Source: a virus
Reading direction: 5' to 3' (one strand)
Length of the DNA: 64,000 nucleotides
Virus record (IMG/VR): IMGVR_UViG_3300028920_000056
Coordinates: 1-64,000 of that record
Shown here: positions 1 to 64,000 of the stretch, piece after piece
Numbering within the stretch: the stretch's first letter is position 1
How the letters are laid out: each line of letters opens with the position of its first letter
Notes under the pieces: generated by a model
Database searches by the model: none
What the model was told of the DNA's origin: nothing
What the model saw: only the letters and a program-made list of their open reading frames with translations
Made by a program: the position numbers and the translations under genes

Positions 1-347
1 AGAAGTTCCAACAGGCGCGACTAATATAGTTTTTAATATTAAAAATAGAGCTCAAGATGCACCAGGAACAACAAAAGCAGTAGTATTAAAACTATTTCAT
101 AGACAAATTGTAGAGGGCTCTGCAGTGCCAAGTTGGTCTGCTGGTTTTAATATGAATACAATTAGTATGCCAACAAATGCTTATTGGAAAAATAGTAATG
201 ACAGTTTATCATTAAGCTCGTTAAGTATAACAGCAGGAAGAGTAGTTCAATTTGAATTGACAAGAGACTATGCTCACGCATCAGATACTTTAGTAGGCTA
301 TTGGCTATTATTATACATGAAAATTTCGTTTACTTAAGAGGTAAAAA

Positions 348-986
348 ATGTTAGAATTTGATGGAAGTAATTATATAACTACAATAAATACATTTGTCCC
401 TCCTACTTATTTAACCTTATCTATGTGGTTCTGTCAAACTTCTTCAAGTGGAGTTCAATATTTAATTGGCAATGATTCATATTGGGTAATTTACACATAT
501 CTTGGGAATCTTGTTTGTTATTTAGGAGGTGGTGCTGGCACCTTTATAAAAACACTTAGTACTGATACATGGTACCACCTTGTATTTTACTTTGATTCTG
601 AAAATGATTGGGTAGAGGTATTAATAGATGGCGTAGTAGAGCTTTGGCAATCAGGCCATACCCAAAGTCCTGTGACCGACTATCTAAGAATAGGATGGGG
701 AACAGATGGACTAGATCCTAGAAAACTTATTGGCAAATTAGATGATGTTAGGATATATTCAAGAATTTTGCCTTGGGCTGAAGCACGCGCAATATACTAT
801 ACAAGAGGAAAAGATTTTATTATAAGTGATTTGCAACATTGGTGGCCCTTACAAGAATATTCTAATAGTACAGTATGTACTGGCGCTGGTACAGTTAAAG
901 ATGTAATAGGTGGTCTAAATTGTACTCCAACTAATGATCCTGTATATGGAATGCCTATATCAGAAATTGGGAGGTCTCCATTATAA
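348..986 (+). CDS. LamG/concanavalin-like domain virion protein
   Basis: LEFDG start, TLSMWF, DTWYHLVF, VLIDG, IGWG and GKLDDVRIYSRIL are typical LamG-3 motifs. Confidence 0.8.
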   Translation: MLEFDGSNYITTINTFVPPTYLTLSMWFCQTSSSGVQYLIGNDSYWVIYTYLGNLVCYLGGGAGTFIKTLSTDTWYHLVFYFDSENDWVEVLIDGVVELWQSGHTQSPVTDYLRIGWGTDGLDPRKLIGKLDDVRIYSRILPWAEARAIYYTRGKDFIISDLQHWWPLQEYSNSTVCTGAGTVKDVIGGLNCTPTNDPVYGMPISEIGRSPL

Positions 987-1528
987 TGAACAGTTGTTAT
1001 GTAGTTTATGATCCTAATGATATATACGTAAAAAATAGAGTAATATTCTATAATAGTAGTGAAAAGTTATCAGATACAGCAAGAAAAAATGGTTGGGGCA
1101 ATGCTTTTATAAAAAAAGAAAATATGTTGACTCCAACTACTCATTGGGATTATTTATTTTGGAAAGTTATAAATGTAGAATACGCTTCTGAAACTGATGC
1201 TGAAGTTGTAGAAATGGATGATCTCGAGAAAGAATATGTAAAAGAGTTACTTTCTGGAGTAGAGATAAGACTTAAAAAGTATTTAGTAGAAGAATATAAT
1301 GATGACGGATATGTTTCAAAGAGAACATATTATTACCATGATAATAATGATGGCACATATACTGGAGAAATAGAAGAAACTATATATACATATTCAGAAA
1401 TTACTCCAAACTTGTTAGAAAGTCATAATACTAAAACATATTATTTAGACGGCACAGAAAGAACAGATGAAACTTTCAATTATTATACAAATGAAGATGG
1501 AAGTTTGATTATTAAAAAAGAGGAATAA
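986..1528 (+). CDS. hypothetical protein, probably virion-associated
   Basis: 180-aa ORF coupled to the LamG gene; Tyr/Thr-rich beta-hairpin-like C-terminal half. Confidence 0.5.
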   Translation: MNSCYVVYDPNDIYVKNRVIFYNSSEKLSDTARKNGWGNAFIKKENMLTPTTHWDYLFWKVINVEYASETDAEVVEMDDLEKEYVKELLSGVEIRLKKYLVEEYNDDGYVSKRTYYYHDNNDGTYTGEIEETIYTYSEITPNLLESHNTKTYYLDGTERTDETFNYYTNEDGSLIIKKEE

Positions 1529-1531
1529 CTT

Positions 1532-2098
1532 ATGGATGAATCTTTAGGATTTTCAAAAAAAGTAATAGTAGAAATTGATGGAGCACCAGCTACAGCTGGA
1601 AAAGTACCAGTTGCAACGGAAATAGAGTCAGAAATTCCTGTTGTTATTAGTAACACTAATACTATTTTACCAGTTACTCCAGGTATAATGAAAACTCATC
1701 ATATTTTCAGTTATGAAACTATTGAAAAAGAAGATGTAGGTTCAACTTATGTAACAGTAAAAACTATTGATTTAGAAGATAAGTTTTTACGAGAAATTTT
1801 ATTTTCAGTAGATAGAAAGGATGTAACTGTTAAGATTAGTATTGATGGAAATCAGATAGTAGAGTTACAAATAGATTATTTATATGATTTCTTTAATCAT
1901 GGAAATGAGCAGGATATTTCTGATAGCTTTTCTGTATATAGATCTAAAGGTGGTAACTATGGAGTTCGTCTAACCTACAACAATAATTTAGTCACTAATG
2001 AGCTTACTATTGAAGTCAAAAAAACTACTGGTTCTGCTAAAGATGTTGTATTTCAAGGTATAGTTTATGTTTATAATGAAAAACTAGAATCAGCTTAA
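1532..2098 (+). CDS. hypothetical structural protein
   Basis: 188-aa beta-rich ORF in structural cluster with GAGGA RBS. Confidence 0.5.
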   Translation: MDESLGFSKKVIVEIDGAPATAGKVPVATEIESEIPVVISNTNTILPVTPGIMKTHHIFSYETIEKEDVGSTYVTVKTIDLEDKFLREILFSVDRKDVTVKISIDGNQIVELQIDYLYDFFNHGNEQDISDSFSVYRSKGGNYGVRLTYNNNLVTNELTIEVKKTTGSAKDVVFQGIVYVYNEKLESA

Positions 2099-2109
2099 GG
2101 AGACAAAAA

Positions 2110-2763
2110 ATGACAACATGGACAGAATTAAAAACTTACATTCAAAATAAAGAAGATTTACGATATATAAAATATGGTACTAAAAAATATATCATTTGGG
2201 TTAATCTTGGAAATAATAAATTAGAAACTGAAATATTTCTTACTGATCCTGCGGGCTCAGATCAAGCAGATTTTGAAACAAATTATAAAAGCAGTGCTAA
2301 TTTTGCTTCACCAAGAAAAACTGAAGACGGTGGAATAGTTGTGGGGCAAACTTATGGTGCTACTCCAGAAACAGCAGTTTGGAAAAAAAGAAAACATACT
2401 GCTATAGCAGGTGAGACTTCTTTCTTTGATATAGCAATTACAACTGAAATAAGATTGAGAGGTGGATCATACAACGTGCTCAATTTTGACGATGTACATG
2501 GTGATGATTTTTTAGAATTTTCAGTAATAGACAAAGATGATGTTCTAGGTTTATTCCCACTTTATGGATTAACTGTTGGTGTTGATATTTTAGAGTTGCA
2601 TAAATTTGTTAAGACAGAGTACATTGAAGACGGAGGTTTTGAATTTGGTAATAATTCATGGTCGGCATTTTTAGTTTATCAAGGGTTATATTTGCGAGCA
2701 GCTTACAATAGTTATGGTACTACTAATATAAATTTTTACACAAGATTACTATGGTTTGAATAG
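2110..2763 (+). CDS. hypothetical structural protein
   Basis: 217-aa ORF, AGGAG RBS, DFETNYK motif often seen in phage fibre-associated proteins. Confidence 0.5.
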   Translation: MTTWTELKTYIQNKEDLRYIKYGTKKYIIWVNLGNNKLETEIFLTDPAGSDQADFETNYKSSANFASPRKTEDGGIVVGQTYGATPETAVWKKRKHTAIAGETSFFDIAITTEIRLRGGSYNVLNFDDVHGDDFLEFSVIDKDDVLGLFPLYGLTVGVDILELHKFVKTEYIEDGGFEFGNNSWSAFLVYQGLYLRAAYNSYGTTNINFYTRLLWFE

Positions 2764-2944
2764 GAGGAAACAGATGAGTAGACATCCAGATAGAATAACA
2801 ACATACGAAGATGATCATGACACAAAAGGTAAAACTGTTAAAATAAAAAAGAATGATAAATGTCGAAAAGCAAAAGTAACTGAAAAAATGACATTAGCAG
2901 AACTTCAAGAATTAATTATAAAAAAGCGAAAGGAAAAATAATAT

Positions 2945-4078
2945 TTGGCTCAATTAAGTACTACCGAACGTATAAATATCGCATATAAAATGACACTATC
3001 TGTCCAGGGAACAGCTAATACTGATGATGCGTTGGGACGAAATTATTATGAAGAACCATTTCCATGGATAGCAATAATAACTGGTACAGATGTTATAGTT
3101 GAACCAGTACCTTATGCTGCAGTTGGTGAAGGAGACGTTAAACAATCTGAGAATCCAACAATAATCTCAAAAGTTGATATGAAATTAACTAAAAAGTCAG
3201 GTTACAATGAAAGATTGTGGGGAGCACATTCAACATATGATGATGAAAATTCAAATATTTACAGTAACTTTCTTTTACCCCAACGATTTGGCCCTGGATA
3301 TACTTTAAGATTATATGAAGACGATGGTGCTGGCAATAAAGGAAATGAGATAACAACAACAGAAGGTGCATGGATTTTTTCATATAAAGGTGGTTTGTTA
3401 ATACTTGGAGACAATTATACTGCATCTGATATGGGTTGGACAGAACCACTCCATATTGTTGGCTATAGATATATTGGTGACACTTTACAGTCAGTAGTTT
3501 CTCCATCGTTAGATGATGCATATAACAATGGAAGGTATGTAGATGTAGACGAAGGGCCAGTAGAATTAGACGCAACACCCGACAATGGGAATAAATATGC
3601 TCCCTTACGACTAACTAATTTAACCAATGCACCAAGTTCAGCTTTAGCAGCTGGTGATGTAGCAATAGTACAAAACAGATTGTGGGTTTATGATGGTGGA
3701 AGATCAAAGTGGTTATCAGTGCATAGAGACAAACCACTGTTTGGCAAAAGAAGAGCAGATGGAATGTATTTAAATTTAGCAAATTTCTCTTTTGTGTCTA
3801 GATATATTGGTTTTATTGCTCATATAGACGCTACCATAGTTAGTATTTCAGCTAAATGTGATGGAGGATATTTAGCAAAAACCATAAGAATAAGGAGAAA
3901 TGCATTACAAACTGATTTATTTTCTTTTTCATTATCATCTGGAAACTATTTAAATGAATCAGCTAATATTAATATAAATGCTGGCGATTACGTACAAGTA
4001 TTTGCTGATCCAGCAGGAACTGCAGCAAACAACTTAATTGTACAATTAGAAATTGCCTATAGGCTTCAAGTAATATAA
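2945..4078 (+). CDS. virion structural/fibre protein
   Basis: 377 aa, TTG start after AAGGA; C-terminal domain (YDGGRSKWL...ADGMYL...YVQVFADPAGTAANN...EIAYR) is paralogous to the C-terminus of 4241..8359. Confidence 0.65.
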   Translation: MAQLSTTERINIAYKMTLSVQGTANTDDALGRNYYEEPFPWIAIITGTDVIVEPVPYAAVGEGDVKQSENPTIISKVDMKLTKKSGYNERLWGAHSTYDDENSNIYSNFLLPQRFGPGYTLRLYEDDGAGNKGNEITTTEGAWIFSYKGGLLILGDNYTASDMGWTEPLHIVGYRYIGDTLQSVVSPSLDDAYNNGRYVDVDEGPVELDATPDNGNKYAPLRLTNLTNAPSSALAAGDVAIVQNRLWVYDGGRSKWLSVHRDKPLFGKRRADGMYLNLANFSFVSRYIGFIAHIDATIVSISAKCDGGYLAKTIRIRRNALQTDLFSFSLSSGNYLNESANININAGDYVQVFADPAGTAANNLIVQLEIAYRLQVI

Positions 4079-4240
4079 AATGAAGCATGCAATAAGATAT
4101 TCAAGAAGTTATAAATTTTAAAAACTAATATTTCGAAACTTTCATTTGAAATACTTAAATCTCAAGATAATTATAAAATAATAGAAAATATACGTGTAGA
4201 GTTAATATAATAATTAAAAATTATATGGAGGTATAAAAAC

Positions 4241-7200
4241 ATGAAATACTATCTTGCGAATAGATCAACTGATACTGATAAAACGATTAATGATATAGGA
4301 CTTTTAGTACCCTATAGTGGTTATATTGTTATTGATAGCAATGATATCAATGGTTGGATGTTAGATTCTAGCGACTTATATAATGCAATTCAAGCTGGTG
4401 TGTCTACTCCTGGAACTGGAGATAAAGGTCTTACTTTATGGGATGATGATCCCGATGGTGCTGGTGAAGTTTATACAACTGCAGCTGCAACAAAAAGATT
4501 GAGTTTATCAAAAGATGGTGACTTAGTAATATTCGACAACTCAGTTGCTAATTTAGCAGGTTCTCCTACTACAATCCAAGCCGCTATTGAAGCACTAGAT
4601 GACAGAGTGGATAATCTCTCTGGTACAAACTGGAAACAACATGTCGAATATAGAGTCCTAGAAATAGGCGGCGGTGACACAACATCTGGTTATCAAGAGT
4701 GGGGTTTTAGTGATGCAACTACAACAGGAAGCGCTTCTGGCTTAGCTAATGACTCAACTACTTACACTTGTTCGATATCTGTAGATGGAGTAGCTAATCC
4801 TATTTCTATAGTAGGATCAGACTCACAAACAATAGGTGATGTAATTGATGAAATTAATGCTGATTTAACTGGAGCTACATGTAGCTTTAATGCTACTGGA
4901 AATGGATTTATTAAAATTACTTCTGATTCAGATGGTACTGCTTCAACTATTGCAATCACAGACACAGATTTGTTTAGTTCTCTAACAAATGCTAATGGAT
5001 CTGCAGAATCTGCAGTTGCAGGAACTAACCCTTCTGCTCCTTCTACACCAGTAGAAGGTGATTTTTGGGTTGATACTACTAAAAATCCAGATGAGTACAA
5101 ACGATATGATGGCTCTGATTGGGTATTTGAAGGAACAGTTATAGATAGTGATCGAGTAATTAAATTAGACGACACGGCTGGAACTTATTATCAAAGAATA
5201 TTTGTATATGAAGATTCAGGACACACATGGTCAGCAGTTGAAAACAATGAAGACAATGCTGCTTGTATTGTAAATGATGATGGTGATGATCAAGCTGCTA
5301 TGTACGTATTTGATACAGCGGCTGATTCTGGAAATGGTGCTTGGATTAAAACGGCTGATATTGATTGGGGTTCTCCTACACTACAATCAGTATATGACAG
5401 TGGTGATAGCACAGTTACAATGTCAGGAGGAGGTGGTGACGTAGTATGGTCACTACATGATACTGGAAAATGGGAAGTAAACAACGGATCGCTTTATGTT
5501 AGAGTAGTAAGATCTGGCGCTGACATGAACTGGTTAGTTCATTCTTCTCTTATTGATTGGGAAGCTGCTACAATAGATTTAGACTCAACAGGTGGAACAG
5601 ATTTTGCAGACGATGGTGGAGCTCACATTGAATTAGCTGCAGCAGGTGGAATAACAGTAGAGTCAACAACTAGTACTGCGGCTGTTAAAGGTGTATCAAC
5701 TGCTGATTTACAAGCAACCGGTGGTGATGCAAACGCGAAAGCTCGAATACTTTCAAATGGCACTGGAACAGATGCAATTTCTATTCAAGCATCTGGTACA
5801 GGTGGTGATATCGATATTGATGCTAACGATGCTATTACAATTGATGCCGGTGGAGCAATTTCTATTGATGCTGCTGGAGCTTCTAATATTTCAGTAGCTG
5901 GTGCAACATTAACTATAGAAACAACAAGTTCAGGTGATATAGATATAAATTCAGCAGCTAATGTTACAGTTGATGGTACAGGAATTTCAATCGATGGAAC
6001 AGCAGCTTCTAATTTATCTACTACTTCTGCTGATTTAACAATTTCAACAATTACTTCTGGTATATTAAATCTAACATCAGCTGGTAATATGGATATTACA
6101 ATTGGCGGCACATTAAATTGGAATGATGGTACTAATACATGGACACCACAACATGAAGGATTAAGATTAAAAAGTTATACAACTGGTTCTTTACCAGATC
6201 CTCCAGGTGTTACCAGCAACTATGGAGCTATAGCATTTGATACTACAAGAGATATCCCAGTAGTTTGGGTATCAGATTCTGATGGTGGAGGAACTGATGG
6301 CTGGGTGCGAATTCTTACTGAAGAATATGACACAACAGAAACTTTAAATGAAGCATATGATGCTTATGGTGGCACGGCTGGTACTCCAGTTCTTGCTCTT
6401 GTTACAGTCGATGCTGGTAATGTTGAATGGAGATTAACTCCTACAGTTACAACATTTGATCCAGCTAAATTTTTAATTGGTGATGGTACTAATAATTTCT
6501 TCGAAGTTGGCTCAGCAACAGATGGTGATGATTATATAAACATTAAATCAAGAAATGATTCTGATTCACAAACTGGAACTGGAATTACAATTAATGATTA
6601 TAATGTGCAAGCTGGTGGTACAGGTGGTGGCATTAGTATTACTACTACAAAACTTGCTGGTACTGCTGGAAATATTACAATTAATTCAGCGAATGCAATT
6701 GACATTGATGCTACTAATGGTATTACAATTGATGGAACAGCTATTTCTATTGATGGAACAGCAGCTTCTAATTTCACAGTTGATAGCGCAAATTTAACAT
6801 TAAGCACAACAACTTCTGGTAATGTAGTTCTTAATGCAGTTGGAAATATTGATGGTGATGCTGTTAACATTACTTTAGATGCTTCAAGTGGATTTAGTAT
6901 TGATGGTAATGCTGCTTCTAACGTGACAACGACTGGTGCTAATGTAACTTTGAGCACATTAACATCTGGAAATGTTGTCATCAACTCAGTTGATGATTTA
7001 GATGTTGATGCATCAAATATGACATTCGACGCAACTGGTGGAGTTTCTATTGATGCAGCAGCAGCTTCTAATATAACAGTTGATGACGCTAATTTAACTA
7101 TTGAAACTACAACTTCTGGTGACGTAGACATAAATTCAGCAGCTAATGTTACAGTTGATGCAACTTCTGCAATTTCTTTAGACGCCGCGGCTGCTTCCAA

Positions 7201-8359
7201 CTTTACAGTAGCTAGTGCAAACTTAACTCTTTCTACTACAACTTCAGGTGATGTTATTGCTAATGCTGCTGGTAATGTTGATGTAGACGGTGTTAACGTT
7301 ACTATAGATGCTAGCTCAGCTTTCTCAATTGATGGTGCAGCTGCTTCTAATGTGACAGTAACTGGTGGAAATTTAACACTTTCTACTGTTACTTCTGGAG
7401 ATATTAAAGTAACAGCTGTTGATGGAATTGAGTTTACTGCAGCTGATGGTACAATACTTTGGACTGATGGTACTAATATATGGACACCACAACATGAAGG
7501 GTTAAGATTAAAAAATTATGCAACTGGTTCTTTACCAACGCCTCCAGGTGTTACTGGAAACTATGGTGCAATTGCTTTTGATACAACTTTAGACGCACCA
7601 GTAGTTTGGGTATCAGATTCTGATGGTGGAGGAACTGATGGCTGGTTACAGCTAAGAACTGCTGCTGATGATTTAACCGAAACTTTAGATGAATCATATA
7701 ATAATTATGGTGCAACAGCAGCTATTATCACTATAGACAATGGTGAAGGTCAAGGAGATCTTATTTTCAGATTAGCAGCAGACACTGACTCATTTAAAAT
7801 AGACGATGGAACAAATACTATATGTGAATTCACAAGAGATTCAACAGCAGGCGCTGCTGATGGTAGAGTTGATGTTGGCGACAATGCTATATTAGGATTA
7901 CCTGCTAAATCAGCCGCTCCTACAGCTTCCAATGCAGCTGGTGATTTATTCTATGATACAGATGATGGATTATGTTATGTTTATGACGGCACACGATCTA
8001 AATTCTTAACAACGACAAGAATGCATTTAACATTTGGTGCTGCTAATGCTGATGGACGATATTTACGAATTAGTGGTGCACAAGCTGCACAGACAGGTTA
8101 CAGAATGCCTAAAGATGGAACTATTACCTCAGTCACAATTATAGGTGCCAGTGGAAATGCAACAAAAGCTTTTGAGATTAGAAGAAACAACAATTCTGTG
8201 GCACCCCTTAAAAGTTTTTCACTTTCTTCTACAGTATACACTGATGCTGCTGTAAATGTTAACTTCGACGCAACAGATTATATACAAGTATTTGCAAGTC
8301 CAGTTGGTACTGCAGTAAACAATGTAGTTGCTATAATTGAAGTTGCTTTCAGACAATAA
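4241..8359 (+). CDS. large repeat-rich fibre/structural protein
   Basis: 1372 aa, G/A/T/S/D-rich; ~43-aa repeats (SIDGxAASNxTVxxANLTLSTTTSGDV); GGAGG RBS; followed by a terminator. Confidence 0.75.
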   Translation: MKYYLANRSTDTDKTINDIGLLVPYSGYIVIDSNDINGWMLDSSDLYNAIQAGVSTPGTGDKGLTLWDDDPDGAGEVYTTAAATKRLSLSKDGDLVIFDNSVANLAGSPTTIQAAIEALDDRVDNLSGTNWKQHVEYRVLEIGGGDTTSGYQEWGFSDATTTGSASGLANDSTTYTCSISVDGVANPISIVGSDSQTIGDVIDEINADLTGATCSFNATGNGFIKITSDSDGTASTIAITDTDLFSSLTNANGSAESAVAGTNPSAPSTPVEGDFWVDTTKNPDEYKRYDGSDWVFEGTVIDSDRVIKLDDTAGTYYQRIFVYEDSGHTWSAVENNEDNAACIVNDDGDDQAAMYVFDTAADSGNGAWIKTADIDWGSPTLQSVYDSGDSTVTMSGGGGDVVWSLHDTGKWEVNNGSLYVRVVRSGADMNWLVHSSLIDWEAATIDLDSTGGTDFADDGGAHIELAAAGGITVESTTSTAAVKGVSTADLQATGGDANAKARILSNGTGTDAISIQASGTGGDIDIDANDAITIDAGGAISIDAAGASNISVAGATLTIETTSSGDIDINSAANVTVDGTGISIDGTAASNLSTTSADLTISTITSGILNLTSAGNMDITIGGTLNWNDGTNTWTPQHEGLRLKSYTTGSLPDPPGVTSNYGAIAFDTTRDIPVVWVSDSDGGGTDGWVRILTEEYDTTETLNEAYDAYGGTAGTPVLALVTVDAGNVEWRLTPTVTTFDPAKFLIGDGTNNFFEVGSATDGDDYINIKSRNDSDSQTGTGITINDYNVQAGGTGGGISITTTKLAGTAGNITINSANAIDIDATNGITIDGTAISIDGTAASNFTVDSANLTLSTTTSGNVVLNAVGNIDGDAVNITLDASSGFSIDGNAASNVTTTGANVTLSTLTSGNVVINSVDDLDVDASNMTFDATGGVSIDAAAASNITVDDANLTIETTTSGDVDINSAANVTVDATSAISLDAAAASNFTVASANLTLSTTTSGDVIANAAGNVDVDGVNVTIDASSAFSIDGAAASNVTVTGGNLTLSTVTSGDIKVTAVDGIEFTAADGTILWTDGTNIWTPQHEGLRLKNYATGSLPTPPGVTGNYGAIAFDTTLDAPVVWVSDSDGGGTDGWLQLRTAADDLTETLDESYNNYGATAAIITIDNGEGQGDLIFRLAADTDSFKIDDGTNTICEFTRDSTAGAADGRVDVGDNAILGLPAKSAAPTASNAAGDLFYDTDDGLCYVYDGTRSKFLTTTRMHLTFGAANADGRYLRISGAQAAQTGYRMPKDGTITSVTIIGASGNATKAFEIRRNNNSVAPLKSFSLSSTVYTDAAVNVNFDATDYIQVFASPVGTAVNNVVAIIEVAFRQ

Positions 8360-8370
8360 TCTGAATAAAC

Positions 8371-8400
8371 AATGGGCCACTTCGGTGGCCCATTTTGTGT
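8371..8400 (+). terminator. intrinsic terminator
   Basis: AATGGGCCAC-TTCG-GTGGCCCATT followed by TTGTGT. Confidence 0.85.
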
Positions 8401-8499
8401 TTATATAGTAAGATAATTATATGAATAAAGTATATATTTAATAAAAAAATTGGTAGAATTGAATAAAACTTTTTACAGCATAATTTAATATAAGGGATA

Positions 8500-8508
8500 A
8501 AGATAAAT
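8500..8508 (+). promoter_or_regulatory. AAGATAAWT putative late promoter (representative copy)
   Basis: Motif recurs in intergenic gaps at 4164, 8410, 8500, 10539, 23286, 25466, 35511, 45792, 47692, 48587, 49059, 54336, 55239, 60986 and on the minus strand at 50847-50855. Confidence 0.6.
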
Positions 8509-8510
8509 AT

Positions 8511-8768
8511 ATGGACTTAAGAGAATTATTACTGCAATTTGCTGGTGAAAATGAAGCATCCCTTAAATTAGATGAATTGATATCTTTAAATGTGCTCAAT
8601 GTAAGTGTACATAGTGATTTTAATAATGGAATAGAGTTGTTAGTTGACAATCCATTAATCACTGAATCAATTGTAAAAAAGATTGATGAATTACTTATTA
8701 AAAATAATTATGAATCATATGATATTACTATTAAAGAGCCAGATATTATAAGGATTGAATTAGCTTAA
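8511..8768 (+). CDS. hypothetical protein
   Basis: 85-aa ORF directly after the AAGATAAAT motif. Confidence 0.55.
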   Translation: MDLRELLLQFAGENEASLKLDELISLNVLNVSVHSDFNNGIELLVDNPLITESIVKKIDELLIKNNYESYDITIKEPDIIRIELA

Positions 8769-9028
8769 TGAAACTTAGCAACTTACTTAACAAAGTACTC
8801 AATGAAGATATAAGAAAACCTACTGATGCAGAAAGAGAAGAACATAAAAAACGAAAATCAGGTAGTGGAAAATTATATTATATAATAGTAAGTGAAACTG
8901 GCAAAAAATTAGGCTATATTGACGATGAATATGTAAAAAGATTAAATGCTAAAGAAGGGAAGAAATATTCACCACTAGGTGCAGCAAAGAGACGTTTATC
9001 ACAAGTAGAACATTTTAAAGAACAATGA
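8768..9028 (+). CDS. small basic protein, possible head-internal protein
   Basis: N-terminal MKLSNLLNKVLNE leader; C-terminal AKRRLSQVEHFK motif. Confidence 0.55.
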   Translation: MKLSNLLNKVLNEDIRKPTDAEREEHKKRKSGSGKLYYIIVSETGKKLGYIDDEYVKRLNAKEGKKYSPLGAAKRRLSQVEHFKEQ

Positions 9029-9567
9029 TAAATAAGATACAATTTATTGATTTCTTTAAATATTTGTATGCAAATAATAAATTGCAATATATTGAAAAAG
9101 ATTTATCGTTATTGTATAATTTTATAAATGGCAAAATAGAAAAGAAAGAAATTATTGAAGAAATAGAAAAAATAATTTTTGAGAATATATTAAAAGAATA
9201 TAAAGATGAAGGCGGTAATGCTGAAGGATTTTATAACCAACATAAAAAGCTTTTAAATAGTGATAATAAGAAAACAATAGTATTTTTAAAAACATTCCAG
9301 TTAAATAATTTAAAAGAACTTAAGAAGAAAACAAAATATCCTGACATATTTTATAGTGAAGAATTAAGAAAAACAATATTAATAGAGCAAAATAGTAAAT
9401 GTTTTTTATGTGGCAAAGATATATCAAATTTGTGGCCACACTTACACCATGTTGACTATGAAAAAACAAATTGTGAAAGAAAAAATTTAGTTTTTCTTTG
9501 TAGTCGGTGTCATGGTAAAACTAATTCTAATAGAAAATTTTGGAAAAAGTATTTAACTGAAAAGTAA
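9025..9567 (+). CDS. HNH endonuclease domain protein
   Basis: CFLC...LHHVDYEKTN...NLVFLCSRCHGKTN. Confidence 0.85.
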   Translation: MINKIQFIDFFKYLYANNKLQYIEKDLSLLYNFINGKIEKKEIIEEIEKIIFENILKEYKDEGGNAEGFYNQHKKLLNSDNKKTIVFLKTFQLNNLKELKKKTKYPDIFYSEELRKTILIEQNSKCFLCGKDISNLWPHLHHVDYEKTNCERKNLVFLCSRCHGKTNSNRKFWKKYLTEK

Positions 9568-9611
9568 TTGAAAAATTACTCATTAAGTAATATTTAATAA
9601 CTGGAGTTAAT

Positions 9612-10517
9612 ATGGCAAAAAGACATAAAGCGATAATTAATATAGATGAAAATGTAAGCTTTCCTAAAGGATTTACAATCTCTGATAATAGAATAGAAGA
9701 CTATTTGCAAAAATTTTTAAAACCATCTGAATATTGTGTGTGGAGGCAGTATTTGCGTTATTGGGGTGGTGATAAATCAGTGGCATATCCAAGTCTTTCA
9801 AAAGTAAGTGAAAAAACTGGTTTGTCTGAAAAGACAATAAGAACTGCAAATAAAGAATTAGTTAAAAAAGGTTTTCTTAAATACAGAAGTGGTTGTGCCA
9901 ATCGCAGCAATCAATATCATTATATTCCAATTGAAGAGTTGATAAAAAAATATTATGGATCTACTACTTTAGCTGATGCAAAAAAAGATTGTATAGAGCC
10001 CATTGAACAATATGATAAAATTCAAAAAGAAACTTTTAATTTATTTAACAAAATAAGCAGTGAGCATAAAGCTTTTTTCACAACATTTAGCAAAGCTTAT
10101 AAAGAAAAAATGGGTATGAAATATGTGCCAAGTAAAAGTGACATGAAAACTCTATCAACTGTCAATTTTAAAGATACTATATTAGACAAAATGTATGCTC
10201 TTGTGAGAACGTTTTTTAACAGCCGAAATAGTTATATCGAAAGGTGTGATTACACACTATTCTTTTTCTTAAGACCAAAGACACAACAAATAATAATAAG
10301 CGAATATAATCAAACCGACGAAGGAATGTGGACTGCCCAAGCTGAAAAACATTGGGACAAAATCGAGAAAGTAATGGGGACAGTAGATTGGAGTTCTCAT
10401 GAAGAAATGGAAATAATGATAAAAGAATTGTTAGGTGCAAGATTGTCAGGCGCAAGCAAAGAACGCGATGACTTTGTAGTTAACTATCTTATCGATAAAT
10501 TAAAAGCTCAACAATAA
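9612..10517 (+). CDS. helix-turn-helix DNA-binding protein (replication-initiator-like N-terminus)
   Basis: AYPSLSKVSEKTGLSEKTIRTANKELVKKGFL...SNQY matches the winged HTH of phage replisome organisers. Confidence 0.7.
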   Translation: MAKRHKAIINIDENVSFPKGFTISDNRIEDYLQKFLKPSEYCVWRQYLRYWGGDKSVAYPSLSKVSEKTGLSEKTIRTANKELVKKGFLKYRSGCANRSNQYHYIPIEELIKKYYGSTTLADAKKDCIEPIEQYDKIQKETFNLFNKISSEHKAFFTTFSKAYKEKMGMKYVPSKSDMKTLSTVNFKDTILDKMYALVRTFFNSRNSYIERCDYTLFFFLRPKTQQIIISEYNQTDEGMWTAQAEKHWDKIEKVMGTVDWSSHEEMEIMIKELLGARLSGASKERDDFVVNYLIDKLKAQQ

Positions 10518-10567
10518 AGTATTTATGACACTAATGGCAAGATAATTCTGAGGAGAAGTGCATTCTT

Positions 10568-11746
10568 ATGATTATTACAGAGGGCAAGATCAGAGACAGA
10601 ATAGCTATTATATATGGTCGTTTTCAGCCATTAACAAAAGCACATTATGAGATGATTGAAAAAGTAAGAAAAATGTATCATACAATTTTCATATTCCCAG
10701 TACAAGGTCCTAAAGCATATAAAACAATAGCAAAAACTGACAAAGGAAAGAAAAGTGAATTATCTAGAAAATTGAGTAGAAGTCCTTTCCCGGTAGGTTT
10801 AAGAATTGATTTAATTAATAAAGCTTTTCCAAAAATTCCAAGTGATCATATAATACATGCTACTTCAGGTGGGATAGAACATATATATAATACTATAAAA
10901 AGATTACATCCTTCTATTGAAACAAATAAATTAGATGTATATGCTGGTCCTGATGAATATGAATCTTACCAAGCTCAATTAAAATATATAAAAAATAAAG
11001 ATCTTGATATAAAAATAATTAAACATGATGTAGGTTCAAGAGAAGAAGTGTCAGGAACAAAATTGAGAGCTGCACTTACTAATCCCAATAAAGAAGAAGG
11101 TTATCAAATATACAAAAAATTAGCTGCTCCACCATTAGCAGATGAAGGCAGCTATAATAGGTTAAGAAAAGTTATTAAAAAAATTCAAAAAGTGAATATA
11201 GAAGAAAATATGCGATCATTTATGAATCAGATTAAAGAAGACACTTTAGAAGGTATAGTAAAAAACATTAGAGTATATTTAAGAAAATATTATCCTAATA
11301 AAAAATTCAATAAAATCAAATGGGCTGATCATGATTCTTTTATTGCATTTGATAATAAAATTCCATTTAAAAATCGCTCATTAGGAGACAAGTATTGGAT
11401 AAATGCATCAATAATAAAAGTTCCTGTTATTGATTACCATTATTTTGTTGATGTTGATAATATTAGAACAAATAGAAAACCTAAAGTAGTAGTCAGTGAT
11501 TGTGATTATATAACTGAATTATCAGGCACAAGATATTTATGTGCTAAAGGTAATAAAGCCGATATTGTTAGTTTAGATTCAGGTACTAAAGGGACAGTGT
11601 TTGATGTTAAAATAACTGATTTATTTTTTTCACCAAGTCAAGTAGAAGCTACACATAGTCTTTATTTAAGACTATATTATGGCAAACATAAATTTAGACA
11701 TTATAGCAAACAAGAAATTATAGAATTAATATTTAAAGGTAAATAA
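10568..11746 (+). CDS. cytidylyltransferase-like (HIGH superfamily) nucleotidyltransferase
   Basis: IIYGRFQPLTKAH (HxGH variant), SPFP, AGPD, VSGTKLR. Confidence 0.8.
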   Translation: MIITEGKIRDRIAIIYGRFQPLTKAHYEMIEKVRKMYHTIFIFPVQGPKAYKTIAKTDKGKKSELSRKLSRSPFPVGLRIDLINKAFPKIPSDHIIHATSGGIEHIYNTIKRLHPSIETNKLDVYAGPDEYESYQAQLKYIKNKDLDIKIIKHDVGSREEVSGTKLRAALTNPNKEEGYQIYKKLAAPPLADEGSYNRLRKVIKKIQKVNIEENMRSFMNQIKEDTLEGIVKNIRVYLRKYYPNKKFNKIKWADHDSFIAFDNKIPFKNRSLGDKYWINASIIKVPVIDYHYFVDVDNIRTNRKPKVVVSDCDYITELSGTRYLCAKGNKADIVSLDSGTKGTVFDVKITDLFFSPSQVEATHSLYLRLYYGKHKFRHYSKQEIIELIFKGK

Positions 11747-12060
11747 TGAATGCATTAAATTATTTAGCAGGTAAAGAAAAAATACGACATAGATTGATAA
11801 TAGCACCATTTAATAAAGAAGGTTTTGGTTTTACAATTGATGATTTAGATAATTATGACAAAGCTTTTTTGTATAAACTAAGAGAACTTTGTCAAGTGGC
11901 ACTAGATGATCATTTATCCTTTGATATAAATTTTATGAGTACAGGATATATTGAAGTAACTGCTTCACATTCACCTGACAAAGAATATGATCTAGATGTT
12001 GGGAATTATTATTTTTTCTTTAACAAACGGGGTAGATTTTTGTCATATGATTTTGAGTGA
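11746..12060 (+). CDS. hypothetical small protein
   Basis: 104 aa, translationally coupled; C-terminal FFFNKRGRFL hairpin resembles 13450, 16440 and 16721. Confidence 0.55.
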   Translation: MNALNYLAGKEKIRHRLIIAPFNKEGFGFTIDDLDNYDKAFLYKLRELCQVALDDHLSFDINFMSTGYIEVTASHSPDKEYDLDVGNYYFFFNKRGRFLSYDFE

Positions 12061-12362
12061 GTTTAATTATGTTTAAAGAATATATTGGAAAATGGTTTAG
12101 AGATGATAGATACGATACATGGTATTTTTTTATAGAACTACATAAAGATAAAGAAAAGTCCAATTATCAATATCAGAGAAATCAAATTCGTTTTTCTGGT
12201 TTTACAATGCGTCAACATAGACGAATAAGTTATGTGAAAAACGCATTTCATTATAATATTGAAAATGAAACAAAGCTTAAAAGACTTAAAAAAGTCTTTA
12301 TGGATGAAGAAAAAGATTGGCTTAGTAGAAAAGCTATTAGAAATATTTTTTATAGTGATTAG
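12057..12362 (+). CDS. small protein, C-terminal IxxIF-tag family (FxEYIGKW subfamily)
   Basis: MFKEYIGKW ... WLSRKAIRNIF; paralogue of the next two ORFs. Confidence 0.7.
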   Translation: MSLIMFKEYIGKWFRDDRYDTWYFFIELHKDKEKSNYQYQRNQIRFSGFTMRQHRRISYVKNAFHYNIENETKLKRLKKVFMDEEKDWLSRKAIRNIFYSD

Positions 12363-12385
12363 TATAATTTTGAGCAGGTTTAATT

Positions 12386-12664
12386 ATGTTTGAAGAGTAT
12401 ATTGGAAAGTGGATATATAATAATGATAGTTATATATTTGCACTTAAAATAACAATACTATCTTTCACAAAAGAAAATAATATGTTGGGTATATATGGAT
12501 TTAAATACTATGGATCAACAGGTATGGTATTCGCATCCAGAAATTATTTTTTAATCACAGAGCCTATTTTAAAATTGAAATGTAAATTTGTTAAAGAATC
12601 AGAAATGATAATATGGCTAAGCAGACTAGCAATTGAATCAATATTTTCAAAAGAGTCATATTAA
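12386..12664 (+). CDS. small protein, C-terminal IxxIF-tag family
   Basis: MFEEYIGKW ... WLSRLAIESIF. Confidence 0.7.
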   Translation: MFEEYIGKWIYNNDSYIFALKITILSFTKENNMLGIYGFKYYGSTGMVFASRNYFLITEPILKLKCKFVKESEMIIWLSRLAIESIFSKESY

Positions 12665-12927
12665 TGTTTGAAGAATATCTTGGTAAATGGTTTATTACCA
12701 AAGGAAAAATAAATTATTTCTTTATAAAATTGTGGATAGGAGGAAGTTCCAGAACACTTGTTGTAATGAGTGGTTTTAATAGATACAATGACAGACGTGT
12801 ATGTTTTTATAAATCATATGCAGTTGGAAATTTAGATTTTTTAAAATATAATATAAAAGAAGTAAACAATAAAGAAGCCAGTTGGCTTAGCAGAAAAACT
12901 ATTAGATCTATTTTTGGGAGTGATTAG
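12664..12927 (+). CDS. small protein, C-terminal IxxIF-tag family
   Basis: MFEEYLGKW ... WLSRKTIRSIF. Confidence 0.7.
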   Translation: MFEEYLGKWFITKGKINYFFIKLWIGGSSRTLVVMSGFNRYNDRRVCFYKSYAVGNLDFLKYNIKEVNNKEASWLSRKTIRSIFGSD

Positions 12928-12928
12928 T

Positions 12929-13156
12929 ATGAATATGAATGATTTTTTAGATGACATGATAGATGAAGACATAACGCCTAAACATACATCAGCAATACAA
13001 CCTTTTTTAAAAAGTGCAGTAGTTGAATTCTTAAAAAAGAATGCGACACCTACCGATGATGAAGTTCATAGTTGGGCAAAGGAAAACAAATTTGACATTC
13101 ACAAAGTTGAAGAAATTATTTATCAAATTGCAAGTACATGTCTAAGGAAGCACTAA
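12929..13156 (+). CDS. hypothetical protein
   Basis: ATG after GGGAGTG; PTDDEVHSWA...EEIIY. Confidence 0.55.
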   Translation: MNMNDFLDDMIDEDITPKHTSAIQPFLKSAVVEFLKKNATPTDDEVHSWAKENKFDIHKVEEIIYQIASTCLRKH

Positions 13157-13161
13157 TAATA

Positions 13162-13437
13162 ATGAATTCTAAAATTGGGAAATGGCTAACACCAGATAAA
13201 AGCTTATATTATTTTTTAGTGAAAATGAAAAAATGTACTAGAGTTAGTGTTTATGGTTATGAAATAATAGGGTTTGAATTATATTCAAACACTAGAAGTT
13301 TAAAGTTGCAAAGAAATATAAAAAATAATTTTATTTCTAAAGTAGCGTTAGAGAAAATGTGGACTGAAGATGATGCAAGAGTAATAAGTAGATTACAAAA
13401 GTTAGCTTTGAGAACTATATTTAAAGATAAAGAATAA
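13162..13437 (+). CDS. small protein, C-terminal IxxIF-tag family
   Basis: MNSKIGKW ... ISRLQKLALRTIFK. Confidence 0.65.
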   Translation: MNSKIGKWLTPDKSLYYFLVKMKKCTRVSVYGYEIIGFELYSNTRSLKLQRNIKNNFISKVALEKMWTEDDARVISRLQKLALRTIFKDKE

Positions 13438-13449
13438 GGAACTATTTGA

Positions 13450-13866
13450 ATGACAAGTTATACACTTAGAAACCCTTTAGAAAATAATTTTGATAAACTC
13501 ATTTTTAAAATGATATTTGATGGTGTAGCTCATGATGACATAGCAATAGAAAGTAGTCAAGCTTGTAGAGATTTTTTTGCAAATGCTTTAAATGCACTTG
13601 ATGACCCAGCTGTAAGATTTAACATGGAAGAATTAAAAAAGGGTTTAAAGTTCACTTTAAATTGGGATAATGTGCTTGCTTTTCAAATGCCAATAGAGTG
13701 GGTAAGTAAAAAAACAGGTAAAAAACATAAGACTGTTAACATAGAAGTTTCAGCACAAGCTGGTTTTATGGATAAATATGGAGATATAGGCGTAGTTGGT
13801 GACATAGGGTTTGAAATTAGTCCTAGTGGTAAGTTAGTTAAAATAAATTGGGATAGGTTAGATTAA
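13450..13866 (+). CDS. small protein with N-terminal IxxIF helix
   Basis: FDKLIFKMIFDG near the N-terminus. Confidence 0.55.
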   Translation: MTSYTLRNPLENNFDKLIFKMIFDGVAHDDIAIESSQACRDFFANALNALDDPAVRFNMEELKKGLKFTLNWDNVLAFQMPIEWVSKKTGKKHKTVNIEVSAQAGFMDKYGDIGVVGDIGFEISPSGKLVKINWDRLD

Positions 13867-14225
13867 TGAAGATCTTTATAATACCAGATATTGACATGAA
13901 AATGAATTATGCCCATGCTTTTAGTTCAATGGACAAATGTATTGAATTTGCACTTAGAGAAACTGCTAAACGCAACACATGGGATTGGAAACTTGAAAAA
14001 TTTAGCAATTTTGATGAAATAAAAAGATCTATGATTGATGAATTGAAGCGCCAACTTTCAAAATTTTATGAATTCGATATAGATTCCGGAGAAACTCCTA
14101 TAGCTCATAAAGGAGCAACAAAGTTTAAAAAAGCAAATATAAATAACATTATAACTCCAGAAATTTTAAGGGTATATTATAAATATTTTATAATGAATGT
14201 TTTTAATAAGGACGAAGATAGATGA
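13866..14225 (+). CDS. small protein, C-terminal IxxIF-tag family
   Basis: ends YKYFIMNVFNK. Confidence 0.55.
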   Translation: MKIFIIPDIDMKMNYAHAFSSMDKCIEFALRETAKRNTWDWKLEKFSNFDEIKRSMIDELKRQLSKFYEFDIDSGETPIAHKGATKFKKANINNIITPEILRVYYKYFIMNVFNKDEDR

Positions 14226-14503
14226 AACTACAAGAAGCATTATTAATAGAAAAGAAATCAGAATTTGATAGATTACAAAAAAACAAAGTTCCTCTTACTG
14301 ATGAAGAAAGAGCAGAAGTTATGAAAGCAAAAGCTATATGGCACCATGGACCACATGGAGAAGCAACTCCAGCAGTATGGAAAAGTAAAAAGAAGGATGG
14401 TTCTTTCATTTACATTACACACACTCATAGAGCATATAATACAGCACCAACTTTGAAAGGTGCTATTTCAAGATATCATAAATTTATTAAAGGTACAGCA
14501 TAA
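14222..14503 (+). CDS. hypothetical protein, possible head-internal protein
   Basis: MKLQEALLIE leader; His/Trp-rich conserved-looking core. Confidence 0.6.
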   Translation: MKLQEALLIEKKSEFDRLQKNKVPLTDEERAEVMKAKAIWHHGPHGEATPAVWKSKKKDGSFIYITHTHRAYNTAPTLKGAISRYHKFIKGTA

Positions 14504-14916
14504 TGAAAAAATTAAATGAGTTTTTAAATATTCTTAGAGAATCTAAAGAAAAGGCAGGTTTTCATACCAATATAGAAGAAGACACAAAGAGTAACAACAA
14601 CTTCAGAAAAGTATTATTTACAGCAGAGCGTATTCAATTAGTTTTAATGTCACTGAAACCAAATGAAGACATTGGTCTAGAAAAACATAATGTTGACCAA
14701 TTTTTTAGAGTAGACTCAGGCAATGGTGAAGCTATCATAGATGGACACAAATATGAATTGAAAAATGGTGACGCAATAATAGTTCCCGCAAATTCAGAAC
14801 ATAATATAACAGCTGGAGATGAAGGTTTAAAGTTGTATACACTTTATGCTCCACCACATCACAAAGATGGCATAGTAAGAAAAACAAAGGAAGACGCTGA
14901 AAATAAACCAGAATGA
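14503..14916 (+). CDS. cupin domain protein
   Basis: QLVLMSLKPNEDIGLEKH..DQFFRVDSG..G..IIVPANSEHNI..LKLYTLYAPPHH. Confidence 0.9.
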   Translation: MKKLNEFLNILRESKEKAGFHTNIEEDTKSNNNFRKVLFTAERIQLVLMSLKPNEDIGLEKHNVDQFFRVDSGNGEAIIDGHKYELKNGDAIIVPANSEHNITAGDEGLKLYTLYAPPHHKDGIVRKTKEDAENKPE

Positions 14917-15386
14917 CTAAAGAGCAAATAAAGAAAAAGTTAAATTTAGATAACATTGGCAATTTCTATGAAGGCAGAGCTTGGATCCAGAAAAATGATA
15001 AAGAGGGTCATGTTGATATAAATGGCAAAGTGACAACGCCAATAATTTATGACTATACTGGCCCTTTCCAAGAAGGCAGAGCTCGAGTTAAGAAAAATGG
15101 TAAATGCGGTCATGTTGATCTAAATGGTAATGTAACAACACCAATAATTTATGATGATGTTGGCGATTTCAATGAAGGCAGAACTTGGGTTGAAAAAAAT
15201 GGTAAAGAGGGTCATGTTGATCTAAATGGTAAAGTGACAACGCCTATAGTTTATGATAGTGTTGGCAGTTTCAAAGAAGGCAGAGCAGAAACTCAATTAA
15301 ATAATTTTAGATTTTTTATAAACAAAAAAGGATATCCTACTGAACATAAAGATTTTTATAAATTGATAAAAGGTTTGTTTAAATGA
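14913..15386 (+). CDS. WG-repeat (KWG-like) protein, paralogue 1
   Basis: 35-aa repeats F.EGRAWV.KNGK.GHVD.NG.VTTPIIYD; ends FYKLIKGLFK. Confidence 0.85.
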   Translation: MTKEQIKKKLNLDNIGNFYEGRAWIQKNDKEGHVDINGKVTTPIIYDYTGPFQEGRARVKKNGKCGHVDLNGNVTTPIIYDDVGDFNEGRTWVEKNGKEGHVDLNGKVTTPIVYDSVGSFKEGRAETQLNNFRFFINKKGYPTEHKDFYKLIKGLFK

Positions 15387-15844
15387 CTAAAGAACAAATA
15401 AAGAAAAAACTAAAGCTAGATGAAATTGGCTCTTTCTCTGAAGGCAGAGCTCGAGTTAAGAAAAATGGTAAATATGGCCATATTGACAAAAATGGCAAAG
15501 TGACAACGCCAATAGTTTATGGGGGTGTTGGCAATTTCTATGAAGGCAGAGCTTGGGTTAAGAAAAATGGAAAAGAGGGTCATGTTGATCTAAATGGTAA
15601 TGTGACAACACCAATAATTTATGATGATGTTGGCCCTTTCAATGAAGGCAGAGCTTGGGTCCAGAAAAATGGTAAAGAGGGTCATGTTGATCTAAATGGT
15701 AAAGTGACAACGCCTATAGTTTATGATAGTGTTGGCTATTTCCAAGAAGGCAGAGCTAGAGCTGTAATCAAAAATTTTGGATTTTATATAAACAAAAAAG
15801 GATATCCATTTGATTTTTATAAATTGATAAAGAGTATATTCTAA
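15383..15844 (+). CDS. WG-repeat protein, paralogue 2
   Basis: same 105-bp repeat unit; ends FYKLIKSIF. Confidence 0.85.
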   Translation: MTKEQIKKKLKLDEIGSFSEGRARVKKNGKYGHIDKNGKVTTPIVYGGVGNFYEGRAWVKKNGKEGHVDLNGNVTTPIIYDDVGPFNEGRAWVQKNGKEGHVDLNGKVTTPIVYDSVGYFQEGRARAVIKNFGFYINKKGYPFDFYKLIKSIF

Positions 15845-16158
15845 TGAACTTTATGCATGAAGCAATCAAACAAATATTTATTCACGGGAAAGGATTTCTA
15901 AGTGGAAATATAGATAGCTATCTATATAATGAACTAGAAGATATCTGCTTAAATGAAAGAGAATATTTAGAAATTATTGAATGTGAAGAAATAGAATTTA
16001 AAAAAGATCATTTCACTTTTTTATTAGCTGTTAACGATGTTCAAAAAAGATTAGAGTGGAATGAAAATAATTTACCATGGGTAAAAATAACAGTACAATA
16101 TAATAGTGCAAAATGGGATGCCGAATATGGGTATGGTCACTCACCATATAACAAATAG
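15844..16158 (+). CDS. small protein with N-terminal IxxIF helix
   Basis: MHEAIKQIF. Confidence 0.55.
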   Translation: MNFMHEAIKQIFIHGKGFLSGNIDSYLYNELEDICLNEREYLEIIECEEIEFKKDHFTFLLAVNDVQKRLEWNENNLPWVKITVQYNSAKWDAEYGYGHSPYNK

Positions 16159-16176
16159 AACTTTGGAAGTCTAATA

Positions 16177-16440
16177 ATGGACTTAGAAAAAATGTTAGAA
16201 AAACTAAATCAAGAACTTGGAGAAGCAAAAGAAATTCCTAGTAAACATCCTGGGAAAGAGATTTCTGCTGAAAAGAGAAGTGAGATAGTAAAGAAAGCAA
16301 AGAAGGGTGAAGACATTGGGAAAAAAGGTAAGAAGTTCAAAGAAGTGGCAAAGAAGGCTGCTGAGCATTATGGCTCAAAAGAATCAGGCAAGAGAATTGC
16401 TGCATCTGCAATGTGGAAAAATATTAAAAAGAAAGGATAA
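16177..16440 (+). CDS. basic protein, possible head-internal/DNA-binding protein
   Basis: LEKMLE..LGE leader; DIGKKGKKFKEVAKKAAEHYGSKESGKRIAASAMWK. Confidence 0.6.
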   Translation: MDLEKMLEKLNQELGEAKEIPSKHPGKEISAEKRSEIVKKAKKGEDIGKKGKKFKEVAKKAAEHYGSKESGKRIAASAMWKNIKKKG

Positions 16441-16730
16441 TGGTGAAATTTAAAGATTTAGATTTCAAAAAAGACATTATACAAGGTATATTTATCTCAA
16501 ATCATTTTACATCAGAATTGATAAAAGCATGTGAAGAGGCATTGGAATATTATACTACTTATCATTCTATAGATGTTGACGCAAATGATATCTCTTGGCA
16601 AATTGATGCATCTAGTCGTATATATTTGATTCTTGGCGGGAATATGATGGGTACAGATGAGCCAGCAGATTTTTTTATTGAATTTGATAGTAATGGAAAA
16701 ATACTTGATGCAAGAGCACAATGGGGATAG
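16440..16730 (+). CDS. small protein with N-terminal IxxIF helix
   Basis: FKKDIIQGIF. Confidence 0.55.
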   Translation: MVKFKDLDFKKDIIQGIFISNHFTSELIKACEEALEYYTTYHSIDVDANDISWQIDASSRIYLILGGNMMGTDEPADFFIEFDSNGKILDARAQWG

Positions 16731-17053
16731 AATTGAATATTAATGTTGATATCAAAAAATTTTATTTTTATGTTATTTTTTCTAGCACATATGAAGATAC
16801 AGTATTAAGAACTGGTGACAAAGTTATAGTGCACGAAGGTTTTCTTAACAAAGAATTCCATGAATTGCTAGAACATATTATTCAGCAAATTAAAGAAGGA
16901 ATTTTGTTAAGAAGGGATTTAATGGATTTAGATATTAATAAAAGAACTTTAGGGATTGAAATTAGCATTAGTGCTGACTGTGGTAATAAAACAGCTACAG
17001 CTGTTTTTAAAGGTGAAAATGGTTACTTAAATTATGTAACATTAGAGTATTAA
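16721..17053 (+). CDS. hypothetical small protein
   Basis: 110 aa, coupled; IKKFYFYVIF near the N-terminus. Confidence 0.5.
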   Translation: MGIELNINVDIKKFYFYVIFSSTYEDTVLRTGDKVIVHEGFLNKEFHELLEHIIQQIKEGILLRRDLMDLDINKRTLGIEISISADCGNKTATAVFKGENGYLNYVTLEY

Positions 17054-17188
17054 ACGAACTTACAAAATTAATAGAAAGCTTACTAAATGATGGTGGAAAG
17101 AGACTTTTTCTTAGGGAGAAAGAAAAATAATTGATGCAATAGCATGACATGCTTAATAAATGCATAGTTACTTTTACAGGAGGTAACT

Positions 17189-18487
17189 ATGGGTGGAGCA
17201 GCAGGACACATACAACATCCCTATGATAAATATAAAGATCCCCAAGACTTTTTAAAATTTTTTAAAAAATTCATATCAGGTGAAATCGAAGGTACTGAGA
17301 AAGTAGACGGCTACAACCTTTTTGTTGGCTTTAACAAAAAAGGTAATGTGGTTGCGGCAAGAAATAAAAACCAAATTCCAATAAAAAGTATAATAGAAAA
17401 ATTTCCTCTTACACATGGAGCTTATGCTGGTTTTAGTGCGGGTTGGAAAGCAATTAAGTCTAAACTTGAAAATCTATCAAAATCTGATAGAATAAAATAT
17501 AATTTAATTGACAACTTCTTAAATATAGAAATATTATTCAGTTACATTCCTAACGTAGTACCTTATAGCATGACTACAAATTATATTGTGTTTCATGACT
17601 ATGCTGGCAATCCTGATAATAGTTGGCAGCCTCAAAACGTTGAGAATGAAAAAGCTTTATTAAAGAAGCTAGCTAATAAATTAAATTCAGTTGCCATTAA
17701 TAGCTCTGAAATAATATTTGTTGGCAACCCGGGGAAAGTTAAACAAATTAGAAAAGACATCAAATCATACTGGGAGTTTAAAGGACCAATTGATATTACC
17801 AAAAAAGATATTAAATCCCAGTTAGTAAACATTGCAAAAGAGTGGCAAAGATATCCTGAAATTTTAAAACTGAAAAGAACAAAGGATAGTACTAAACAAC
17901 TAGAATTAATGAAAACTATAACAAAAAAAATTGGTTCAGAAGTTTTAAAAGCTATAGTCTCTAAGCTTTCTGAAACTGGCAAGAAAGTTGATGGATATCC
18001 TGGAATAGAAGGAATTGTTATAAAACAAGGTGGCGATAAAATAAAAATTACAGGATCATTTTTAAATTATAGTAATCCAGATGATGTTTTTATTTTTGAT
18101 GCAACAAGAAGCCTTAGAGAATATATACAAAAAGAAGTTTTTGGATTAACAACTATAACATTACGCAGTTTAAAAGATAAATCTTTCAAAGGCTTAAACA
18201 ATTATATAATAACTAAGAGAAAGAAAAAATATACATATGACATCAACGAACTTTTAGACGATTCTGTAAAAGATAATATATACCAGCTTATAAAAAAAGC
18301 TCAACAAGATATTAAAAATATTCTGCCAGATTTAAGAAAAAAAGCAAGAGAATATGACATACATAATATGTTATCACAGTCTTTTATATTGAGTAAATTA
18401 AAGGAAGCAGTAGAAAAATCTACTATATTAGAAGAAATTCTACATGCTTATGCAAAAATATTTTATAATATTAAGAAGAGGAGTTAA
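17189..18487 (+). CDS. conserved T4-like phage protein with RNA-ligase-like nucleotidyltransferase motifs
   Basis: MGGAAGHIQHPYD start; TEKVDG (motif I-like), EGIVI (IV-like), KITG (V-like); GGAGG RBS. Confidence 0.65.
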   Translation: MGGAAGHIQHPYDKYKDPQDFLKFFKKFISGEIEGTEKVDGYNLFVGFNKKGNVVAARNKNQIPIKSIIEKFPLTHGAYAGFSAGWKAIKSKLENLSKSDRIKYNLIDNFLNIEILFSYIPNVVPYSMTTNYIVFHDYAGNPDNSWQPQNVENEKALLKKLANKLNSVAINSSEIIFVGNPGKVKQIRKDIKSYWEFKGPIDITKKDIKSQLVNIAKEWQRYPEILKLKRTKDSTKQLELMKTITKKIGSEVLKAIVSKLSETGKKVDGYPGIEGIVIKQGGDKIKITGSFLNYSNPDDVFIFDATRSLREYIQKEVFGLTTITLRSLKDKSFKGLNNYIITKRKKKYTYDINELLDDSVKDNIYQLIKKAQQDIKNILPDLRKKAREYDIHNMLSQSFILSKLKEAVEKSTILEEILHAYAKIFYNIKKRS

Positions 18488-18589
18488 CATGAACAAGAGA
18501 ATCAAATTTAGAGGAAGACGTAGCAATAAAGCAATCAAAAGACAACTTAAACAAGATAAAGAAACAAGGATAAGCTATAGAAAAAAGAA

Positions 18590-18904
18590 ATGAAACCAGG
18601 CGATTTAATTAAATATCCAGATACAGTTAGTAAAGATGAAATTGCTATATATTTAGGAGAAAGAGTTGGTGTGCTTAAAATGATGCAAGTTATACCAATC
18701 GCAACAATATATTCTCCTCAATATTATAAAGACCGCACTGTTGAAGAAAAAGTTGAATATTACACCGACTATAAAAAAATACTAATTCAAAGCTTACTGC
18801 GACATAGAGGCGAAGCGGTAGTTTCCCCAAAAGAAGTTTGTTTCCATAAATTTTTTGAAACAAATTTACCAAGATTAGTCATAGAAAAAATATTTAATAT
18901 ATAA
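18590..18904 (+). CDS. small protein, C-terminal IxxIF-tag family
   Basis: MKPGDLIKY ... PRLVIEKIFNI. Confidence 0.6.
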   Translation: MKPGDLIKYPDTVSKDEIAIYLGERVGVLKMMQVIPIATIYSPQYYKDRTVEEKVEYYTDYKKILIQSLLRHRGEAVVSPKEVCFHKFFETNLPRLVIEKIFNI

Positions 18905-19056
18905 CCTCACATAATTTATATTAATGAAATTCTTAAAAATATTAATTGCAAATATTTTAGCAATATATATCGAGTATAATTTTAAAAGTGTGCTAATTGG
19001 GACACTTATAGGTTATATAATATTATTAATTATATTTAATATAATAGGGAGTTAAT

Positions 19057-19689
19057 ATGAATTTAGAAAAATTTAGAAACAAATTAATAGTGTTAGAAGG
19101 TGGTGATGCATGTGGTAAAACTACAGTCGCAAAAATGCTAGTAGATTATCTTAATAAAAATAATATTTCTACAATATTTACATTTCAACCAGGTGATCCC
19201 AATTATGGGCTACATGGACAACTGTTTAGAAGTATGTGTAAAGACAAAAGATGGAATCTGCATTCTCTTACCAATTTCTTTATTTTCTTTGCTGACAAAG
19301 TAGAGCAAGCGGATAAAATAATTGAACCAGCTCTCAAAGCTGGCAAAACAGTTGTCAGTGACAGGTGGTGGCATAGTACATATGCATATCAATTTTGTGG
19401 TAAAGAAATAGTAGAAAAATATAATATGCCAGAAGTTGTAGGCATGTGGTTAAATAAATTTTCTGTTCTTGGTCTAGATCCAGATGTTGTATTTTACTTC
19501 CATCAACAAATAGAAAAACATAACAGAGAAGAATATAAGAATGACCTTTTTGATGCTGAAGCAGAAGAATTCAAAAAGAGAGTGCATGATGGCTATGAAG
19601 CGCTTGCTGAATTACCCAATGTATGTAGAGTTGATAAGGGAGATAGTGCAGAAGAAACTTTACAAAATTTGCTTTTAATAGATTTTTAA
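19057..19689 (+). CDS. tmk: thymidylate kinase
   Basis: LIVLEGGDACGKTT P-loop, FQPG, FFAD, VVSDRWWHSTYAYQ, PDVVFY. Confidence 0.9.
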   Translation: MNLEKFRNKLIVLEGGDACGKTTVAKMLVDYLNKNNISTIFTFQPGDPNYGLHGQLFRSMCKDKRWNLHSLTNFFIFFADKVEQADKIIEPALKAGKTVVSDRWWHSTYAYQFCGKEIVEKYNMPEVVGMWLNKFSVLGLDPDVVFYFHQQIEKHNREEYKNDLFDAEAEEFKKRVHDGYEALAELPNVCRVDKGDSAEETLQNLLLIDF

Positions 19690-19703
19690 AGCAAGTTAAC
19701 TAT

Positions 19704-20360
19704 ATGATAAAAAAAGGTGATATAGTATATACTATATTTTTTATTAATAATACTGAAATTTCATATATTAACAAACAAAAAGTTTTAAGATTAAGTGTTA
19801 GTAGTAATTATTTATGTTATGGAAAAGTTTTAAAGACTTACTATAAATCACCTAAATGTGGTATTGATTATTTTATAGTTTTTGACACAAGTTTTACGTC
19901 ATTAAGCTCTTTAATAAAATTTTTAATTAAAAGAATATTTTCTGAAAATGAAGATAAAATAAATCTACTTGAAGCTCTAGAGATAAAAAAGATAAAATAT
20001 TCTGGCACTAGAAAGAATTATAAAATACATGACTCAAATCCAAATGTTTTAATTATAGACAAAGAATATAATGTTGATGGCCATGGTGAAAGTGTATTAG
20101 GAATCAATTTAAACTATTTAGACAAACTCAGCAAAGCTGATAAAAAAGCTCTTATTAGAGATGTAAACAAATTAGACAATTCAATACTCAAGATTAGCGG
20201 CATAAAAGCCTGGCTGCGTAGTATATTCAGTATAGGTGATTATGATTTATCAACTGATGAAAAAATCAAAAGATACAAAGAATTAATAAAGAAATTCCCT
20301 ATATTGAAAAAAGTTATTAGACGATATAAATATGAAGGAATTAGTAAATGGAAGAAATAA
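19704..20360 (+). CDS. apparent fusion of an IxxIF-tag protein with a second protein
   Basis: MIKKGDIVY...LIKRIFSE then LLEALE...DSNPNVL...LGINLNYL..IRRYK (resembles T4 DNA end protector-type motifs). Confidence 0.5.
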   Translation: MIKKGDIVYTIFFINNTEISYINKQKVLRLSVSSNYLCYGKVLKTYYKSPKCGIDYFIVFDTSFTSLSSLIKFLIKRIFSENEDKINLLEALEIKKIKYSGTRKNYKIHDSNPNVLIIDKEYNVDGHGESVLGINLNYLDKLSKADKKALIRDVNKLDNSILKISGIKAWLRSIFSIGDYDLSTDEKIKRYKELIKKFPILKKVIRRYKYEGISKWKK

Positions 20361-20695
20361 ATGAAGCAGGTATTGATTTAGAAGATCTTCCTAACAAACC
20401 GGGGAATTGGTATATTACTTGGCATTGCAGAAAAGACTATAGTGAAATTGGGGAATGGTATTGCAGCATCAGTTGTAATAGTCGCAAAGCTGTTACAGGA
20501 TGGAAAAACGGCAGACCGCATGGTAGATGGATTAAATGGAACAAAAATGGAAAAATGATGTCATATGTAGAATATAATCTTGGAAGAGCAAATGGGATTA
20601 AAAAAGAATGGTCAGATGATAAATTAATCATTGACCAAATATGGGAAGATGGTTTACTTATTAAAGATAATTTAAAAGAAAAAGAAAATGCATGA
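20348..20695 (+). CDS. MORN-like repeat protein
   Basis: WKNGRPHGRWIKWNKNG, YNLGRANGIKKEW, WEDG. Confidence 0.7.
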   Translation: MEEINEAGIDLEDLPNKPGNWYITWHCRKDYSEIGEWYCSISCNSRKAVTGWKNGRPHGRWIKWNKNGKMMSYVEYNLGRANGIKKEWSDDKLIIDQIWEDGLLIKDNLKEKENA

Positions 20696-20972
20696 CATAA
20701 CTAAGAAAATATTACTAACTATAAAACATGAAACTATAAGATGGTTATTCGGTATAATTCCAACATCGCTTGGCAATCTAATAGAAGTAAAAGATAAAAT
20801 GTTGATCAAAGCATTAAGTAAGTATGTTCGAGCTAAAGTTGTTGACGCATCTATATACATGAGAGAAGATCATGAATTTTTCTTAGTACTTTTTGATGAT
20901 GAAGATTTAAAGTATTACATAGAATACCAAGATGGCGGCATCACTGGCGATCCAGAAATAGTTGAGGATTAA
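20688..20972 (+). CDS. small protein with N-terminal IxxLF helix
   Basis: KHETIRWLFG. Confidence 0.5.
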   Translation: MHDITKKILLTIKHETIRWLFGIIPTSLGNLIEVKDKMLIKALSKYVRAKVVDASIYMREDHEFFLVLFDDEDLKYYIEYQDGGITGDPEIVED

Positions 20973-20973
20973 T

Positions 20974-21876
20974 ATGAATGAAGCAATAGAATTAATTAAT
21001 AAATTAGGAATGAAAGTTAAACAATCTGAAATCTTAAATAAGAGAGAACTCAATGAATGGCTTGGTGAATCAGTGTTAGATCCCATAAGAGAAAAGTTAG
21101 ATCTAGATGTGTGGACTAAAGATGAAGAACATATGCAACCGAAACATAGAAAATTTATACTTGATAACCTTGAAAAATGGCTAAAGAAAATGGAAGTAGA
21201 CAAAGAGCCCACTAAGATCTCAGTAATTGGTTCTATTACAACATTTCAATATTCAGAAAATGCTGACATTGATGTTAATGTGGTAATTGATTTAACAGAT
21301 GAAGAGTTTAAAGAATTGAAAAAATTTCTTCCCAATGGTAAAAATTTACCTGGAACTAAACACCCTATAAATTATTATGTTGACAAAAAAGCAGAAGCCA
21401 ATTTAAAAGATAGACCTTCTATATATGATTTAAAAAATGATAAATGGGAAAAGAAACCAGAAACAAAAGATATTAAAATTCCATATGCTTATGTTATGGA
21501 AATAGCAAAATTCTTTATGGCTGGTGTTGACAATAGAATAAGTGAATACGAAAGGGATAAACATGAATTAGAATTGTATAAATCATATTTAGAAGATGCG
21601 TCTGTTAAGATTGATTCAGACGAACTACAAGCTGCTATTTCAATAAAAGAATCTGAGATATTAGCAGATTTAGATGCATTATATATTGCTCTTAAATTAG
21701 TAAAGGGTTTTCGTGGTAAAGCATATGAAAAAGATTATGAACCAGACTTTCTTATTTCTGTTGAAATTCAAGATGCTGATTTTTCTGTTAATAATTTAGT
21801 ATATAAAACTATCGAAAGATTTGGCTATTTAGATAAATTACAAAAATACAAAAAGATCAGAGAAAAATATAAATGA
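20974..21876 (+). CDS. DNA polymerase beta superfamily nucleotidyltransferase
   Basis: VIGSITTFQYSENADIDVNV (GS-x-DxD), HPINYY, FSVNNLVYK. Confidence 0.8.
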   Translation: MNEAIELINKLGMKVKQSEILNKRELNEWLGESVLDPIREKLDLDVWTKDEEHMQPKHRKFILDNLEKWLKKMEVDKEPTKISVIGSITTFQYSENADIDVNVVIDLTDEEFKELKKFLPNGKNLPGTKHPINYYVDKKAEANLKDRPSIYDLKNDKWEKKPETKDIKIPYAYVMEIAKFFMAGVDNRISEYERDKHELELYKSYLEDASVKIDSDELQAAISIKESEILADLDALYIALKLVKGFRGKAYEKDYEPDFLISVEIQDADFSVNNLVYKTIERFGYLDKLQKYKKIREKYK

Positions 21877-22346
21877 CTATAGAACAAATAAAGAAAAAAT
21901 TAAATTTAGATCAAATTTATAATTTCCAAGAAGGCAGAGTAGCAGTCGGGAAAAACAACAAATGGGGTCATGTTGATCTTGATGGCAATATAACAACGCC
22001 TATAATTTATGATGGTGTTGGTCATTTCCAAGAAGGTAGAGCTTGGGTTGAGAAAAATGATAAAGAAGGTCATGTTGATCTTGATGGCAAAATAACAACG
22101 CCTATAATTTATGACTATACTGGCGATTTCCAAGATGGCAAAGCTTGGGTCCAGAAAAATGGCAAATATGGTTTTGTTGATCTTGATGGCAAAATAACAA
22201 CGCCTATAATTTATGATGATGTTGATCATTTCTATAAGGGTAGAGCTTGGGTTAAAATCAAAAATTTTGAATTTAATATAAATAAAAATGGATATCCATT
22301 TGAACACAAAGATTTTTATAAATTGATAAAAGGTTTGTTTAAATGA
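21873..22346 (+). CDS. WG-repeat protein, paralogue 3
   Basis: same repeat; ends HKDFYKLIKGLFK. Confidence 0.85.
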   Translation: MTIEQIKKKLNLDQIYNFQEGRVAVGKNNKWGHVDLDGNITTPIIYDGVGHFQEGRAWVEKNDKEGHVDLDGKITTPIIYDYTGDFQDGKAWVQKNGKYGFVDLDGKITTPIIYDDVDHFYKGRAWVKIKNFEFNINKNGYPFEHKDFYKLIKGLFK

Positions 22347-22717
22347 CTAAAGAACAAATAAAGAAAAAATTAAATTTAGATAAAATTTATAATTTCCAAG
22401 AAGGCAGAGCAGCAGTTGAGAAAAACAACAAATGGGGTCATGTTGATCTTGATGGTAAAGTAACAACGCCAATAGTTTATGAATATGTTAGTTCTTTCAA
22501 AGAAGGTAGAGCTTGGGTCCAGAAAAATGGCAAATGGGGCCATGTTGATCTTGATGGTAAAGTGGTAGTGCTTATAATTTATGATGAGGTTGGCTATTTC
22601 TCTAGAGGAGGTAGAGCTTGGGTTGAAATTAATAGTATAGAATTTAATATAAATAAAAATGGCTATCCGTTAAAACATAAAGATTTTTATAAATTGATAA
22701 AAGGTTTGTTTAAATGA
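22343..22717 (+). CDS. WG-repeat protein, paralogue 4 (one fewer repeat)
   Basis: same repeat; ends HKDFYKLIKGLFK. Confidence 0.85.
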   Translation: MTKEQIKKKLNLDKIYNFQEGRAAVEKNNKWGHVDLDGKVTTPIVYEYVSSFKEGRAWVQKNGKWGHVDLDGKVVVLIIYDEVGYFSRGGRAWVEINSIEFNINKNGYPLKHKDFYKLIKGLFK

Positions 22718-22828
22718 AAGAATATATTTCATATAAAGGATTTTGAAAGAAGAATGTATCATATAGAAGAAAATAAAAATCTAATATCACGTTTATCAAA
22801 AGAATTAATACGGAACTTATTCAAATGA
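22714..22828 (+). pseudogene. deleted remnant of an IxxIF-family gene
   Basis: MKEYISYKGF* followed by ...ISRLSKELIRNLFK*. Confidence 0.55.
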
Positions 22829-23040
22829 AATATGTAGAATGGCAAACTGGAGATTACATTAAACCTGTGTGGGGAATTAAGATCAACAAGCAATATATAA
22901 TATTCAATGAAAATCTTGATAAGATTTTTAGATGGTCTATGCTATGGGATGGAAGTGAAAGTGGTTATTGGAAAAGAAAAGAAATAAGTGAAGATGAAAC
23001 CAGTAATGCAATGCATGTTTTAATTAAAGGAGTTTTTTAA
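22825..23040 (+). CDS. small protein, C-terminal IxxIF-tag family
   Basis: ends AMHVLIKGVF. Confidence 0.6.
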   Translation: MKYVEWQTGDYIKPVWGIKINKQYIIFNENLDKIFRWSMLWDGSESGYWKRKEISEDETSNAMHVLIKGVF

Positions 23041-23292
23041 ATGTATTATGCATGGCTTGGTAAAAAATCTGGCACTTTTGTTATTGAAGAAATAGAAATT
23101 GTTTCAGAAAAAGAAGTTCCATCTGATAAACATATACGAATTATTGTATACAAAAAACCACTCTTTCAAAATAATAAAAGCTCTTTTATAAGTTTAAATA
23201 CAGAAGTCATAGTAGAAAAAAAACATATATTTAAAACTCTGCAAGAAGCTAAGTATTTCATTGTAAAAGAAACTTTTAATTCTACAAGATAA
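23041..23292 (+). CDS. small protein, C-terminal IxxIF-tag family
   Basis: ends EAKYFIVKETF. Confidence 0.55.
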   Translation: MYYAWLGKKSGTFVIEEIEIVSEKEVPSDKHIRIIVYKKPLFQNNKSSFISLNTEVIVEKKHIFKTLQEAKYFIVKETFNSTR

Positions 23293-23315
23293 ACTTATAT
23301 ATTTAGGAAGAAGAA

Positions 23316-23714
23316 ATGATATTGAATGATATATTAGAACAATTTACAGATAAAGATTTTAATCCAAATTCATTTGAGTATCGCGAAGAAGATATTCGTG
23401 ATGCTATATTAAATGAGAAACCATACATTAAATTAAAAGAGATTTTTAAACCAGATTTTTGGCCAAAAATTGAAAGATGGCTAAATAATGAGTTAAAAAA
23501 TATTAAAGTTGATGAAGAAGAAATTAATCGTCCTGGCGGTGAATTAAAAGCAAAGTTAGAAAAATATTTAGAAGCTGATACTGATCGTTATGATGATAAT
23601 GTAGAGACTTTAGGTCGTGAAATTATTAACGTATATAATAAATGGAATCAAAAAGAAATAAAAGACATGGACTTACCAGGATCACGCTTTAAATCAACTA
23701 AAAAAGGAGAATAA
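23316..23714 (+). CDS. hypothetical protein
   Basis: 132 aa, AGGAAG RBS, upstream AAGATAAAC. Confidence 0.55.
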   Translation: MILNDILEQFTDKDFNPNSFEYREEDIRDAILNEKPYIKLKEIFKPDFWPKIERWLNNELKNIKVDEEEINRPGGELKAKLEKYLEADTDRYDDNVETLGREIINVYNKWNQKEIKDMDLPGSRFKSTKKGE

Positions 23715-23859
23715 AATGGGTAGAAAAAATAAACCTAGTGAAACAGAACAACTAAATCAGAAGCTTGGTGATGCATTAGGAATGCCAATTGTACAGCAAG
23801 AAGAACCACCAAAGGGAAACACAGAGTTCGCCATAGACAAAGAAAAAGGTAAAAAATAA

Positions 23860-24669
23860 ATGGAATTAGAGCTCAATGAAGTAATTGTAAAACTTATCGA
23901 CATGGTGGGTGTTGGCAATTTTATACTTATTATTGTGTCAATGGCATTAGTAGTTAATTTGCCGACAATAATAACAAAGATAGTAGGATTATTTACATCT
24001 AATAAAAAAGAAAAAGACTTACAACGTGTTGCTGGCTTCATTGAGACTAAATTAAAAGATCTTGATGATCGTTCGAAAGATATTGAAAAAGACGTGACCG
24101 ACATTGAAAACACATTAAAACATAATACTGAAGAAGTCAAAGAATTAAGAACTGATTTAAAATCAGTAAATACTGAAAGACGTGAAGAAAACATGATGAT
24201 TATAGATACTATGGAAAACATGCTAAATTCTATATTATCAATAAAAAATGTTATGAAAAATGTAATGAATGAAGAAGACGCAACGAGGTTAGTATCTTAT
24301 TTGCTTGGAATATTTAACAATTTTTCAACTAGTTTATTCTCAAAGACAATGAATGCGATAGAATCTTTTGAAAATATTGAAGATGAAGATCTTAATCAAA
24401 AAACATTAAAAAATGAAATAGATTCTTGTTGGTCAGATTTAAAAATTGAAATTGCAAGATTTAACACACCAATAAAATTAAAACCTTTTCTTGATTCATA
24501 TGATGATACATTTTGGTCAAAAGAAGGTATGTTTAAACAGATAGTTAAACTATCTACATCAAATAGTGATTTACAAATCATAAAAGAGTCAATAAAAAAA
24601 CAAATTGACATAGGGTTGAGACAATTATTCAATCAAATTTCTGAATCACTAGAGAATAACAGGAGCTAA
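23860..24669 (+). CDS. membrane-anchored coiled-coil protein (possible holin/lysis protein)
   Basis: N-terminal hydrophobic segment followed by a coiled coil. Confidence 0.5.
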   Translation: MELELNEVIVKLIDMVGVGNFILIIVSMALVVNLPTIITKIVGLFTSNKKEKDLQRVAGFIETKLKDLDDRSKDIEKDVTDIENTLKHNTEEVKELRTDLKSVNTERREENMMIIDTMENMLNSILSIKNVMKNVMNEEDATRLVSYLLGIFNNFSTSLFSKTMNAIESFENIEDEDLNQKTLKNEIDSCWSDLKIEIARFNTPIKLKPFLDSYDDTFWSKEGMFKQIVKLSTSNSDLQIIKESIKKQIDIGLRQLFNQISESLENNRS

Positions 24670-24880
24670 TGAGATTTCATGAAAAAAGACAATTCTACTA
24701 AGAAGTGCAAAAAATCAAATCCAACACATTCTAATATAATGAGAAGATTAGAAAATTTGCAAAAGAAAAATGAAGAAATTTTGTCTGATATTTTAGAAAA
24801 ATCTCCAGAAACAGTTGAAGCAAAGGCATAGTTAATTATAATATTAAAATGCATTTTAATTAAAATGGAGGCGCGTTAAT

Positions 24881-25378
24881 ATGAAACTTACAACAGCTGA
24901 GAGACATTTAATTGCTCAGATAGTTAACATCAAATTAAATACAGCTACTTTAAGGGAACACATCAGGCTTGAAGCTATATATCAAGCTGCAGACCCAGAA
25001 AATGCACCGTTACCTATTCCAATAGATTTTGTAGAAGAATCACAAAAAGAACTATTCTCTAAATATGAAAATCAAAGAGTTGCTGATATTAAAAACAAAG
25101 ATGATCAAAAAATCATAAGAGATGCAATAACAAAATCTAATGCAGCAAGAGATGTTATATTTCAAAATGATGAAAAACCTGAATTTGAAGCAAAATTTAG
25201 TGAAGACGACGTTCAAGTGTTAAAGCAGTTTTATGACACAGATTCACGATCATTCCCAAGACAATATCATAAAGCTATATTAAGTTTAAACTCTAAACTT
25301 CATGAAGATCCAAAAGCTAAAGAAGCTAAAGAAGCTAAAGAAGCTAAAGAAGCTAAAAAACCAAAAAAGAAAAAATAA
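24881..25378 (+). CDS. hypothetical protein
   Basis: GGAGG RBS; C-terminal (AKE)n from a 9-bp tandem repeat. Confidence 0.6.
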   Translation: MKLTTAERHLIAQIVNIKLNTATLREHIRLEAIYQAADPENAPLPIPIDFVEESQKELFSKYENQRVADIKNKDDQKIIRDAITKSNAARDVIFQNDEKPEFEAKFSEDDVQVLKQFYDTDSRSFPRQYHKAILSLNSKLHEDPKAKEAKEAKEAKEAKKPKKKK

Positions 25379-25392
25379 TAAACAAACTGAGT

Positions 25393-25420
25393 AAGGGTCA
25401 CATATGTGACCTTTTTTGTG
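25393..25420 (+). terminator. intrinsic terminator
   Basis: AAGGGTCAC-ATAT-GTGACCTTT then TTTGTG. Confidence 0.8.
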
Positions 25421-25502
25421 TGCATTAAAATTCATAATTTCCTTAGCTTTGTGTTAACATATCTTAAGATAATTAAAATATGTAATTTTTGGAGGCAAAA
25501 TA

Positions 25503-25892
25503 ATGGCCGGTGTTACTATGGCTCAATTAAAAGAATTATTGACCAATAAAAAAGAAGATAGCAAAGAAGAAAATATAAAGGGAAATATAAAAAGCAAAGC
25601 TTATAAAGGTACTAAATTGATTATTGTAAGCATAGTAGTTTTCTTGGCAATAATTGGCTTTCTTGGTTCTACACATTGGGGAATATTTGCAGAATTTAGC
25701 ATGGATGATTTTACACAATTTATTAAATCATATGCAGGAATATTTATGATGCTTACAGGTATGATTGGGACTGGCGGAGCTGTTAAAAATGGCATTAAAG
25801 CTTTAGCAGATTATAAGAAAACTATAGCTGGTGTAGAAGAAACTACTGCTAAAGCAGACGATGGTGAAAGTATAGTAAAGGGAAATAAATAA
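25503..25892 (+). CDS. two-TM membrane protein (holin-like)
   Basis: two hydrophobic helices, charged termini, GGAGG RBS. Confidence 0.55.
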   Translation: MAGVTMAQLKELLTNKKEDSKEENIKGNIKSKAYKGTKLIIVSIVVFLAIIGFLGSTHWGIFAEFSMDDFTQFIKSYAGIFMMLTGMIGTGGAVKNGIKALADYKKTIAGVEETTAKADDGESIVKGNK

Positions 25893-26112
25893 TGTCAAGT
25901 TATCCTTATACATATTATGACATGCCAATTGATTATCCAGATTTTATAGGGAAAGAAGATATAAGACGCGCTGGTATTGAAGGTGAAAATGATGAAGCAC
26001 ATCTTGTACCTTCTACGCTAAATAATACAATAGAATTTAGCTCAAACAAATCTGGAAAGAGTAATAATAGTATTTCTGGAATAACAAAAAGTGGGAAGAG
26101 GAATAATTTAAT

Positions 26113-26340
26113 ATGAAATCAATAGGAATAATATTTATCGTTATAGCATTTGTAGCTGGCAGTGGGTTAGTATATATTTTTAACAAATTGAAAAGAAACA
26201 AAAAAACTGACGAAGCCAACAGATTAGTTGGAGAAAGTAATGCTAATGACGAACAAAGAGCTAAAATTAAATCAAAAATTGAAGAGCGCATAAAAGAGAA
26301 TGATAAACTAAGAGAAGAGTTGAAGGACAAGCTAAAATGA
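26113..26340 (+). CDS. membrane-anchored coiled-coil protein (spanin-like)
   Basis: N-terminal TM followed by a charged coiled coil. Confidence 0.5.
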   Translation: MKSIGIIFIVIAFVAGSGLVYIFNKLKRNKKTDEANRLVGESNANDEQRAKIKSKIEERIKENDKLREELKDKLK

Positions 26341-26828
26341 AAAAAATAATAATTGTTTTATTGTTCTTCTTTTCTATGTTTATAGTATATACCGATGACA
26401 TTTCTGATGCATTAGAAGAAAGCAATAAATTGTTGTCTGAAGCCAGTATAAAAATTGAGCAGTTAGAAAATCGCATTAAACAACTAGAAGAAGAGTTGCA
26501 AGCTAGTAATTCACTTATTGAAAAAGCTGATAAAGCGCTACTTGAAAACAATAAAACGTTAAAAGCAGCAAACGAACGAATTGATAAAGATCAAGAAGAA
26601 ATTGTTAAATTAAGAAATATGATAGGGGAATTAATTGATGCTGGTGTAGAGATTACAACTTATCACTGGAATATAATGTTTACTGGTGGATATCCAACAA
26701 ACACAGGCCTTATGGTAGCATACAATTTCCACTTTTTTCCATCTATTGGGGTAGTAACTGGATTTACATATAATTGGGATGAGCACAAGCCTCTTATGTT
26801 GTTTGGAATCAAGATAAATCTAAAGTAA
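26337..26828 (+). CDS. secreted coiled-coil protein with C-terminal beta strands (possible lysis accessory)
   Basis: MKKIIIVLLFFFSMF signal peptide, coiled coil, amphipathic beta C-terminus. Confidence 0.5.
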   Translation: MKKIIIVLLFFFSMFIVYTDDISDALEESNKLLSEASIKIEQLENRIKQLEEELQASNSLIEKADKALLENNKTLKAANERIDKDQEEIVKLRNMIGELIDAGVEITTYHWNIMFTGGYPTNTGLMVAYNFHFFPSIGVVTGFTYNWDEHKPLMLFGIKINLK

Positions 26829-26843
26829 TTAGGGAGTACTATA

Positions 26844-27377
26844 ATGAGTGAAAAATTAGACAAAGTACTTAACAATATCTTTGAAGAAAAAAAAGAAAAG
26901 AAAAAAGCTAAGACTAACAAAAAGAAAGATGGTGCTTTAGGAGATGTGGCTCCTATTGCTCTACAAGTTGGTTTCCCAGAGGTGCAAAAAACTGATATAA
27001 AACAAGATTTGAAAGACCAAGAATCTTGTGACATGCAGATGGAACCTATGGATAAAATAGCAACACAGATACAACACTTATTCATAAGTGGTGACTTTGA
27101 TCAAGCTAATCAGTTAATCAAACAATACAGTATTAGTTATACTAAAGGACAACCTAAGTTTTCTTGGCATCATTTGCAACTATTGATGGATTGGGTACGC
27201 AGCATATATAAATATACAAATATGAAAGATCTTAGCAAAAACTATTATGATTATCAAATGAAACAAGAAATTGAAGGTGCTAAAGATCTTACTAAAGCAG
27301 CAGTAAAAGAAGCGACTATTGATAAGTTTGTAGAAGATGTTGAAAAAGTTTTAAAGAAAAAACTTAAAGCACATTAA
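26844..27377 (+). CDS. hypothetical protein
   Basis: 177 aa, GGGAG RBS. Confidence 0.55.
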   Translation: MSEKLDKVLNNIFEEKKEKKKAKTNKKKDGALGDVAPIALQVGFPEVQKTDIKQDLKDQESCDMQMEPMDKIATQIQHLFISGDFDQANQLIKQYSISYTKGQPKFSWHHLQLLMDWVRSIYKYTNMKDLSKNYYDYQMKQEIEGAKDLTKAAVKEATIDKFVEDVEKVLKKKLKAH

Positions 27378-27396
27378 TATATTTTAGTGAGTTAAT

Positions 27397-27744
27397 ATGA
27401 ATAAAACTAAACAAAATCTCATCAATAAATTACCAGGTAATGTGAGTTCTAACAAGCGTGACTATAATATTGCATTAGAAAACTATCTTAGAGAAAAGGT
27501 TGCAAAATCAACTAAGCAAAGTGAAGCACATAACAATAAAATTAAAGAAATAGAAAAGTGGACTTCTCGCAGAACAAAGATAGCAACAAAGAATACACTT
27601 AGAGATAAAACATGTGACAAATGTGAGCACCATTTATATTGTAAATTAGCAAATAATAAATTCTTTTCATGCTATCTGTTCAAAGCAATTTCATATAAAG
27701 GAAAAATTTTATTGCAGCGAGTATATTATAGTAAAGACGTTTAA
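27397..27744 (+). CDS. TKxLLKD-CxxC family protein (motif internal)
   Basis: ATKNTLRDKTCDKC...C...C. Confidence 0.55.
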   Translation: MNKTKQNLINKLPGNVSSNKRDYNIALENYLREKVAKSTKQSEAHNNKIKEIEKWTSRRTKIATKNTLRDKTCDKCEHHLYCKLANNKFFSCYLFKAISYKGKILLQRVYYSKDV

Positions 27745-27767
27745 TCTTCAAGGAAGGAGTAAATATT

Positions 27768-28229
27768 ATGTCAAAAGACGAAAAAATAAAAATACCTGAT
27801 CCATTCAAAATAGATATGGATTTTACTTTATTTGCGGCAATTAAATACAATAGAAGCTTAAAAGACTATAAACATGAGTATGACACAAGAGAATTTACAA
27901 ATTTTAAAAGATTGTTTAAAGAATTTTTAAAGAAGTTAAATGAAAACAATCCAACAGCTTTTTCAGATTTATCAACACTGATGTCTATGTGGGGTTATCA
28001 TAGAAAATATTGTGGTATGTGTGGTAGACCTGTCATAGGAAAAGTTTATAGAATGCAAGGTGGAAAGATTGTATGTGTCACATGTTATGGATCTTATAAA
28101 ATAACTGAAAAGTTATTTGAAAAAGATGCTGATGAAGAAATAAAAGAAAAAGCAAGTGAAAAAACACTTGAACAAATTGATGTTGAAAATCTTCTTGAAA
28201 CTAAATCCGAAAATGCAACAACTAAGTAG
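27768..28229 (+). CDS. zinc-finger protein
   Basis: CGMCGRPV...VCVTCY. Confidence 0.6.
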   Translation: MSKDEKIKIPDPFKIDMDFTLFAAIKYNRSLKDYKHEYDTREFTNFKRLFKEFLKKLNENNPTAFSDLSTLMSMWGYHRKYCGMCGRPVIGKVYRMQGGKIVCVTCYGSYKITEKLFEKDADEEIKEKASEKTLEQIDVENLLETKSENATTK

Positions 28230-28266
28230 CAAATTCGCATAATTAATTATAAAAGATTATTTAAAA

Positions 28267-28992
28267 ATGGAGGTGTCTCCAATGAAAAAAACTTATCGAG
28301 TAGATAAAGTACTTGAAAGGAATTTAAATGAACAAGATCCCTTTCCCGAAGAAATAGATGATGAAGAAGATGAAGAACAAAAAAAGGGAAAACAAGAAAA
28401 ATCTAAACAAGAAAAAGAGAAAGAAAAAGAACAAAAAGATATAAGCGATGTTGATAAAACTGATATGGAAGATGATGAAGATTCAGAAACAGTAGAAGAT
28501 GAAGAAGTTGCTGTTTCTATTACAATGAATGCAGATGCAGCTAGTGGAGGACAAATTAAACTAGTGCCATTCAAAAAATTAAGTTCGCTAGTTTCTATAG
28601 AATCAATTCTTAGGTTGTTCAACATAGATCCTGAAAATATTGATGAGGGATTTAAAGACAGATTAGAAATTTCTATCAAATCTCCAATAACAGATTTTAA
28701 AGATGAAGAATATATAATTAGATTGATGGATATGATAGGAGAAATTTCTATACAAAAAGAAGGCTTTAGCAAAACACTAACTAAAAAATCAGCACCTAAT
28801 ACTAATCTTCAGCAAGCAGTTACTCAGCAAATTGGTACACCTGGAGAAGAAGGATCTGCTGAGATCGGTAGTGAAGAAGAAACTAAACCAGAAAAAGCTA
28901 TAAATTTAGATTATCTGCCAGATCTGAATTATGACTTTAAAAAGTCTGTTAAGAATGAATTCTTTGACAGAATTCTTTCGTCACAACAATAG
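28267..28992 (+). CDS. acidic hypothetical protein (possible head core protein)
   Basis: acidic low-complexity; LNE processing-like site; true start probably the MKKTY ATG after GGAGGTG. Confidence 0.55.
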   Translation: MEVSPMKKTYRVDKVLERNLNEQDPFPEEIDDEEDEEQKKGKQEKSKQEKEKEKEQKDISDVDKTDMEDDEDSETVEDEEVAVSITMNADAASGGQIKLVPFKKLSSLVSIESILRLFNIDPENIDEGFKDRLEISIKSPITDFKDEEYIIRLMDMIGEISIQKEGFSKTLTKKSAPNTNLQQAVTQQIGTPGEEGSAEIGSEEETKPEKAINLDYLPDLNYDFKKSVKNEFFDRILSSQQ

Positions 28993-29753
28993 TGGCAAAA
29001 AATAAAAAGACGCCGAAAGTACCAAAAAATTATTATTTTATTGAACATGAGACGGCGCCTTTAATTCTAGAATGGCAGACAATATATTTAACACAGAAAG
29101 ATTTAGAAAACAAAATAGAAGAAAATGACAATGAAAAAGAGTTAGAAAAATTAAGATTAGATTTAAAAAAAGTTATTAAAACATCTAAAGAATACTTAGA
29201 AAAAATAATGGAACCAGTTTGTAAAATTATCAAAGGAGTAATCTTTCAGCATCAATTTCATAAAAAAGAAAAATATGATACATGCTTTCAAATTGCAGTT
29301 GAAGCATGCATGAAAGCATTAAGAAGGTTTAATCCAGAACAGGGTACTGCTTTTAATTATTTAAGCTTAGCCGCAAAAAAATCTATCTTTTATTATTTGA
29401 TAAAAAGAAACAAGAAAAAAGCATTATCTCTAGAATATGAATACTTAGGAGATGATAATTTAAAACTTAAAAATCTAATCAAACAAGAAGAAAAAATCTT
29501 AAGAAATTTGGAGATAGAAAATATAATTGATACAATATTTAATCTGATTTATGAAAATAATCAACAAGAAAGTTTGATTAATGTAACAAAAGAATTAAAA
29601 GATTATTTATTTTATCGTCAAGGTATATATGAAAAAAAAGATTTTTTCAAATGGGCAAAAGCAGATGGAATAAGCTCTAATCTTTTGCGTAAATTTGTAA
29701 AGTTTTTAAAAGAACATAAAGATGAATTGTATAAAGAAGTTGGCGTATACTAA
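28992..29753 (+). CDS. phage sigma factor (gp55-like late sigma)
   Basis: NYYF..E N-terminal motif; ACMKALRRFNPEQGTAFNYLSLAAKKSIFYYL region-2 signature. Confidence 0.75.
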   Translation: MAKNKKTPKVPKNYYFIEHETAPLILEWQTIYLTQKDLENKIEENDNEKELEKLRLDLKKVIKTSKEYLEKIMEPVCKIIKGVIFQHQFHKKEKYDTCFQIAVEACMKALRRFNPEQGTAFNYLSLAAKKSIFYYLIKRNKKKALSLEYEYLGDDNLKLKNLIKQEEKILRNLEIENIIDTIFNLIYENNQQESLINVTKELKDYLFYRQGIYEKKDFFKWAKADGISSNLLRKFVKFLKEHKDELYKEVGVY

Positions 29754-29770
29754 TCGAAAGCTAACTATAT

Positions 29771-30046
29771 ATGAAGAAAGTATATATAAAAAAGAAAGCT
29801 GATGATACATTTACAAAATACATTGCCATAAGAAAAAGCAAATATGTTCAGAAACAAGGTATTTATAAATTAGTACGAGTTGATAAAGCGCTGATTGGTA
29901 AATCATGGGATACTTCTAAATGGGCTAGAAATATAATAGATAGATTAGATATCTTAGATGATAAAACTACAGATTATATACCAACTTCAAATGAAGCACA
30001 TGATATAATAAAATCATTATTTGAGGGGTATAAAGATGAAACTTAA
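29771..30046 (+). CDS. small protein, C-terminal IxxIF-tag family
   Basis: ends EAHDIIKSLFE. Confidence 0.6.
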   Translation: MKKVYIKKKADDTFTKYIAIRKSKYVQKQGIYKLVRVDKALIGKSWDTSKWARNIIDRLDILDDKTTDYIPTSNEAHDIIKSLFEGYKDET

Positions 30047-30836
30047 TGAATTTTTAAATGAAGCTAGAGGAAGTGGCTCATTCGACTATAGATTTTGGTT
30101 TTGGGCAAAAAAAGGCAGCCAATATGGTTTTGGTTATGCCAGACAAAATATCAAAGTAGACATAGAAAAACTAAATGCTCCTGCAGGAGAAGGTTCATCT
30201 GAGTTTGAAAAAATGCTTCATCCAACAGTACGCCAAGCAGTAGACGCATTAAACCAAATACAAAAAGCAAAAGAAGTAGAACAGAGTGATGAAGAGTATG
30301 AAGTAGTTGAAAAGAAAATAAAAGCAAATACTAAACGAATACAAGGAGTTGCTGATTTATTTAGCTCACCTATTGTAATACATTGGTTAACAGATGATAA
30401 ACCAACTCTTGTTACAATACCACATTATAAGGATGGTGACGTAACAGATAGCGCTGGAAAACAAATTAAAGTTTTAGAAATCTTCAGAGATCCCGAAACT
30501 AGAGAATTTGTAACACACCATATTGATTGGAGCAAAGTAAATATAAATGATGAAAAGACTGGTGATACTCTAAATACTATTATGAGTAAATTCATACAAA
30601 CAGTATTTGAAAGCGAGAGCAAAGGTAGCAAAAGAAAAGTTGCAAGATCAGCAGGACTTGAACAAATGAAAGATTTAAAATTTAAAACTGGTGATGTCGA
30701 AGTAATATCTTTTAAATCTGCAGATTATAATTTGTTACCAAAAGATCTAATTGGTTCTAAAAAAATTATTGGCAAAATTAATGATATAAAAAAGAATTTT
30801 CAGAAGTTATTGCAAAAAGCAAGAGCTGCATTTTAA
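30036..30836 (+). CDS. hypothetical protein, possible head-internal protein
   Basis: MKLNEFLNEA leader after GAGGGG. Confidence 0.6.
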   Translation: MKLNEFLNEARGSGSFDYRFWFWAKKGSQYGFGYARQNIKVDIEKLNAPAGEGSSEFEKMLHPTVRQAVDALNQIQKAKEVEQSDEEYEVVEKKIKANTKRIQGVADLFSSPIVIHWLTDDKPTLVTIPHYKDGDVTDSAGKQIKVLEIFRDPETREFVTHHIDWSKVNINDEKTGDTLNTIMSKFIQTVFESESKGSKRKVARSAGLEQMKDLKFKTGDVEVISFKSADYNLLPKDLIGSKKIIGKINDIKKNFQKLLQKARAAF

Positions 30837-31045
30837 ATGAATCGTTTAATGCTTAAGCATCCAAACAAAGACATGTATGCATTCTTTCTAAGCAAACTAT
30901 ATGATAAAGCTATCTTTATGTTTTATAACTCTAGAAAGAAAGCAATTTATTATGGTACTGAAGTTGTTAAAGGTGTTTATAAAGAACAAGTAAATGATTG
31001 CCTTCTGAGATGAAGCATGAGATTTTTAAGTGGTATTTTAAATGA
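30837..31045 (+). pseudogene. frameshifted paralogue of 31042..31266
   Basis: MNRLML...QVND then a 1-nt loss, then PSEMKHEIFKWYFK, nearly identical to the tail of the next gene. Confidence 0.65.
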
Positions 31046-31266
31046 ATATTCATAGAATGTATAAAAAACAAGAAGAAGAATCATATGCATTCATTTTAAA
31101 AAAAGATGAAAAAAATGCTTATCGCTGGTTGTTTTATGAGGGGGGAGGGATTTGCTTTTTGAAAAATATGCCAATTCATCCAATTACTAAAGTATATTCA
31201 GTAAAAGTGAATGATTTGCCGACTGAAATGAAACATGAAATTTTTAAGTGGTACTTTAACAAATAA
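31042..31266 (+). CDS. small protein, C-terminal IxxIF-tag family
   Basis: ends PTEMKHEIFKWYFNK. Confidence 0.65.
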   Translation: MNIHRMYKKQEEESYAFILKKDEKNAYRWLFYEGGGICFLKNMPIHPITKVYSVKVNDLPTEMKHEIFKWYFNK

Positions 31267-31481
31267 TTATTTTAGGGAGTTAATATGAAAAAAGAATACA
31301 GCGCACATGAAAAGAAGATATTGAATCGTGTAAAAGACAAGATAAAGTTATCAGGCTCGCAGTGGCGTGCTTTATTAGAAGACATGAAAAATGGTGAAAT
31401 TAAACGCGTTATATGTTTTAAATATAACATTCCACTAAAATATTATAAGTGGGTAAAAAGAATAGTTGGAGAAATGTAACT

Positions 31482-31784
31482 ATGAATACGAAATTAACTG
31501 TAAAAAAAAGTGGTGATACTAATTTTGTACCAGTGAAATATGCTGTTATAGAAATGGCAATTGGTGCAGACGCTGCTAATACAAATGTTGTAATACAAGT
31601 TATGAAACCTGGATTTGATACAGAAGCTAATTATAATAAATGGAAATCTACTTGGCATGGTGATGAATCTTCATTGGTTGGTAGAGATCCAATTGGAATA
31701 GTTGGAACTATTGGTGCTCTTGAAGTTGTTGCATTAAATACATTAGTTGCTTACACAGTTGCGACACCAAGTATGGATCAATAA
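31482..31784 (+). CDS. hypothetical protein, structural-like composition
   Basis: ATG after GGAG; A/V/T-rich. Confidence 0.5.
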   Translation: MNTKLTVKKSGDTNFVPVKYAVIEMAIGADAANTNVVIQVMKPGFDTEANYNKWKSTWHGDESSLVGRDPIGIVGTIGALEVVALNTLVAYTVATPSMDQ

Positions 31785-32047
31785 TGAAATGGTTGGCTTA
31801 CGTTGGTAAAGATATTCTAAACAATCTAGAATTAGGGTTTGGTCCAATTTCAAGTTTGCACTCTGGGAATAGATCTGGTCGTTATGAAATTAACATAATA
31901 CCAAATACTGGTGTATATTATCGTCAGAATCGTGTAAAAGTTACAACTAATAGTAGGTCTAATCTTTGGTATGGGATGAAAGACAATAATATTTATGAAG
32001 ATAAACATAAAGCTTTAGAATATTTGTTTACGGAATTATTTAAATGA
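31784..32047 (+). CDS. small protein, C-terminal IxxIF-tag family
   Basis: ends KALEYLFTELFK. Confidence 0.6.
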   Translation: MKWLAYVGKDILNNLELGFGPISSLHSGNRSGRYEINIIPNTGVYYRQNRVKVTTNSRSNLWYGMKDNNIYEDKHKALEYLFTELFK

Positions 32048-32292
32048 AGAAAGGTGATATAGTATATTCATTTGGTAATACTGATAGAACTGGTAAGCCA
32101 GAATCAATCATTATTTCTAAGTTCATAAAAGAGATTGATAATACTTTTTCAACTGTTATAACATTAAAAATAGTTGGCGAAAAATTACCAAGAATTCCAA
32201 TTGGTAAAAAGAGAGAAACTATTAGCCATGAATTAAAAGATAAATATAAATTGATAAAGTTTTTATTTTGGTATCTGGACAGAAAAAAATGA
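32044..32292 (+). CDS. small protein, C-terminal IxxIF-tag family
   Basis: MKKGDIVY ... KYKLIKFLFW. Confidence 0.6.
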   Translation: MKKGDIVYSFGNTDRTGKPESIIISKFIKEIDNTFSTVITLKIVGEKLPRIPIGKKRETISHELKDKYKLIKFLFWYLDRKK

Positions 32293-32642
32293 GTAAAGAT
32301 TTAGAAAAAAAGAATAACAAAGAATTAATCTTAATAGATGAAACAGCTCAAAAAGTTATTAATTATTCAGAAGATGATAGACGGAAAGCAGATGATCTAT
32401 ATACTTATTATAAAAGTTTAATTGAAGCTGGAGATAAAAAAGGTGAGACTAGAGAAGGTCTTGCTAAAGCTTTAGAATTAAGAGAAAAATCAGTACAGAA
32501 TTTGATAGAAATATTAAAAATAAAAGCTAAAGTGATAGAAAAGAAAATACTAGCAGAGTCTAGAAAAAATAATCCAATAGATAATTTGAGGAATGTTGGT
32601 TCTGATAATAGTAATTTAATTAATGAAATAGAGGATATATAA
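32289..32642 (+). CDS. helical protein, candidate terminase small subunit
   Basis: helical/coiled ~117 aa a short distance upstream of terL; positional inference only. Confidence 0.35.
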   Translation: MSKDLEKKNNKELILIDETAQKVINYSEDDRRKADDLYTYYKSLIEAGDKKGETREGLAKALELREKSVQNLIEILKIKAKVIEKKILAESRKNNPIDNLRNVGSDNSNLINEIEDI

Positions 32643-32665
32643 TTATTAAAATAGGTGATAAAGAC

Positions 32666-33097
32666 ATGGATGATAAAGAAGTCAATGAACTAAAATTTTC
32701 AATGTATTCTCAGAGACCAGAATCAGATCTTTCAAAAGATTTCTTAGATGAATGTTTGGGAATTTTAGATAATATTGAAGACAGTAAAAACACAGATTGC
32801 GTTAATTGGAAAGAAAGAGCAAAAATGGATGAGGCCACTAAAAGAAGTGGAAATATGTTATATGATGCTGAAAGTAATTCTGATACTTATAAAATATTAA
32901 ACAGTGATTATGATGTTGCGTCTAACTCTAATTCTAAAAAAAGCAAACCAAATGTAAAAGAAGCTAAACCAGCAAATGAAAAAGAAGAAGCTTTAATGAA
33001 TGGTTTAGCAGATATAATGGGACAAATTGAAAAATTAGATGAAGCAGAAGTACAGCTTAAAGAATCTAAAAAGAAAGAGGTCAAAAAAGATGGCTAA
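32666..33097 (+). CDS. hypothetical protein
   Basis: 143 aa, AGGTG RBS. Confidence 0.5.
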   Translation: MDDKEVNELKFSMYSQRPESDLSKDFLDECLGILDNIEDSKNTDCVNWKERAKMDEATKRSGNMLYDAESNSDTYKILNSDYDVASNSNSKKSKPNVKEAKPANEKEEALMNGLADIMGQIEKLDEAEVQLKESKKKEVKKDG

Positions 33098-33324
33098 TAT
33101 CAACTATGATGATTTTGAAGAACAAATAAAGTTTATCGAAAATGGCAAGCATCTTAATGAATTAGAGATGACTGGTGTTGCAAATGTAAATCCAGCATTG
33201 ATAACTCGCAAGCAACAATTAGAAAAAAAGCTAGCTAATTTAGAAAAAGAAAAAGCTAAAGTCACAGATGACTTGGCCGAAGTAGACAAAGCAATTGCTT
33301 TAGAGAAAGCTGCTAAAACAACAG

Positions 33325-35238
33325 GTGTTTAACAAAGATGATATGGATAAAGAAGAAATTCTTGCTAGTTTGCAAAACAAAATCGATGAATATACTCTCC
33401 CCGAAAAATTAGAAAACATACCGCTTTCTGGTGTAATAGTAACAACAAAATATAATGATGGCACAACTGAAAAAGTTGACAAAGTTGCAGAATTTTATTT
33501 ATGCAAAAAACATTTTGTTTATTTTGCAGACAGATATGGTTTGTATAAAGATCAGAAAAATAAAAGAATATTTGCATTTAAATTACATGATTTCCAAAGA
33601 AATTTAATAGCTCCTGGATTTTTAAATAATAGATTTATTATATTTAGAAAAGCTAGACAAGTTGGTATTTCAGTTATTTCTGGAATTTATGCAGTTTGGA
33701 TATCTAACTTTAATATAGCGCAAGAAATTCTTATAGTATCAAAAGGTAAAGCTGATGCGCAAAAGTTCAAAGCAAAAGCAATGCTTACTTATGATGCATT
33801 GCCAAATTTTTTAAAATGTAGAGCAACTAGAGATGGTCAAAATATGACTACTCTCAAATTAACTAATCATTCAGAAATTATAGTACGAGCTCAATCACCA
33901 GACTCTGGACGTGGGGGCACTTGGTCTTTAGTAATATTAGATGAAGCAGCATTCATGCCTTATGCGGAAGAGATATGGGATTCAATATTTCCAGCACTAA
34001 GCGAATCTGATGGACAAGCAATTGTAATTTCTACAAGTAATGGAGTTGGCAATTGGTATCATAAAAAATGGGTCGAAGCTGAAGAAGAAGAAAATGATTT
34101 TTATCCTATTTATATTCCATGGTGGAAATTTCCAAATAGAGATAATCCATGGCTTAAAAAAATAGAAATTGGAGATTATAATTGGATTGCTAATGAACTA
34201 GGTGAAAAGAAATGTAAAGAAATACGTAGAAAAATTACAAAAGATGCATTAGAAAGTGGTGAATTTGCTATATATAACAAGAGATTGTTAGAAGCTTTCA
34301 TTAATGGAAAAGAAGAAGAAGCTCTTTCATATGAAGGACCAAGAGAAAATAAACCATGGCTAAAAATACAACATGACAACGCATCTTCAGTTAGAAAATT
34401 TAATCAAGAGATTTTAGCTAAATTTTTAGGATCTGGAAATACTGTAATTTCTGCAAGAGCTCTAGAAAGACTACAAAATCAAACTACAGAGCCTATATAT
34501 AAAGATCATTTGAATAAAGAAATACCAATAAAAGGTTTATATATATTTCAAGAACCACAAGAAGGTATAACGTATACTCTTCTAAGTGATGTCATGTCTG
34601 GTTGTGGCACTGATTATAGTACTTTTTTAGTATTTAGAGATGACACTCTAGAACAAGTTGCTGAATATAAAAATCAATTAGACACAAAAGTATTTTCTAA
34701 ACACATAAAGCAAGTTGCCGAGCATTATCATTATGCTTATGTAGTTATAGAAACAAATCAAGGTATGTCAGTGTTTAATGAATTATTTTTACATGAGACT
34801 AAGCCATATTATAATATGTTTTATGAGTTCAAGAGAAAAGCTTATAGAGGATTACATACTGGACCGGCTAACAAGAAATTGATGATTGATGAATTTATGT
34901 ATTGTTTGGACAATAATATTATTAAAATATATGGCAAAAGAACTTTAGGAGAGTTAGAAGTATATATATGGGATGACAAAGGTAGACCAAAAGCTTCTAA
35001 AGGATATAATGATGACTTAGTACTTCCTATAATGTTTTTGGCTTATCTTTTAAAATATGGCAATCAAAAAATGCAAGGGTTGGGTTTTGCAACATCAGAT
35101 CAGACTATTGGGAAAGAGAAAGATTGGGATTTAGATGAAAAAGAAGAAGAAAAATATAGAAGAGAACAATATGCCATTGAAAGAGTAAAAGATAATTATG
35201 GAGTAGATTGGGAAACATATAAGGAGCTTATAAAATAA
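33325..35238 (+). CDS. terL: terminase large subunit (gp17-like)
   Basis: LHDFQ, KARQVGIS Walker A, LVILDEAAF Walker B, ISTSNG, FNQE, SDVMSGCGTDYS, ETN, DDLV; start may be the ATG at 33343. Confidence 0.95.
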   Translation: MFNKDDMDKEEILASLQNKIDEYTLPEKLENIPLSGVIVTTKYNDGTTEKVDKVAEFYLCKKHFVYFADRYGLYKDQKNKRIFAFKLHDFQRNLIAPGFLNNRFIIFRKARQVGISVISGIYAVWISNFNIAQEILIVSKGKADAQKFKAKAMLTYDALPNFLKCRATRDGQNMTTLKLTNHSEIIVRAQSPDSGRGGTWSLVILDEAAFMPYAEEIWDSIFPALSESDGQAIVISTSNGVGNWYHKKWVEAEEEENDFYPIYIPWWKFPNRDNPWLKKIEIGDYNWIANELGEKKCKEIRRKITKDALESGEFAIYNKRLLEAFINGKEEEALSYEGPRENKPWLKIQHDNASSVRKFNQEILAKFLGSGNTVISARALERLQNQTTEPIYKDHLNKEIPIKGLYIFQEPQEGITYTLLSDVMSGCGTDYSTFLVFRDDTLEQVAEYKNQLDTKVFSKHIKQVAEHYHYAYVVIETNQGMSVFNELFLHETKPYYNMFYEFKRKAYRGLHTGPANKKLMIDEFMYCLDNNIIKIYGKRTLGELEVYIWDDKGRPKASKGYNDDLVLPIMFLAYLLKYGNQKMQGLGFATSDQTIGKEKDWDLDEKEEEKYRREQYAIERVKDNYGVDWETYKELIK

Positions 35239-35239
35239 A

Positions 35240-35521
35240 ATGTTTGCTTGGAAAGATATAAAATTAAAAACTATTGACTCTAAACGTGGTTATTATAAAG
35301 CTTCTTTTGAATCGTTTGAACTTGTAGCATTTAGTAGTAGGTGGATGAATAGAATTTGGTGGGAGTTGAGATTACAAATAAAAGATAAAAAATTTAATGT
35401 ACCCCATAAAACTATATATCCCAGAGAAAAAGGATTCAGAGATTCTATAGCAAAATATTTTAATAATCAACCTGATAAGATAATACGCCACATTTTCGGT
35501 GAAGAAAGTCAAGATAAATAA
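35240..35521 (+). CDS. small protein, C-terminal IxxIF-tag family
   Basis: ends PDKIIRHIFGE; inserted between terL and portal. Confidence 0.6.
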   Translation: MFAWKDIKLKTIDSKRGYYKASFESFELVAFSSRWMNRIWWELRLQIKDKKFNVPHKTIYPREKGFRDSIAKYFNNQPDKIIRHIFGEESQDK

Positions 35522-35541
35522 TAATACTTAAGGAGAACACT

Positions 35542-35856
35542 ATGGCTGAGAAAATGACATTACACAGTTTCTTCAAAAATTTAAATTATTCAATCAATGA
35601 AGAGACAAAGAATTATTTGAACAACTTAAGTGAAGTCAATCTCAAACTTTTGATCAAAAGAATATATGAGAACAATGATCTTATAAAGAATGAATTGAAT
35701 AGACAAGTAAAATTGACTAAATTTAAAACAGTTCAAGATGTAGTTACAAATCTTAATTGCGAAGAAACTCTTGGTTTCATTAGTTGGATGAGTGAGAATA
35801 TTTTTGGAGCAAATCAAGCTATTGAAGAAGAATTAGAAAAAATACTTACTAAATAA
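35542..35856 (+). CDS. hypothetical protein
   Basis: AAGATAAAT motif and AAGGAG RBS. Confidence 0.6.
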   Translation: MAEKMTLHSFFKNLNYSINEETKNYLNNLSEVNLKLLIKRIYENNDLIKNELNRQVKLTKFKTVQDVVTNLNCEETLGFISWMSENIFGANQAIEEELEKILTK

Positions 35857-35873
35857 TAAATATTGGGGATAAT

Positions 35874-36218
35874 ATGCATTTAAATCACAAAGAAAAAGTC
35901 GCTTATAGACATACTAAAGTATGGAAAGAAAAGCGACTAGCTGTGTTGAAGCGAGATGGTAACATTTGCCAATTATGTAATAGGAAATTAAGTTCAAAAA
36001 AATTACATGTCCACCATATAGATGAGGATAAATACAAAGACATTGATGAGATTGAATATTTAGTAACTTTATGTAAAGCTTGTCATCGTCAATTTATCGA
36101 AAGATGGATAGTAAAATTAAGAAGTAAATCATATAAACCAAATAAATATACTTTGCTTATTGAGCAAATAGTTAAAGAGTTTACGGTTGAATTAGATAGA
36201 GAGAAAACAAATGGCTAG
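35874..36218 (+). CDS. HNH endonuclease
   Basis: VLKRDGNICQLC...LHVHHID...LVTLCKACH. Confidence 0.9.
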   Translation: MHLNHKEKVAYRHTKVWKEKRLAVLKRDGNICQLCNRKLSSKKLHVHHIDEDKYKDIDEIEYLVTLCKACHRQFIERWIVKLRSKSYKPNKYTLLIEQIVKEFTVELDREKTNG

Positions 36219-39200
36219 AAGAAAAAATTCAGTAAACATTTCGCAAAGAGCTGCTGTCATACAAAGTTTTTTTAATAAAATCAATGTAACAAAAATACAA
36301 GATTTAGTAAGTGGACAACAGAATGTTGGAACTGAAAATACTTTTAGTATGCAGCGTAGTTCTTTTGAGAGCATTACTTCTATAGATCAAAGTAGAGTAC
36401 AAAGATATCGTGAATATGAACAGATGTGTTATGTTCCAGAACTTAATGGTGGTTTAGAAATATATGCCGATGATGCTTCATTATATAATACAAATGATGA
36501 AGTAATTGAGTCTCTTTCCGACAATAATGAGATAGCTGATAATTTGAGCGACTTATGGTTTAAAGCGTTAGATATGAATGCTAATCTTTGGCACATTATT
36601 TATAACACTTGTAAATATGGTGACGCTTTTTATGAAGTAATACCTGATGATTATACAAACCCTAAACGATTAAAATACATGAGATATATACCTCCCCAAT
36701 ATGTTACTAGAGAAGAGAAAGATGGTAATTTAATACAATTTATTGTAAGAATTCCTGCTGAAGACACAAGAAGTAGTAATTATTCATATTATGCAAATGA
36801 CCAAAATAGTGAAGAAGTTTTTTTAAAACCATGGCAAATTGTTCATTTTAAATTAGATGACAAAGAATTTGAACCATATGGAAAATCTGTTTTAGAAACA
36901 GGTAGATTAGCATTTAAACAAATGAAATTAGTTGAAGATGCTATGTTAATCTACAGAATAACTAGAGCCCCTGAGAGAAGAATATTCACTATACCAGTTG
37001 GTAACCTTCCATTTAGAGAAGCAATGAGAAAAGTAGAAGATTTTAAACAAAGATATAGAAAAACTCCATGGATTGATCCATTAACAGGTGAAATCAATTA
37101 TAAAGCAAATCCTATGTGTTTAACTATGGACACTAAGATTGATTTATTAGATGGCAGGACTTTAGAACTACAAGAAATCATAAAGGAATTCGAAGAAGGC
37201 AAGGAGCTTTGGACTTATTCAATAGATCGCGAAAATGACAATCAAATAGTTCCAGGAAAAATCGAGTGGGCAGGACCAACTCGAAAAAATGCCGAGCTAG
37301 TAGAAGTATTTATAGACAACGAAAAATCTATACGATGTACACCAGATCATAAATTCTTGTTAAGAAATGGTGAATATAAAGAGGCCCAGTACCTAAAAGC
37401 AGGTGATTCTTTGATGCCTAAGTACACAAAAGAATCTTCTAAGGGTTATGAAATGGTGTATAATCCTAAAACTAGGAAATATATTCCAACTTATATGGTA
37501 GTTGCTAGACACACTCAAGAGAAAAAGTGGAACAGAAGATGGACCAAAAGAACAATACATCACAAAGATTTTAATAAAATAAATAATAATCCAGACAATC
37601 TTTTGATATTAGAAAATAAAGATCATGTAGGATTACATGGAGAATTAAGTAAAAGAAATTGGTCTAATCCAAAATATAGAAAAAAGCAATATGAGTCTAG
37701 GGTAAAAGCTTGGAGAAATAGTTCAGACGAGAGAAGAAAGCTACAATCAGAATTAATAACTAAATATAATAAAAGCGAAAAGCATAAAAGAGTTACTATA
37801 AGTAGAAATAAAAGAATTTGGTCAGACGAGAAAACAAAAGAAAAAATATCTGCTAATATGAGAAAACCAAAATCTACTACTGAAAACATGAAGATTAAAT
37901 TCGGTGAAAAATTTTGGTCTTTTATTGATAACGCTATTATAAAATTACAAGAACAAAACAAAGTAGTTGAATATCTAAACTCAAACAAAGAATTTATATT
38001 TCATTTCAAAACTTTAACGCCAAGAAACAACGAGTCTATTCACAGACACTTGTTAACTAAAGCTTTTAGACAAAAAGGTTATGACGGTTTTGAAGATTAT
38101 AAGTATACCTTAATTGACGATAATAGATTGTCATATGAAGATATTAAAGACGATCATGAAAATGGTTTGAGTCAAAAAAAGATTGCTAATAAATTTGATG
38201 TTTCAAGATCGGTTATCAAAAAGTTGCTCAGAAGAAATCATAAAGTTGTAAAAGTTGTTCGCTTAAATGAACGAGAAGATACAGGCTGTATTACTGTTGC
38301 AAAATACCACAACTTTGCAATATCAGATATCATCGTGAGAAATTCTATCAACGATGATTTCTTTTTTCCTAGAAGACCAGATGGTAGTGGTCCAGCAGTT
38401 GAAACTTTACCAGGTGGTATGCAATTAAGTGAAATAGATGATGCAAGATTTTTTAAAGAAAAAATTCTTAGAACTATGAGAATTCCGCTTGCTTATTTAA
38501 CTGGAGAAATGACAGGTGATGTCGCAAAGACTTCATTATCTGCTATGGATACTAATTTTGCTAAAACTATAGAAAGAATTCAAAAGCAGATTATAAAAAG
38601 TTTAGAAAAAATAGCGATAATTGAATTAGCATTTAAACGTTTTACAATAGAAGATTTACATGATTTTAGATTAAATCTAACAGTTCCATCAAAGATTTAT
38701 GAAATGCAAGAGTTAGAGACGTTTAATGCAAAATTGAGTGCTATTCAATCAGCAATAGCACTAGCCGACGTAGAAACAAATAAACCATTTTTACCAAGAG
38801 AATGGTTATATAAAAATATAATGAAATTTAATGAAGAAGAAATATCAACTATTAAGCTTATGCAACAAGCTGAAATGGCAGAAAAAGAGGAAGATAAAGC
38901 AAGAGCAGAAGCTACTGCCGGAGGCGAAATGGGTGGAGGTATGATGCCAGGAGGAGGTATGCCACTAGGTGGTGGTATGCCACTAGGTGGTGAACTTGGA
39001 GCTGGTGAAATGGGAGCTGGCGAAATGGGAGCCGGTGAAATGGGAGCTCTAGAGGTTGCGCCAGGCGGCCCGGCTGCTGCTGGTGGTGAAGCTGGATTAG
39101 AAATAGCAAGTAAAATAATTAAAATAGCCGGAAGAGAATTTTTAGTTGAAAATGAGAATGATATTAGAGAAATAATAAAATTTGTTAAAGAATTCAAAGA

Positions 39201-39345
39201 AAACCAAAAGAACGCTAAAGATAACTTTAGAAAGAGGTCTAAGAAAAAGTTGTATGAAAATAAGTTTGATTTACTTTTCATCCAAGGTGAATTTAAAGGC
39301 CTCATAAGACGTGTGAAAAAGAACAAAAATATGCTGAAAGATTAA
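36211..39345 (+). CDS. portal protein (gp20-like) containing an intein
   Basis: IYADDA, KYGDAF, WQIVHF, PYGKSVLE, EDAMLIYRITRAPERRIF, DDFFFPRR, ETLPGG; ~635 aa after splicing. Confidence 0.95.
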   Translation: MARRKNSVNISQRAAVIQSFFNKINVTKIQDLVSGQQNVGTENTFSMQRSSFESITSIDQSRVQRYREYEQMCYVPELNGGLEIYADDASLYNTNDEVIESLSDNNEIADNLSDLWFKALDMNANLWHIIYNTCKYGDAFYEVIPDDYTNPKRLKYMRYIPPQYVTREEKDGNLIQFIVRIPAEDTRSSNYSYYANDQNSEEVFLKPWQIVHFKLDDKEFEPYGKSVLETGRLAFKQMKLVEDAMLIYRITRAPERRIFTIPVGNLPFREAMRKVEDFKQRYRKTPWIDPLTGEINYKANPMCLTMDTKIDLLDGRTLELQEIIKEFEEGKELWTYSIDRENDNQIVPGKIEWAGPTRKNAELVEVFIDNEKSIRCTPDHKFLLRNGEYKEAQYLKAGDSLMPKYTKESSKGYEMVYNPKTRKYIPTYMVVARHTQEKKWNRRWTKRTIHHKDFNKINNNPDNLLILENKDHVGLHGELSKRNWSNPKYRKKQYESRVKAWRNSSDERRKLQSELITKYNKSEKHKRVTISRNKRIWSDEKTKEKISANMRKPKSTTENMKIKFGEKFWSFIDNAIIKLQEQNKVVEYLNSNKEFIFHFKTLTPRNNESIHRHLLTKAFRQKGYDGFEDYKYTLIDDNRLSYEDIKDDHENGLSQKKIANKFDVSRSVIKKLLRRNHKVVKVVRLNEREDTGCITVAKYHNFAISDIIVRNSINDDFFFPRRPDGSGPAVETLPGGMQLSEIDDARFFKEKILRTMRIPLAYLTGEMTGDVAKTSLSAMDTNFAKTIERIQKQIIKSLEKIAIIELAFKRFTIEDLHDFRLNLTVPSKIYEMQELETFNAKLSAIQSAIALADVETNKPFLPREWLYKNIMKFNEEEISTIKLMQQAEMAEKEEDKARAEATAGGEMGGGMMPGGGMPLGGGMPLGGELGAGEMGAGEMGAGEMGALEVAPGGPAAAGGEAGLEIASKIIKIAGREFLVENENDIREIIKFVKEFKENQKNAKDNFRKRSKKKLYENKFDLLFIQGEFKGLIRRVKKNKNMLKD
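37117..38343 (+). mobile_element. intein (409 aa) with HNH homing endonuclease
   Basis: begins CLTMDTKI, block B CTPDHKF, HHKDFNKINNNPDNL HNH, ends YHNFAISDIIVRN|S. Confidence 0.92.
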
Positions 39346-39363
39346 GACTAGGAGGTCTTCTCT

Positions 39364-40623
39364 ATGGATTTAAAATATAGCCAAATGAGACAACTTACCA
39401 ATTATAGCAATGATAAGATGGTAAATATTATCAAAACTAAAATTGCTGAATCAGAAAACGCCGCTGTTGCTCTAGTATTTGATGATCAATTAATAATACT
39501 TGATGAAGATACAGATGAATTTCATGTTGCTAAATACAAAATCGACAACAGAGCTTTAAAGTTGACAAATTGGGAAAAAGTTAATTTAACTCCTGACAGT
39601 GATACTAAATTAGAATCTATTGCTAATAAATATTTCAACCCACTAAATGAAGAAGAAATTACTGTCAAAAATATGTTAGATGCTTTTAATTTGAAGTTTT
39701 CTGATGAACCAATTAAGGAGCTAATCAACAATACTCACGTTGAAAAATGCGGTATAGTTTCATCAACACCAAAAATCAAAGCATTAAGAGAAGTCAGAAA
39801 AATACGTGGAGAGTTTTCAGATGATATAACTGAATTATTTGAAGATGACAAAATTAAATCTTTGTTAGTTACTATTTCAGAAGATGGTCCAGTACAGAAC
39901 ACAATTTCTAAAATAGACTTTAAAAGACCAGTTTCTGTTGCACTATTTGAATCTTCTTCAAATAAAGTAGTTAATTTATCAAAAGAAAAAGTCAACAAGC
40001 AACGTACAAAAAATATCAGAAGCAAAGTTAATAACTTGTGGACGTCACAATCATTCAAAAATGACTTCAGCGATTTGATTAAAGATATGAGTGAATCAGA
40101 AGATGTAAAAGAGACATTATCTAAATTTGTAAATCAACACAAAGAAATACTTCTAATTAGTGAAAGTGAATTAGAAGATTTAATTGTAAAAACTACACTT
40201 ATGATTGGTGAAGCTCAGAATACTGAAGAACTAAGTGATATTTTTAAAGAATATATTAATATCGACGAAGTTCAACAAATGAAAAACGAATATATTAAAA
40301 GAAATAAAATCAATGAAGAAAATGAAAAAGAAGATGAAGAAGAAGAAATGCCACCTGAAGGGGAAGAAGAACCTGAGGAAAAAGATGAAAAAGAAAAAGA
40401 ATCAACAATTGATGAAGATTCAATAAATAAAATCTTAAAAGTTTTAAATAAAATCAAAGAACCCCTTGAAGATAAAACACTTGAAAGTAAATTTGTTAAT
40501 GCTTTCATACAAAATTTAGAAGATGCAAAAGTCGGATCGATTGGGGAGGGAAAACTAAAAGAAGTTTTAGACTTCTTAAGTGCTATCTATGAAGATGCAC
40601 AATCTAAAAAAGAGGAGGAATAA
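39364..40623 (+). CDS. head assembly/core protein (putative)
   Basis: 419-aa acidic helical protein between portal and protease; GGAGG RBS. Confidence 0.55.
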   Translation: MDLKYSQMRQLTNYSNDKMVNIIKTKIAESENAAVALVFDDQLIILDEDTDEFHVAKYKIDNRALKLTNWEKVNLTPDSDTKLESIANKYFNPLNEEEITVKNMLDAFNLKFSDEPIKELINNTHVEKCGIVSSTPKIKALREVRKIRGEFSDDITELFEDDKIKSLLVTISEDGPVQNTISKIDFKRPVSVALFESSSNKVVNLSKEKVNKQRTKNIRSKVNNLWTSQSFKNDFSDLIKDMSESEDVKETLSKFVNQHKEILLISESELEDLIVKTTLMIGEAQNTEELSDIFKEYINIDEVQQMKNEYIKRNKINEENEKEDEEEEMPPEGEEEPEEKDEKEKESTIDEDSINKILKVLNKIKEPLEDKTLESKFVNAFIQNLEDAKVGSIGEGKLKEVLDFLSAIYEDAQSKKEEE

Positions 40624-40625
40624 TT

Positions 40626-41006
40626 ATGGCATATAAATATGAAGAGTATAATGAAACTCTTAAAGAACAACTAGAATTGGCCGGCGTTCCTCTTGAAGAA
40701 GCTGAACCAACAGTTGATGTACCTGATGAAACTGATTTAGAAGGTGGTTTTGGAGCTAAAGAAACTCCAGAAGAAAAAGAAGAGCCAGAAAAGGATGAAA
40801 ATGATGGAGAAATTAATGATGAATGGTCTTCTAAAATAAATAGTAAAGGTGAGTTTAAAATAGAATTTTACAACAATTTTGTTTATGTTTATTACAAAAA
40901 TAGAAGAAGTCAAAGAATTTCTATAGATCCTAAAGTAAAACCATATAAAAAAATAGTGAGTAAATTCGTAAACAAGATTTTTGATCATATTGAAAAAAAG
41001 AGTTAA
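40626..41006 (+). CDS. hypothetical head-associated protein
   Basis: LELAGVPLEEA leader resembles the scaffold C-terminal LDLAGV. Confidence 0.5.
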   Translation: MAYKYEEYNETLKEQLELAGVPLEEAEPTVDVPDETDLEGGFGAKETPEEKEEPEKDENDGEINDEWSSKINSKGEFKIEFYNNFVYVYYKNRRSQRISIDPKVKPYKKIVSKFVNKIFDHIEKKS

Positions 41007-41008
41007 TT

Positions 41009-41641
41009 ATGGAAAAACAATTACCTTTATTACAAGAATATCAAGATTTTAATTATGAAGTACTCATTGAAGATGTTGGCAATAATATTAAGAAGACTTA
41101 TCTTAAAGGTTTATTCCAACATGCTGGAGTTAAAAATGGTAATGGTAGAAGATATCCTTTTCGTATTTTAGAAAGAGAAGTTAATTCTAATCAAGACAAA
41201 ATTAAAAATCGACAAATGGTTGGGGAGTTGGATCACCCTGAAGATGGAAAGATTCATTTAGATAGAGTTTCACATGCTATTCTAGAAGCTCAAATGGATT
41301 CAGATGGAAGAGTTTTTGGAAAAGCAGAAGTTTTTAATGGACAAGATGAATTAGGTGGCACACCACAAGGTAGGATTCTTGGTTCATTAATTAAGCGAAA
41401 AATTAAACTTGGTGTTTCATCAAGAGGCTTCGGTACTACCAGAAGAATTGAAGATGGAACAAATGAAGTTAATGAAGATTTTAAATTAATTACTTGGGAT
41501 ATGGTAGCAGATCCTTCTACACCTAAAGCTTATCCCGAAGCTGTGTATGAAGATAAAACATATACCGAAGATTCTTGGTATAAAGAAGAAGAAGACACAA
41601 TGTCTTTTTCTGATGTATTAAGTGAGAGTTTGGAAAATTAG
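41009..41641 (+). CDS. prohead protease (gp21-like)
   Basis: NGNGRRYP, GELDHP, VSH, TPQG, GVSSRGFG, DMVADPSTPKA. Confidence 0.95.
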   Translation: MEKQLPLLQEYQDFNYEVLIEDVGNNIKKTYLKGLFQHAGVKNGNGRRYPFRILEREVNSNQDKIKNRQMVGELDHPEDGKIHLDRVSHAILEAQMDSDGRVFGKAEVFNGQDELGGTPQGRILGSLIKRKIKLGVSSRGFGTTRRIEDGTNEVNEDFKLITWDMVADPSTPKAYPEAVYEDKTYTEDSWYKEEEDTMSFSDVLSESLEN

Positions 41642-41653
41642 GAGGTCAAATAA

Positions 41654-42631
41654 ATGAAAAATATATTGGCTGATATTGAACTTAATGACAAACAAGTTAG
41701 AGCCTTCAATGAAGAATTGAATTCTTGGAAAGACAAAAAAACAACACAAATAAAAGAAGAAGTAAAGTCTGAGTATGAAACAGAATATCAAGTCAAAAAA
41801 AGAGAACTTGAGGAAGAAAAAGCACAGTTTAAAGCTGAATGTGAGGCAATGGTTGAAGAAATAACAACTAAGATGCAGAAAGTAATGGTTGGTAGATTTA
41901 CAACAGCTTTAAAAGGACTTTATGATGAATTGAAAGTTCACGCAAGAAAAGATGTATTAAATGATCCTAGAATTCTTGCTCTAGAAGAAGTCAAGAAAGT
42001 TTGTTATCCACTAATGGGAGAAGATGTTACTAAAGGATATGTTGATGAACTACAAAATGCTTTAACAATGTTAAATACTAAAGATGAAGAGATTGATAAA
42101 CTTAAAGCACATTTGAAGTTAAAAGAAATTACATCAGCATTATCTCCAAAGGTAGCAGAAGCTGTCCAAGTATTCGTAAGTGATGCCGGTACACCTGAAG
42201 AAGTCGTCGAAAGATACTCAAAATTAAGAAACATAGTAAAAGAAGCTAATGACGAAGATGAAGATGAAGAAGCATCATATGAAGACGAAGATAAAAAAGA
42301 TAACAAGAAAAAAAAGAAGAAAAAAAGTAAAAAAGAAAAAGATGAAGACGAAGAAGATGATGAAGATGAAGAAGAAGACGACGACGAAGATTTAGAAGAA
42401 TCTAAAAAGTCTAAAAAAGACAAAGATGAAGAAGATGATGAAGAAGACGACGAAGACGAAGACGAAGATGAAGATGAGGAAGAAGAAGAGGAAGAAGAGG
42501 AAGAAGAAGACCTCGAAGAAGACCTCGAAATTAAACCCTCTTTTCATATGAATCGAAAAGGCAATAAAAAAGAAGATTATGTTAACACCCTCAACGAGAT
42601 GTTAGATCTCGCTGGTGTAGAAAGAGATTAA
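41654..42631 (+). CDS. prohead scaffold (gp22-like)
   Basis: coiled-coil, D/E/K-rich tail, located between protease and MCP. Confidence 0.75.
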   Translation: MKNILADIELNDKQVRAFNEELNSWKDKKTTQIKEEVKSEYETEYQVKKRELEEEKAQFKAECEAMVEEITTKMQKVMVGRFTTALKGLYDELKVHARKDVLNDPRILALEEVKKVCYPLMGEDVTKGYVDELQNALTMLNTKDEEIDKLKAHLKLKEITSALSPKVAEAVQVFVSDAGTPEEVVERYSKLRNIVKEANDEDEDEEASYEDEDKKDNKKKKKKKSKKEKDEDEEDDEDEEEDDDEDLEESKKSKKDKDEEDDEEDDEDEDEDEDEEEEEEEEEEEDLEEDLEIKPSFHMNRKGNKKEDYVNTLNEMLDLAGVERD

Positions 42632-42661
42632 TAATCTTCATAAAAAATAGGAGGAACCTAA

Positions 42662-44284
42662 ATGCTTTTTGATTATAATAGGTTAAGAAAAGAGCAAAGA
42701 CAAAAAATCATGAGTAAATGGACTCCATTCCTTAAAGGAATTGAAAGTTCTAATTTACGTGAAAATACAGCAATGCTCTTAGAAAATGAAGCACAGTACT
42801 TAATGGAAGAACCAGCTGTTCAGGCATCTGATGTAGTTGGTATTCAGAAGATTCTTCTTCCTATAGTAAGACGTGTATTCCCAAATTTGGTAGCAAATAA
42901 TCTCGTTTCAGTACAGCCACTTGCTGGTCCTACTGGAGTTATTTTCTACTTGAAGTACCAATTCGGTACAACTAAATCCGGCACAACTGCTCTTGATGAA
43001 TATTCAATGTATTCAGAAAATCCATCTGACACAAGTCAAGGATACAATCCATATTACTCTTCAGATGATGTATTAGTGTCAACTCTTACATTAGATGATA
43101 CTGCCGACCAATTTTATTTCCAAACTGACACAAACTTCAAAGATGGTATTACTGGAGCTGATTACACAGAAGCTACTAATGCATTATTGAAGAGAGTAAA
43201 AATAAGATTTAAGGCTGCTGTTACAGCTACTCCAACAACTTATTCAACATTCTTAATTCAGTATGATGGAAGAGTTGGAAAAAATTACTGGCACATTAAA
43301 GAAACTGACAGAGGTGGAACTGGTGTTGCATTGTTTGCTAGCGCTACTTTAGCCGTATTTGGTAATGTAGCCGCTGCAGGTGAATATGATTCTGTTACAG
43401 GAAAACTTACAAATTGTGCTGTTACTTATGATGACGCCGGTGGAACAGTTGATAGAATGATATCAGTCGACCCAATTAGTGCAGCTTTCACAGCTGGTTC
43501 TTCATTAACAATTACCGGAATTGAAGCATTCTACGCTTACAAACAAGAAGCTACAACAGCTATTCCTGAGATGAAGATTTCTATTTCTCAGTTCCCAGTA
43601 ACTGTTAAATCAAGAAAGCTTAAATCAACATGGACAAATGAAGCTGAACAAGACTTGAAAGCATACCATGGCTTAAATGCTGATGCTGAGTTAACAGCTC
43701 TTGTTGCTAATGAAATGATCGCAGAAATTGATAGGGAGATAGTTAAGAAATGTATGGATATTGTTCCTATTTCTTCTTTCCGCTACATTGACTGGGATGC
43801 TGATATTACCAACAACACATCTGGTAACTACTTAGACAGACATCGTCACATGGTTCAGGTTCTTGTTGAGTTATCAAATGAAATTTACAGAAAATCAAAG
43901 ATTGGTCCAGCTAACTGGATGGTAACATCACCTAAAGTTGTTTCTTATCTTGAAGTTCTTGAAGGATTCATAGGATCTCCTGCTGCTGCACAAGGTGGAT
44001 TAGGAATTGTCAAAGCTGGTGATTTCCGTGGCAATTTTACAGTTTATAAAGATCCTCTATTCCCAGCTAACAAGATTCTTATGGGACACAAATCACCTAA
44101 CTCTCCATTCGGCGCTGGTGTTGTATATGCTCCTTATGTTACACAAGTTACACCTACACTCTATGGACCAGAAGATTTCACACCAAGAAAAGGTTTCTTA
44201 GCAAGATACGGCTTAATAGAAGTGCCTCTGGGAGACCTTCTTTATGGCTTGGTAAGTATATCTGGACTTCCTGGAAGTGTATAA
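42662..44284 (+). CDS. major capsid protein (gp23-like)
   Basis: KWTPFL, LLENE, LPIVRRVFP, VQPLAGPTGVIFYL, SRKLKSTWTNEAEQDLKAYHG, EIDRE, YAPY, FTPRKGFLARYG. Confidence 0.97.
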   Translation: MLFDYNRLRKEQRQKIMSKWTPFLKGIESSNLRENTAMLLENEAQYLMEEPAVQASDVVGIQKILLPIVRRVFPNLVANNLVSVQPLAGPTGVIFYLKYQFGTTKSGTTALDEYSMYSENPSDTSQGYNPYYSSDDVLVSTLTLDDTADQFYFQTDTNFKDGITGADYTEATNALLKRVKIRFKAAVTATPTTYSTFLIQYDGRVGKNYWHIKETDRGGTGVALFASATLAVFGNVAAAGEYDSVTGKLTNCAVTYDDAGGTVDRMISVDPISAAFTAGSSLTITGIEAFYAYKQEATTAIPEMKISISQFPVTVKSRKLKSTWTNEAEQDLKAYHGLNADAELTALVANEMIAEIDREIVKKCMDIVPISSFRYIDWDADITNNTSGNYLDRHRHMVQVLVELSNEIYRKSKIGPANWMVTSPKVVSYLEVLEGFIGSPAAAQGGLGIVKAGDFRGNFTVYKDPLFPANKILMGHKSPNSPFGAGVVYAPYVTQVTPTLYGPEDFTPRKGFLARYGLIEVPLGDLLYGLVSISGLPGSV

Positions 44285-44308
44285 GATATAGTTAAATAAT
44301 GATTATTC

Positions 44309-44337
44309 AAGGCCATCTGAAGATGGCCTTTTTTGTG
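44309..44337 (+). terminator. intrinsic terminator after MCP
   Basis: AAGGCCATC-TGAA-GATGGCCTT TTTTGTG. Confidence 0.85.
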
Positions 44338-44470
44338 TCAAAATCTTGCACATATATTCGATAATCGTACTTAGCATACATAAAGGAAAGGAATTATTAT
44401 GCCAGAATATAAACTAGATAAATACGAAATAGTTAAATACAAATCAAGAGCTGATAATAATATTTTTTCA

Positions 44471-44495
44471 GGCGGCTTCGGCCGCTTTTTTTGTG
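44471..44495 (+). terminator. intrinsic terminator
   Basis: GCGGC-TTCG-GCCGC TTTTTTTGTG. Confidence 0.8.
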
Positions 44496-44552
44496 TGATA
44501 GCGTAATAAGTTTCGACACGGAGATATAATTAAGTATAACGAGGAGGTAAAT

Positions 44553-45134
44553 ATGGCAAATTTTAGATCAGCTTTACAGGCTTCAAAAAAGGATAAAACA
44601 ACTAAACCTAAATCTAATGTTGGAGTAATATCTAATATACCAAACGAGATAGTAGAAAAGGCAAATAAATTCGTTAACCTTAAAAAAGATGAGAAAAGAA
44701 TTCAAGCTGAAATGAATGAAATATATTCGGATATTGATCAATTTGTAACTAAAGAAAGAGATAAAGATGGCTTTTCAGGTAATTATCATAAATCATATCA
44801 AGTTACTGAAGAATTAAAACATGTCCAAAGTAATCGTTTTTCAATTAGTCCTAAAGATAAAGAAAATATAAAAAGAATGTTAGGAGATTCATTTGATGAA
44901 CTAATTAAAGAAAAATTTACCGTAACTCTTAAAGAAGAAGTTTTTGAAGACGAAAAGAAACAAAAACAGTTGATGGAACTTCTTGGAGATAAATTCGAAG
45001 AATTCTTTGAAACAACTTCATCTCTTGTAGTCACAGAAGATTTTGATAAAAATATTTATAAAGTAACAAAGAATCAAAATAGCTTAGATGAAACTAGAGT
45101 TTTTATTAAACCCTATAAAGCTGCTTTAAAATAA
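44553..45134 (+). CDS. hypothetical protein
   Basis: 193 aa, GGAGG RBS, own promoter-like region and terminator. Confidence 0.65.
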   Translation: MANFRSALQASKKDKTTKPKSNVGVISNIPNEIVEKANKFVNLKKDEKRIQAEMNEIYSDIDQFVTKERDKDGFSGNYHKSYQVTEELKHVQSNRFSISPKDKENIKRMLGDSFDELIKEKFTVTLKEEVFEDEKKQKQLMELLGDKFEEFFETTSSLVVTEDFDKNIYKVTKNQNSLDETRVFIKPYKAALK

Positions 45135-45140
45135 ATTCTT

Positions 45141-45171
45141 AATAAGGTGGCTATAGTCCACCTTATTTTTT
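45141..45171 (+). terminator. intrinsic terminator
   Basis: AATAAGGTGG-CTATAGT-CCACCTTATT TTTT. Confidence 0.7.
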
Positions 45172-45181
45172 GGGAGGTAAT

Positions 45182-45778
45182 ATGCAACTAAATAACTTTA
45201 CATATTTTTATCCAGAAAAGCCATTTTTAATGTCAATTGAGCAAGATTTATTTAACGAAATAAACAATAATAAAAATTGGATAGCAGAGAAGAAATATAA
45301 TGGAATAAGATTGCAATTACATTATATTAACGGTCAGTTTATGTTTTGGAATAGACATGGAGCAAAAATAAAATATAATCCAGATTCAAATCTTTTAAAA
45401 GAGCTTAATAAAATAGAACTTAGTGGTTATTGGCTATTTGATGGAGAGCTAAGAAATAATAAAATTAAAGGAATTAATAATAAAATAATGATATATGATG
45501 TATTTATTGCCAACAATGATTTATTGATAAATAAGCCATTCATTGAGCGGAGGCAAATATTAGAAAGCATCTTTAAAGTTGATGCAGAACCGCTTGGTTT
45601 AACGCGTCAATATAATGGGGATTTTAAAGATTTATTTAATAAAGTAATTGTTGAAGAAGAAATTGAGGGTTTAGTTTTTAAAAAGTTAACCGGACTTTTA
45701 AAATTAAGTAGAAGAATTGGAAATAAATCTAGTTGGATGTATAAAGTTAGAAAGCCGACAAAAAATTATAGATTTTAA
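45182..45778 (+). CDS. minimal ATP-dependent ligase (adenylation domain only)
   Basis: AEKKYNGIR (I), WNRHG, FDGEL (III), IYDV (IIIa), EGLVFK (IV), WMYKVRK (V); no OB domain. Confidence 0.85.
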   Translation: MQLNNFTYFYPEKPFLMSIEQDLFNEINNNKNWIAEKKYNGIRLQLHYINGQFMFWNRHGAKIKYNPDSNLLKELNKIELSGYWLFDGELRNNKIKGINNKIMIYDVFIANNDLLINKPFIERRQILESIFKVDAEPLGLTRQYNGDFKDLFNKVIVEEEIEGLVFKKLTGLLKLSRRIGNKSSWMYKVRKPTKNYRF

Positions 45779-45914
45779 ATTATGCTTTCGAAAGATAAAC
45801 ATATGCACTTTAAACAAAATTTTAGTATTAGTGATCTAAAAAAATGGGTTGTAATTGATAGTATATCATAGAGCAAAACATAGTTTAGTTAAACTTATAT
45901 TCAGGAAACAATAA

Positions 45915-46884
45915 GTGGAAAAATATAATAAATGGTTCAAACAACCAGGATCAATAATTTATTATTATATGACAAAAGCAAAAAAAGATGGAGCTGGATT
46001 AGGAGTTACTGCGCATTATAAAAATAGAGAAGTAACATATTATGATGTCCATTTTAATTTTGATGTTGAAATGGTTTTTGAGAATTGTGAGATGGTCAGA
46101 GACAAAAATATAATTAATGCGTTAGAGTCATATTTCTCTCCAAGAAGAGCATGTATTTTGTGGGTATTTTCAGGCCAACATTATTATCACATTTGAGGAT
46201 ATAAATGCATTATTTAGTAGACATACATTATAACACCACACAACAAGAGTATAATATACTATTTGCTAAATGTCATTTCAAAACAATAACTTGGCGTAGC
46301 AAAGGTGAAACAAAAGGCACCGATGTATCAATTATTGATGAGACTTATTATAAATCTTCTGGCTATAAGTTTGATGGATATGTTGATGATGATGAAGCAT
46401 ATATAGAAGGTGGAGCCATACATTATGAGATAGACGAAGCCAAATTAGATTTTTTTGAAAGAATTTTTTGGCATGCAAAAATATCTAATAAATTTTCTAT
46501 AGCAGGCTGAAAATGAATTTACACATTACAATAGATTATGATTATGGAGACGGACAAGCTCACGCAATATTTTGGTTAGATACAAGTACGTATATAAATT
46601 TTCAATTTGGAGCAGAGGCAAAAATACAAGATATAGATAGTTGGTATGAAGGCGAGGGCTCACTTTCAAAAGTAAAAATAGATTATAGAACATTCCATAT
46701 AAGTAAATATTATATTGATTCTGAATATGAAGAAGAAACATTTGAATATGAATTAGAAAACTGGAGAAATGAACCAGAGCATTGCACTACCTTTGACAAT
46801 GTGCAATTTACTCCACAAATTATAAAAGCTCTTGTAAAGAATAGGAGTGCTATATTTTCATCAATATTTCTTTCTATAGCATAA
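45915..46884 (+). other. three small IxxIF-family-like genes (45915-46196, 46205-46510, 46513-46884)
   Basis: tails RACILWVF, LDFFERIF, SAIFSSIF. Confidence 0.55.
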
Positions 46885-46890
46885 TTATTC

Positions 46891-47334
46891 TTGATGGATA
46901 AAGATGCCACTAAGAATTTACTAAAAGATTATAAATGTGAAGATTGTGTTTTTAGAAAAACAAATTTTCCTTTTAGCAGCAATGGAATCAAGTGTTTTAC
47001 AAATCAAGGGCCATGTGAACAATTTGCTAAAGATATAAAAATAACAGTTAATTCGCCCATAACTTTTTGGATTGAAGAAACAATAAAAGCAGAAGTAAAT
47101 AACTCATCATCAGTGGTAATAAAACTAGATCAAATAAATATTGAATCAACGTATAATGTTAGTGTTGGCTCATATAATTTAACTTCTTTTTGTGAATATG
47201 GTATTAAAGATGAGTGTGGTAATTACCCTCCTCTTGAATTACTTACAATTTTAGTTCCAATAATTATGAATTCAATTAAGTTTAAAAAAGCTATAATAGA
47301 AGGAGTTATAACAATTGAACTCGAAAGAGACTAA
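46891..47334 (+). CDS. TKxLLKD-CxxC family protein
   Basis: MDKDATKNLLKDYKCEDC...C...C. Confidence 0.65.
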   Translation: MMDKDATKNLLKDYKCEDCVFRKTNFPFSSNGIKCFTNQGPCEQFAKDIKITVNSPITFWIEETIKAEVNNSSSVVIKLDQINIESTYNVSVGSYNLTSFCEYGIKDECGNYPPLELLTILVPIIMNSIKFKKAIIEGVITIELERD

Positions 47335-47659
47335 AAATTTACTAAAAGATAGAGTATGTAAAGATTGCATAATGTTTTTTAATAAGCCAATACTAAGTTG
47401 TAAAGATGGATTATTTTGCACTGCAGAAAATAATACTTGTAAAAATTGGGTATATGATTATATTGTTATAAATACAACTAATGATGATATATATTCTGAT
47501 CATGGTTATGTTTTTATTCCTGGTGAGACATACTCACTCCGTGAAATAATGGAAGAAAATGATGCTGAGAAAATTATGAAAAGCGAAGAATTAAAAATGC
47601 TTATAAATAATGGAGAGATTAAATTGACTCCTGTATATAAGATAAAAAAAGATCTTTGA
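47315..47659 (+). CDS. TKxLLKD-CxxC family protein
   Basis: MNSKETKNLLKDRVCKDC...C...CKNW. Confidence 0.65.
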   Translation: MNSKETKNLLKDRVCKDCIMFFNKPILSCKDGLFCTAENNTCKNWVYDYIVINTTNDDIYSDHGYVFIPGETYSLREIMEENDAEKIMKSEELKMLINNGEIKLTPVYKIKKDL

Positions 47660-47704
47660 ATTTATTCTTTAATCTTTAAAGTTTAAATGTAAAGATAATA
47701 TCGA

Positions 47705-47985
47705 TGGAAGAATTAAATAAAGTATTATAGCTTATGGTAAAGCGGCGACAGTCGGCGTTTTATTTTGGAGCTCCAGCTGACATTAAGTCGCAGAAGCCGG
47801 AATCATTTCCCGGACATTACTTTTATGCTCTAATTCTACCTATCAGAATTTGTCATAGGGAGGTGAGCTTAGTGTTCATGACCAAGAGGCTAACAACCTC
47901 GTTTGCATTTCATAGACAAATTCATCCGAAAGGAGGCAAATTAACATTTCTGATATTACGCCCGTCATTAAGACGGGCTTTTTTA
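47705..47985 (+). ncRNA. candidate structured non-coding RNA
   Basis: GC-enriched island with several helices, bounded by AAGATAATA at 47692 and a terminator at 47960. Confidence 0.55.
47960..47985 (+). terminator. intrinsic terminator
   Basis: GCCCGTC-ATTAA-GACGGGC TTTTTT. Confidence 0.8.
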
Positions 47986-48103
47986 TGCGAAAACATGAAA
48001 TTCTTCCTTTAATTGCATAGATAATTATGAAAACAAAAGTCGCTCGTTGAGGACTTTAATTATTTTATAAGCGATGTCGCATGAGTCGCAAAGGAGAAAC
48101 ATT

Positions 48104-48547
48104 ATGTCTAAAGATCTAACTATTTGGGATGCGTTTGATAACATATTTGATAACTTTGAAAGTTCATTCTATCATATTGAACGTATAATTGAATCATATC
48201 CAGGATTCGCAAAATTTTATCCATCTTATCCCCCTACAGATATCTACATAAAGAAAGACAAAACATTAATATTTGAGTTTGCAATTGCTGGGTATCCTGC
48301 AGAAAATATCAATTTAGAATGTGTTGGGGATCATCTTACTCTTACTTTAAAAGGTGATGATGTAGAAACTGTTCGTTATATTAAACAAGGTATTAAACAT
48401 GCAGATGTCACTGCAAAATATGCAATTCCTTCTGACAGATATGATACTTCTAAGCTTGAAGCTAAAATTAATAGTGGAATACTTACAGTTACAATTCCTG
48501 CTAAAGAAAAAATAGAACCAACAAAAATTGAAATTAAAAAAGAATAA
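48104..48547 (+). CDS. small heat shock protein Hsp20
   Basis: SYPPTDIY, EFAIAGY, YIKQGI, AKINSGILTVTIP; ATG after AAGGAG. Confidence 0.9.
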   Translation: MSKDLTIWDAFDNIFDNFESSFYHIERIIESYPGFAKFYPSYPPTDIYIKKDKTLIFEFAIAGYPAENINLECVGDHLTLTLKGDDVETVRYIKQGIKHADVTAKYAIPSDRYDTSKLEAKINSGILTVTIPAKEKIEPTKIEIKKE

Positions 48548-48552
48548 TCGTT

Positions 48553-48584
48553 AAAGCCAGTACTTAAGTACTGGCTTTTTTGTG
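48553..48584 (+). terminator. intrinsic terminator
   Basis: AAAGCCAGTAC-TTAA-GTACTGGCTTT TTTGTG. Confidence 0.85.
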
Positions 48585-48597
48585 CTAAGATAAATGT

Positions 48598-48894
48598 ATG
48601 AAAATTAAATTTTTAATTGGTGATAAAAAGTTAATAATAAAAAAGATATTTAAAGAATCTTCTGAAGAGTATGATAAATTTCTTTTACAAAAAAGAGATC
48701 TACTACGAGATACCATCTTCGATCTATATGAAGACGGGTTCATTAAAACAATTGGTTATGGATTTGGATTTAGACTGCCAAATAGAGAAGATATATTTGG
48801 ATGGTTTGAGCCAGAAACAAAAGAGGACATATTAAAAATAATTAATACTATTGAAGAAGAGTTAAAAGAAAAAATATATTTTACAAAGGAGTAA
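48598..48894 (+). CDS. small protein with N-terminal IxxIF helix
   Basis: KKLIIKKIFKE; ATG 2 nt after AAGATAAAT. Confidence 0.55.
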   Translation: MKIKFLIGDKKLIIKKIFKESSEEYDKFLLQKRDLLRDTIFDLYEDGFIKTIGYGFGFRLPNREDIFGWFEPETKEDILKIINTIEEELKEKIYFTKE

Positions 48895-48897
48895 ATA

Positions 48898-49065
48898 ATG
48901 CTTAAATGTCCAAAATGTGGTGGCACAAACATAGGTCAATATAGAATGTTGACTGGAGCAATATGGTGCGAAGATTGTAAATTTGAAGCTCTAGAAAAAG
49001 AAAAAAATAATCCGTTTATTTATGAAGAAACTCGCATCAAATTATATAAAGAAAAAGAAAGATAA
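48898..49065 (+). CDS. small zinc-ribbon protein (55 aa, not in ORF track)
   Basis: MLKCPKCGG...WCEDC; AAGGAG RBS. Confidence 0.65.
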   Translation: MLKCPKCGGTNIGQYRMLTGAIWCEDCKFEALEKEKNNPFIYEETRIKLYKEKER

Positions 49066-49098
49066 ATAAAACTATAGTTTTAAAAATGGAGGAAACAA

Positions 49099-50421
49099 AT
49101 GGACGATTTGACAAATGTAACTGTTGATAATACTCCTACTAGATTTCCAAGGATTGCAAAACATTTAACTGAAGTTGATCCGGATCAGTTAAATGCATTG
49201 GATGCAACTAGCAAGACTTTTTATGATCATTGTTATGATTTTTCTGCAGTGCCTACTAAACCTACTTCATTAGCTGGTGTAGACTCTAGCGAAAAAGAGG
49301 TTTGTAAACTAACTGTAACAGCACCTGTAGCTTCAGAATATGCTGTAAAAACTTTACAGGTACTTACTGGAAGTGATGCTGTATTAGAAGTTCAATCATT
49401 TACTGTTACTGCTGCTTGTTCAAGTAGTGGTGATTTAACTGTTGATGGAGATACAGTTGCTGTATTAGACACAGATGATGCAGCAGCGGTTGCTGGAAAA
49501 ATAAGAGCTGCTAGTTTAACTAATTGGACAACTTCTGGAAGTGGAGCAGATGTGATACTAACTGCAAAAACATATGATGACAAAGCAGAAGTTGTATTAA
49601 ATGCTGGAGGAACTGGAACTACATTCAGTGCAATTTCAGAAGATACTAAAGGAACTACAACAGCAGGAAATATTACTATTACATTAGAAGGACCTGGAGC
49701 AGTTACTGTCGCTATTAGTGACGGTGATGATGTCGCAACAGTAGTAGCATCAATTGATGGAGAAACATATACTGGATGGACAACATCAGTTGATGGAGAT
49801 ACTGTAACATTTACTTGTGACACTTATGGACCAAAAACAGGAAGTTTTGTTGACACAGATTCTACGGGAGTCACAGTGGCAACTGGAGATTTAGTGGATG
49901 ATAATGTTGGAGTTGATGCAAGTGGTAATGTAACAGTAACATTAGACGGTACTCCTTATGTAACTGCTTTGGCAATAGATGATGATACTGTTGAAAAAGT
50001 TGCAACTGCAATTGGAGCAACAAGCTATGGAGCCGGATGGAGTGCTGGAGTAGTAGGAGATGTAGTTACTTTCACTGCTGTTGGATATGGTGACGCATCA
50101 CCAGATATATCTTTTGCAGATACTGACACAACTGGAGCAGCTGGAACAACATCTGTTGAAACACAAGGTCTTAATCAAGTTACTGTTACTTGGACAGATG
50201 TAGGACCTGCTTCAGATTCTTATAAAGTATATTATAAAACTAGTGCGGCTGGGACAGAAACACAAGCAGATATATTAGGCGAAACAGAATTTACTGGAAC
50301 TAAAAATCCACTTGGTACTGATATACCAGCGGCAGCAACAAAGATAGGTTTTGTAGTAGCTGGAGTTAATGAAGTTGGAACTGGAGAGTATACTGATCCT
50401 GTTTTTGTAGATATAGTATAA
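49099..50421 (+). CDS. virion decoration/structural protein with repeated beta domains and Fn3-like C-terminus
   Basis: T/G/D/V/A-rich; three repeats (G.ITV.L....VA....D....VA..I...W......V.FT); VTVTW...SYKVYY..VVAGVN. Confidence 0.65.
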   Translation: MDDLTNVTVDNTPTRFPRIAKHLTEVDPDQLNALDATSKTFYDHCYDFSAVPTKPTSLAGVDSSEKEVCKLTVTAPVASEYAVKTLQVLTGSDAVLEVQSFTVTAACSSSGDLTVDGDTVAVLDTDDAAAVAGKIRAASLTNWTTSGSGADVILTAKTYDDKAEVVLNAGGTGTTFSAISEDTKGTTTAGNITITLEGPGAVTVAISDGDDVATVVASIDGETYTGWTTSVDGDTVTFTCDTYGPKTGSFVDTDSTGVTVATGDLVDDNVGVDASGNVTVTLDGTPYVTALAIDDDTVEKVATAIGATSYGAGWSAGVVGDVVTFTAVGYGDASPDISFADTDTTGAAGTTSVETQGLNQVTVTWTDVGPASDSYKVYYKTSAAGTETQADILGETEFTGTKNPLGTDIPAAATKIGFVVAGVNEVGTGEYTDPVFVDIV

Positions 50422-50440
50422 TCTTTAATTTAGTAAATAA

Positions 50441-50469
50441 GAGGGCTAGTCAACTAGCCCTTTTTTGTG
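50441..50469 (+). terminator. intrinsic terminator between convergent genes
   Basis: AGGGCTAG-TCAA-CTAGCCCT TTTTTGTG. Confidence 0.8.
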
Positions 50470-50844
50470 TTAGTCAACGATTTCATATGGGACTTGTTTA
50501 TCAAATTTTAAAGTAGGAATATCAAAATAAATTATAAAACTAAAACCATAAACATTATCTATATCTTTTAATGGTATGTCGATATTTATATAAAGACTGT
50601 TATCATCTTCAATATAGTCTTCAATATATATGATGGCGGTAGGAGATTCTTTTGATAATTTAAAGCCTTCATCTTTTATGAAAGGAATTAAATCTTGAGG
50701 AGCTAAATAATTCCAGAAATTTTTCAATTTAATCTCTTGGTCTTCATAATATTCCGGATAAAATATTTTTTTAATAATAATACGAGAAAGTTCAGCTAAT
50801 ACATATTTCTTAATTTTTATCTCTAAATTATCATGTTCATTCAT
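50470..50844 (-). CDS. small protein with N-terminal IxxIF helix; only credible minus-strand gene
   Basis: SRIIIKKIFYPE; preceded on the minus strand by AAGATAATT; fills a plus-strand gap. Confidence 0.7.
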   Translation of the reverse strand: MNEHDNLEIKIKKYVLAELSRIIIKKIFYPEYYEDQEIKLKNFWNYLAPQDLIPFIKDEGFKLSKESPTAIIYIEDYIEDDNSLYINIDIPLKDIDNVYGFSFIIYFDIPTLKFDKQVPYEIVD

Positions 50845-50862
50845 AGAATTATCTTTGCATAA

Positions 50863-51624
50863 TTGATTAAAATGAATAAAAAAGAAACAACTAAAAAATT
50901 ATTAAAAGATCAGACATGTGACTCATGTATATACAGATGGAGTAGTGTTGGTAAATATCATTGCACTTCAAAAAATATGAAAAATAACACATGTAAACGC
51001 TATATAAATGATAGAGGACTAAGTGAAGAAGCTTATAACAAAATGCAAGAAATGAGAATGAGAGTAAGACTAGAAATAGAAAAATCATTAGAAGAAACTA
51101 TAAAGTTAAATAGAGAAATAAGGAGTGGCAAATGGGATTACTCAAAAAAATAACTAAGCGACTATTAAAAGATCAGACATGTGATGACTGTTTTTGGTTT
51201 TGGAATCCATACAATTGGAGACATGTTCCCGGAGGTTTTTGCTGTTGGAAACATGTTAGACCCACAGAAGAAGGATGTTCTTCATGGAAAAAGAGAGAAC
51301 AAAGAAAATAGTTATTAATTTACTTAAAGAAAAAACATGTGATAATTGTGTGTGGAAAAATGAGCATACAACATCTTGGTGTGGAATACAAGGAAATAAG
51401 CCGTCAGCCGGAACATGTATATTTTGGAGAATGTGGTTACCAGAGAGATGATTAGCATGAATGAGTCACAAGAAGAAAGAAGAGAAAGAACTAAAAGATT
51501 GTTACATGATGCATCATGTGATAATTGTATCTATCGTTTTAAAGCCCCTCATTATTGGAACTGTAGTTTTTACCGTGATAGACCAATGAAAAATTTGTGC
51601 ATAAATTGGTCTCTCCAAAGATAG
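50863..51624 (+). other. four tandem TKxLLKD-CxxC genes (50863-51153, 51132-51311, 51284-51451, ~51448-51624)
   Basis: TKKLLKDQTCDSC, TKRLLKDQTCDDC, INLLKEKTCDNC, TKRLLHDASCDNC; the middle two are under 60 aa and absent from the ORF track. Confidence 0.7.
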
Positions 51625-51664
51625 CTTCGACATGGCATTATGATAATATCATAGGAGGTAATAT

Positions 51665-52165
51665 ATGACAAAGACCCCACATGATAATAATTATATTTCT
51701 AATTCATTTCAAAATCGTATAGAAGTTAATTTAGCTAATATAAGTCGCTCAAAAGATGATAAATTTATATTATTAGGTGTTCATTATATAATAAAGGGAT
51801 TTAAATGTGAATTATGCAAACACCGTGATTGTTTATATGCTTATACCATAAAAAATGTAGAAACTAATGCTGATATGGTAGTTGGCAGCGAATGTATTAA
51901 GCATTTTAAAGCTAAGGGTTGTAACATTGATTTAGCAGCTGGTCTAAAGAAAAGAGTTAAAAGCATCACAAGAAAAATGAAGCGTTATATGAAAAAATAT
52001 TTAGACAAAGATGGTTATAAAGAAATGTCAGTAGAACAGAAGAGAGAGCTCACTGCTAAATTATTTGTTAAACAACAATTGAAAGAACAACTCAGAGGTG
52101 AAAGCAAAAAGAAAGTAATGTTATCAGAAGATGAAGTGTTAAAAATTCTTAAATATGAAGAATAG
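51665..52165 (+). CDS. zinc-binding phage protein
   Basis: CELCKH...VGSECIKHF; GGAGG RBS. Confidence 0.65.
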   Translation: MTKTPHDNNYISNSFQNRIEVNLANISRSKDDKFILLGVHYIIKGFKCELCKHRDCLYAYTIKNVETNADMVVGSECIKHFKAKGCNIDLAAGLKKRVKSITRKMKRYMKKYLDKDGYKEMSVEQKRELTAKLFVKQQLKEQLRGESKKKVMLSEDEVLKILKYEE

Positions 52166-52167
52166 TT

Positions 52168-54200
52168 ATGGTTGTTGAACACTATTCACAAATTAAACTT
52201 AATAAGCTTTATTATTTTTGGTTTACTGCACAACCTACTAAAAGTGCATATATTATATTTCGTGAATTTGAAAAAGAAACGTATATTTTTTATGTAGAAG
52301 TTTATGATGATAACAATGGCAAATATAATACTTTAGTCCCAATTGAAGTAATTAGCAAGGGACAACTTATAGAAGTAGTAGATGACAAGTTTAAACTTAA
52401 GTTGGCCCTTAAGGGTTTGACAGAATGAAATTTGAAGATTTAAAAGTAGATATATTATATGTTGCTGATTATGATGGGCACTATCTCTATTTTATACCAC
52501 GTAAACTACTCAGGGGTCAATTTTGGAGTATTAGTATGATTGACCATCAAAAGAATGTTGTTAGCTCGATGTTACATATAGATGTTTTTATGAAAGCAAC
52601 TTCTGTGAGGAAAGCAACAAAAAAAGAAATTACTACTCTAAGCTTGAAAGGGTTGTTGTGAACATAAAAATAAATTTTGAAGACTTAGAAGTTAATCATT
52701 TATATTGTTATGAGTGTGTTGATAATAATTATCATTATAAAGGAGTTAGCAAATATTTTATAGTTCTTAAAAAGTTTATACGCAAAGAGAGTCATTTAGT
52801 AAGATGGTATAATGGTATGGGTGAAATACATTATCAAGCATTATTCTCGGGATTTTTTCGTGAAGTTAAAGATATAAAAGAAAAGACTAAATTGATGCTG
52901 AAAGGATTGTTGTGAGATTAAACGTAGATGACTATTTGTTAGTAAGATATGGAGACCCTCGCAAAACATCATTTTTTTTAGTTACAAATCGCAGTGCAGC
53001 AGATGACAATGTCGTTTTTGGAATATATATGTCGACAGATAGAGTAATCAATGTTAATGCAGCAATCTCTATTTATGCAATTGAAAGAAGTGACATATTT
53101 GTTAGTAAAATAACAAATAAAAAACTTATTACTAAACTACAACTAAGAGGTTTAGTATGACAGAACTAGAAAAAGCAGTAAATACAAAGATTGGAGATTA
53201 TTTAAAAATAGTAAACATTCCTAAATCTTTAAAGAGTGAATTATATTTTCTAGTTACTGAAATATATCCCGCTAAACCAACAACTAAAAACTTTATAAAA
53301 CTTAGTGGAACTATGTTGTTAGAAGATGGCGACCTTGTAAATTTAGATTTGGCTGCTAGTTTTTTTGAAAAGAATTTTTTACGAATATTTCCAATAACTA
53401 AACAAACTTTAATAACTAAACTACAACTAAGAGGTTTAGTATGACAATATTTGACGATCTTAATGAAGAAGTTTATACAATACTAGATTCTGATGAAGAA
53501 CTTAAAGGGCCCTTTTATTTAATAAAAAGAAAAGACACACATTTTTATTTTGGATCACTACTTACACTAAATAATAAAATTGAGCATGATATTGCAATAC
53601 GAATAGATGGAAATATTGTTGTCAAAAAAATAATTAATAATAAGCTCATAACTAAACTTAAACTGAAAGGATTGGTATGATTAAAGGTGAGATTAAAATA
53701 AACGATTATCTTTATATTGATGACGATTTAGGAAGAAAATATTATTTAAAAGTTTCAAAATATCATTATCGTGAAGACACAGGTGAAATTTTTCTAATTA
53801 ATGGAATAGGATATAATATTAAATATGAAAAATCAATTATAACTTTGTCCTTATGGATTAATGGAGACGCAACTGTAACTATCATAACCAATCTTAAACA
53901 AATAACTAAACTTAAACTGAAAGGAATAATATGAAGCCATTACAACTCAATGGATATTATATGTATCGAGTAACTTATAAAGAGTTTCATTATATTAATT
54001 ATTTCTATATTTGTCATATTGTTTCTATCCCTCCGGCACATTACATAATTAATATACTTACTCATAACATAATTAAAAATACAATAGTACTAAACGAACA
54101 TTCACCATTTTCACATAGTTGGTTTGAACGAAATATTACTAACTTAAAAAGGATAAATGATAATAAACTTATAACAAAACTGAAACTAAGAGGATTATGA
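52168..54200 (+). other. tandem array of eight coupled small genes with C-terminal KLITKLKL(K/R)GL tag
   Basis: ORFs at 52168, 52425, 52658, 52912, 53157, 53441, 53677 and 53931, joined by 4-nt overlaps. Confidence 0.8.
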
Positions 54201-54345
54201 TATGATTAAAATAATTTTAGAGATGTGGCCACATGGTTATGAAAAATAAGTACAAGCTATGCGAAGGTAGAATCGGAAACGATAAAAAAATAATAACAAA
54301 ATTAAACTTACTTGGACTTTTTTCTTTAAACTCATAAGATAAATA

Positions 54346-54376
54346 TATGGCCATATACCTAGTTGGTATGGCCATA
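54346..54376. promoter_or_regulatory. tandem palindromic operator (TATGGCCATA x2)
   Basis: perfect 10-bp palindromes at 54346 and 54367, right after AAGATAAAT (54336). Confidence 0.65.
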
Positions 54377-54389
54377 ATGGAGTAATACA

Positions 54390-54707
54390 ATGGGAAAAAT
54401 AAAACCGGGCCTATCTATAGATGAAGAAATCTGGAAACAATTTAAAGAAAAGTTTAGTTCTAATGCATCTAAAAAAGCAGAAGAATTATTCAAAGAAGCA
54501 CTAGAAATAGAAATACCAAATATTTTAAATGCATGTGAAATTAATAGTGTAACTATACCAAACAGTTCTGAATGGAGTTTTAAATATTCAGAAGGATCAA
54601 TAAATTTAGATCATAATGTTTCATATTCTTGCGTAGATAATGGCAGTGATTTTGCAGATATAACTAGCTCATATACAACAGATTTAAAAGATATTATAAT
54701 TGAGTAA
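54390..54707 (+). CDS. ribbon-helix-helix-like DNA-binding protein
   Basis: KIKPGLSIDEEIWKQFKEKF..NASKKAEELFKEAL fits the strand-helix-helix pattern. Confidence 0.6.
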   Translation: MGKIKPGLSIDEEIWKQFKEKFSSNASKKAEELFKEALEIEIPNILNACEINSVTIPNSSEWSFKYSEGSINLDHNVSYSCVDNGSDFADITSSYTTDLKDIIIE

Positions 54708-55197
54708 GGAGGTTATTATGAGTGTTGGGGAACCAGATTTAACTTTAAATAATATTACTATTACCACAGAACATACAAGTTGGCCATATGTTACTAACGA
54801 AATATATTCAACTGGCACATATTACCCATATTTTGATCATATTTGGATAGGTGACCCATTACCAGAAAAGTGGGAGCCTTTACCTGGATGTGTTCCATGG
54901 GATGGTCCACTTGTTAATGAAAACAAATTACCAAACAATGTTGAAGAAATTTTAGAACAATTAAAAATACATATGGAGGGAAATAAAATGACTATGAATA
55001 TTTATGAGGTTTTAGTAATAGATCGCAAAGAATGCACAGTTCTAACAAAGCAAGATAACATTATTGCTAAAGATGAAAAATCTGCAATGTTAGAACTTGA
55101 CCTTAGCAAAGAAATTAAAGCTAAAGTTAAAAAGGACGAAATCGTATTTATCTTTACTAAAAAAGGCTCATTTGAGAAACTAGAAGATAAAGAATAA
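54700..55197 (+). CDS. hypothetical protein (possibly two nested starts)
   Basis: likely start MSVGE after AAGGAGG; internal GGAGG RBS before MTMNIYE. Confidence 0.5.
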   Translation: MSKEVIMSVGEPDLTLNNITITTEHTSWPYVTNEIYSTGTYYPYFDHIWIGDPLPEKWEPLPGCVPWDGPLVNENKLPNNVEEILEQLKIHMEGNKMTMNIYEVLVIDRKECTVLTKQDNIIAKDEKSAMLELDLSKEIKAKVKKDEIVFIFTKKGSFEKLEDKE

Positions 55198-55207
55198 TTA
55201 TTCAATT

Positions 55208-55236
55208 GGTAGTCTCTTAAGACTACCTTTTTTGTG
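55208..55236 (+). terminator. intrinsic terminator
   Basis: GGTAGTC-TCTTAA-GACTACC TTTTTTGTG. Confidence 0.8.
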
Positions 55237-55251
55237 CAAAGATAAATATAT

Positions 55252-55452
55252 ATGACAAGTGTGACTTACTATTATATAATAAAAACCTATAAAGCTGGTG
55301 ATTGGAAAGCAACATTTAGAATTACTAATAAAGTACTAGATGAAACTTGGATATGTGAAAAATTAAAAAACAAAAATGACATTTTTAAATTTATATTTAA
55401 TGATTATATAATAGACAATAAAATAGAGATTAAAGTAGAAATTAAAATATGA
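55252..55452 (+). CDS. small protein, IxxIF-tag family
   Basis: KNDIFKFIFND; ATG 4 nt after AAGATAAAT. Confidence 0.55.
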   Translation: MTSVTYYYIIKTYKAGDWKATFRITNKVLDETWICEKLKNKNDIFKFIFNDYIIDNKIEIKVEIKI

Positions 55453-55485
55453 AATATTATTATAAGTTGATAAAGGTAATATTTA

Positions 55486-56058
55486 ATGACTAGAGAGCAA
55501 ATAAAGAAAAAATTAAATTTAAGTAGTATTGGCGATTTTCTTGAAGGCAGAGCTTGGGTCCAGAAAAATGGTAAATTTGGTCATGTTGACAAAAATGGCA
55601 ATATTACAACGCCAATAGTTTATGATGACGTTGGCAATTTCAAAGAAGGCAGAACTTGGGTTGAGAAAAATGGTAAATGCGGTCATGTTGATCTAAATAG
55701 TAAAGTAACAACGCCTATAATTTATGATAACGTTGGCAATTTCAAAGAAGGCAGAGCTCGAGTTAAGAAAAATGGTAAATGGGGTCATGTTGATAAAAAT
55801 GGCAATATAACAACGCCTATAATCTATGATGATGTTGGCTCTTTCCAAGAAGGCAAAGCTTGGGTCCAGAAAAACAATAAATATGGCCATGTTGATCTAA
55901 ATGGCAAAGTGACAACGCCAATAATTTATGACGATATTGGTTATTTCCAAGAAGGCAAAGGATGGGCGGAAATTAACAAAGTATATATTGATATAAATAA
56001 AAATGGTATACCAATTAAACATAAAGATTTTTATAATTTAATAAAAGGATTATTCTAA
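55486..56058 (+). CDS. WG-repeat protein, paralogue 5 (one extra repeat)
   Basis: MTREQIKKKLNL...same repeat...HKDFYNLIKGLF. Confidence 0.85.
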   Translation: MTREQIKKKLNLSSIGDFLEGRAWVQKNGKFGHVDKNGNITTPIVYDDVGNFKEGRTWVEKNGKCGHVDLNSKVTTPIIYDNVGNFKEGRARVKKNGKWGHVDKNGNITTPIIYDDVGSFQEGKAWVQKNNKYGHVDLNGKVTTPIIYDDIGYFQEGKGWAEINKVYIDINKNGIPIKHKDFYNLIKGLF

Positions 56059-57346
56059 TGAAATATTTAGTTTGCATAAATCATGAAGGTATACAATGTA
56101 AAATGCAACTTGGGCATGAGCCTGAGAGGACAGAACTAGAAATTAAGAGTGCACAAAACAGAAATTTAATAAAAGAGATTTTCTTTAGAAAAGAAGATCC
56201 AAGAACAGATATATCTTTCATAAATGATCAAAAAGAGATAGCGGCTGAAATAATGAAGAAATATGATGTTAGCACTGGCTATTATGGATATCAAATACGC
56301 AAGACTACAATAGGTAAACATATTGAAGTAGTAGTTGACATGCCTGAAAAAGAGTTTAATAAATCACAAGGTAGTTTAGAAGGGGCAATCAATATTTTAC
56401 ATCATACTACAAAGTTGATGTCTCCTAAAGCAAAAACAAAAGATGCAGCAAAGATTGTATTGAAGTGGATCAACAGATTAGAGTCTGAGAAGGAGATTGA
56501 TTAAATGCTATGGGATGAATTCAAAGAAGGTGATATTGTTGAATATAAAGGATTACATGTTTTTAAAACATTTTTCTGGATAAGAAGAAAATTTAAGTCT
56601 GCTGAAAGGGCACTAGTTGTTGAGCTCATTAAGTGGAATAAAAACTCTAGATTTCATATTCATAAAATAAAATCTTACTGGGGAAAAAATTGGTTTAATG
56701 AAGAATGGAGACACAAACAATATACGACGTCAAGTAGAAAAGAATTATTTGATGAGATATTTAAGTCATGAAAAAAGTAATAATTTATGGCATAATAAAA
56801 AAACCGTTTCAGATATTAATAGCAAAAGCGTTTTATTCTTTTGATATTGGAGAAACTTCTGTTTCTGGTGAGAGATATGAATTTGTAGAAGATGATGTTA
56901 TAATTGATGTTAACTGGGGATTTTATGGAGATTATGAAAATGGGGAGTTTGAAGAAATTCCTGATAATGTTAATGAAGCTGACACAATTGAAGAAGCTTA
57001 TAGAGAAATAATAATGAGAATTATTTAATGAAATATTTGGAGGCTAATTATGGTTAAACCACGAATTCTTGGAAAGTGGTATATAAACAATAAAAAAGAT
57101 TATATGAATTTTGTTTTAGCTGTTGATATTCGGGGTGGATATATTACTATTGGAATTAAGCCTCCATATACAGAAATTAATATGTATCATCTTGTTGATA
57201 AAAATGGTAGTGGCTACCTAACCAAACTTATTGATGCAGACGAATCAGAAATAAGTAGATTAAATAGTTTAATAATTAAATATATTTTTGAAGATTTAGT
57301 CGAGTTTAACTACTTTAGAGACTATTTGGAGAATTATGGAGGCTAA
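56058..57346 (+). other. four small IxxIF-family genes (56058, 56505, 56768, 57050)
   Basis: NLIKEIFF (internal), KELFDEIFK, YREIIMRII, SLIIKYIFE. Confidence 0.6.
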
Positions 57347-57348
57347 TT

Positions 57349-58053
57349 ATGTCTTATGAAAATTTAAAAAACTTTGTAATGAGAAGAATGGGCTTTCCCA
57401 GAATTAAAATATACTTAACTCCTGAACAAATAGAAGATTGTCTATGGGAGGCACTGAACAGATATTATGAATATATAGAAGGCGACATGAAAGAAACTTA
57501 TCTTACTGGTTTTTCTGGTCAGGGGACATTTGATATACCTGCAACTATTGTCCCTAGATATATTCATGAAGTAATTTTTAAACCGTCTGATCCATTACTT
57601 TCTCTAACAGGTGTAATGCAAGATGTTTATGTTTTGTACTACTTACAGAATGCCGGCGGAGCTTCAAATTTCATAGTTGATTACTGGCTAACTCTTGCAA
57701 GCTATGAAGAATATGTAAGAGTTCTTGGTAATCAACCACATTGGCAGATTATAGATGGCGACAAAATAAAGTTAGATCCAGTTCCGTCTATAGATTTTAC
57801 TATTGGTATAAAATATATGGCTCTTCCTTCTGAAACAGTTATTGAAAATATAAGGTGGATTAGACTATATACACTTGCACTTGCTAAAGGAGTTGAAGGA
57901 GAAATTAGAAGTAAATTCTCTTCTTTCTCTGCAGGATCAGGTGAGATTTCATTAAATGGTGACGCATTAAAAGCAGAATCACAAGCAGAACTACAAAAAC
58001 TAGAAGATGAGTTATTCTCAAAACAAGATCCGCTCTATGGAATTTACGGTTAG
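57349..58053 (+). CDS. neck protein (gp13-like head-tail adaptor)
   Basis: FVMRRMGFPRIKIYLTPEQIEDC, WIRLYTLALAK..G.IRSKF, SLNGDALKAES. Confidence 0.9.
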   Translation: MSYENLKNFVMRRMGFPRIKIYLTPEQIEDCLWEALNRYYEYIEGDMKETYLTGFSGQGTFDIPATIVPRYIHEVIFKPSDPLLSLTGVMQDVYVLYYLQNAGGASNFIVDYWLTLASYEEYVRVLGNQPHWQIIDGDKIKLDPVPSIDFTIGIKYMALPSETVIENIRWIRLYTLALAKGVEGEIRSKFSSFSAGSGEISLNGDALKAESQAELQKLEDELFSKQDPLYGIYG

Positions 58054-58159
58054 TTGATCACCAAATTTCTAAACAAAAGCCGCTATAACTCGCTAAAAGA
58101 ATATAACGATTATGAATATTGGATTATAAAAGAGGACACTTTAGAGGTTAAGAAATATA

Positions 58160-58307
58160 ATGAAACTAACAGAATTAATAAAAACAAATAGATTGAAAGC
58201 AGGAATGCTATTCTATCATACATTTCAAAGCGTGGAAGGTATATATTATTTAGTCATAAAAGTTAATAGAAAAGCTTAAATTAATTGAAAATATATTTGA
58301 CAAGTGA
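58160..58307 (+). pseudogene. deleted/frameshifted IxxIF-family remnant
   Basis: MKLTE..LKAGMLFY...* then KLIENIFDK* in another frame. Confidence 0.5.
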
Positions 58308-60076
58308 GATTTTTAGAAGAAATGATTGGAATTGAAGAGAAAAAATTATTTAGAAAACTACTCCAAAGATATGGTTCATACATAAGAGATGTAGAAACTG
58401 TTGACTATATTCCAGGTATTAAGCCACTTTTTATTTTTCATTGGCTTGCAGAACACAAATATGTTATGTGCAGAAAGTGGCATATTGATTTAAATCAATC
58501 TCAATCAGGATTTAATATTTATGTGCCAAAATTTTATGACTTGTTGGAGAAAAAATGGTTCGGTGGAATGTATTTTACATCAGCCGCAGTTGTTAATAAT
58601 AAAACGACATTTAAAAAAATATTAAATTATTTAGCTGATGGAAATGTTGAAGAGGCAAACAAATTGTTTTATAAACCCAGACGAATAATAAGGAATATAT
58701 TTAATGAAAGATAATGAAATAGTAGTAGGCGATTTATTATATTATCTCGATCGAGATAATATGAATTTTAATTATCTTTATTGTCGAGCTATTAATAAAA
58801 ATAAATTATACTTTATACAATTTAAATTCTTAGTGAATATAAAAAAGTTAATTATTAGAGAAAGATATATCCTGACTAGAGTTGAGTGGAACGACAAACA
58901 TCTTATTTTTAAATATTTCATAAAAGATGATGAAGCTAAGCACCAACTAGTTGAGCGTATTTTTAAAGTGGAAATAGAAGATATAAGGTATTTTGATAAA
59001 TGAAATATTTTGTAGTTGTACCAAATTTAAAGCCTCAAGTTATAATCTTTTTTGAATTTATAAAAGAATTGTCAGAAGCTCATAAATATCGTATAGGAAG
59101 ACGGTGGTATACTAAAAAGATAGTAAAATATAAAGCACGAGAAAATGGTGTCTATTTTGAAATACATATCTACTCACTTATTAAACGAGAGTCTGGCTAT
59201 AAATTTATAAGACCACCAATAAATGGAGAAATATTTGATTCATTTTCAAAAGCAGCTAGATATCTTATTGTTAGGTTGTTTAAATAATGAAAAATGGAAT
59301 TTGGTATGAAATAGATCAAAAAAACTTTTTTAGTATCGCACACCAGTATTAATACATTTTTCTAATGAAAGATAAAGTGTTTGGATTTGATTGGCCTTCT
59401 AATAAATTTAGAACATATTCTAGAGCAGCATTAGAACCTGTATCAAAAGGGTTCAATATGGACTAAAATAGGTACTGACCTTATAAGTAGAGAATTAATA
59501 AAATTTATATTTGGATGTAGGTAAACATGACATTTAAAGAACTAAAATCTGGAATGATTCTATATGACTCTATTGGAGAAAAAATAATGTTTATTATTAA
59601 TGTTAAGAATGAGAATACAACTGTTGAATATGTGAGTGCACTTATTTTTTCTCCAATTATAACTACTTTAACATCTTATTTTATTGACATAATAACATGG
59701 CATGATCGTTATAGCAAAAGCTGCAAGCTTGCCACAAGTAAACAACTAAGAAAAGAAATAATGAAAATGTATGGGGCAACAACAAGTGATTAAGTTTAAA
59801 GAAGTAAAAAGAGGGATGTTTTTATGGCACATACTTGATGATGAATATACTGCATATTTTTATGTCCAAGAAAAATCAACCGAAGGAGTTACTGGATTAT
59901 GGGTTATATATAATACTTCAGATCGTATATTTGTTTATATACCAAATAGATTCTTCTCGAAGCGAACTTTTAGTATAAAATTAGATAAATGGAGTATTTT
60001 GTGGCGCATGAAATTGCAAGAAAGAAAACACTTGTTCAGAATTATTTTTGATGCAAAAGAGTTTCATAAAGAATAA
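58304..60076 (+). other. cluster of IxxIF-family genes (58304, 58704, 59000, 59527, 59771) plus a broken copy at 59287-59524
   Basis: tails RRIIRNIF, HQLVERIF, RYLIVRLF, RELIKFIF (remnant), KEIMKMY, KHLFRIIF. Confidence 0.65.
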
Positions 60077-60370
60077 CGCATAATTATATTAAAGTGGCAA
60101 CAATGAATAGACAACAAGAAATATTAAACGAAATTGAAAAAAAAGAACGTGATAAAAGAATAGAAAAGCATTTAAAGAAACGTGATTTATTTGTTTCTTT
60201 AATAGCTGCAATAAAGAGTGGAAATAAACTTTTGACTACCGAGCTAACGAATAAAGTACCAAAATATAAAATTAAAGATTTTATTTGGAAGCTGGGACGT
60301 TATAAATTTAAACAATATCCACTTACTAAAATGGCTATTAGTCAATTGAGGTGGAGAAAAGGGGGTTAAA

Positions 60371-60946
60371 ATGCACCCGCATAACATTCTCCTATTAGAT
60401 GTAGACAATACAATAGTTATTGCAAAAGACAATTATATTTACAAAATCATCAATGGAAAAGAAATAGCATTGACGCCTGCCGAATTTGCCCAAGAAGATA
60501 TACACAATAATAGATATGATTTCAGAGATTTTGAAGACCCAGATAGAATAAAAAGCGCAATTATGCATGGGCAACCAATAGTCTATGTACTAGATTTTAT
60601 GAGAGATAAACTAGACAATGGTTGGGAAGTTGGAATCTTAACAGCTAGACCAAGAGGAAAGCTTATTAAGAAAATATTGCGAACATGGCTTTTTTGTAGA
60701 GATGAAGAAGGAAAATGGACACAAATTGGCGATAAACTTAAAAGAGTGTTTGCAATTGGTGAAGTCGGTGGTACTTGTTCTTCTAATGTAGAAAAGAAAA
60801 TAGCAGTATTAAAAAGAATGTGTAAAGAATATGAACATGTAATGTTCATAGATGATGATCAAAGTAATATAGAAGCAGCAAGACAATTAAAATTAGATAA
60901 TCTTATTGCTATCAACACAAACGATTTAAAATTTATTGTTAGGTAA
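60371..60946 (+). CDS. HAD-superfamily phosphatase
   Basis: LLDVDNT (I), ILTAR (II), K (III), FIDDDQSN (IV). Confidence 0.85.
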   Translation: MHPHNILLLDVDNTIVIAKDNYIYKIINGKEIALTPAEFAQEDIHNNRYDFRDFEDPDRIKSAIMHGQPIVYVLDFMRDKLDNGWEVGILTARPRGKLIKKILRTWLFCRDEEGKWTQIGDKLKRVFAIGEVGGTCSSNVEKKIAVLKRMCKEYEHVMFIDDDQSNIEAARQLKLDNLIAINTNDLKFIVR

Positions 60947-60998
60947 ATAAAATACTATCCTTAAAATTAACTACTCATAATGCGAAAGATAATCATAT

Positions 60999-61280
60999 AT
61001 GAGATTTAACGAAGTAAATAGTTCCGAAATGTTATTTTGCACATATACTAATGTAGATATTTTTTCTTACATTATTAATAAATATAAAGGTAGTTGTGAT
61101 TTATTAATAATAAAATTTTGGGATAACATGTCTAAAGTATATGTAGTTAGACTCAGCAGTATTTCTAAAGTAGTTTTTGATAGTAAAAAATATATTTATA
61201 TTAGAACACACAAAATCAATAAAAAAGTTTTATTTCAAAAAATATTTAGTAAAAAATGGAAGTATGTAGATGAGCGATAA
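60999..61280 (+). CDS. small protein, C-terminal IxxIF-tag family
   Basis: KKVLFQKIFSK. Confidence 0.6.
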   Translation: MRFNEVNSSEMLFCTYTNVDIFSYIINKYKGSCDLLIIKFWDNMSKVYVVRLSSISKVVFDSKKYIYIRTHKINKKVLFQKIFSKKWKYVDER

Positions 61281-61782
61281 ATTTGAATTATACGATGATT
61301 TAAATAATTTTGAGATAGATTTATTTAACGAAGTTGATCAAGAAAAAATTAATATTGAAGGCGCACCATTTACTATTTGGAAATTTGATTTGGCAGCAAC
61401 AAAAGAGACTGATGATTCTATACCAGATGATGGCTTAGATCTAAATCTACTATATGGCGAAGCACTTCCTGAAAATTTTGTATATGAAAAAGCGCCACAA
61501 AAATTAAAAGGTAGTTATTTAGAACCTACATGGACTCAAGATTTAATGGCTTTTGGTATTACTGAACCTGAAGAGATAAATATAAAATTTAATAAACAAC
61601 AAGTAATTGATTTACTTGGTAGAACATTTCTTATTGGCGACATTATTAAAACATTTCATGAAAAACATTATATAATAGAAGATACATATGTTAGTGAAGA
61701 AACTGGTATTTGGGAATATATCCATATTAATGTAATAGCAAGAAAAGTAGATGTTTCACAAGTAAATTTGCCCGAGGCTTAA
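61270..61782 (+). CDS. head completion/neck protein (gp14-like)
   Basis: QEKINIEG, LYGEA, LMAFGI, IGDII; located between the gp13-like and gp15-like genes. Confidence 0.75.
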   Translation: MSDKFELYDDLNNFEIDLFNEVDQEKINIEGAPFTIWKFDLAATKETDDSIPDDGLDLNLLYGEALPENFVYEKAPQKLKGSYLEPTWTQDLMAFGITEPEEINIKFNKQQVIDLLGRTFLIGDIIKTFHEKHYIIEDTYVSEETGIWEYIHINVIARKVDVSQVNLPEA

Positions 61783-61783
61783 T

Positions 61784-62259
61784 TTGAAAGATTATATTTA
61801 TCTATATAATGACAAATTAAGAGTACGAACATTTCTTAGATGCACAAAGCATTCTAGAGGTAGATTACAAGTTTTAGATATTTTTATTGATGAAGCTGGT
61901 GTTTTTGAATTTGGAGAAATATTTGTTCCCAATCCAAATATGTTATATGACAAATACAGTTTAGTTCACAGGATATTTAAAGAATAATGAAAGATTTAAA
62001 AATGGCTTAATTTGAAAGAGGTTAGAGTTAAAAAATGAAATTCTTTTATCTTGTAGATGAAACTAAAAAAACAGATATACATTACTTATTTCAAATTGAA
62101 TTGAGTGGTAAAATTGATCCTGATGGTCGCCATGAAGTAAAAATTATAAAAATTATACATTGTGAAGGATTTTACAAATATGAGCCTGGCGAAATTATTC
62201 ATATTAAAAATGCTTTGAATGAGAAAGAATTATTAAGAGAAATATTTAAAAATGGCTGA
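61784..62259 (+). other. two small IxxIF-family genes (61784-61987, 62035-62259)
   Basis: tails YSLVHRIFKE and KELLREIFKN. Confidence 0.6.
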
Positions 62260-62683
62260 ATTTGAAACTACAATAAAACTAGATTTTTCAGATGATAAAT
62301 TAAACACTAAAATAGATAAAATAATAGCAGATTATTTTAAAGGTAAGATGACGCCTGAATTAAATAAAATTTTAAAAAAAGCATTGTTTTTAAAAAGTAA
62401 GCCAGCAAAACAAACTTCGTTGAAAAATTTTAGAAATAAAAATGCTGGACTTTTTACTAAATTGTTGTTAGAAGACATGAAGAATGAAAATGCTATAGTT
62501 ACATATAATGAGGAAGCTGAAAAAGAATCTTTAAGCATTACTGTTGAATTAAGCAAAGAAGAGCAAAAACAGTTTATTAATTATCCAGATGATTTAATAT
62601 TAAAAAAGATAGCAAAACTAGATGATAACGAAAGTAAGAAAAAGTTTAATGTTGCCATCGAAAAAGGAGATTTTGAAGAATAA
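62252..62683 (+). CDS. hypothetical protein
   Basis: 143-aa ORF in neck/tail cluster. Confidence 0.5.
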   Translation: MAEFETTIKLDFSDDKLNTKIDKIIADYFKGKMTPELNKILKKALFLKSKPAKQTSLKNFRNKNAGLFTKLLLEDMKNENAIVTYNEEAEKESLSITVELSKEEQKQFINYPDDLILKKIAKLDDNESKKKFNVAIEKGDFEE

Positions 62684-62762
62684 TGTTAAAAAGAAATATT
62701 GCAACTAAAAATAAATTAAATTATATAGAATTTTTTAGTTTTTGTGAAGAGGAGGTGTTAAA

Positions 62763-63455
62763 ATTTTAACAACGTACCCAATTTTTGCCGAATATCACTT
62801 TTATATTAAGCAGTGGCTAAAAACTATAATGACTTTACCAAGATTAGAAGCAATGAGCCCAGCTCCAGTAATTCCAGTAGTTTATTCTTCACCACGAAGA
62901 GCTTGGGCCACTGGCAGTTCTGCAGTGGCCGGTGGTGATGCTGGGGGAGGAATATTATACGCCCCACCTAGTCAAGGAAATAATTTTTTACCCATTGTGT
63001 TTTTTAATTATACAAATGCTACACCTATTTTAGATAGAACAATTCCTTATGAGCACATTTTCAGAAAAAAAATGCAAGATAATAATAATAGTGTACAATA
63101 CAAGCTTAATAAACCAATGCTTGTATATGAGCTTACATACACTGCATCATTGTATTGTGCGTTAATGCAAGATTGTGATATATTAGTATTTAGGTTTATG
63201 ACTGAATTCAGACCACAATCACATTTATGGATTGGAGATAAAGGCGATGCTGGTGATCGAACTAAAGGATTATATGCACATATGGTATTAGATAGTGTAA
63301 CTGATGCAACTGAATATGAGCCTGGAGATATAGGAGAAAGAGTGGTAAGAAAAGATTTTAGTTGGAAAATCACAGAAGCTTATGTTCCAACTATTCCATA
63401 TCAGATTGACGAAAAGATAATTAGAGATGTATATATTACTATAAATGAAGGATAA
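62763..63455 (+). CDS. tail terminator/sheath stabiliser (gp15-like)
   Basis: IPVVYSSPRRAW, LPIVFF, YELTYTASLY, RVVRKDF, EAYVP; just upstream of the sheath; first ATG at 62829 but the frame opens at an ATT at 62763 behind a strong RBS. Confidence 0.7.
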   Translation: MLTTYPIFAEYHFYIKQWLKTIMTLPRLEAMSPAPVIPVVYSSPRRAWATGSSAVAGGDAGGGILYAPPSQGNNFLPIVFFNYTNATPILDRTIPYEHIFRKKMQDNNNSVQYKLNKPMLVYELTYTASLYCALMQDCDILVFRFMTEFRPQSHLWIGDKGDAGDRTKGLYAHMVLDSVTDATEYEPGDIGERVVRKDFSWKITEAYVPTIPYQIDEKIIRDVYITINEG

Positions 63456-63458
63456 TAT

Positions 63459-63650
63459 ATGAAATACTTAATAAAAAATAAAACCAGCAAAAATATAGTA
63501 TTACTAGTTGATGGTTGTACTACTTTTTTGTATCCAAGAGGGAAAAAAAGAGATTTTAAAATAGTGGATGCATTAACACCACAATTAAAAAATTTGAAAA
63601 AGTTAAAATTTATTCAAATTACGAAAATAGACAAAAACAAGGAGGCTTAA
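63459..63650 (+). CDS. small hypothetical protein
   Basis: 63 aa, AAGGA RBS, precedes sheath. Confidence 0.55.
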   Translation: MKYLIKNKTSKNIVLLVDGCTTFLYPRGKKRDFKIVDALTPQLKNLKKLKFIQITKIDKNKEA

Positions 63651-63654
63651 GAAG

Positions 63655-64000
63655 ATGGCTCACAATTTAAAAAGTCCAGGTGTCTCATTAGATATCAAAG
63701 ATAATTCAGAATATGTAGTTGGGTCACAGGGAACAGTAGCCGCAGCTGTTGGATTTGCTGAAAGAGGGCCAATTGGAGAACCAACTCTCATATTATCAGA
63801 AGAAGATTGGATTAATACATTTGGAAATCCAATTGAAGACAATTGTTATTTTGGTATGTTTGCCAAATTATTCTTAGATTATTCTGTAGGATATTTCACT
63901 AGAATTGCAAAAGCAAGTGAATATGAAGCAGTAACAGGTACAGTAGCACCTGATTTTACTGCTTTCCCCGCTGCTGGAGTTATGTGGATTGAATTAGAAG
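63655..64000 (+). CDS. tail sheath protein (gp18-like), 5' part; runs off window
   Basis: MAHNLKSPGVSLDIKDNS...AAAVGFAERGPIGEPTLI...FGNP; GGAGG RBS. Confidence 0.92.
   Translation, partial: MAHNLKSPGVSLDIKDNSEYVVGSQGTVAAAVGFAERGPIGEPTLILSEEDWINTFGNPIEDNCYFGMFAKLFLDYSVGYFTRIAKASEYEAVTGTVAPDFTAFPAAGVMWIELE

What the first reader, a model, noticed from the sequence alone, without database searches (positions are those of the whole stretch)
10568..62259. Window-wide repertoire of ~30 unrelated-looking small proteins sharing one C-terminal amphipathic IxxIF tag (candidate adaptor/docking system)
Seen: the small ORFs wedged between core genes nearly all end with the same helix, (basic)-x-[LIF]-[IVFL]-x-x-[IL]-F, usually within a few residues of the stop. 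Examples: RKAIRNIF (12057), RLAIESIF (12386), RKTIRSIF (12664), KLALRTIF (13162), KLIKGLF (WG-repeat genes), RLVIEKIF (18590), HVLIKGVF (22825), HDIIKSLF (29771), HEIFKWYF (31042), YLFTELF (31784), KLIKFLF (32044), KIIRHIF (35240), DFFERIF (46205), DIFKFIF (55252), ELFDEIF (56505), LIIKYIF (57050), RIIRNIF (58304), QLVERIF (58704), YLIVRLF (59000), HLFRIIF (59771), VLFQKIF (60999), SLVHRIF (61784), ELLREIF (62035), and EIIELIF on the 392-aa nucleotidyltransferase. The bodies differ: WG repeats, KxGD-starting SH3/KOW-like beta domains, and an enzyme. Codons vary, so conservation is at the protein level. Inference: a portable tag that docks many variable cargo or target-binding domains onto one hub (capsid packaging, a phage or host protease/chaperone, or RNA polymerase). 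The logic parallels poxvirus ankyrin-PRANC/F-box adaptors. I know of no described phage system like this.
Basis: partly seen in the sequence, partly recalled or inferred. Interest (0 to 1): 0.88.

Follow-up and report, generated by a model that had tools for sequence, protein, structure and literature searches.

The report
Shared terminal helix on phage proteins
About a third of the small accessory proteins of this uncultured T4-like phage, built on at least two different folds, end in the same short helix that finishes in Ile/Leu-Phe; the helix behaves like a portable module, but what it does is not known.

Summary
In the window's 89.6-kb record, 31 of 120 small ORFs carry [LIVFMA][LIVFM]xx[ILVY]F in their last 25 residues. 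Per-protein shuffles give 3.6±1.8. The signal appears only in the coding frame. It needs Phe at the last position and a two-residue spacer.

It recurs in related phage contigs (G001: 17 of 91 against 2.6). It also recurs in a 158-kb phage record that shares only the WG-repeat genes (16 of 142 against 4.5). It is absent from T4 and from two other phage records.

The bearers are mostly fast-evolving singletons. Two families fold differently in AlphaFold2: propeller-like WG repeats and a small beta-sheet domain. In both, the motif is a confident terminal helix joined directly to the body, not a floppy tail.

The helix is portable and selected as a peptide, but no hub was found, and a purely structural capping role remains a serious rival. 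My best reading (0.4) is a docking helix read by one unidentified partner.

Notes from this scan report similar shared helix tags, with other motifs, in other large phages. I did not check those notes.

The parts
10568..11746 (+). 392-aa NMNAT-like nucleotidyltransferase with a ~165-aa C-terminal extension ending QEIIELIF-KGK (motif nt 11711-11734)
   Evidence: Pfam CTP_transf_like and phrog cytidyltransferase. 12 of the 19 more distant homologues are 221-235 aa and lack the extension; others carry different C-terminal domains. Motif position.
12057..13437 (+). Four tail-bearing paralogues of one small family (12057-12362, 12386-12664, 12664-12927, 13138-13437), ending RKAIRNIF, RLAIESIF, RKTIRSIF and KLALRTIF. 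The tail-less ORF 12914-13156 lies in the same span.
   Evidence: Clustered by blastp and phmmer and aligned in A3/A4. AlphaFold2 pLDDT 85.9: four strands plus a C-terminal helix at residues 79-95.
14913..15844 (+). Two WG-repeat genes (14913-15386, 15383-15844) ending YKLIKGLF-K and YKLIKSIF
   Evidence: Pfam WG_beta_rep; paralogy; tails.
18590..18904 (+). 104-aa singleton ending RLVIEKIF-NI
   Evidence: The only hit in the word-based protein search was itself.
21873..22717 (+). Two WG-repeat genes (21873-22346, 22343-22717) ending YKLIKGLF-K
   Evidence: AlphaFold2 of 22343: pLDDT 95.3, hairpin repeats plus a helix at residues 112-122. Foldseek hits to beta-propeller blades, E about 3e-3.
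22825..23040 (+). 71-aa ORF ending HVLIKGVF at the stop
29771..30046 (+). 91-aa ORF with HDIIKSLF, 7 residues before the end
31042..32292 (+). Three tail-bearing ORFs (31042-31266 HEIFKWYF, 31784-32047 EYLFTELF, 32044-32292 YKLIKFLF). The last tail is nearly identical to the WG tail although the body differs.
35240..35521 (+). 93-aa ORF with DKIIRHIF, between terminase and portal
45915..46884 (+). Three ORFs: 45915-46196 (degenerate INALESYF; its body weakly matches the 12057-family profile), 46205-46510 (LDFFERIF) and 46513-46884 (SAIFSSIF, borderline)
   Evidence: hhalign probability 54% for 45915.
55252..57346 (+). Cluster of 55252-55452 (NDIFKFIF), WG gene 55486-56058 (YNLIKGLF), 56505-56771 (KELFDEIF) and 57050-57346 (SLIIKYIF, a 12057-family member). 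The span also holds 56058-56504, which has the motif near its N-terminus.
58304..59287 (+). Three adjacent ORFs ending RRIIRNIF, HQLVERIF and RYLIVRLF
59771..60076 (+). 101-aa ORF with KHLFRIIF
60999..61280 (+). 93-aa ORF with KVLFQKIF
61784..62259 (+). Two ORFs (61784-61987 YSLVHRIF, 62035-62259 KELLREIF)
13866..14225 (+). Borderline member, 119 aa, KYFIMNVF
   Evidence: Matches the regex; low amphipathicity.
40626..41006 (+). Prohead-core-position protein whose C-terminal helix (SKFVNKIF) only resembles the motif. 2 of its 14 aligned family members (this one and L012) have Phe at that position.
   Evidence: Alignment A5.

Best explanation
The LIxxIF element is an autonomous, portable terminal alpha-helix. 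It is 11-17 residues long, with consensus [KRH]-x-[LI]-[IF]-[KRE]-x-[IL]-F and usually 0-7 polar residues after the Phe. Recombination and descent have placed it on many fast-evolving accessory proteins of at least two folds, in a group of low-GC phages.

I think its most likely job is to present one hydrophobic face (positions -5, -4, -1 and the invariant Phe) to a single common partner, from the host or the phage, so that the bearers are handled as one class.

Shown here: the peptide-level enrichment, its Phe and spacing specificity, its recurrence in other phage records, the different bodies, and the helical state.

Inferred: that a trans-acting partner, rather than packing within the same protein, explains the constraint. 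The partner is unknown. The nearest formal match is the clamp-binding epitope of T4 gp43 and gp55, which shares the core h-x-x-h-F/Y close to the C-terminus.
For: - Enrichment: 31 of 120 small ORFs against 3.6 +/- 1.8. In frame only: 24 against 0 and 1.
- Position 0 accepts only Phe: 30 against 3.2 expected, while L, I, V, M, Y and W are not enriched. Only a spacer of 2 is enriched. Relatives G001-G005 show the same pattern, 34 against 5.6. Generic core or membrane helices would be expected to interchange large hydrophobic residues.
- The same motif sits on different predicted folds: WG hairpin repeats (propeller-like) and a four-strand sheet plus helix. It also ends an extension of a nucleotidyltransferase that 12 of its 19 more distant homologues lack.
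- The 12057-family profile finds other bearers only through the tail.
- Tail-bearing ORFs are the unconserved gene pool: 58 of 75 fall in no phmmer cluster.
- Within families the four hydrophobic tail columns are among the least variable (entropy 0.69 against 1.84 in A4, and 0.31 against 0.96 in A8). The 9 true relatives found among 1.84 billion representatives all keep the tail, as do 14 of the 15 fetched WG homologues; the 15th ends in a variant with Ile for Phe.
- The motif is also enriched at N-termini (9 against 3.2 in this record, 11 against 4.4 in G011) and depleted mid-protein (4 against 10.3).
- It is present in G011, a phage record that shares no core gene found here, only the WG family (16 of 142 against 4.5). 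It is absent from T4, G008 and G006.
- The T4 clamp-binding tails read SLDFLFG and SLDFLYEAND in the T4 record. The review PMC2988020 (passages read) says the gp43, gp55 and gp33 motifs are interchangeable.
Against: - In both AlphaFold2 models the helix is continuous with the body and confident (pLDDT about 90-95), with no flexible linker.
- The conserved positions are the hydrophobic face, and the polar positions vary. That is also what packing within the same protein predicts.
- No candidate reader was found in the 89.6-kb record, which is about 47% complete.
- No gene family other than the WG proteins, plus weak matches to an HNH-like protein and two others, is shared between this record and G011.
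- The N-terminal enrichment is weak in four of the five close relatives.
- Most singleton bodies look beta-rich to the eye and could still be one fold class. Only two families were folded.
- A note from this scan on a similar claim elsewhere says later checks priced the 'one reader' reading at 10 in 100 (not checked by me).
Confidence: 0.4

Rival explanations
1. Structural capping helix with no shared partner. An ancestral small beta-rich protein with a C-terminal helix multiplied in the variable regions and diverged beyond recognition. Its helix-coding end was occasionally recombined onto other bodies (WG repeats, the nucleotidyltransferase extension). The helix simply covers an exposed hydrophobic sheet surface of its own protein.
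For: - AlphaFold2 places the helix confidently against the body in both families.
- In the 12057 family the other invariant residues (G7, K8, G44, near-invariant W9) are few and could form one core with L85, I93 and F94.
- Only the hydrophobic face is conserved.
- Many bearers share an N-terminal KxGD- or GKW-type beta start and a length of 66-136 aa.
- Weak body-to-body scores among bearers are about twice as frequent as against non-bearers.
- The tail of 32044 is nearly identical to the WG tail over 11 residues, with a shared 14-nt run, which suggests the tail-coding end can move between genes.
Against: - Strict Phe at position 0 and strict spacing hold across two different folds and across unalignable bodies. 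That is unusual for a purely structural residue.
- The motif also occurs at N-termini.
- T4 and two other phage records, one of them at 27% GC, show no such preference.
- Profile comparison does not join the bodies.
Confidence: 0.3
2. Peripheral membrane anchor. The terminal amphipathic helix lies in the plane of the inner membrane, as the C-terminal helix of MinD or FtsA does (recalled from memory, not checked in a call), and concentrates the accessory proteins at the membrane.
For: Tails are amphipathic (mean hydrophobic moment 0.49 against 0.28 +/- 0.15 for body windows) and on average basic (+1.25 against +0.37). The motif sits at either terminus.
Against: - 8 of 32 tails have net charge 0 or below in the 11 residues ending at Phe, and Glu is common at positions -3 and -6.
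- Membrane helices would be expected to tolerate L, I, W or M where only Phe is found.
- The models pack the helix on the body.
Confidence: 0.1
3. Mutual association. The helices bind each other or the bearers' bodies, building homo- or hetero-oligomers of accessory proteins. For example, partial WG propellers might close into rings.
For: - The WG bodies are incomplete propeller-like repeats of 1 to 4 units. Such fragments often oligomerise (general knowledge).
- The WG family is the only clear family shared by the two phage lineages that use this motif.
Against: No direct evidence. The conserved part of the helix is short.
Confidence: 0.08
4. Capsid targeting. The helix loads the bearers into the prohead core, as the capsid targeting sequence (CTS) of the T4 internal proteins does.
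For: - In T4, diverse internal proteins share only a conserved CTS (PMC3012670, passages read).
- All 31 bearers lie in the 1-64 kb part that holds the virion and packaging genes, and none of the 22 small ORFs lies in the replication/repair part at 64-89.6 kb.
- The core-position protein 40626 has a similar C-terminal helix.
Against: - The scaffold C-terminus and the core protein N-terminus share a different motif, Y/F-x-x-L-x-E-[ML]-L-[DEK]-L-A-G-[VI], and nothing else in the set carries it.
- Only 2 of the 14 aligned 40626-family members have Phe at the motif position.
- No conserved cleavage site precedes the tails.
- About 30 different cargo species would be unprecedented.
Confidence: 0.05

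Closest known systems
[quoted passage not shown]
   Same: It is a short hydrophobic motif near the C-terminus that ends in Phe or Tyr, with the core h-x-x-h-F. T4 gp43 ends SLDFLFG and gp55 ends SLDFLYEAND. The motif is portable between proteins and read by one hub (PMC2988020, passages read). This phage is T4-like.
   Different: The T4 epitope is acidic and sits on a flexible linker. Here the motif is a mostly basic helix continuous with the fold, it has an extra hydrophobic residue at -5 and none at -2, and it is on about 30 proteins instead of 3. The clamp, polymerase, gp55 and gp33 of this phage are not in the records I could reach, so their tails could not be compared.
Capsid targeting sequence of T4 internal proteins IPI-IPIII
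   Same: Highly diverse proteins share only a short conserved targeting peptide (PMC3012670).
   Different: The CTS is N-terminal and cleaved (recalled). Here the motif is mainly C-terminal with no conserved cleavage site, and the head-core proteins of this clade share another motif.
Poxvirus ankyrin-PRANC / F-box adaptors
   Same: Variable binding domains carry one C-terminal docking element.
   Different: PRANC is a folded domain of about 50 residues with a known reader (the SCF complex). Here there is an 11-17-residue helix and no known reader.
Shared terminal helix tags noted by this scan in other large uncultured phages (AI notes)
   Different: Their motifs differ (for example ..IKDIIE-stop, or SAVDRLADLV-like), and several sit at a fixed distance from the stop. 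Here the distance varies from 0 to 19 residues, and the same motif is used by two phage lineages that share no core genes in the available sequence. I did not check those notes.
Promoter-stem-loop cassettes (PeSLs) that shuffle ORFans in the hyperplastic regions of T4-like phages (PMC2839356 and PMC4122927; abstracts seen in the listing only)
   Same: A conserved short element flanks fast-turning-over ORFans between the core gene blocks of T4-like genomes.
   Different: PeSLs are intergenic DNA elements. This motif lies inside the ORFs, only in frame, with varying codons.

Membership tests
T4-type / PIP-like clamp-binding motif | Core h-x-x-h-[FY] within a few residues of a terminus | tested here: met
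   Positions -4, -1 and 0 are [IFLV], [IL] and F in the 31 aligned tails. The T4 gp43 and gp55 tails were read from the T4 record.
T4-type / PIP-like clamp-binding motif | The phage's own polymerase, gp55 and gp33 carry the same motif | not testable with these tools
   No gp43, gp45 or gp55 was found in the own record (about 47% complete) or in G001-G005 and G011.
T4-type / PIP-like clamp-binding motif | Motif on a flexible, acidic, unstructured tail | tested here: not met
   The helix is continuous with the fold, at pLDDT about 90-95. Mean net charge is +1.25.
T4-type / PIP-like clamp-binding motif | Binding to the sliding clamp | not tested
   No clamp sequence from this clade was available.
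T4 capsid targeting sequence | Shared with the proteins of the prohead core | tested here: not met
   The scaffold and the core protein share a different terminal motif. Only 2 of the 14 aligned 40626-family members have Phe at the motif position.
T4 capsid targeting sequence | Bearers present in virions and processed by the prohead protease | not testable with these tools
   This needs proteomics. No conserved L/I-x-E site lies upstream of the tails.
MinD/FtsA-type membrane targeting helix | Amphipathic terminal helix with a cationic polar face | tested here: inconclusive
   Mean hydrophobic moment is 0.49 against 0.28, but 8 of 32 tails have net charge 0 or below.
Pfam WG_beta_rep (PF14903), for the five WG genes only | Match to the family model | tested here: met
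   5 of the 32 scanned ORFs match; best E-value 4.6e-44.
   The two folded families differ. The A4 profile finds only its own five members plus 45915 at 54%. For the unfolded singletons the question stays open.
vWA-MoxR-coupled peptide systems (a lead from scan notes) | MoxR ATPase and vWA protein encoded nearby | tested here: not met
   There is no PF07726 or PF13519 match over cut-off in G000, G001, G002, G003 or G011. All of these records are incomplete.

The most novel reading that the evidence does not exclude
The LIxxIF helix is a public address code read by a single host or phage protein. The sliding clamp is the best formal fit, and an AAA+ protease or a chaperone is the alternative. 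Under this reading, different phages of the same host hang a third of their fast-evolving accessory proteins on one hub, and new accessory genes join the system simply by acquiring an 11-residue helix.
Probability: 0.15. Interest if true: 0.9.

Novelty: new variant of a known kind. Interest (0 to 1): 0.62.

Why it matters
Most small genes of large phages have no known function. A single peptide shared by a third of them would give one experimental handle on the whole class: use the tag as bait, or mutate the Phe. It could also show how phages wire newly acquired genes into an existing process. If the helix proves to be only a structural cap, the result is still useful. It would define a large, fast-diverging gene family, plus a recombination-borne module, that current databases do not name.

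Tried and rejected
**Artefacts ruled out**
- Composition or low-GC artefact. Per-protein shuffles keep composition, and a 27%-GC phage record (G008) shows 5 of 102 against 6.4 expected.
- DNA- or RNA-level signal (ribosome-binding site, promoter, terminator). Hits are in frame only, codons vary, and the distance to the stop varies.

**Homology and annotation searches**
- Pfam and PHROGs on the 32 bearers named only the WG repeats and the nucleotidyltransferase. The other hits were weak and matched 1-3 members each.
- The word-based search with ORF 18590 found only itself.
- The ESM Atlas gave SH3/KOW/Tudor-like leads for 12057 (TM 0.41-0.59) and a poor model for 18590 (pLDDT 0.58). Both are leads only.
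- Fold searches with the 12057-family model found nothing clear. Foldseek against PDB had a best E of 0.089. VIA-align had a best Z of 4.7 (a Lon specificity factor), inside the noise range the tool states. BFVD had a best E of 0.021.
- phmmer of the nucleotidyltransferase extension against all ORFs in hand gave nothing significant.

**Search for a reader**
- No gp45, gp43 or gp55 is present in the own record or in G001-G011.
- Attempts to reach the missing half of the genome did not find it. These used gp41, an RNA-ligase-like protein, the nucleotidyltransferase, and the capsid protein against metagenome contigs.
- No MoxR or vWA gene was found.
- Complex prediction with capsid protein + WG protein + 12057-family protein as partner returned 'no answer' (score 0.13, mark 0.32). 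This is no evidence either way.

**Literature**
- Searches with the terms turned up no description of this motif.
- I read passages of PMC3012670 and PMC2988020. All other papers I saw only as listings or abstracts. Supplementary files were not opened.

Full report
**Setting**

The window is bases 1-64000 of an 89,628-bp virus record that CheckV rates about 47% complete. GC content is about 29%, and nearly all genes lie on the + strand.

It is a distant T4-like myovirus. The supporting genes are:
- a gp23-like major capsid protein at 42662-44284;
- a large terminase subunit, and a portal that carries an HNH insert;
- a scaffold, prohead protease and core protein conserved in relatives;
- homologues of gp47, gp46, UvsX and gp41 at 68-81 kb.

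- *Enrichment.* With the regex [LIVFMA][LIVFM]xx[ILVY]F in the last 25 residues, 31 of 120 ORFs of 200 aa or less are hit. 500 per-protein shuffles give 3.6 +/- 1.8, maximum 10. Large ORFs give 1 of 37 against 0.8.
- *Reading frame.* The last 25 codons contain 24 in-frame hits, against 0 and 1 in the other two frames. Codon choice at the motif varies.
- *Specificity.* Phe at the last position gives 30 observed against 3.2 expected. Leu, Ile, Val, Met, Tyr and Trp at that position are not enriched (0 to 1.7 times expectation). A two-residue spacer gives 30 against 3.2, while spacers of 1, 3 and 4 give 5, 5 and 0 against about 3. Position -1 prefers Ile, then Leu.
- *Consensus.* The aligned tails give [KRH]-x-[LI]-[IF]-[KRE]-x-[IL]-F-[KNS].
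- *Distance to the stop.* In 23 of the 32 window ORFs, 0-6 residues follow the Phe. In the other nine, 7-19 follow.
- *Position within proteins.* The motif is also over-represented in the first 20 residues (9 against 3.2 +/- 1.8) and depleted in the middle of proteins (4 against 10.3).
- *Position within the genome.* All 31 hits lie in the 1-64 kb part (31 of 98 small ORFs). None of the 22 small ORFs in the replication and RNA-repair part at 64-89.6 kb has it (Fisher p = 0.0009).

**Is it general, or special to this phage?**

Related contigs, with capsid proteins 67-78% identical, repeat the enrichment:

| Record | Hits / small ORFs | Expected |
|---|---|---|
| G001 | 17 / 91 | 2.6 |
| G003 | 7 / 44 | 1.1 |
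| G005 | 4 / 36 | 0.8 |
| G002 | 3 / 53 | 1.0 |
| G004 | 3 / 35 | 1.0 |

These relatives show the same Phe and spacer specificity (34 against 5.6).

Three controls show nothing:
- T4 bases 1-50000: 1 of 58 against 2.1;
- G008, a 115-kb record at 27% GC: 5 of 102 against 6.4;
- G006, at 40% GC: 5 of 148 against 4.0.

A 158-kb record, G011, was reached through a pattern for the WG-gene start. By my searches it shares with this phage only the WG family (up to 78% identity) and three weak matches. It has no capsid or other core gene in common. Even so, it shows 16 of 142 against 4.5, of which 5 are WG genes. It also shows 11 against 4.4 at N-termini. Both records are incomplete, so shared genes may lie in the unseen parts.

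**What are the bearers?**

They are the unconserved gene pool. Of 75 tail-bearing small ORFs pooled from all records in hand at that point, 58 fall in no phmmer cluster. Tail-less small ORFs mostly have orthologues in the relatives.

Pfam names only two kinds of body:

- *Five WG_beta_rep genes.* Of the 15 homologues fetched from related contigs, 14 keep a [LV]I[KR]xxF tail, although the number of repeats varies. The 15th, a 263-aa protein, ends in a variant with Ile for Phe.
- *One CTP_transf_like nucleotidyltransferase (NMNAT-like).* Its core is about 229 aa. Of its 19 more distant homologues, 12 are 221-235 aa and stop at that core. The others carry unrelated C-terminal additions; two of these match the free-standing ORF 14222-14503 of this window. 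Only this protein and an 89%-identical relative carry the roughly 165-aa extension that ends in the motif.

A third family is the 12057 group: 12057, 12386, 12664, 13138 and 57050. A full HMMER scan of 1.84 billion representative proteins found 11 hits. The five best correspond in length to the five query members. The four others I fetched that are true relatives all keep the tail. Two further hits are long repetitive proteins: the one I fetched is spurious, and the other I judged spurious from its length and repeated partial matches.

**Structure**

*12057 family.* AlphaFold2 on a 10-row alignment gives pLDDT 85.9 and pTM 0.78. The model has four main strands, a short helix, and a C-terminal helix at residues 79-95 with pLDDT about 94. 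It has no clear match in PDB or BFVD. The weak matches are small beta-barrels of the Sm, SH3, Tudor and KOW kind, at scores the tools themselves rate as noise.

*WG protein 22343.* AlphaFold2 on a 15-row alignment gives pLDDT 95.3. The model has an N-terminal helix, hairpin repeats, and a C-terminal helix at residues 112-122 with pLDDT about 90. Foldseek aligns it to beta-propeller blades (BamB, designed propellers) at E about 3e-3.

So the motif closes two different folds. In both it is an ordered helix with no linker.

Other structural evidence:
- A profile of the 12057 family, run with hhalign against the 89.6-kb record's ORFs of 55-160 aa, finds its own five members. It also finds 45915 at 54% probability. 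Otherwise it aligns only 10-14 tail columns at negligible probability.
- Weak body-to-body scores among bearers are about twice as frequent as against non-bearers. That is compatible with some hidden kinship but does not show it.
- Tails are amphipathic (hydrophobic moment 0.49 against 0.28 +/- 0.15 for body windows) and mildly basic (+1.25 against +0.37). However, 8 of 32 have a net charge of 0 or below.

**Interpretation**

Two facts pull in opposite directions.

- *For a structural cap.* The helix is part of the predicted fold, and only its hydrophobic face is conserved.
- *For a constraint from outside the individual fold.* The same four positions, with a strict Phe and strict spacing, are kept on two unrelated folds and on dozens of unalignable bodies. 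They occur at either terminus, in two phage lineages, and not in the control phages.

I therefore take the helix to be an autonomous portable module. I think this is likely, at roughly 0.7. Within that, I commit with 0.4 to docking onto one common partner through the hydrophobic face.

The closest known logic is in T4 itself.
- *Clamp-binding C-termini.* The clamp-binding ends of gp43, gp55 and gp33 are interchangeable (PMC2988020, passages read). They read SLDFLFG and SLDFLYEAND in the T4 record, sharing the h-x-x-h-F/Y core. But they are acidic and sit on flexible linkers.
- *Capsid targeting sequence.* It is the only conserved part of the very diverse internal proteins (PMC3012670, passages read).

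Capsid targeting is weakened here. The scaffold C-terminus and the N-terminus of the core-position protein share a different motif, Y/F-x-x-L-x-E-[ML]-L-[DEK]-L-A-G-[VI], and nothing else carries it.

The clamp idea could not be tested, because the replication module of this clade is in none of the records I could reach.

**What else bears on it**

Notes from this scan describe the same kind of shared terminal helix, with other motifs, in several other large uncultured phages. One note says later checks priced the 'one reader' reading at 10 in 100. I used these notes only as leads and as a brake on my odds. I tested their MoxR/vWA lead here and found no such genes.

My literature searches found no description of this motif. 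The known shuffling cassettes of T4-like variable regions are intergenic DNA elements, not peptides (abstracts).

**Verdict**

- The feature is a new variant of a known kind, a portable terminal peptide module.
- Its function and its reader are unknown.

Noticed in passing
window 41654-42631 (C-terminus) and 40626-41006 (N-terminus): The scaffold protein ends, and the small prohead-core-position protein begins, with the same motif Y/F-x-x-L-x-E-[ML]-L-[DEK]-L-A-G-[VI]. It is conserved in all relatives examined and found in no other protein in hand. It is probably a head-assembly docking or protease site.
   Followed up: partly
window 36211-39345: The 1044-aa portal protein carries an inserted HNH endonuclease segment at about residues 404-586, possibly an intein or a domain insertion. 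A free-standing HNH-like ORF lies just upstream at 35874-36218.
   Followed up: no
window 52168-54200: A tandem array of eight small genes with overlapping stop and start codons ends in a different shared tail, ..ITKLxL[KR]GL[VI]. Its alternating pattern looks strand-like rather than helical. Other scan notes cover it.
   Followed up: no
window 8501, 48588, 55240, 60987; record 71209: The word AAGATAA(A/T) recurs 10-13 nt upstream of ATG starts that lack a Shine-Dalgarno sequence. Twice it follows directly after a terminator-like hairpin with a T-run. It may be a promoter giving near-leaderless mRNAs. Two of the genes it precedes are tail bearers (55252, 60999).
   Followed up: partly
window 14222-14503: This free-standing 93-aa ORF (ending ..ISRYHKFIKGTA) appears in other phages as a C-terminal fusion to the NMNAT-like nucleotidyltransferase (P0015, P0017).
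   Followed up: partly
window 32245-32268 compared with 15357-15380: The tail of ORF 32044 (KDKYKLIKFLF) is nearly identical to the WG tail (KDFYKLIKGLF), and the two share a 14-nt run although their bodies differ. This hints that tail-coding ends move between genes.
   Followed up: no
window 48074-48547: A 157-aa ORF looks like a small heat-shock protein, judging by eye from a WDAF N-terminal motif and a typical C-terminus. Its regex match at the N-terminus is probably the family's own motif and not the tag.
   Followed up: no
G011 (158-kb record), 1463-15034: This record, which shares only the WG genes with the window's phage, encodes a 4523-aa protein. It also has five WG paralogues with the same tail.
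   Followed up: no
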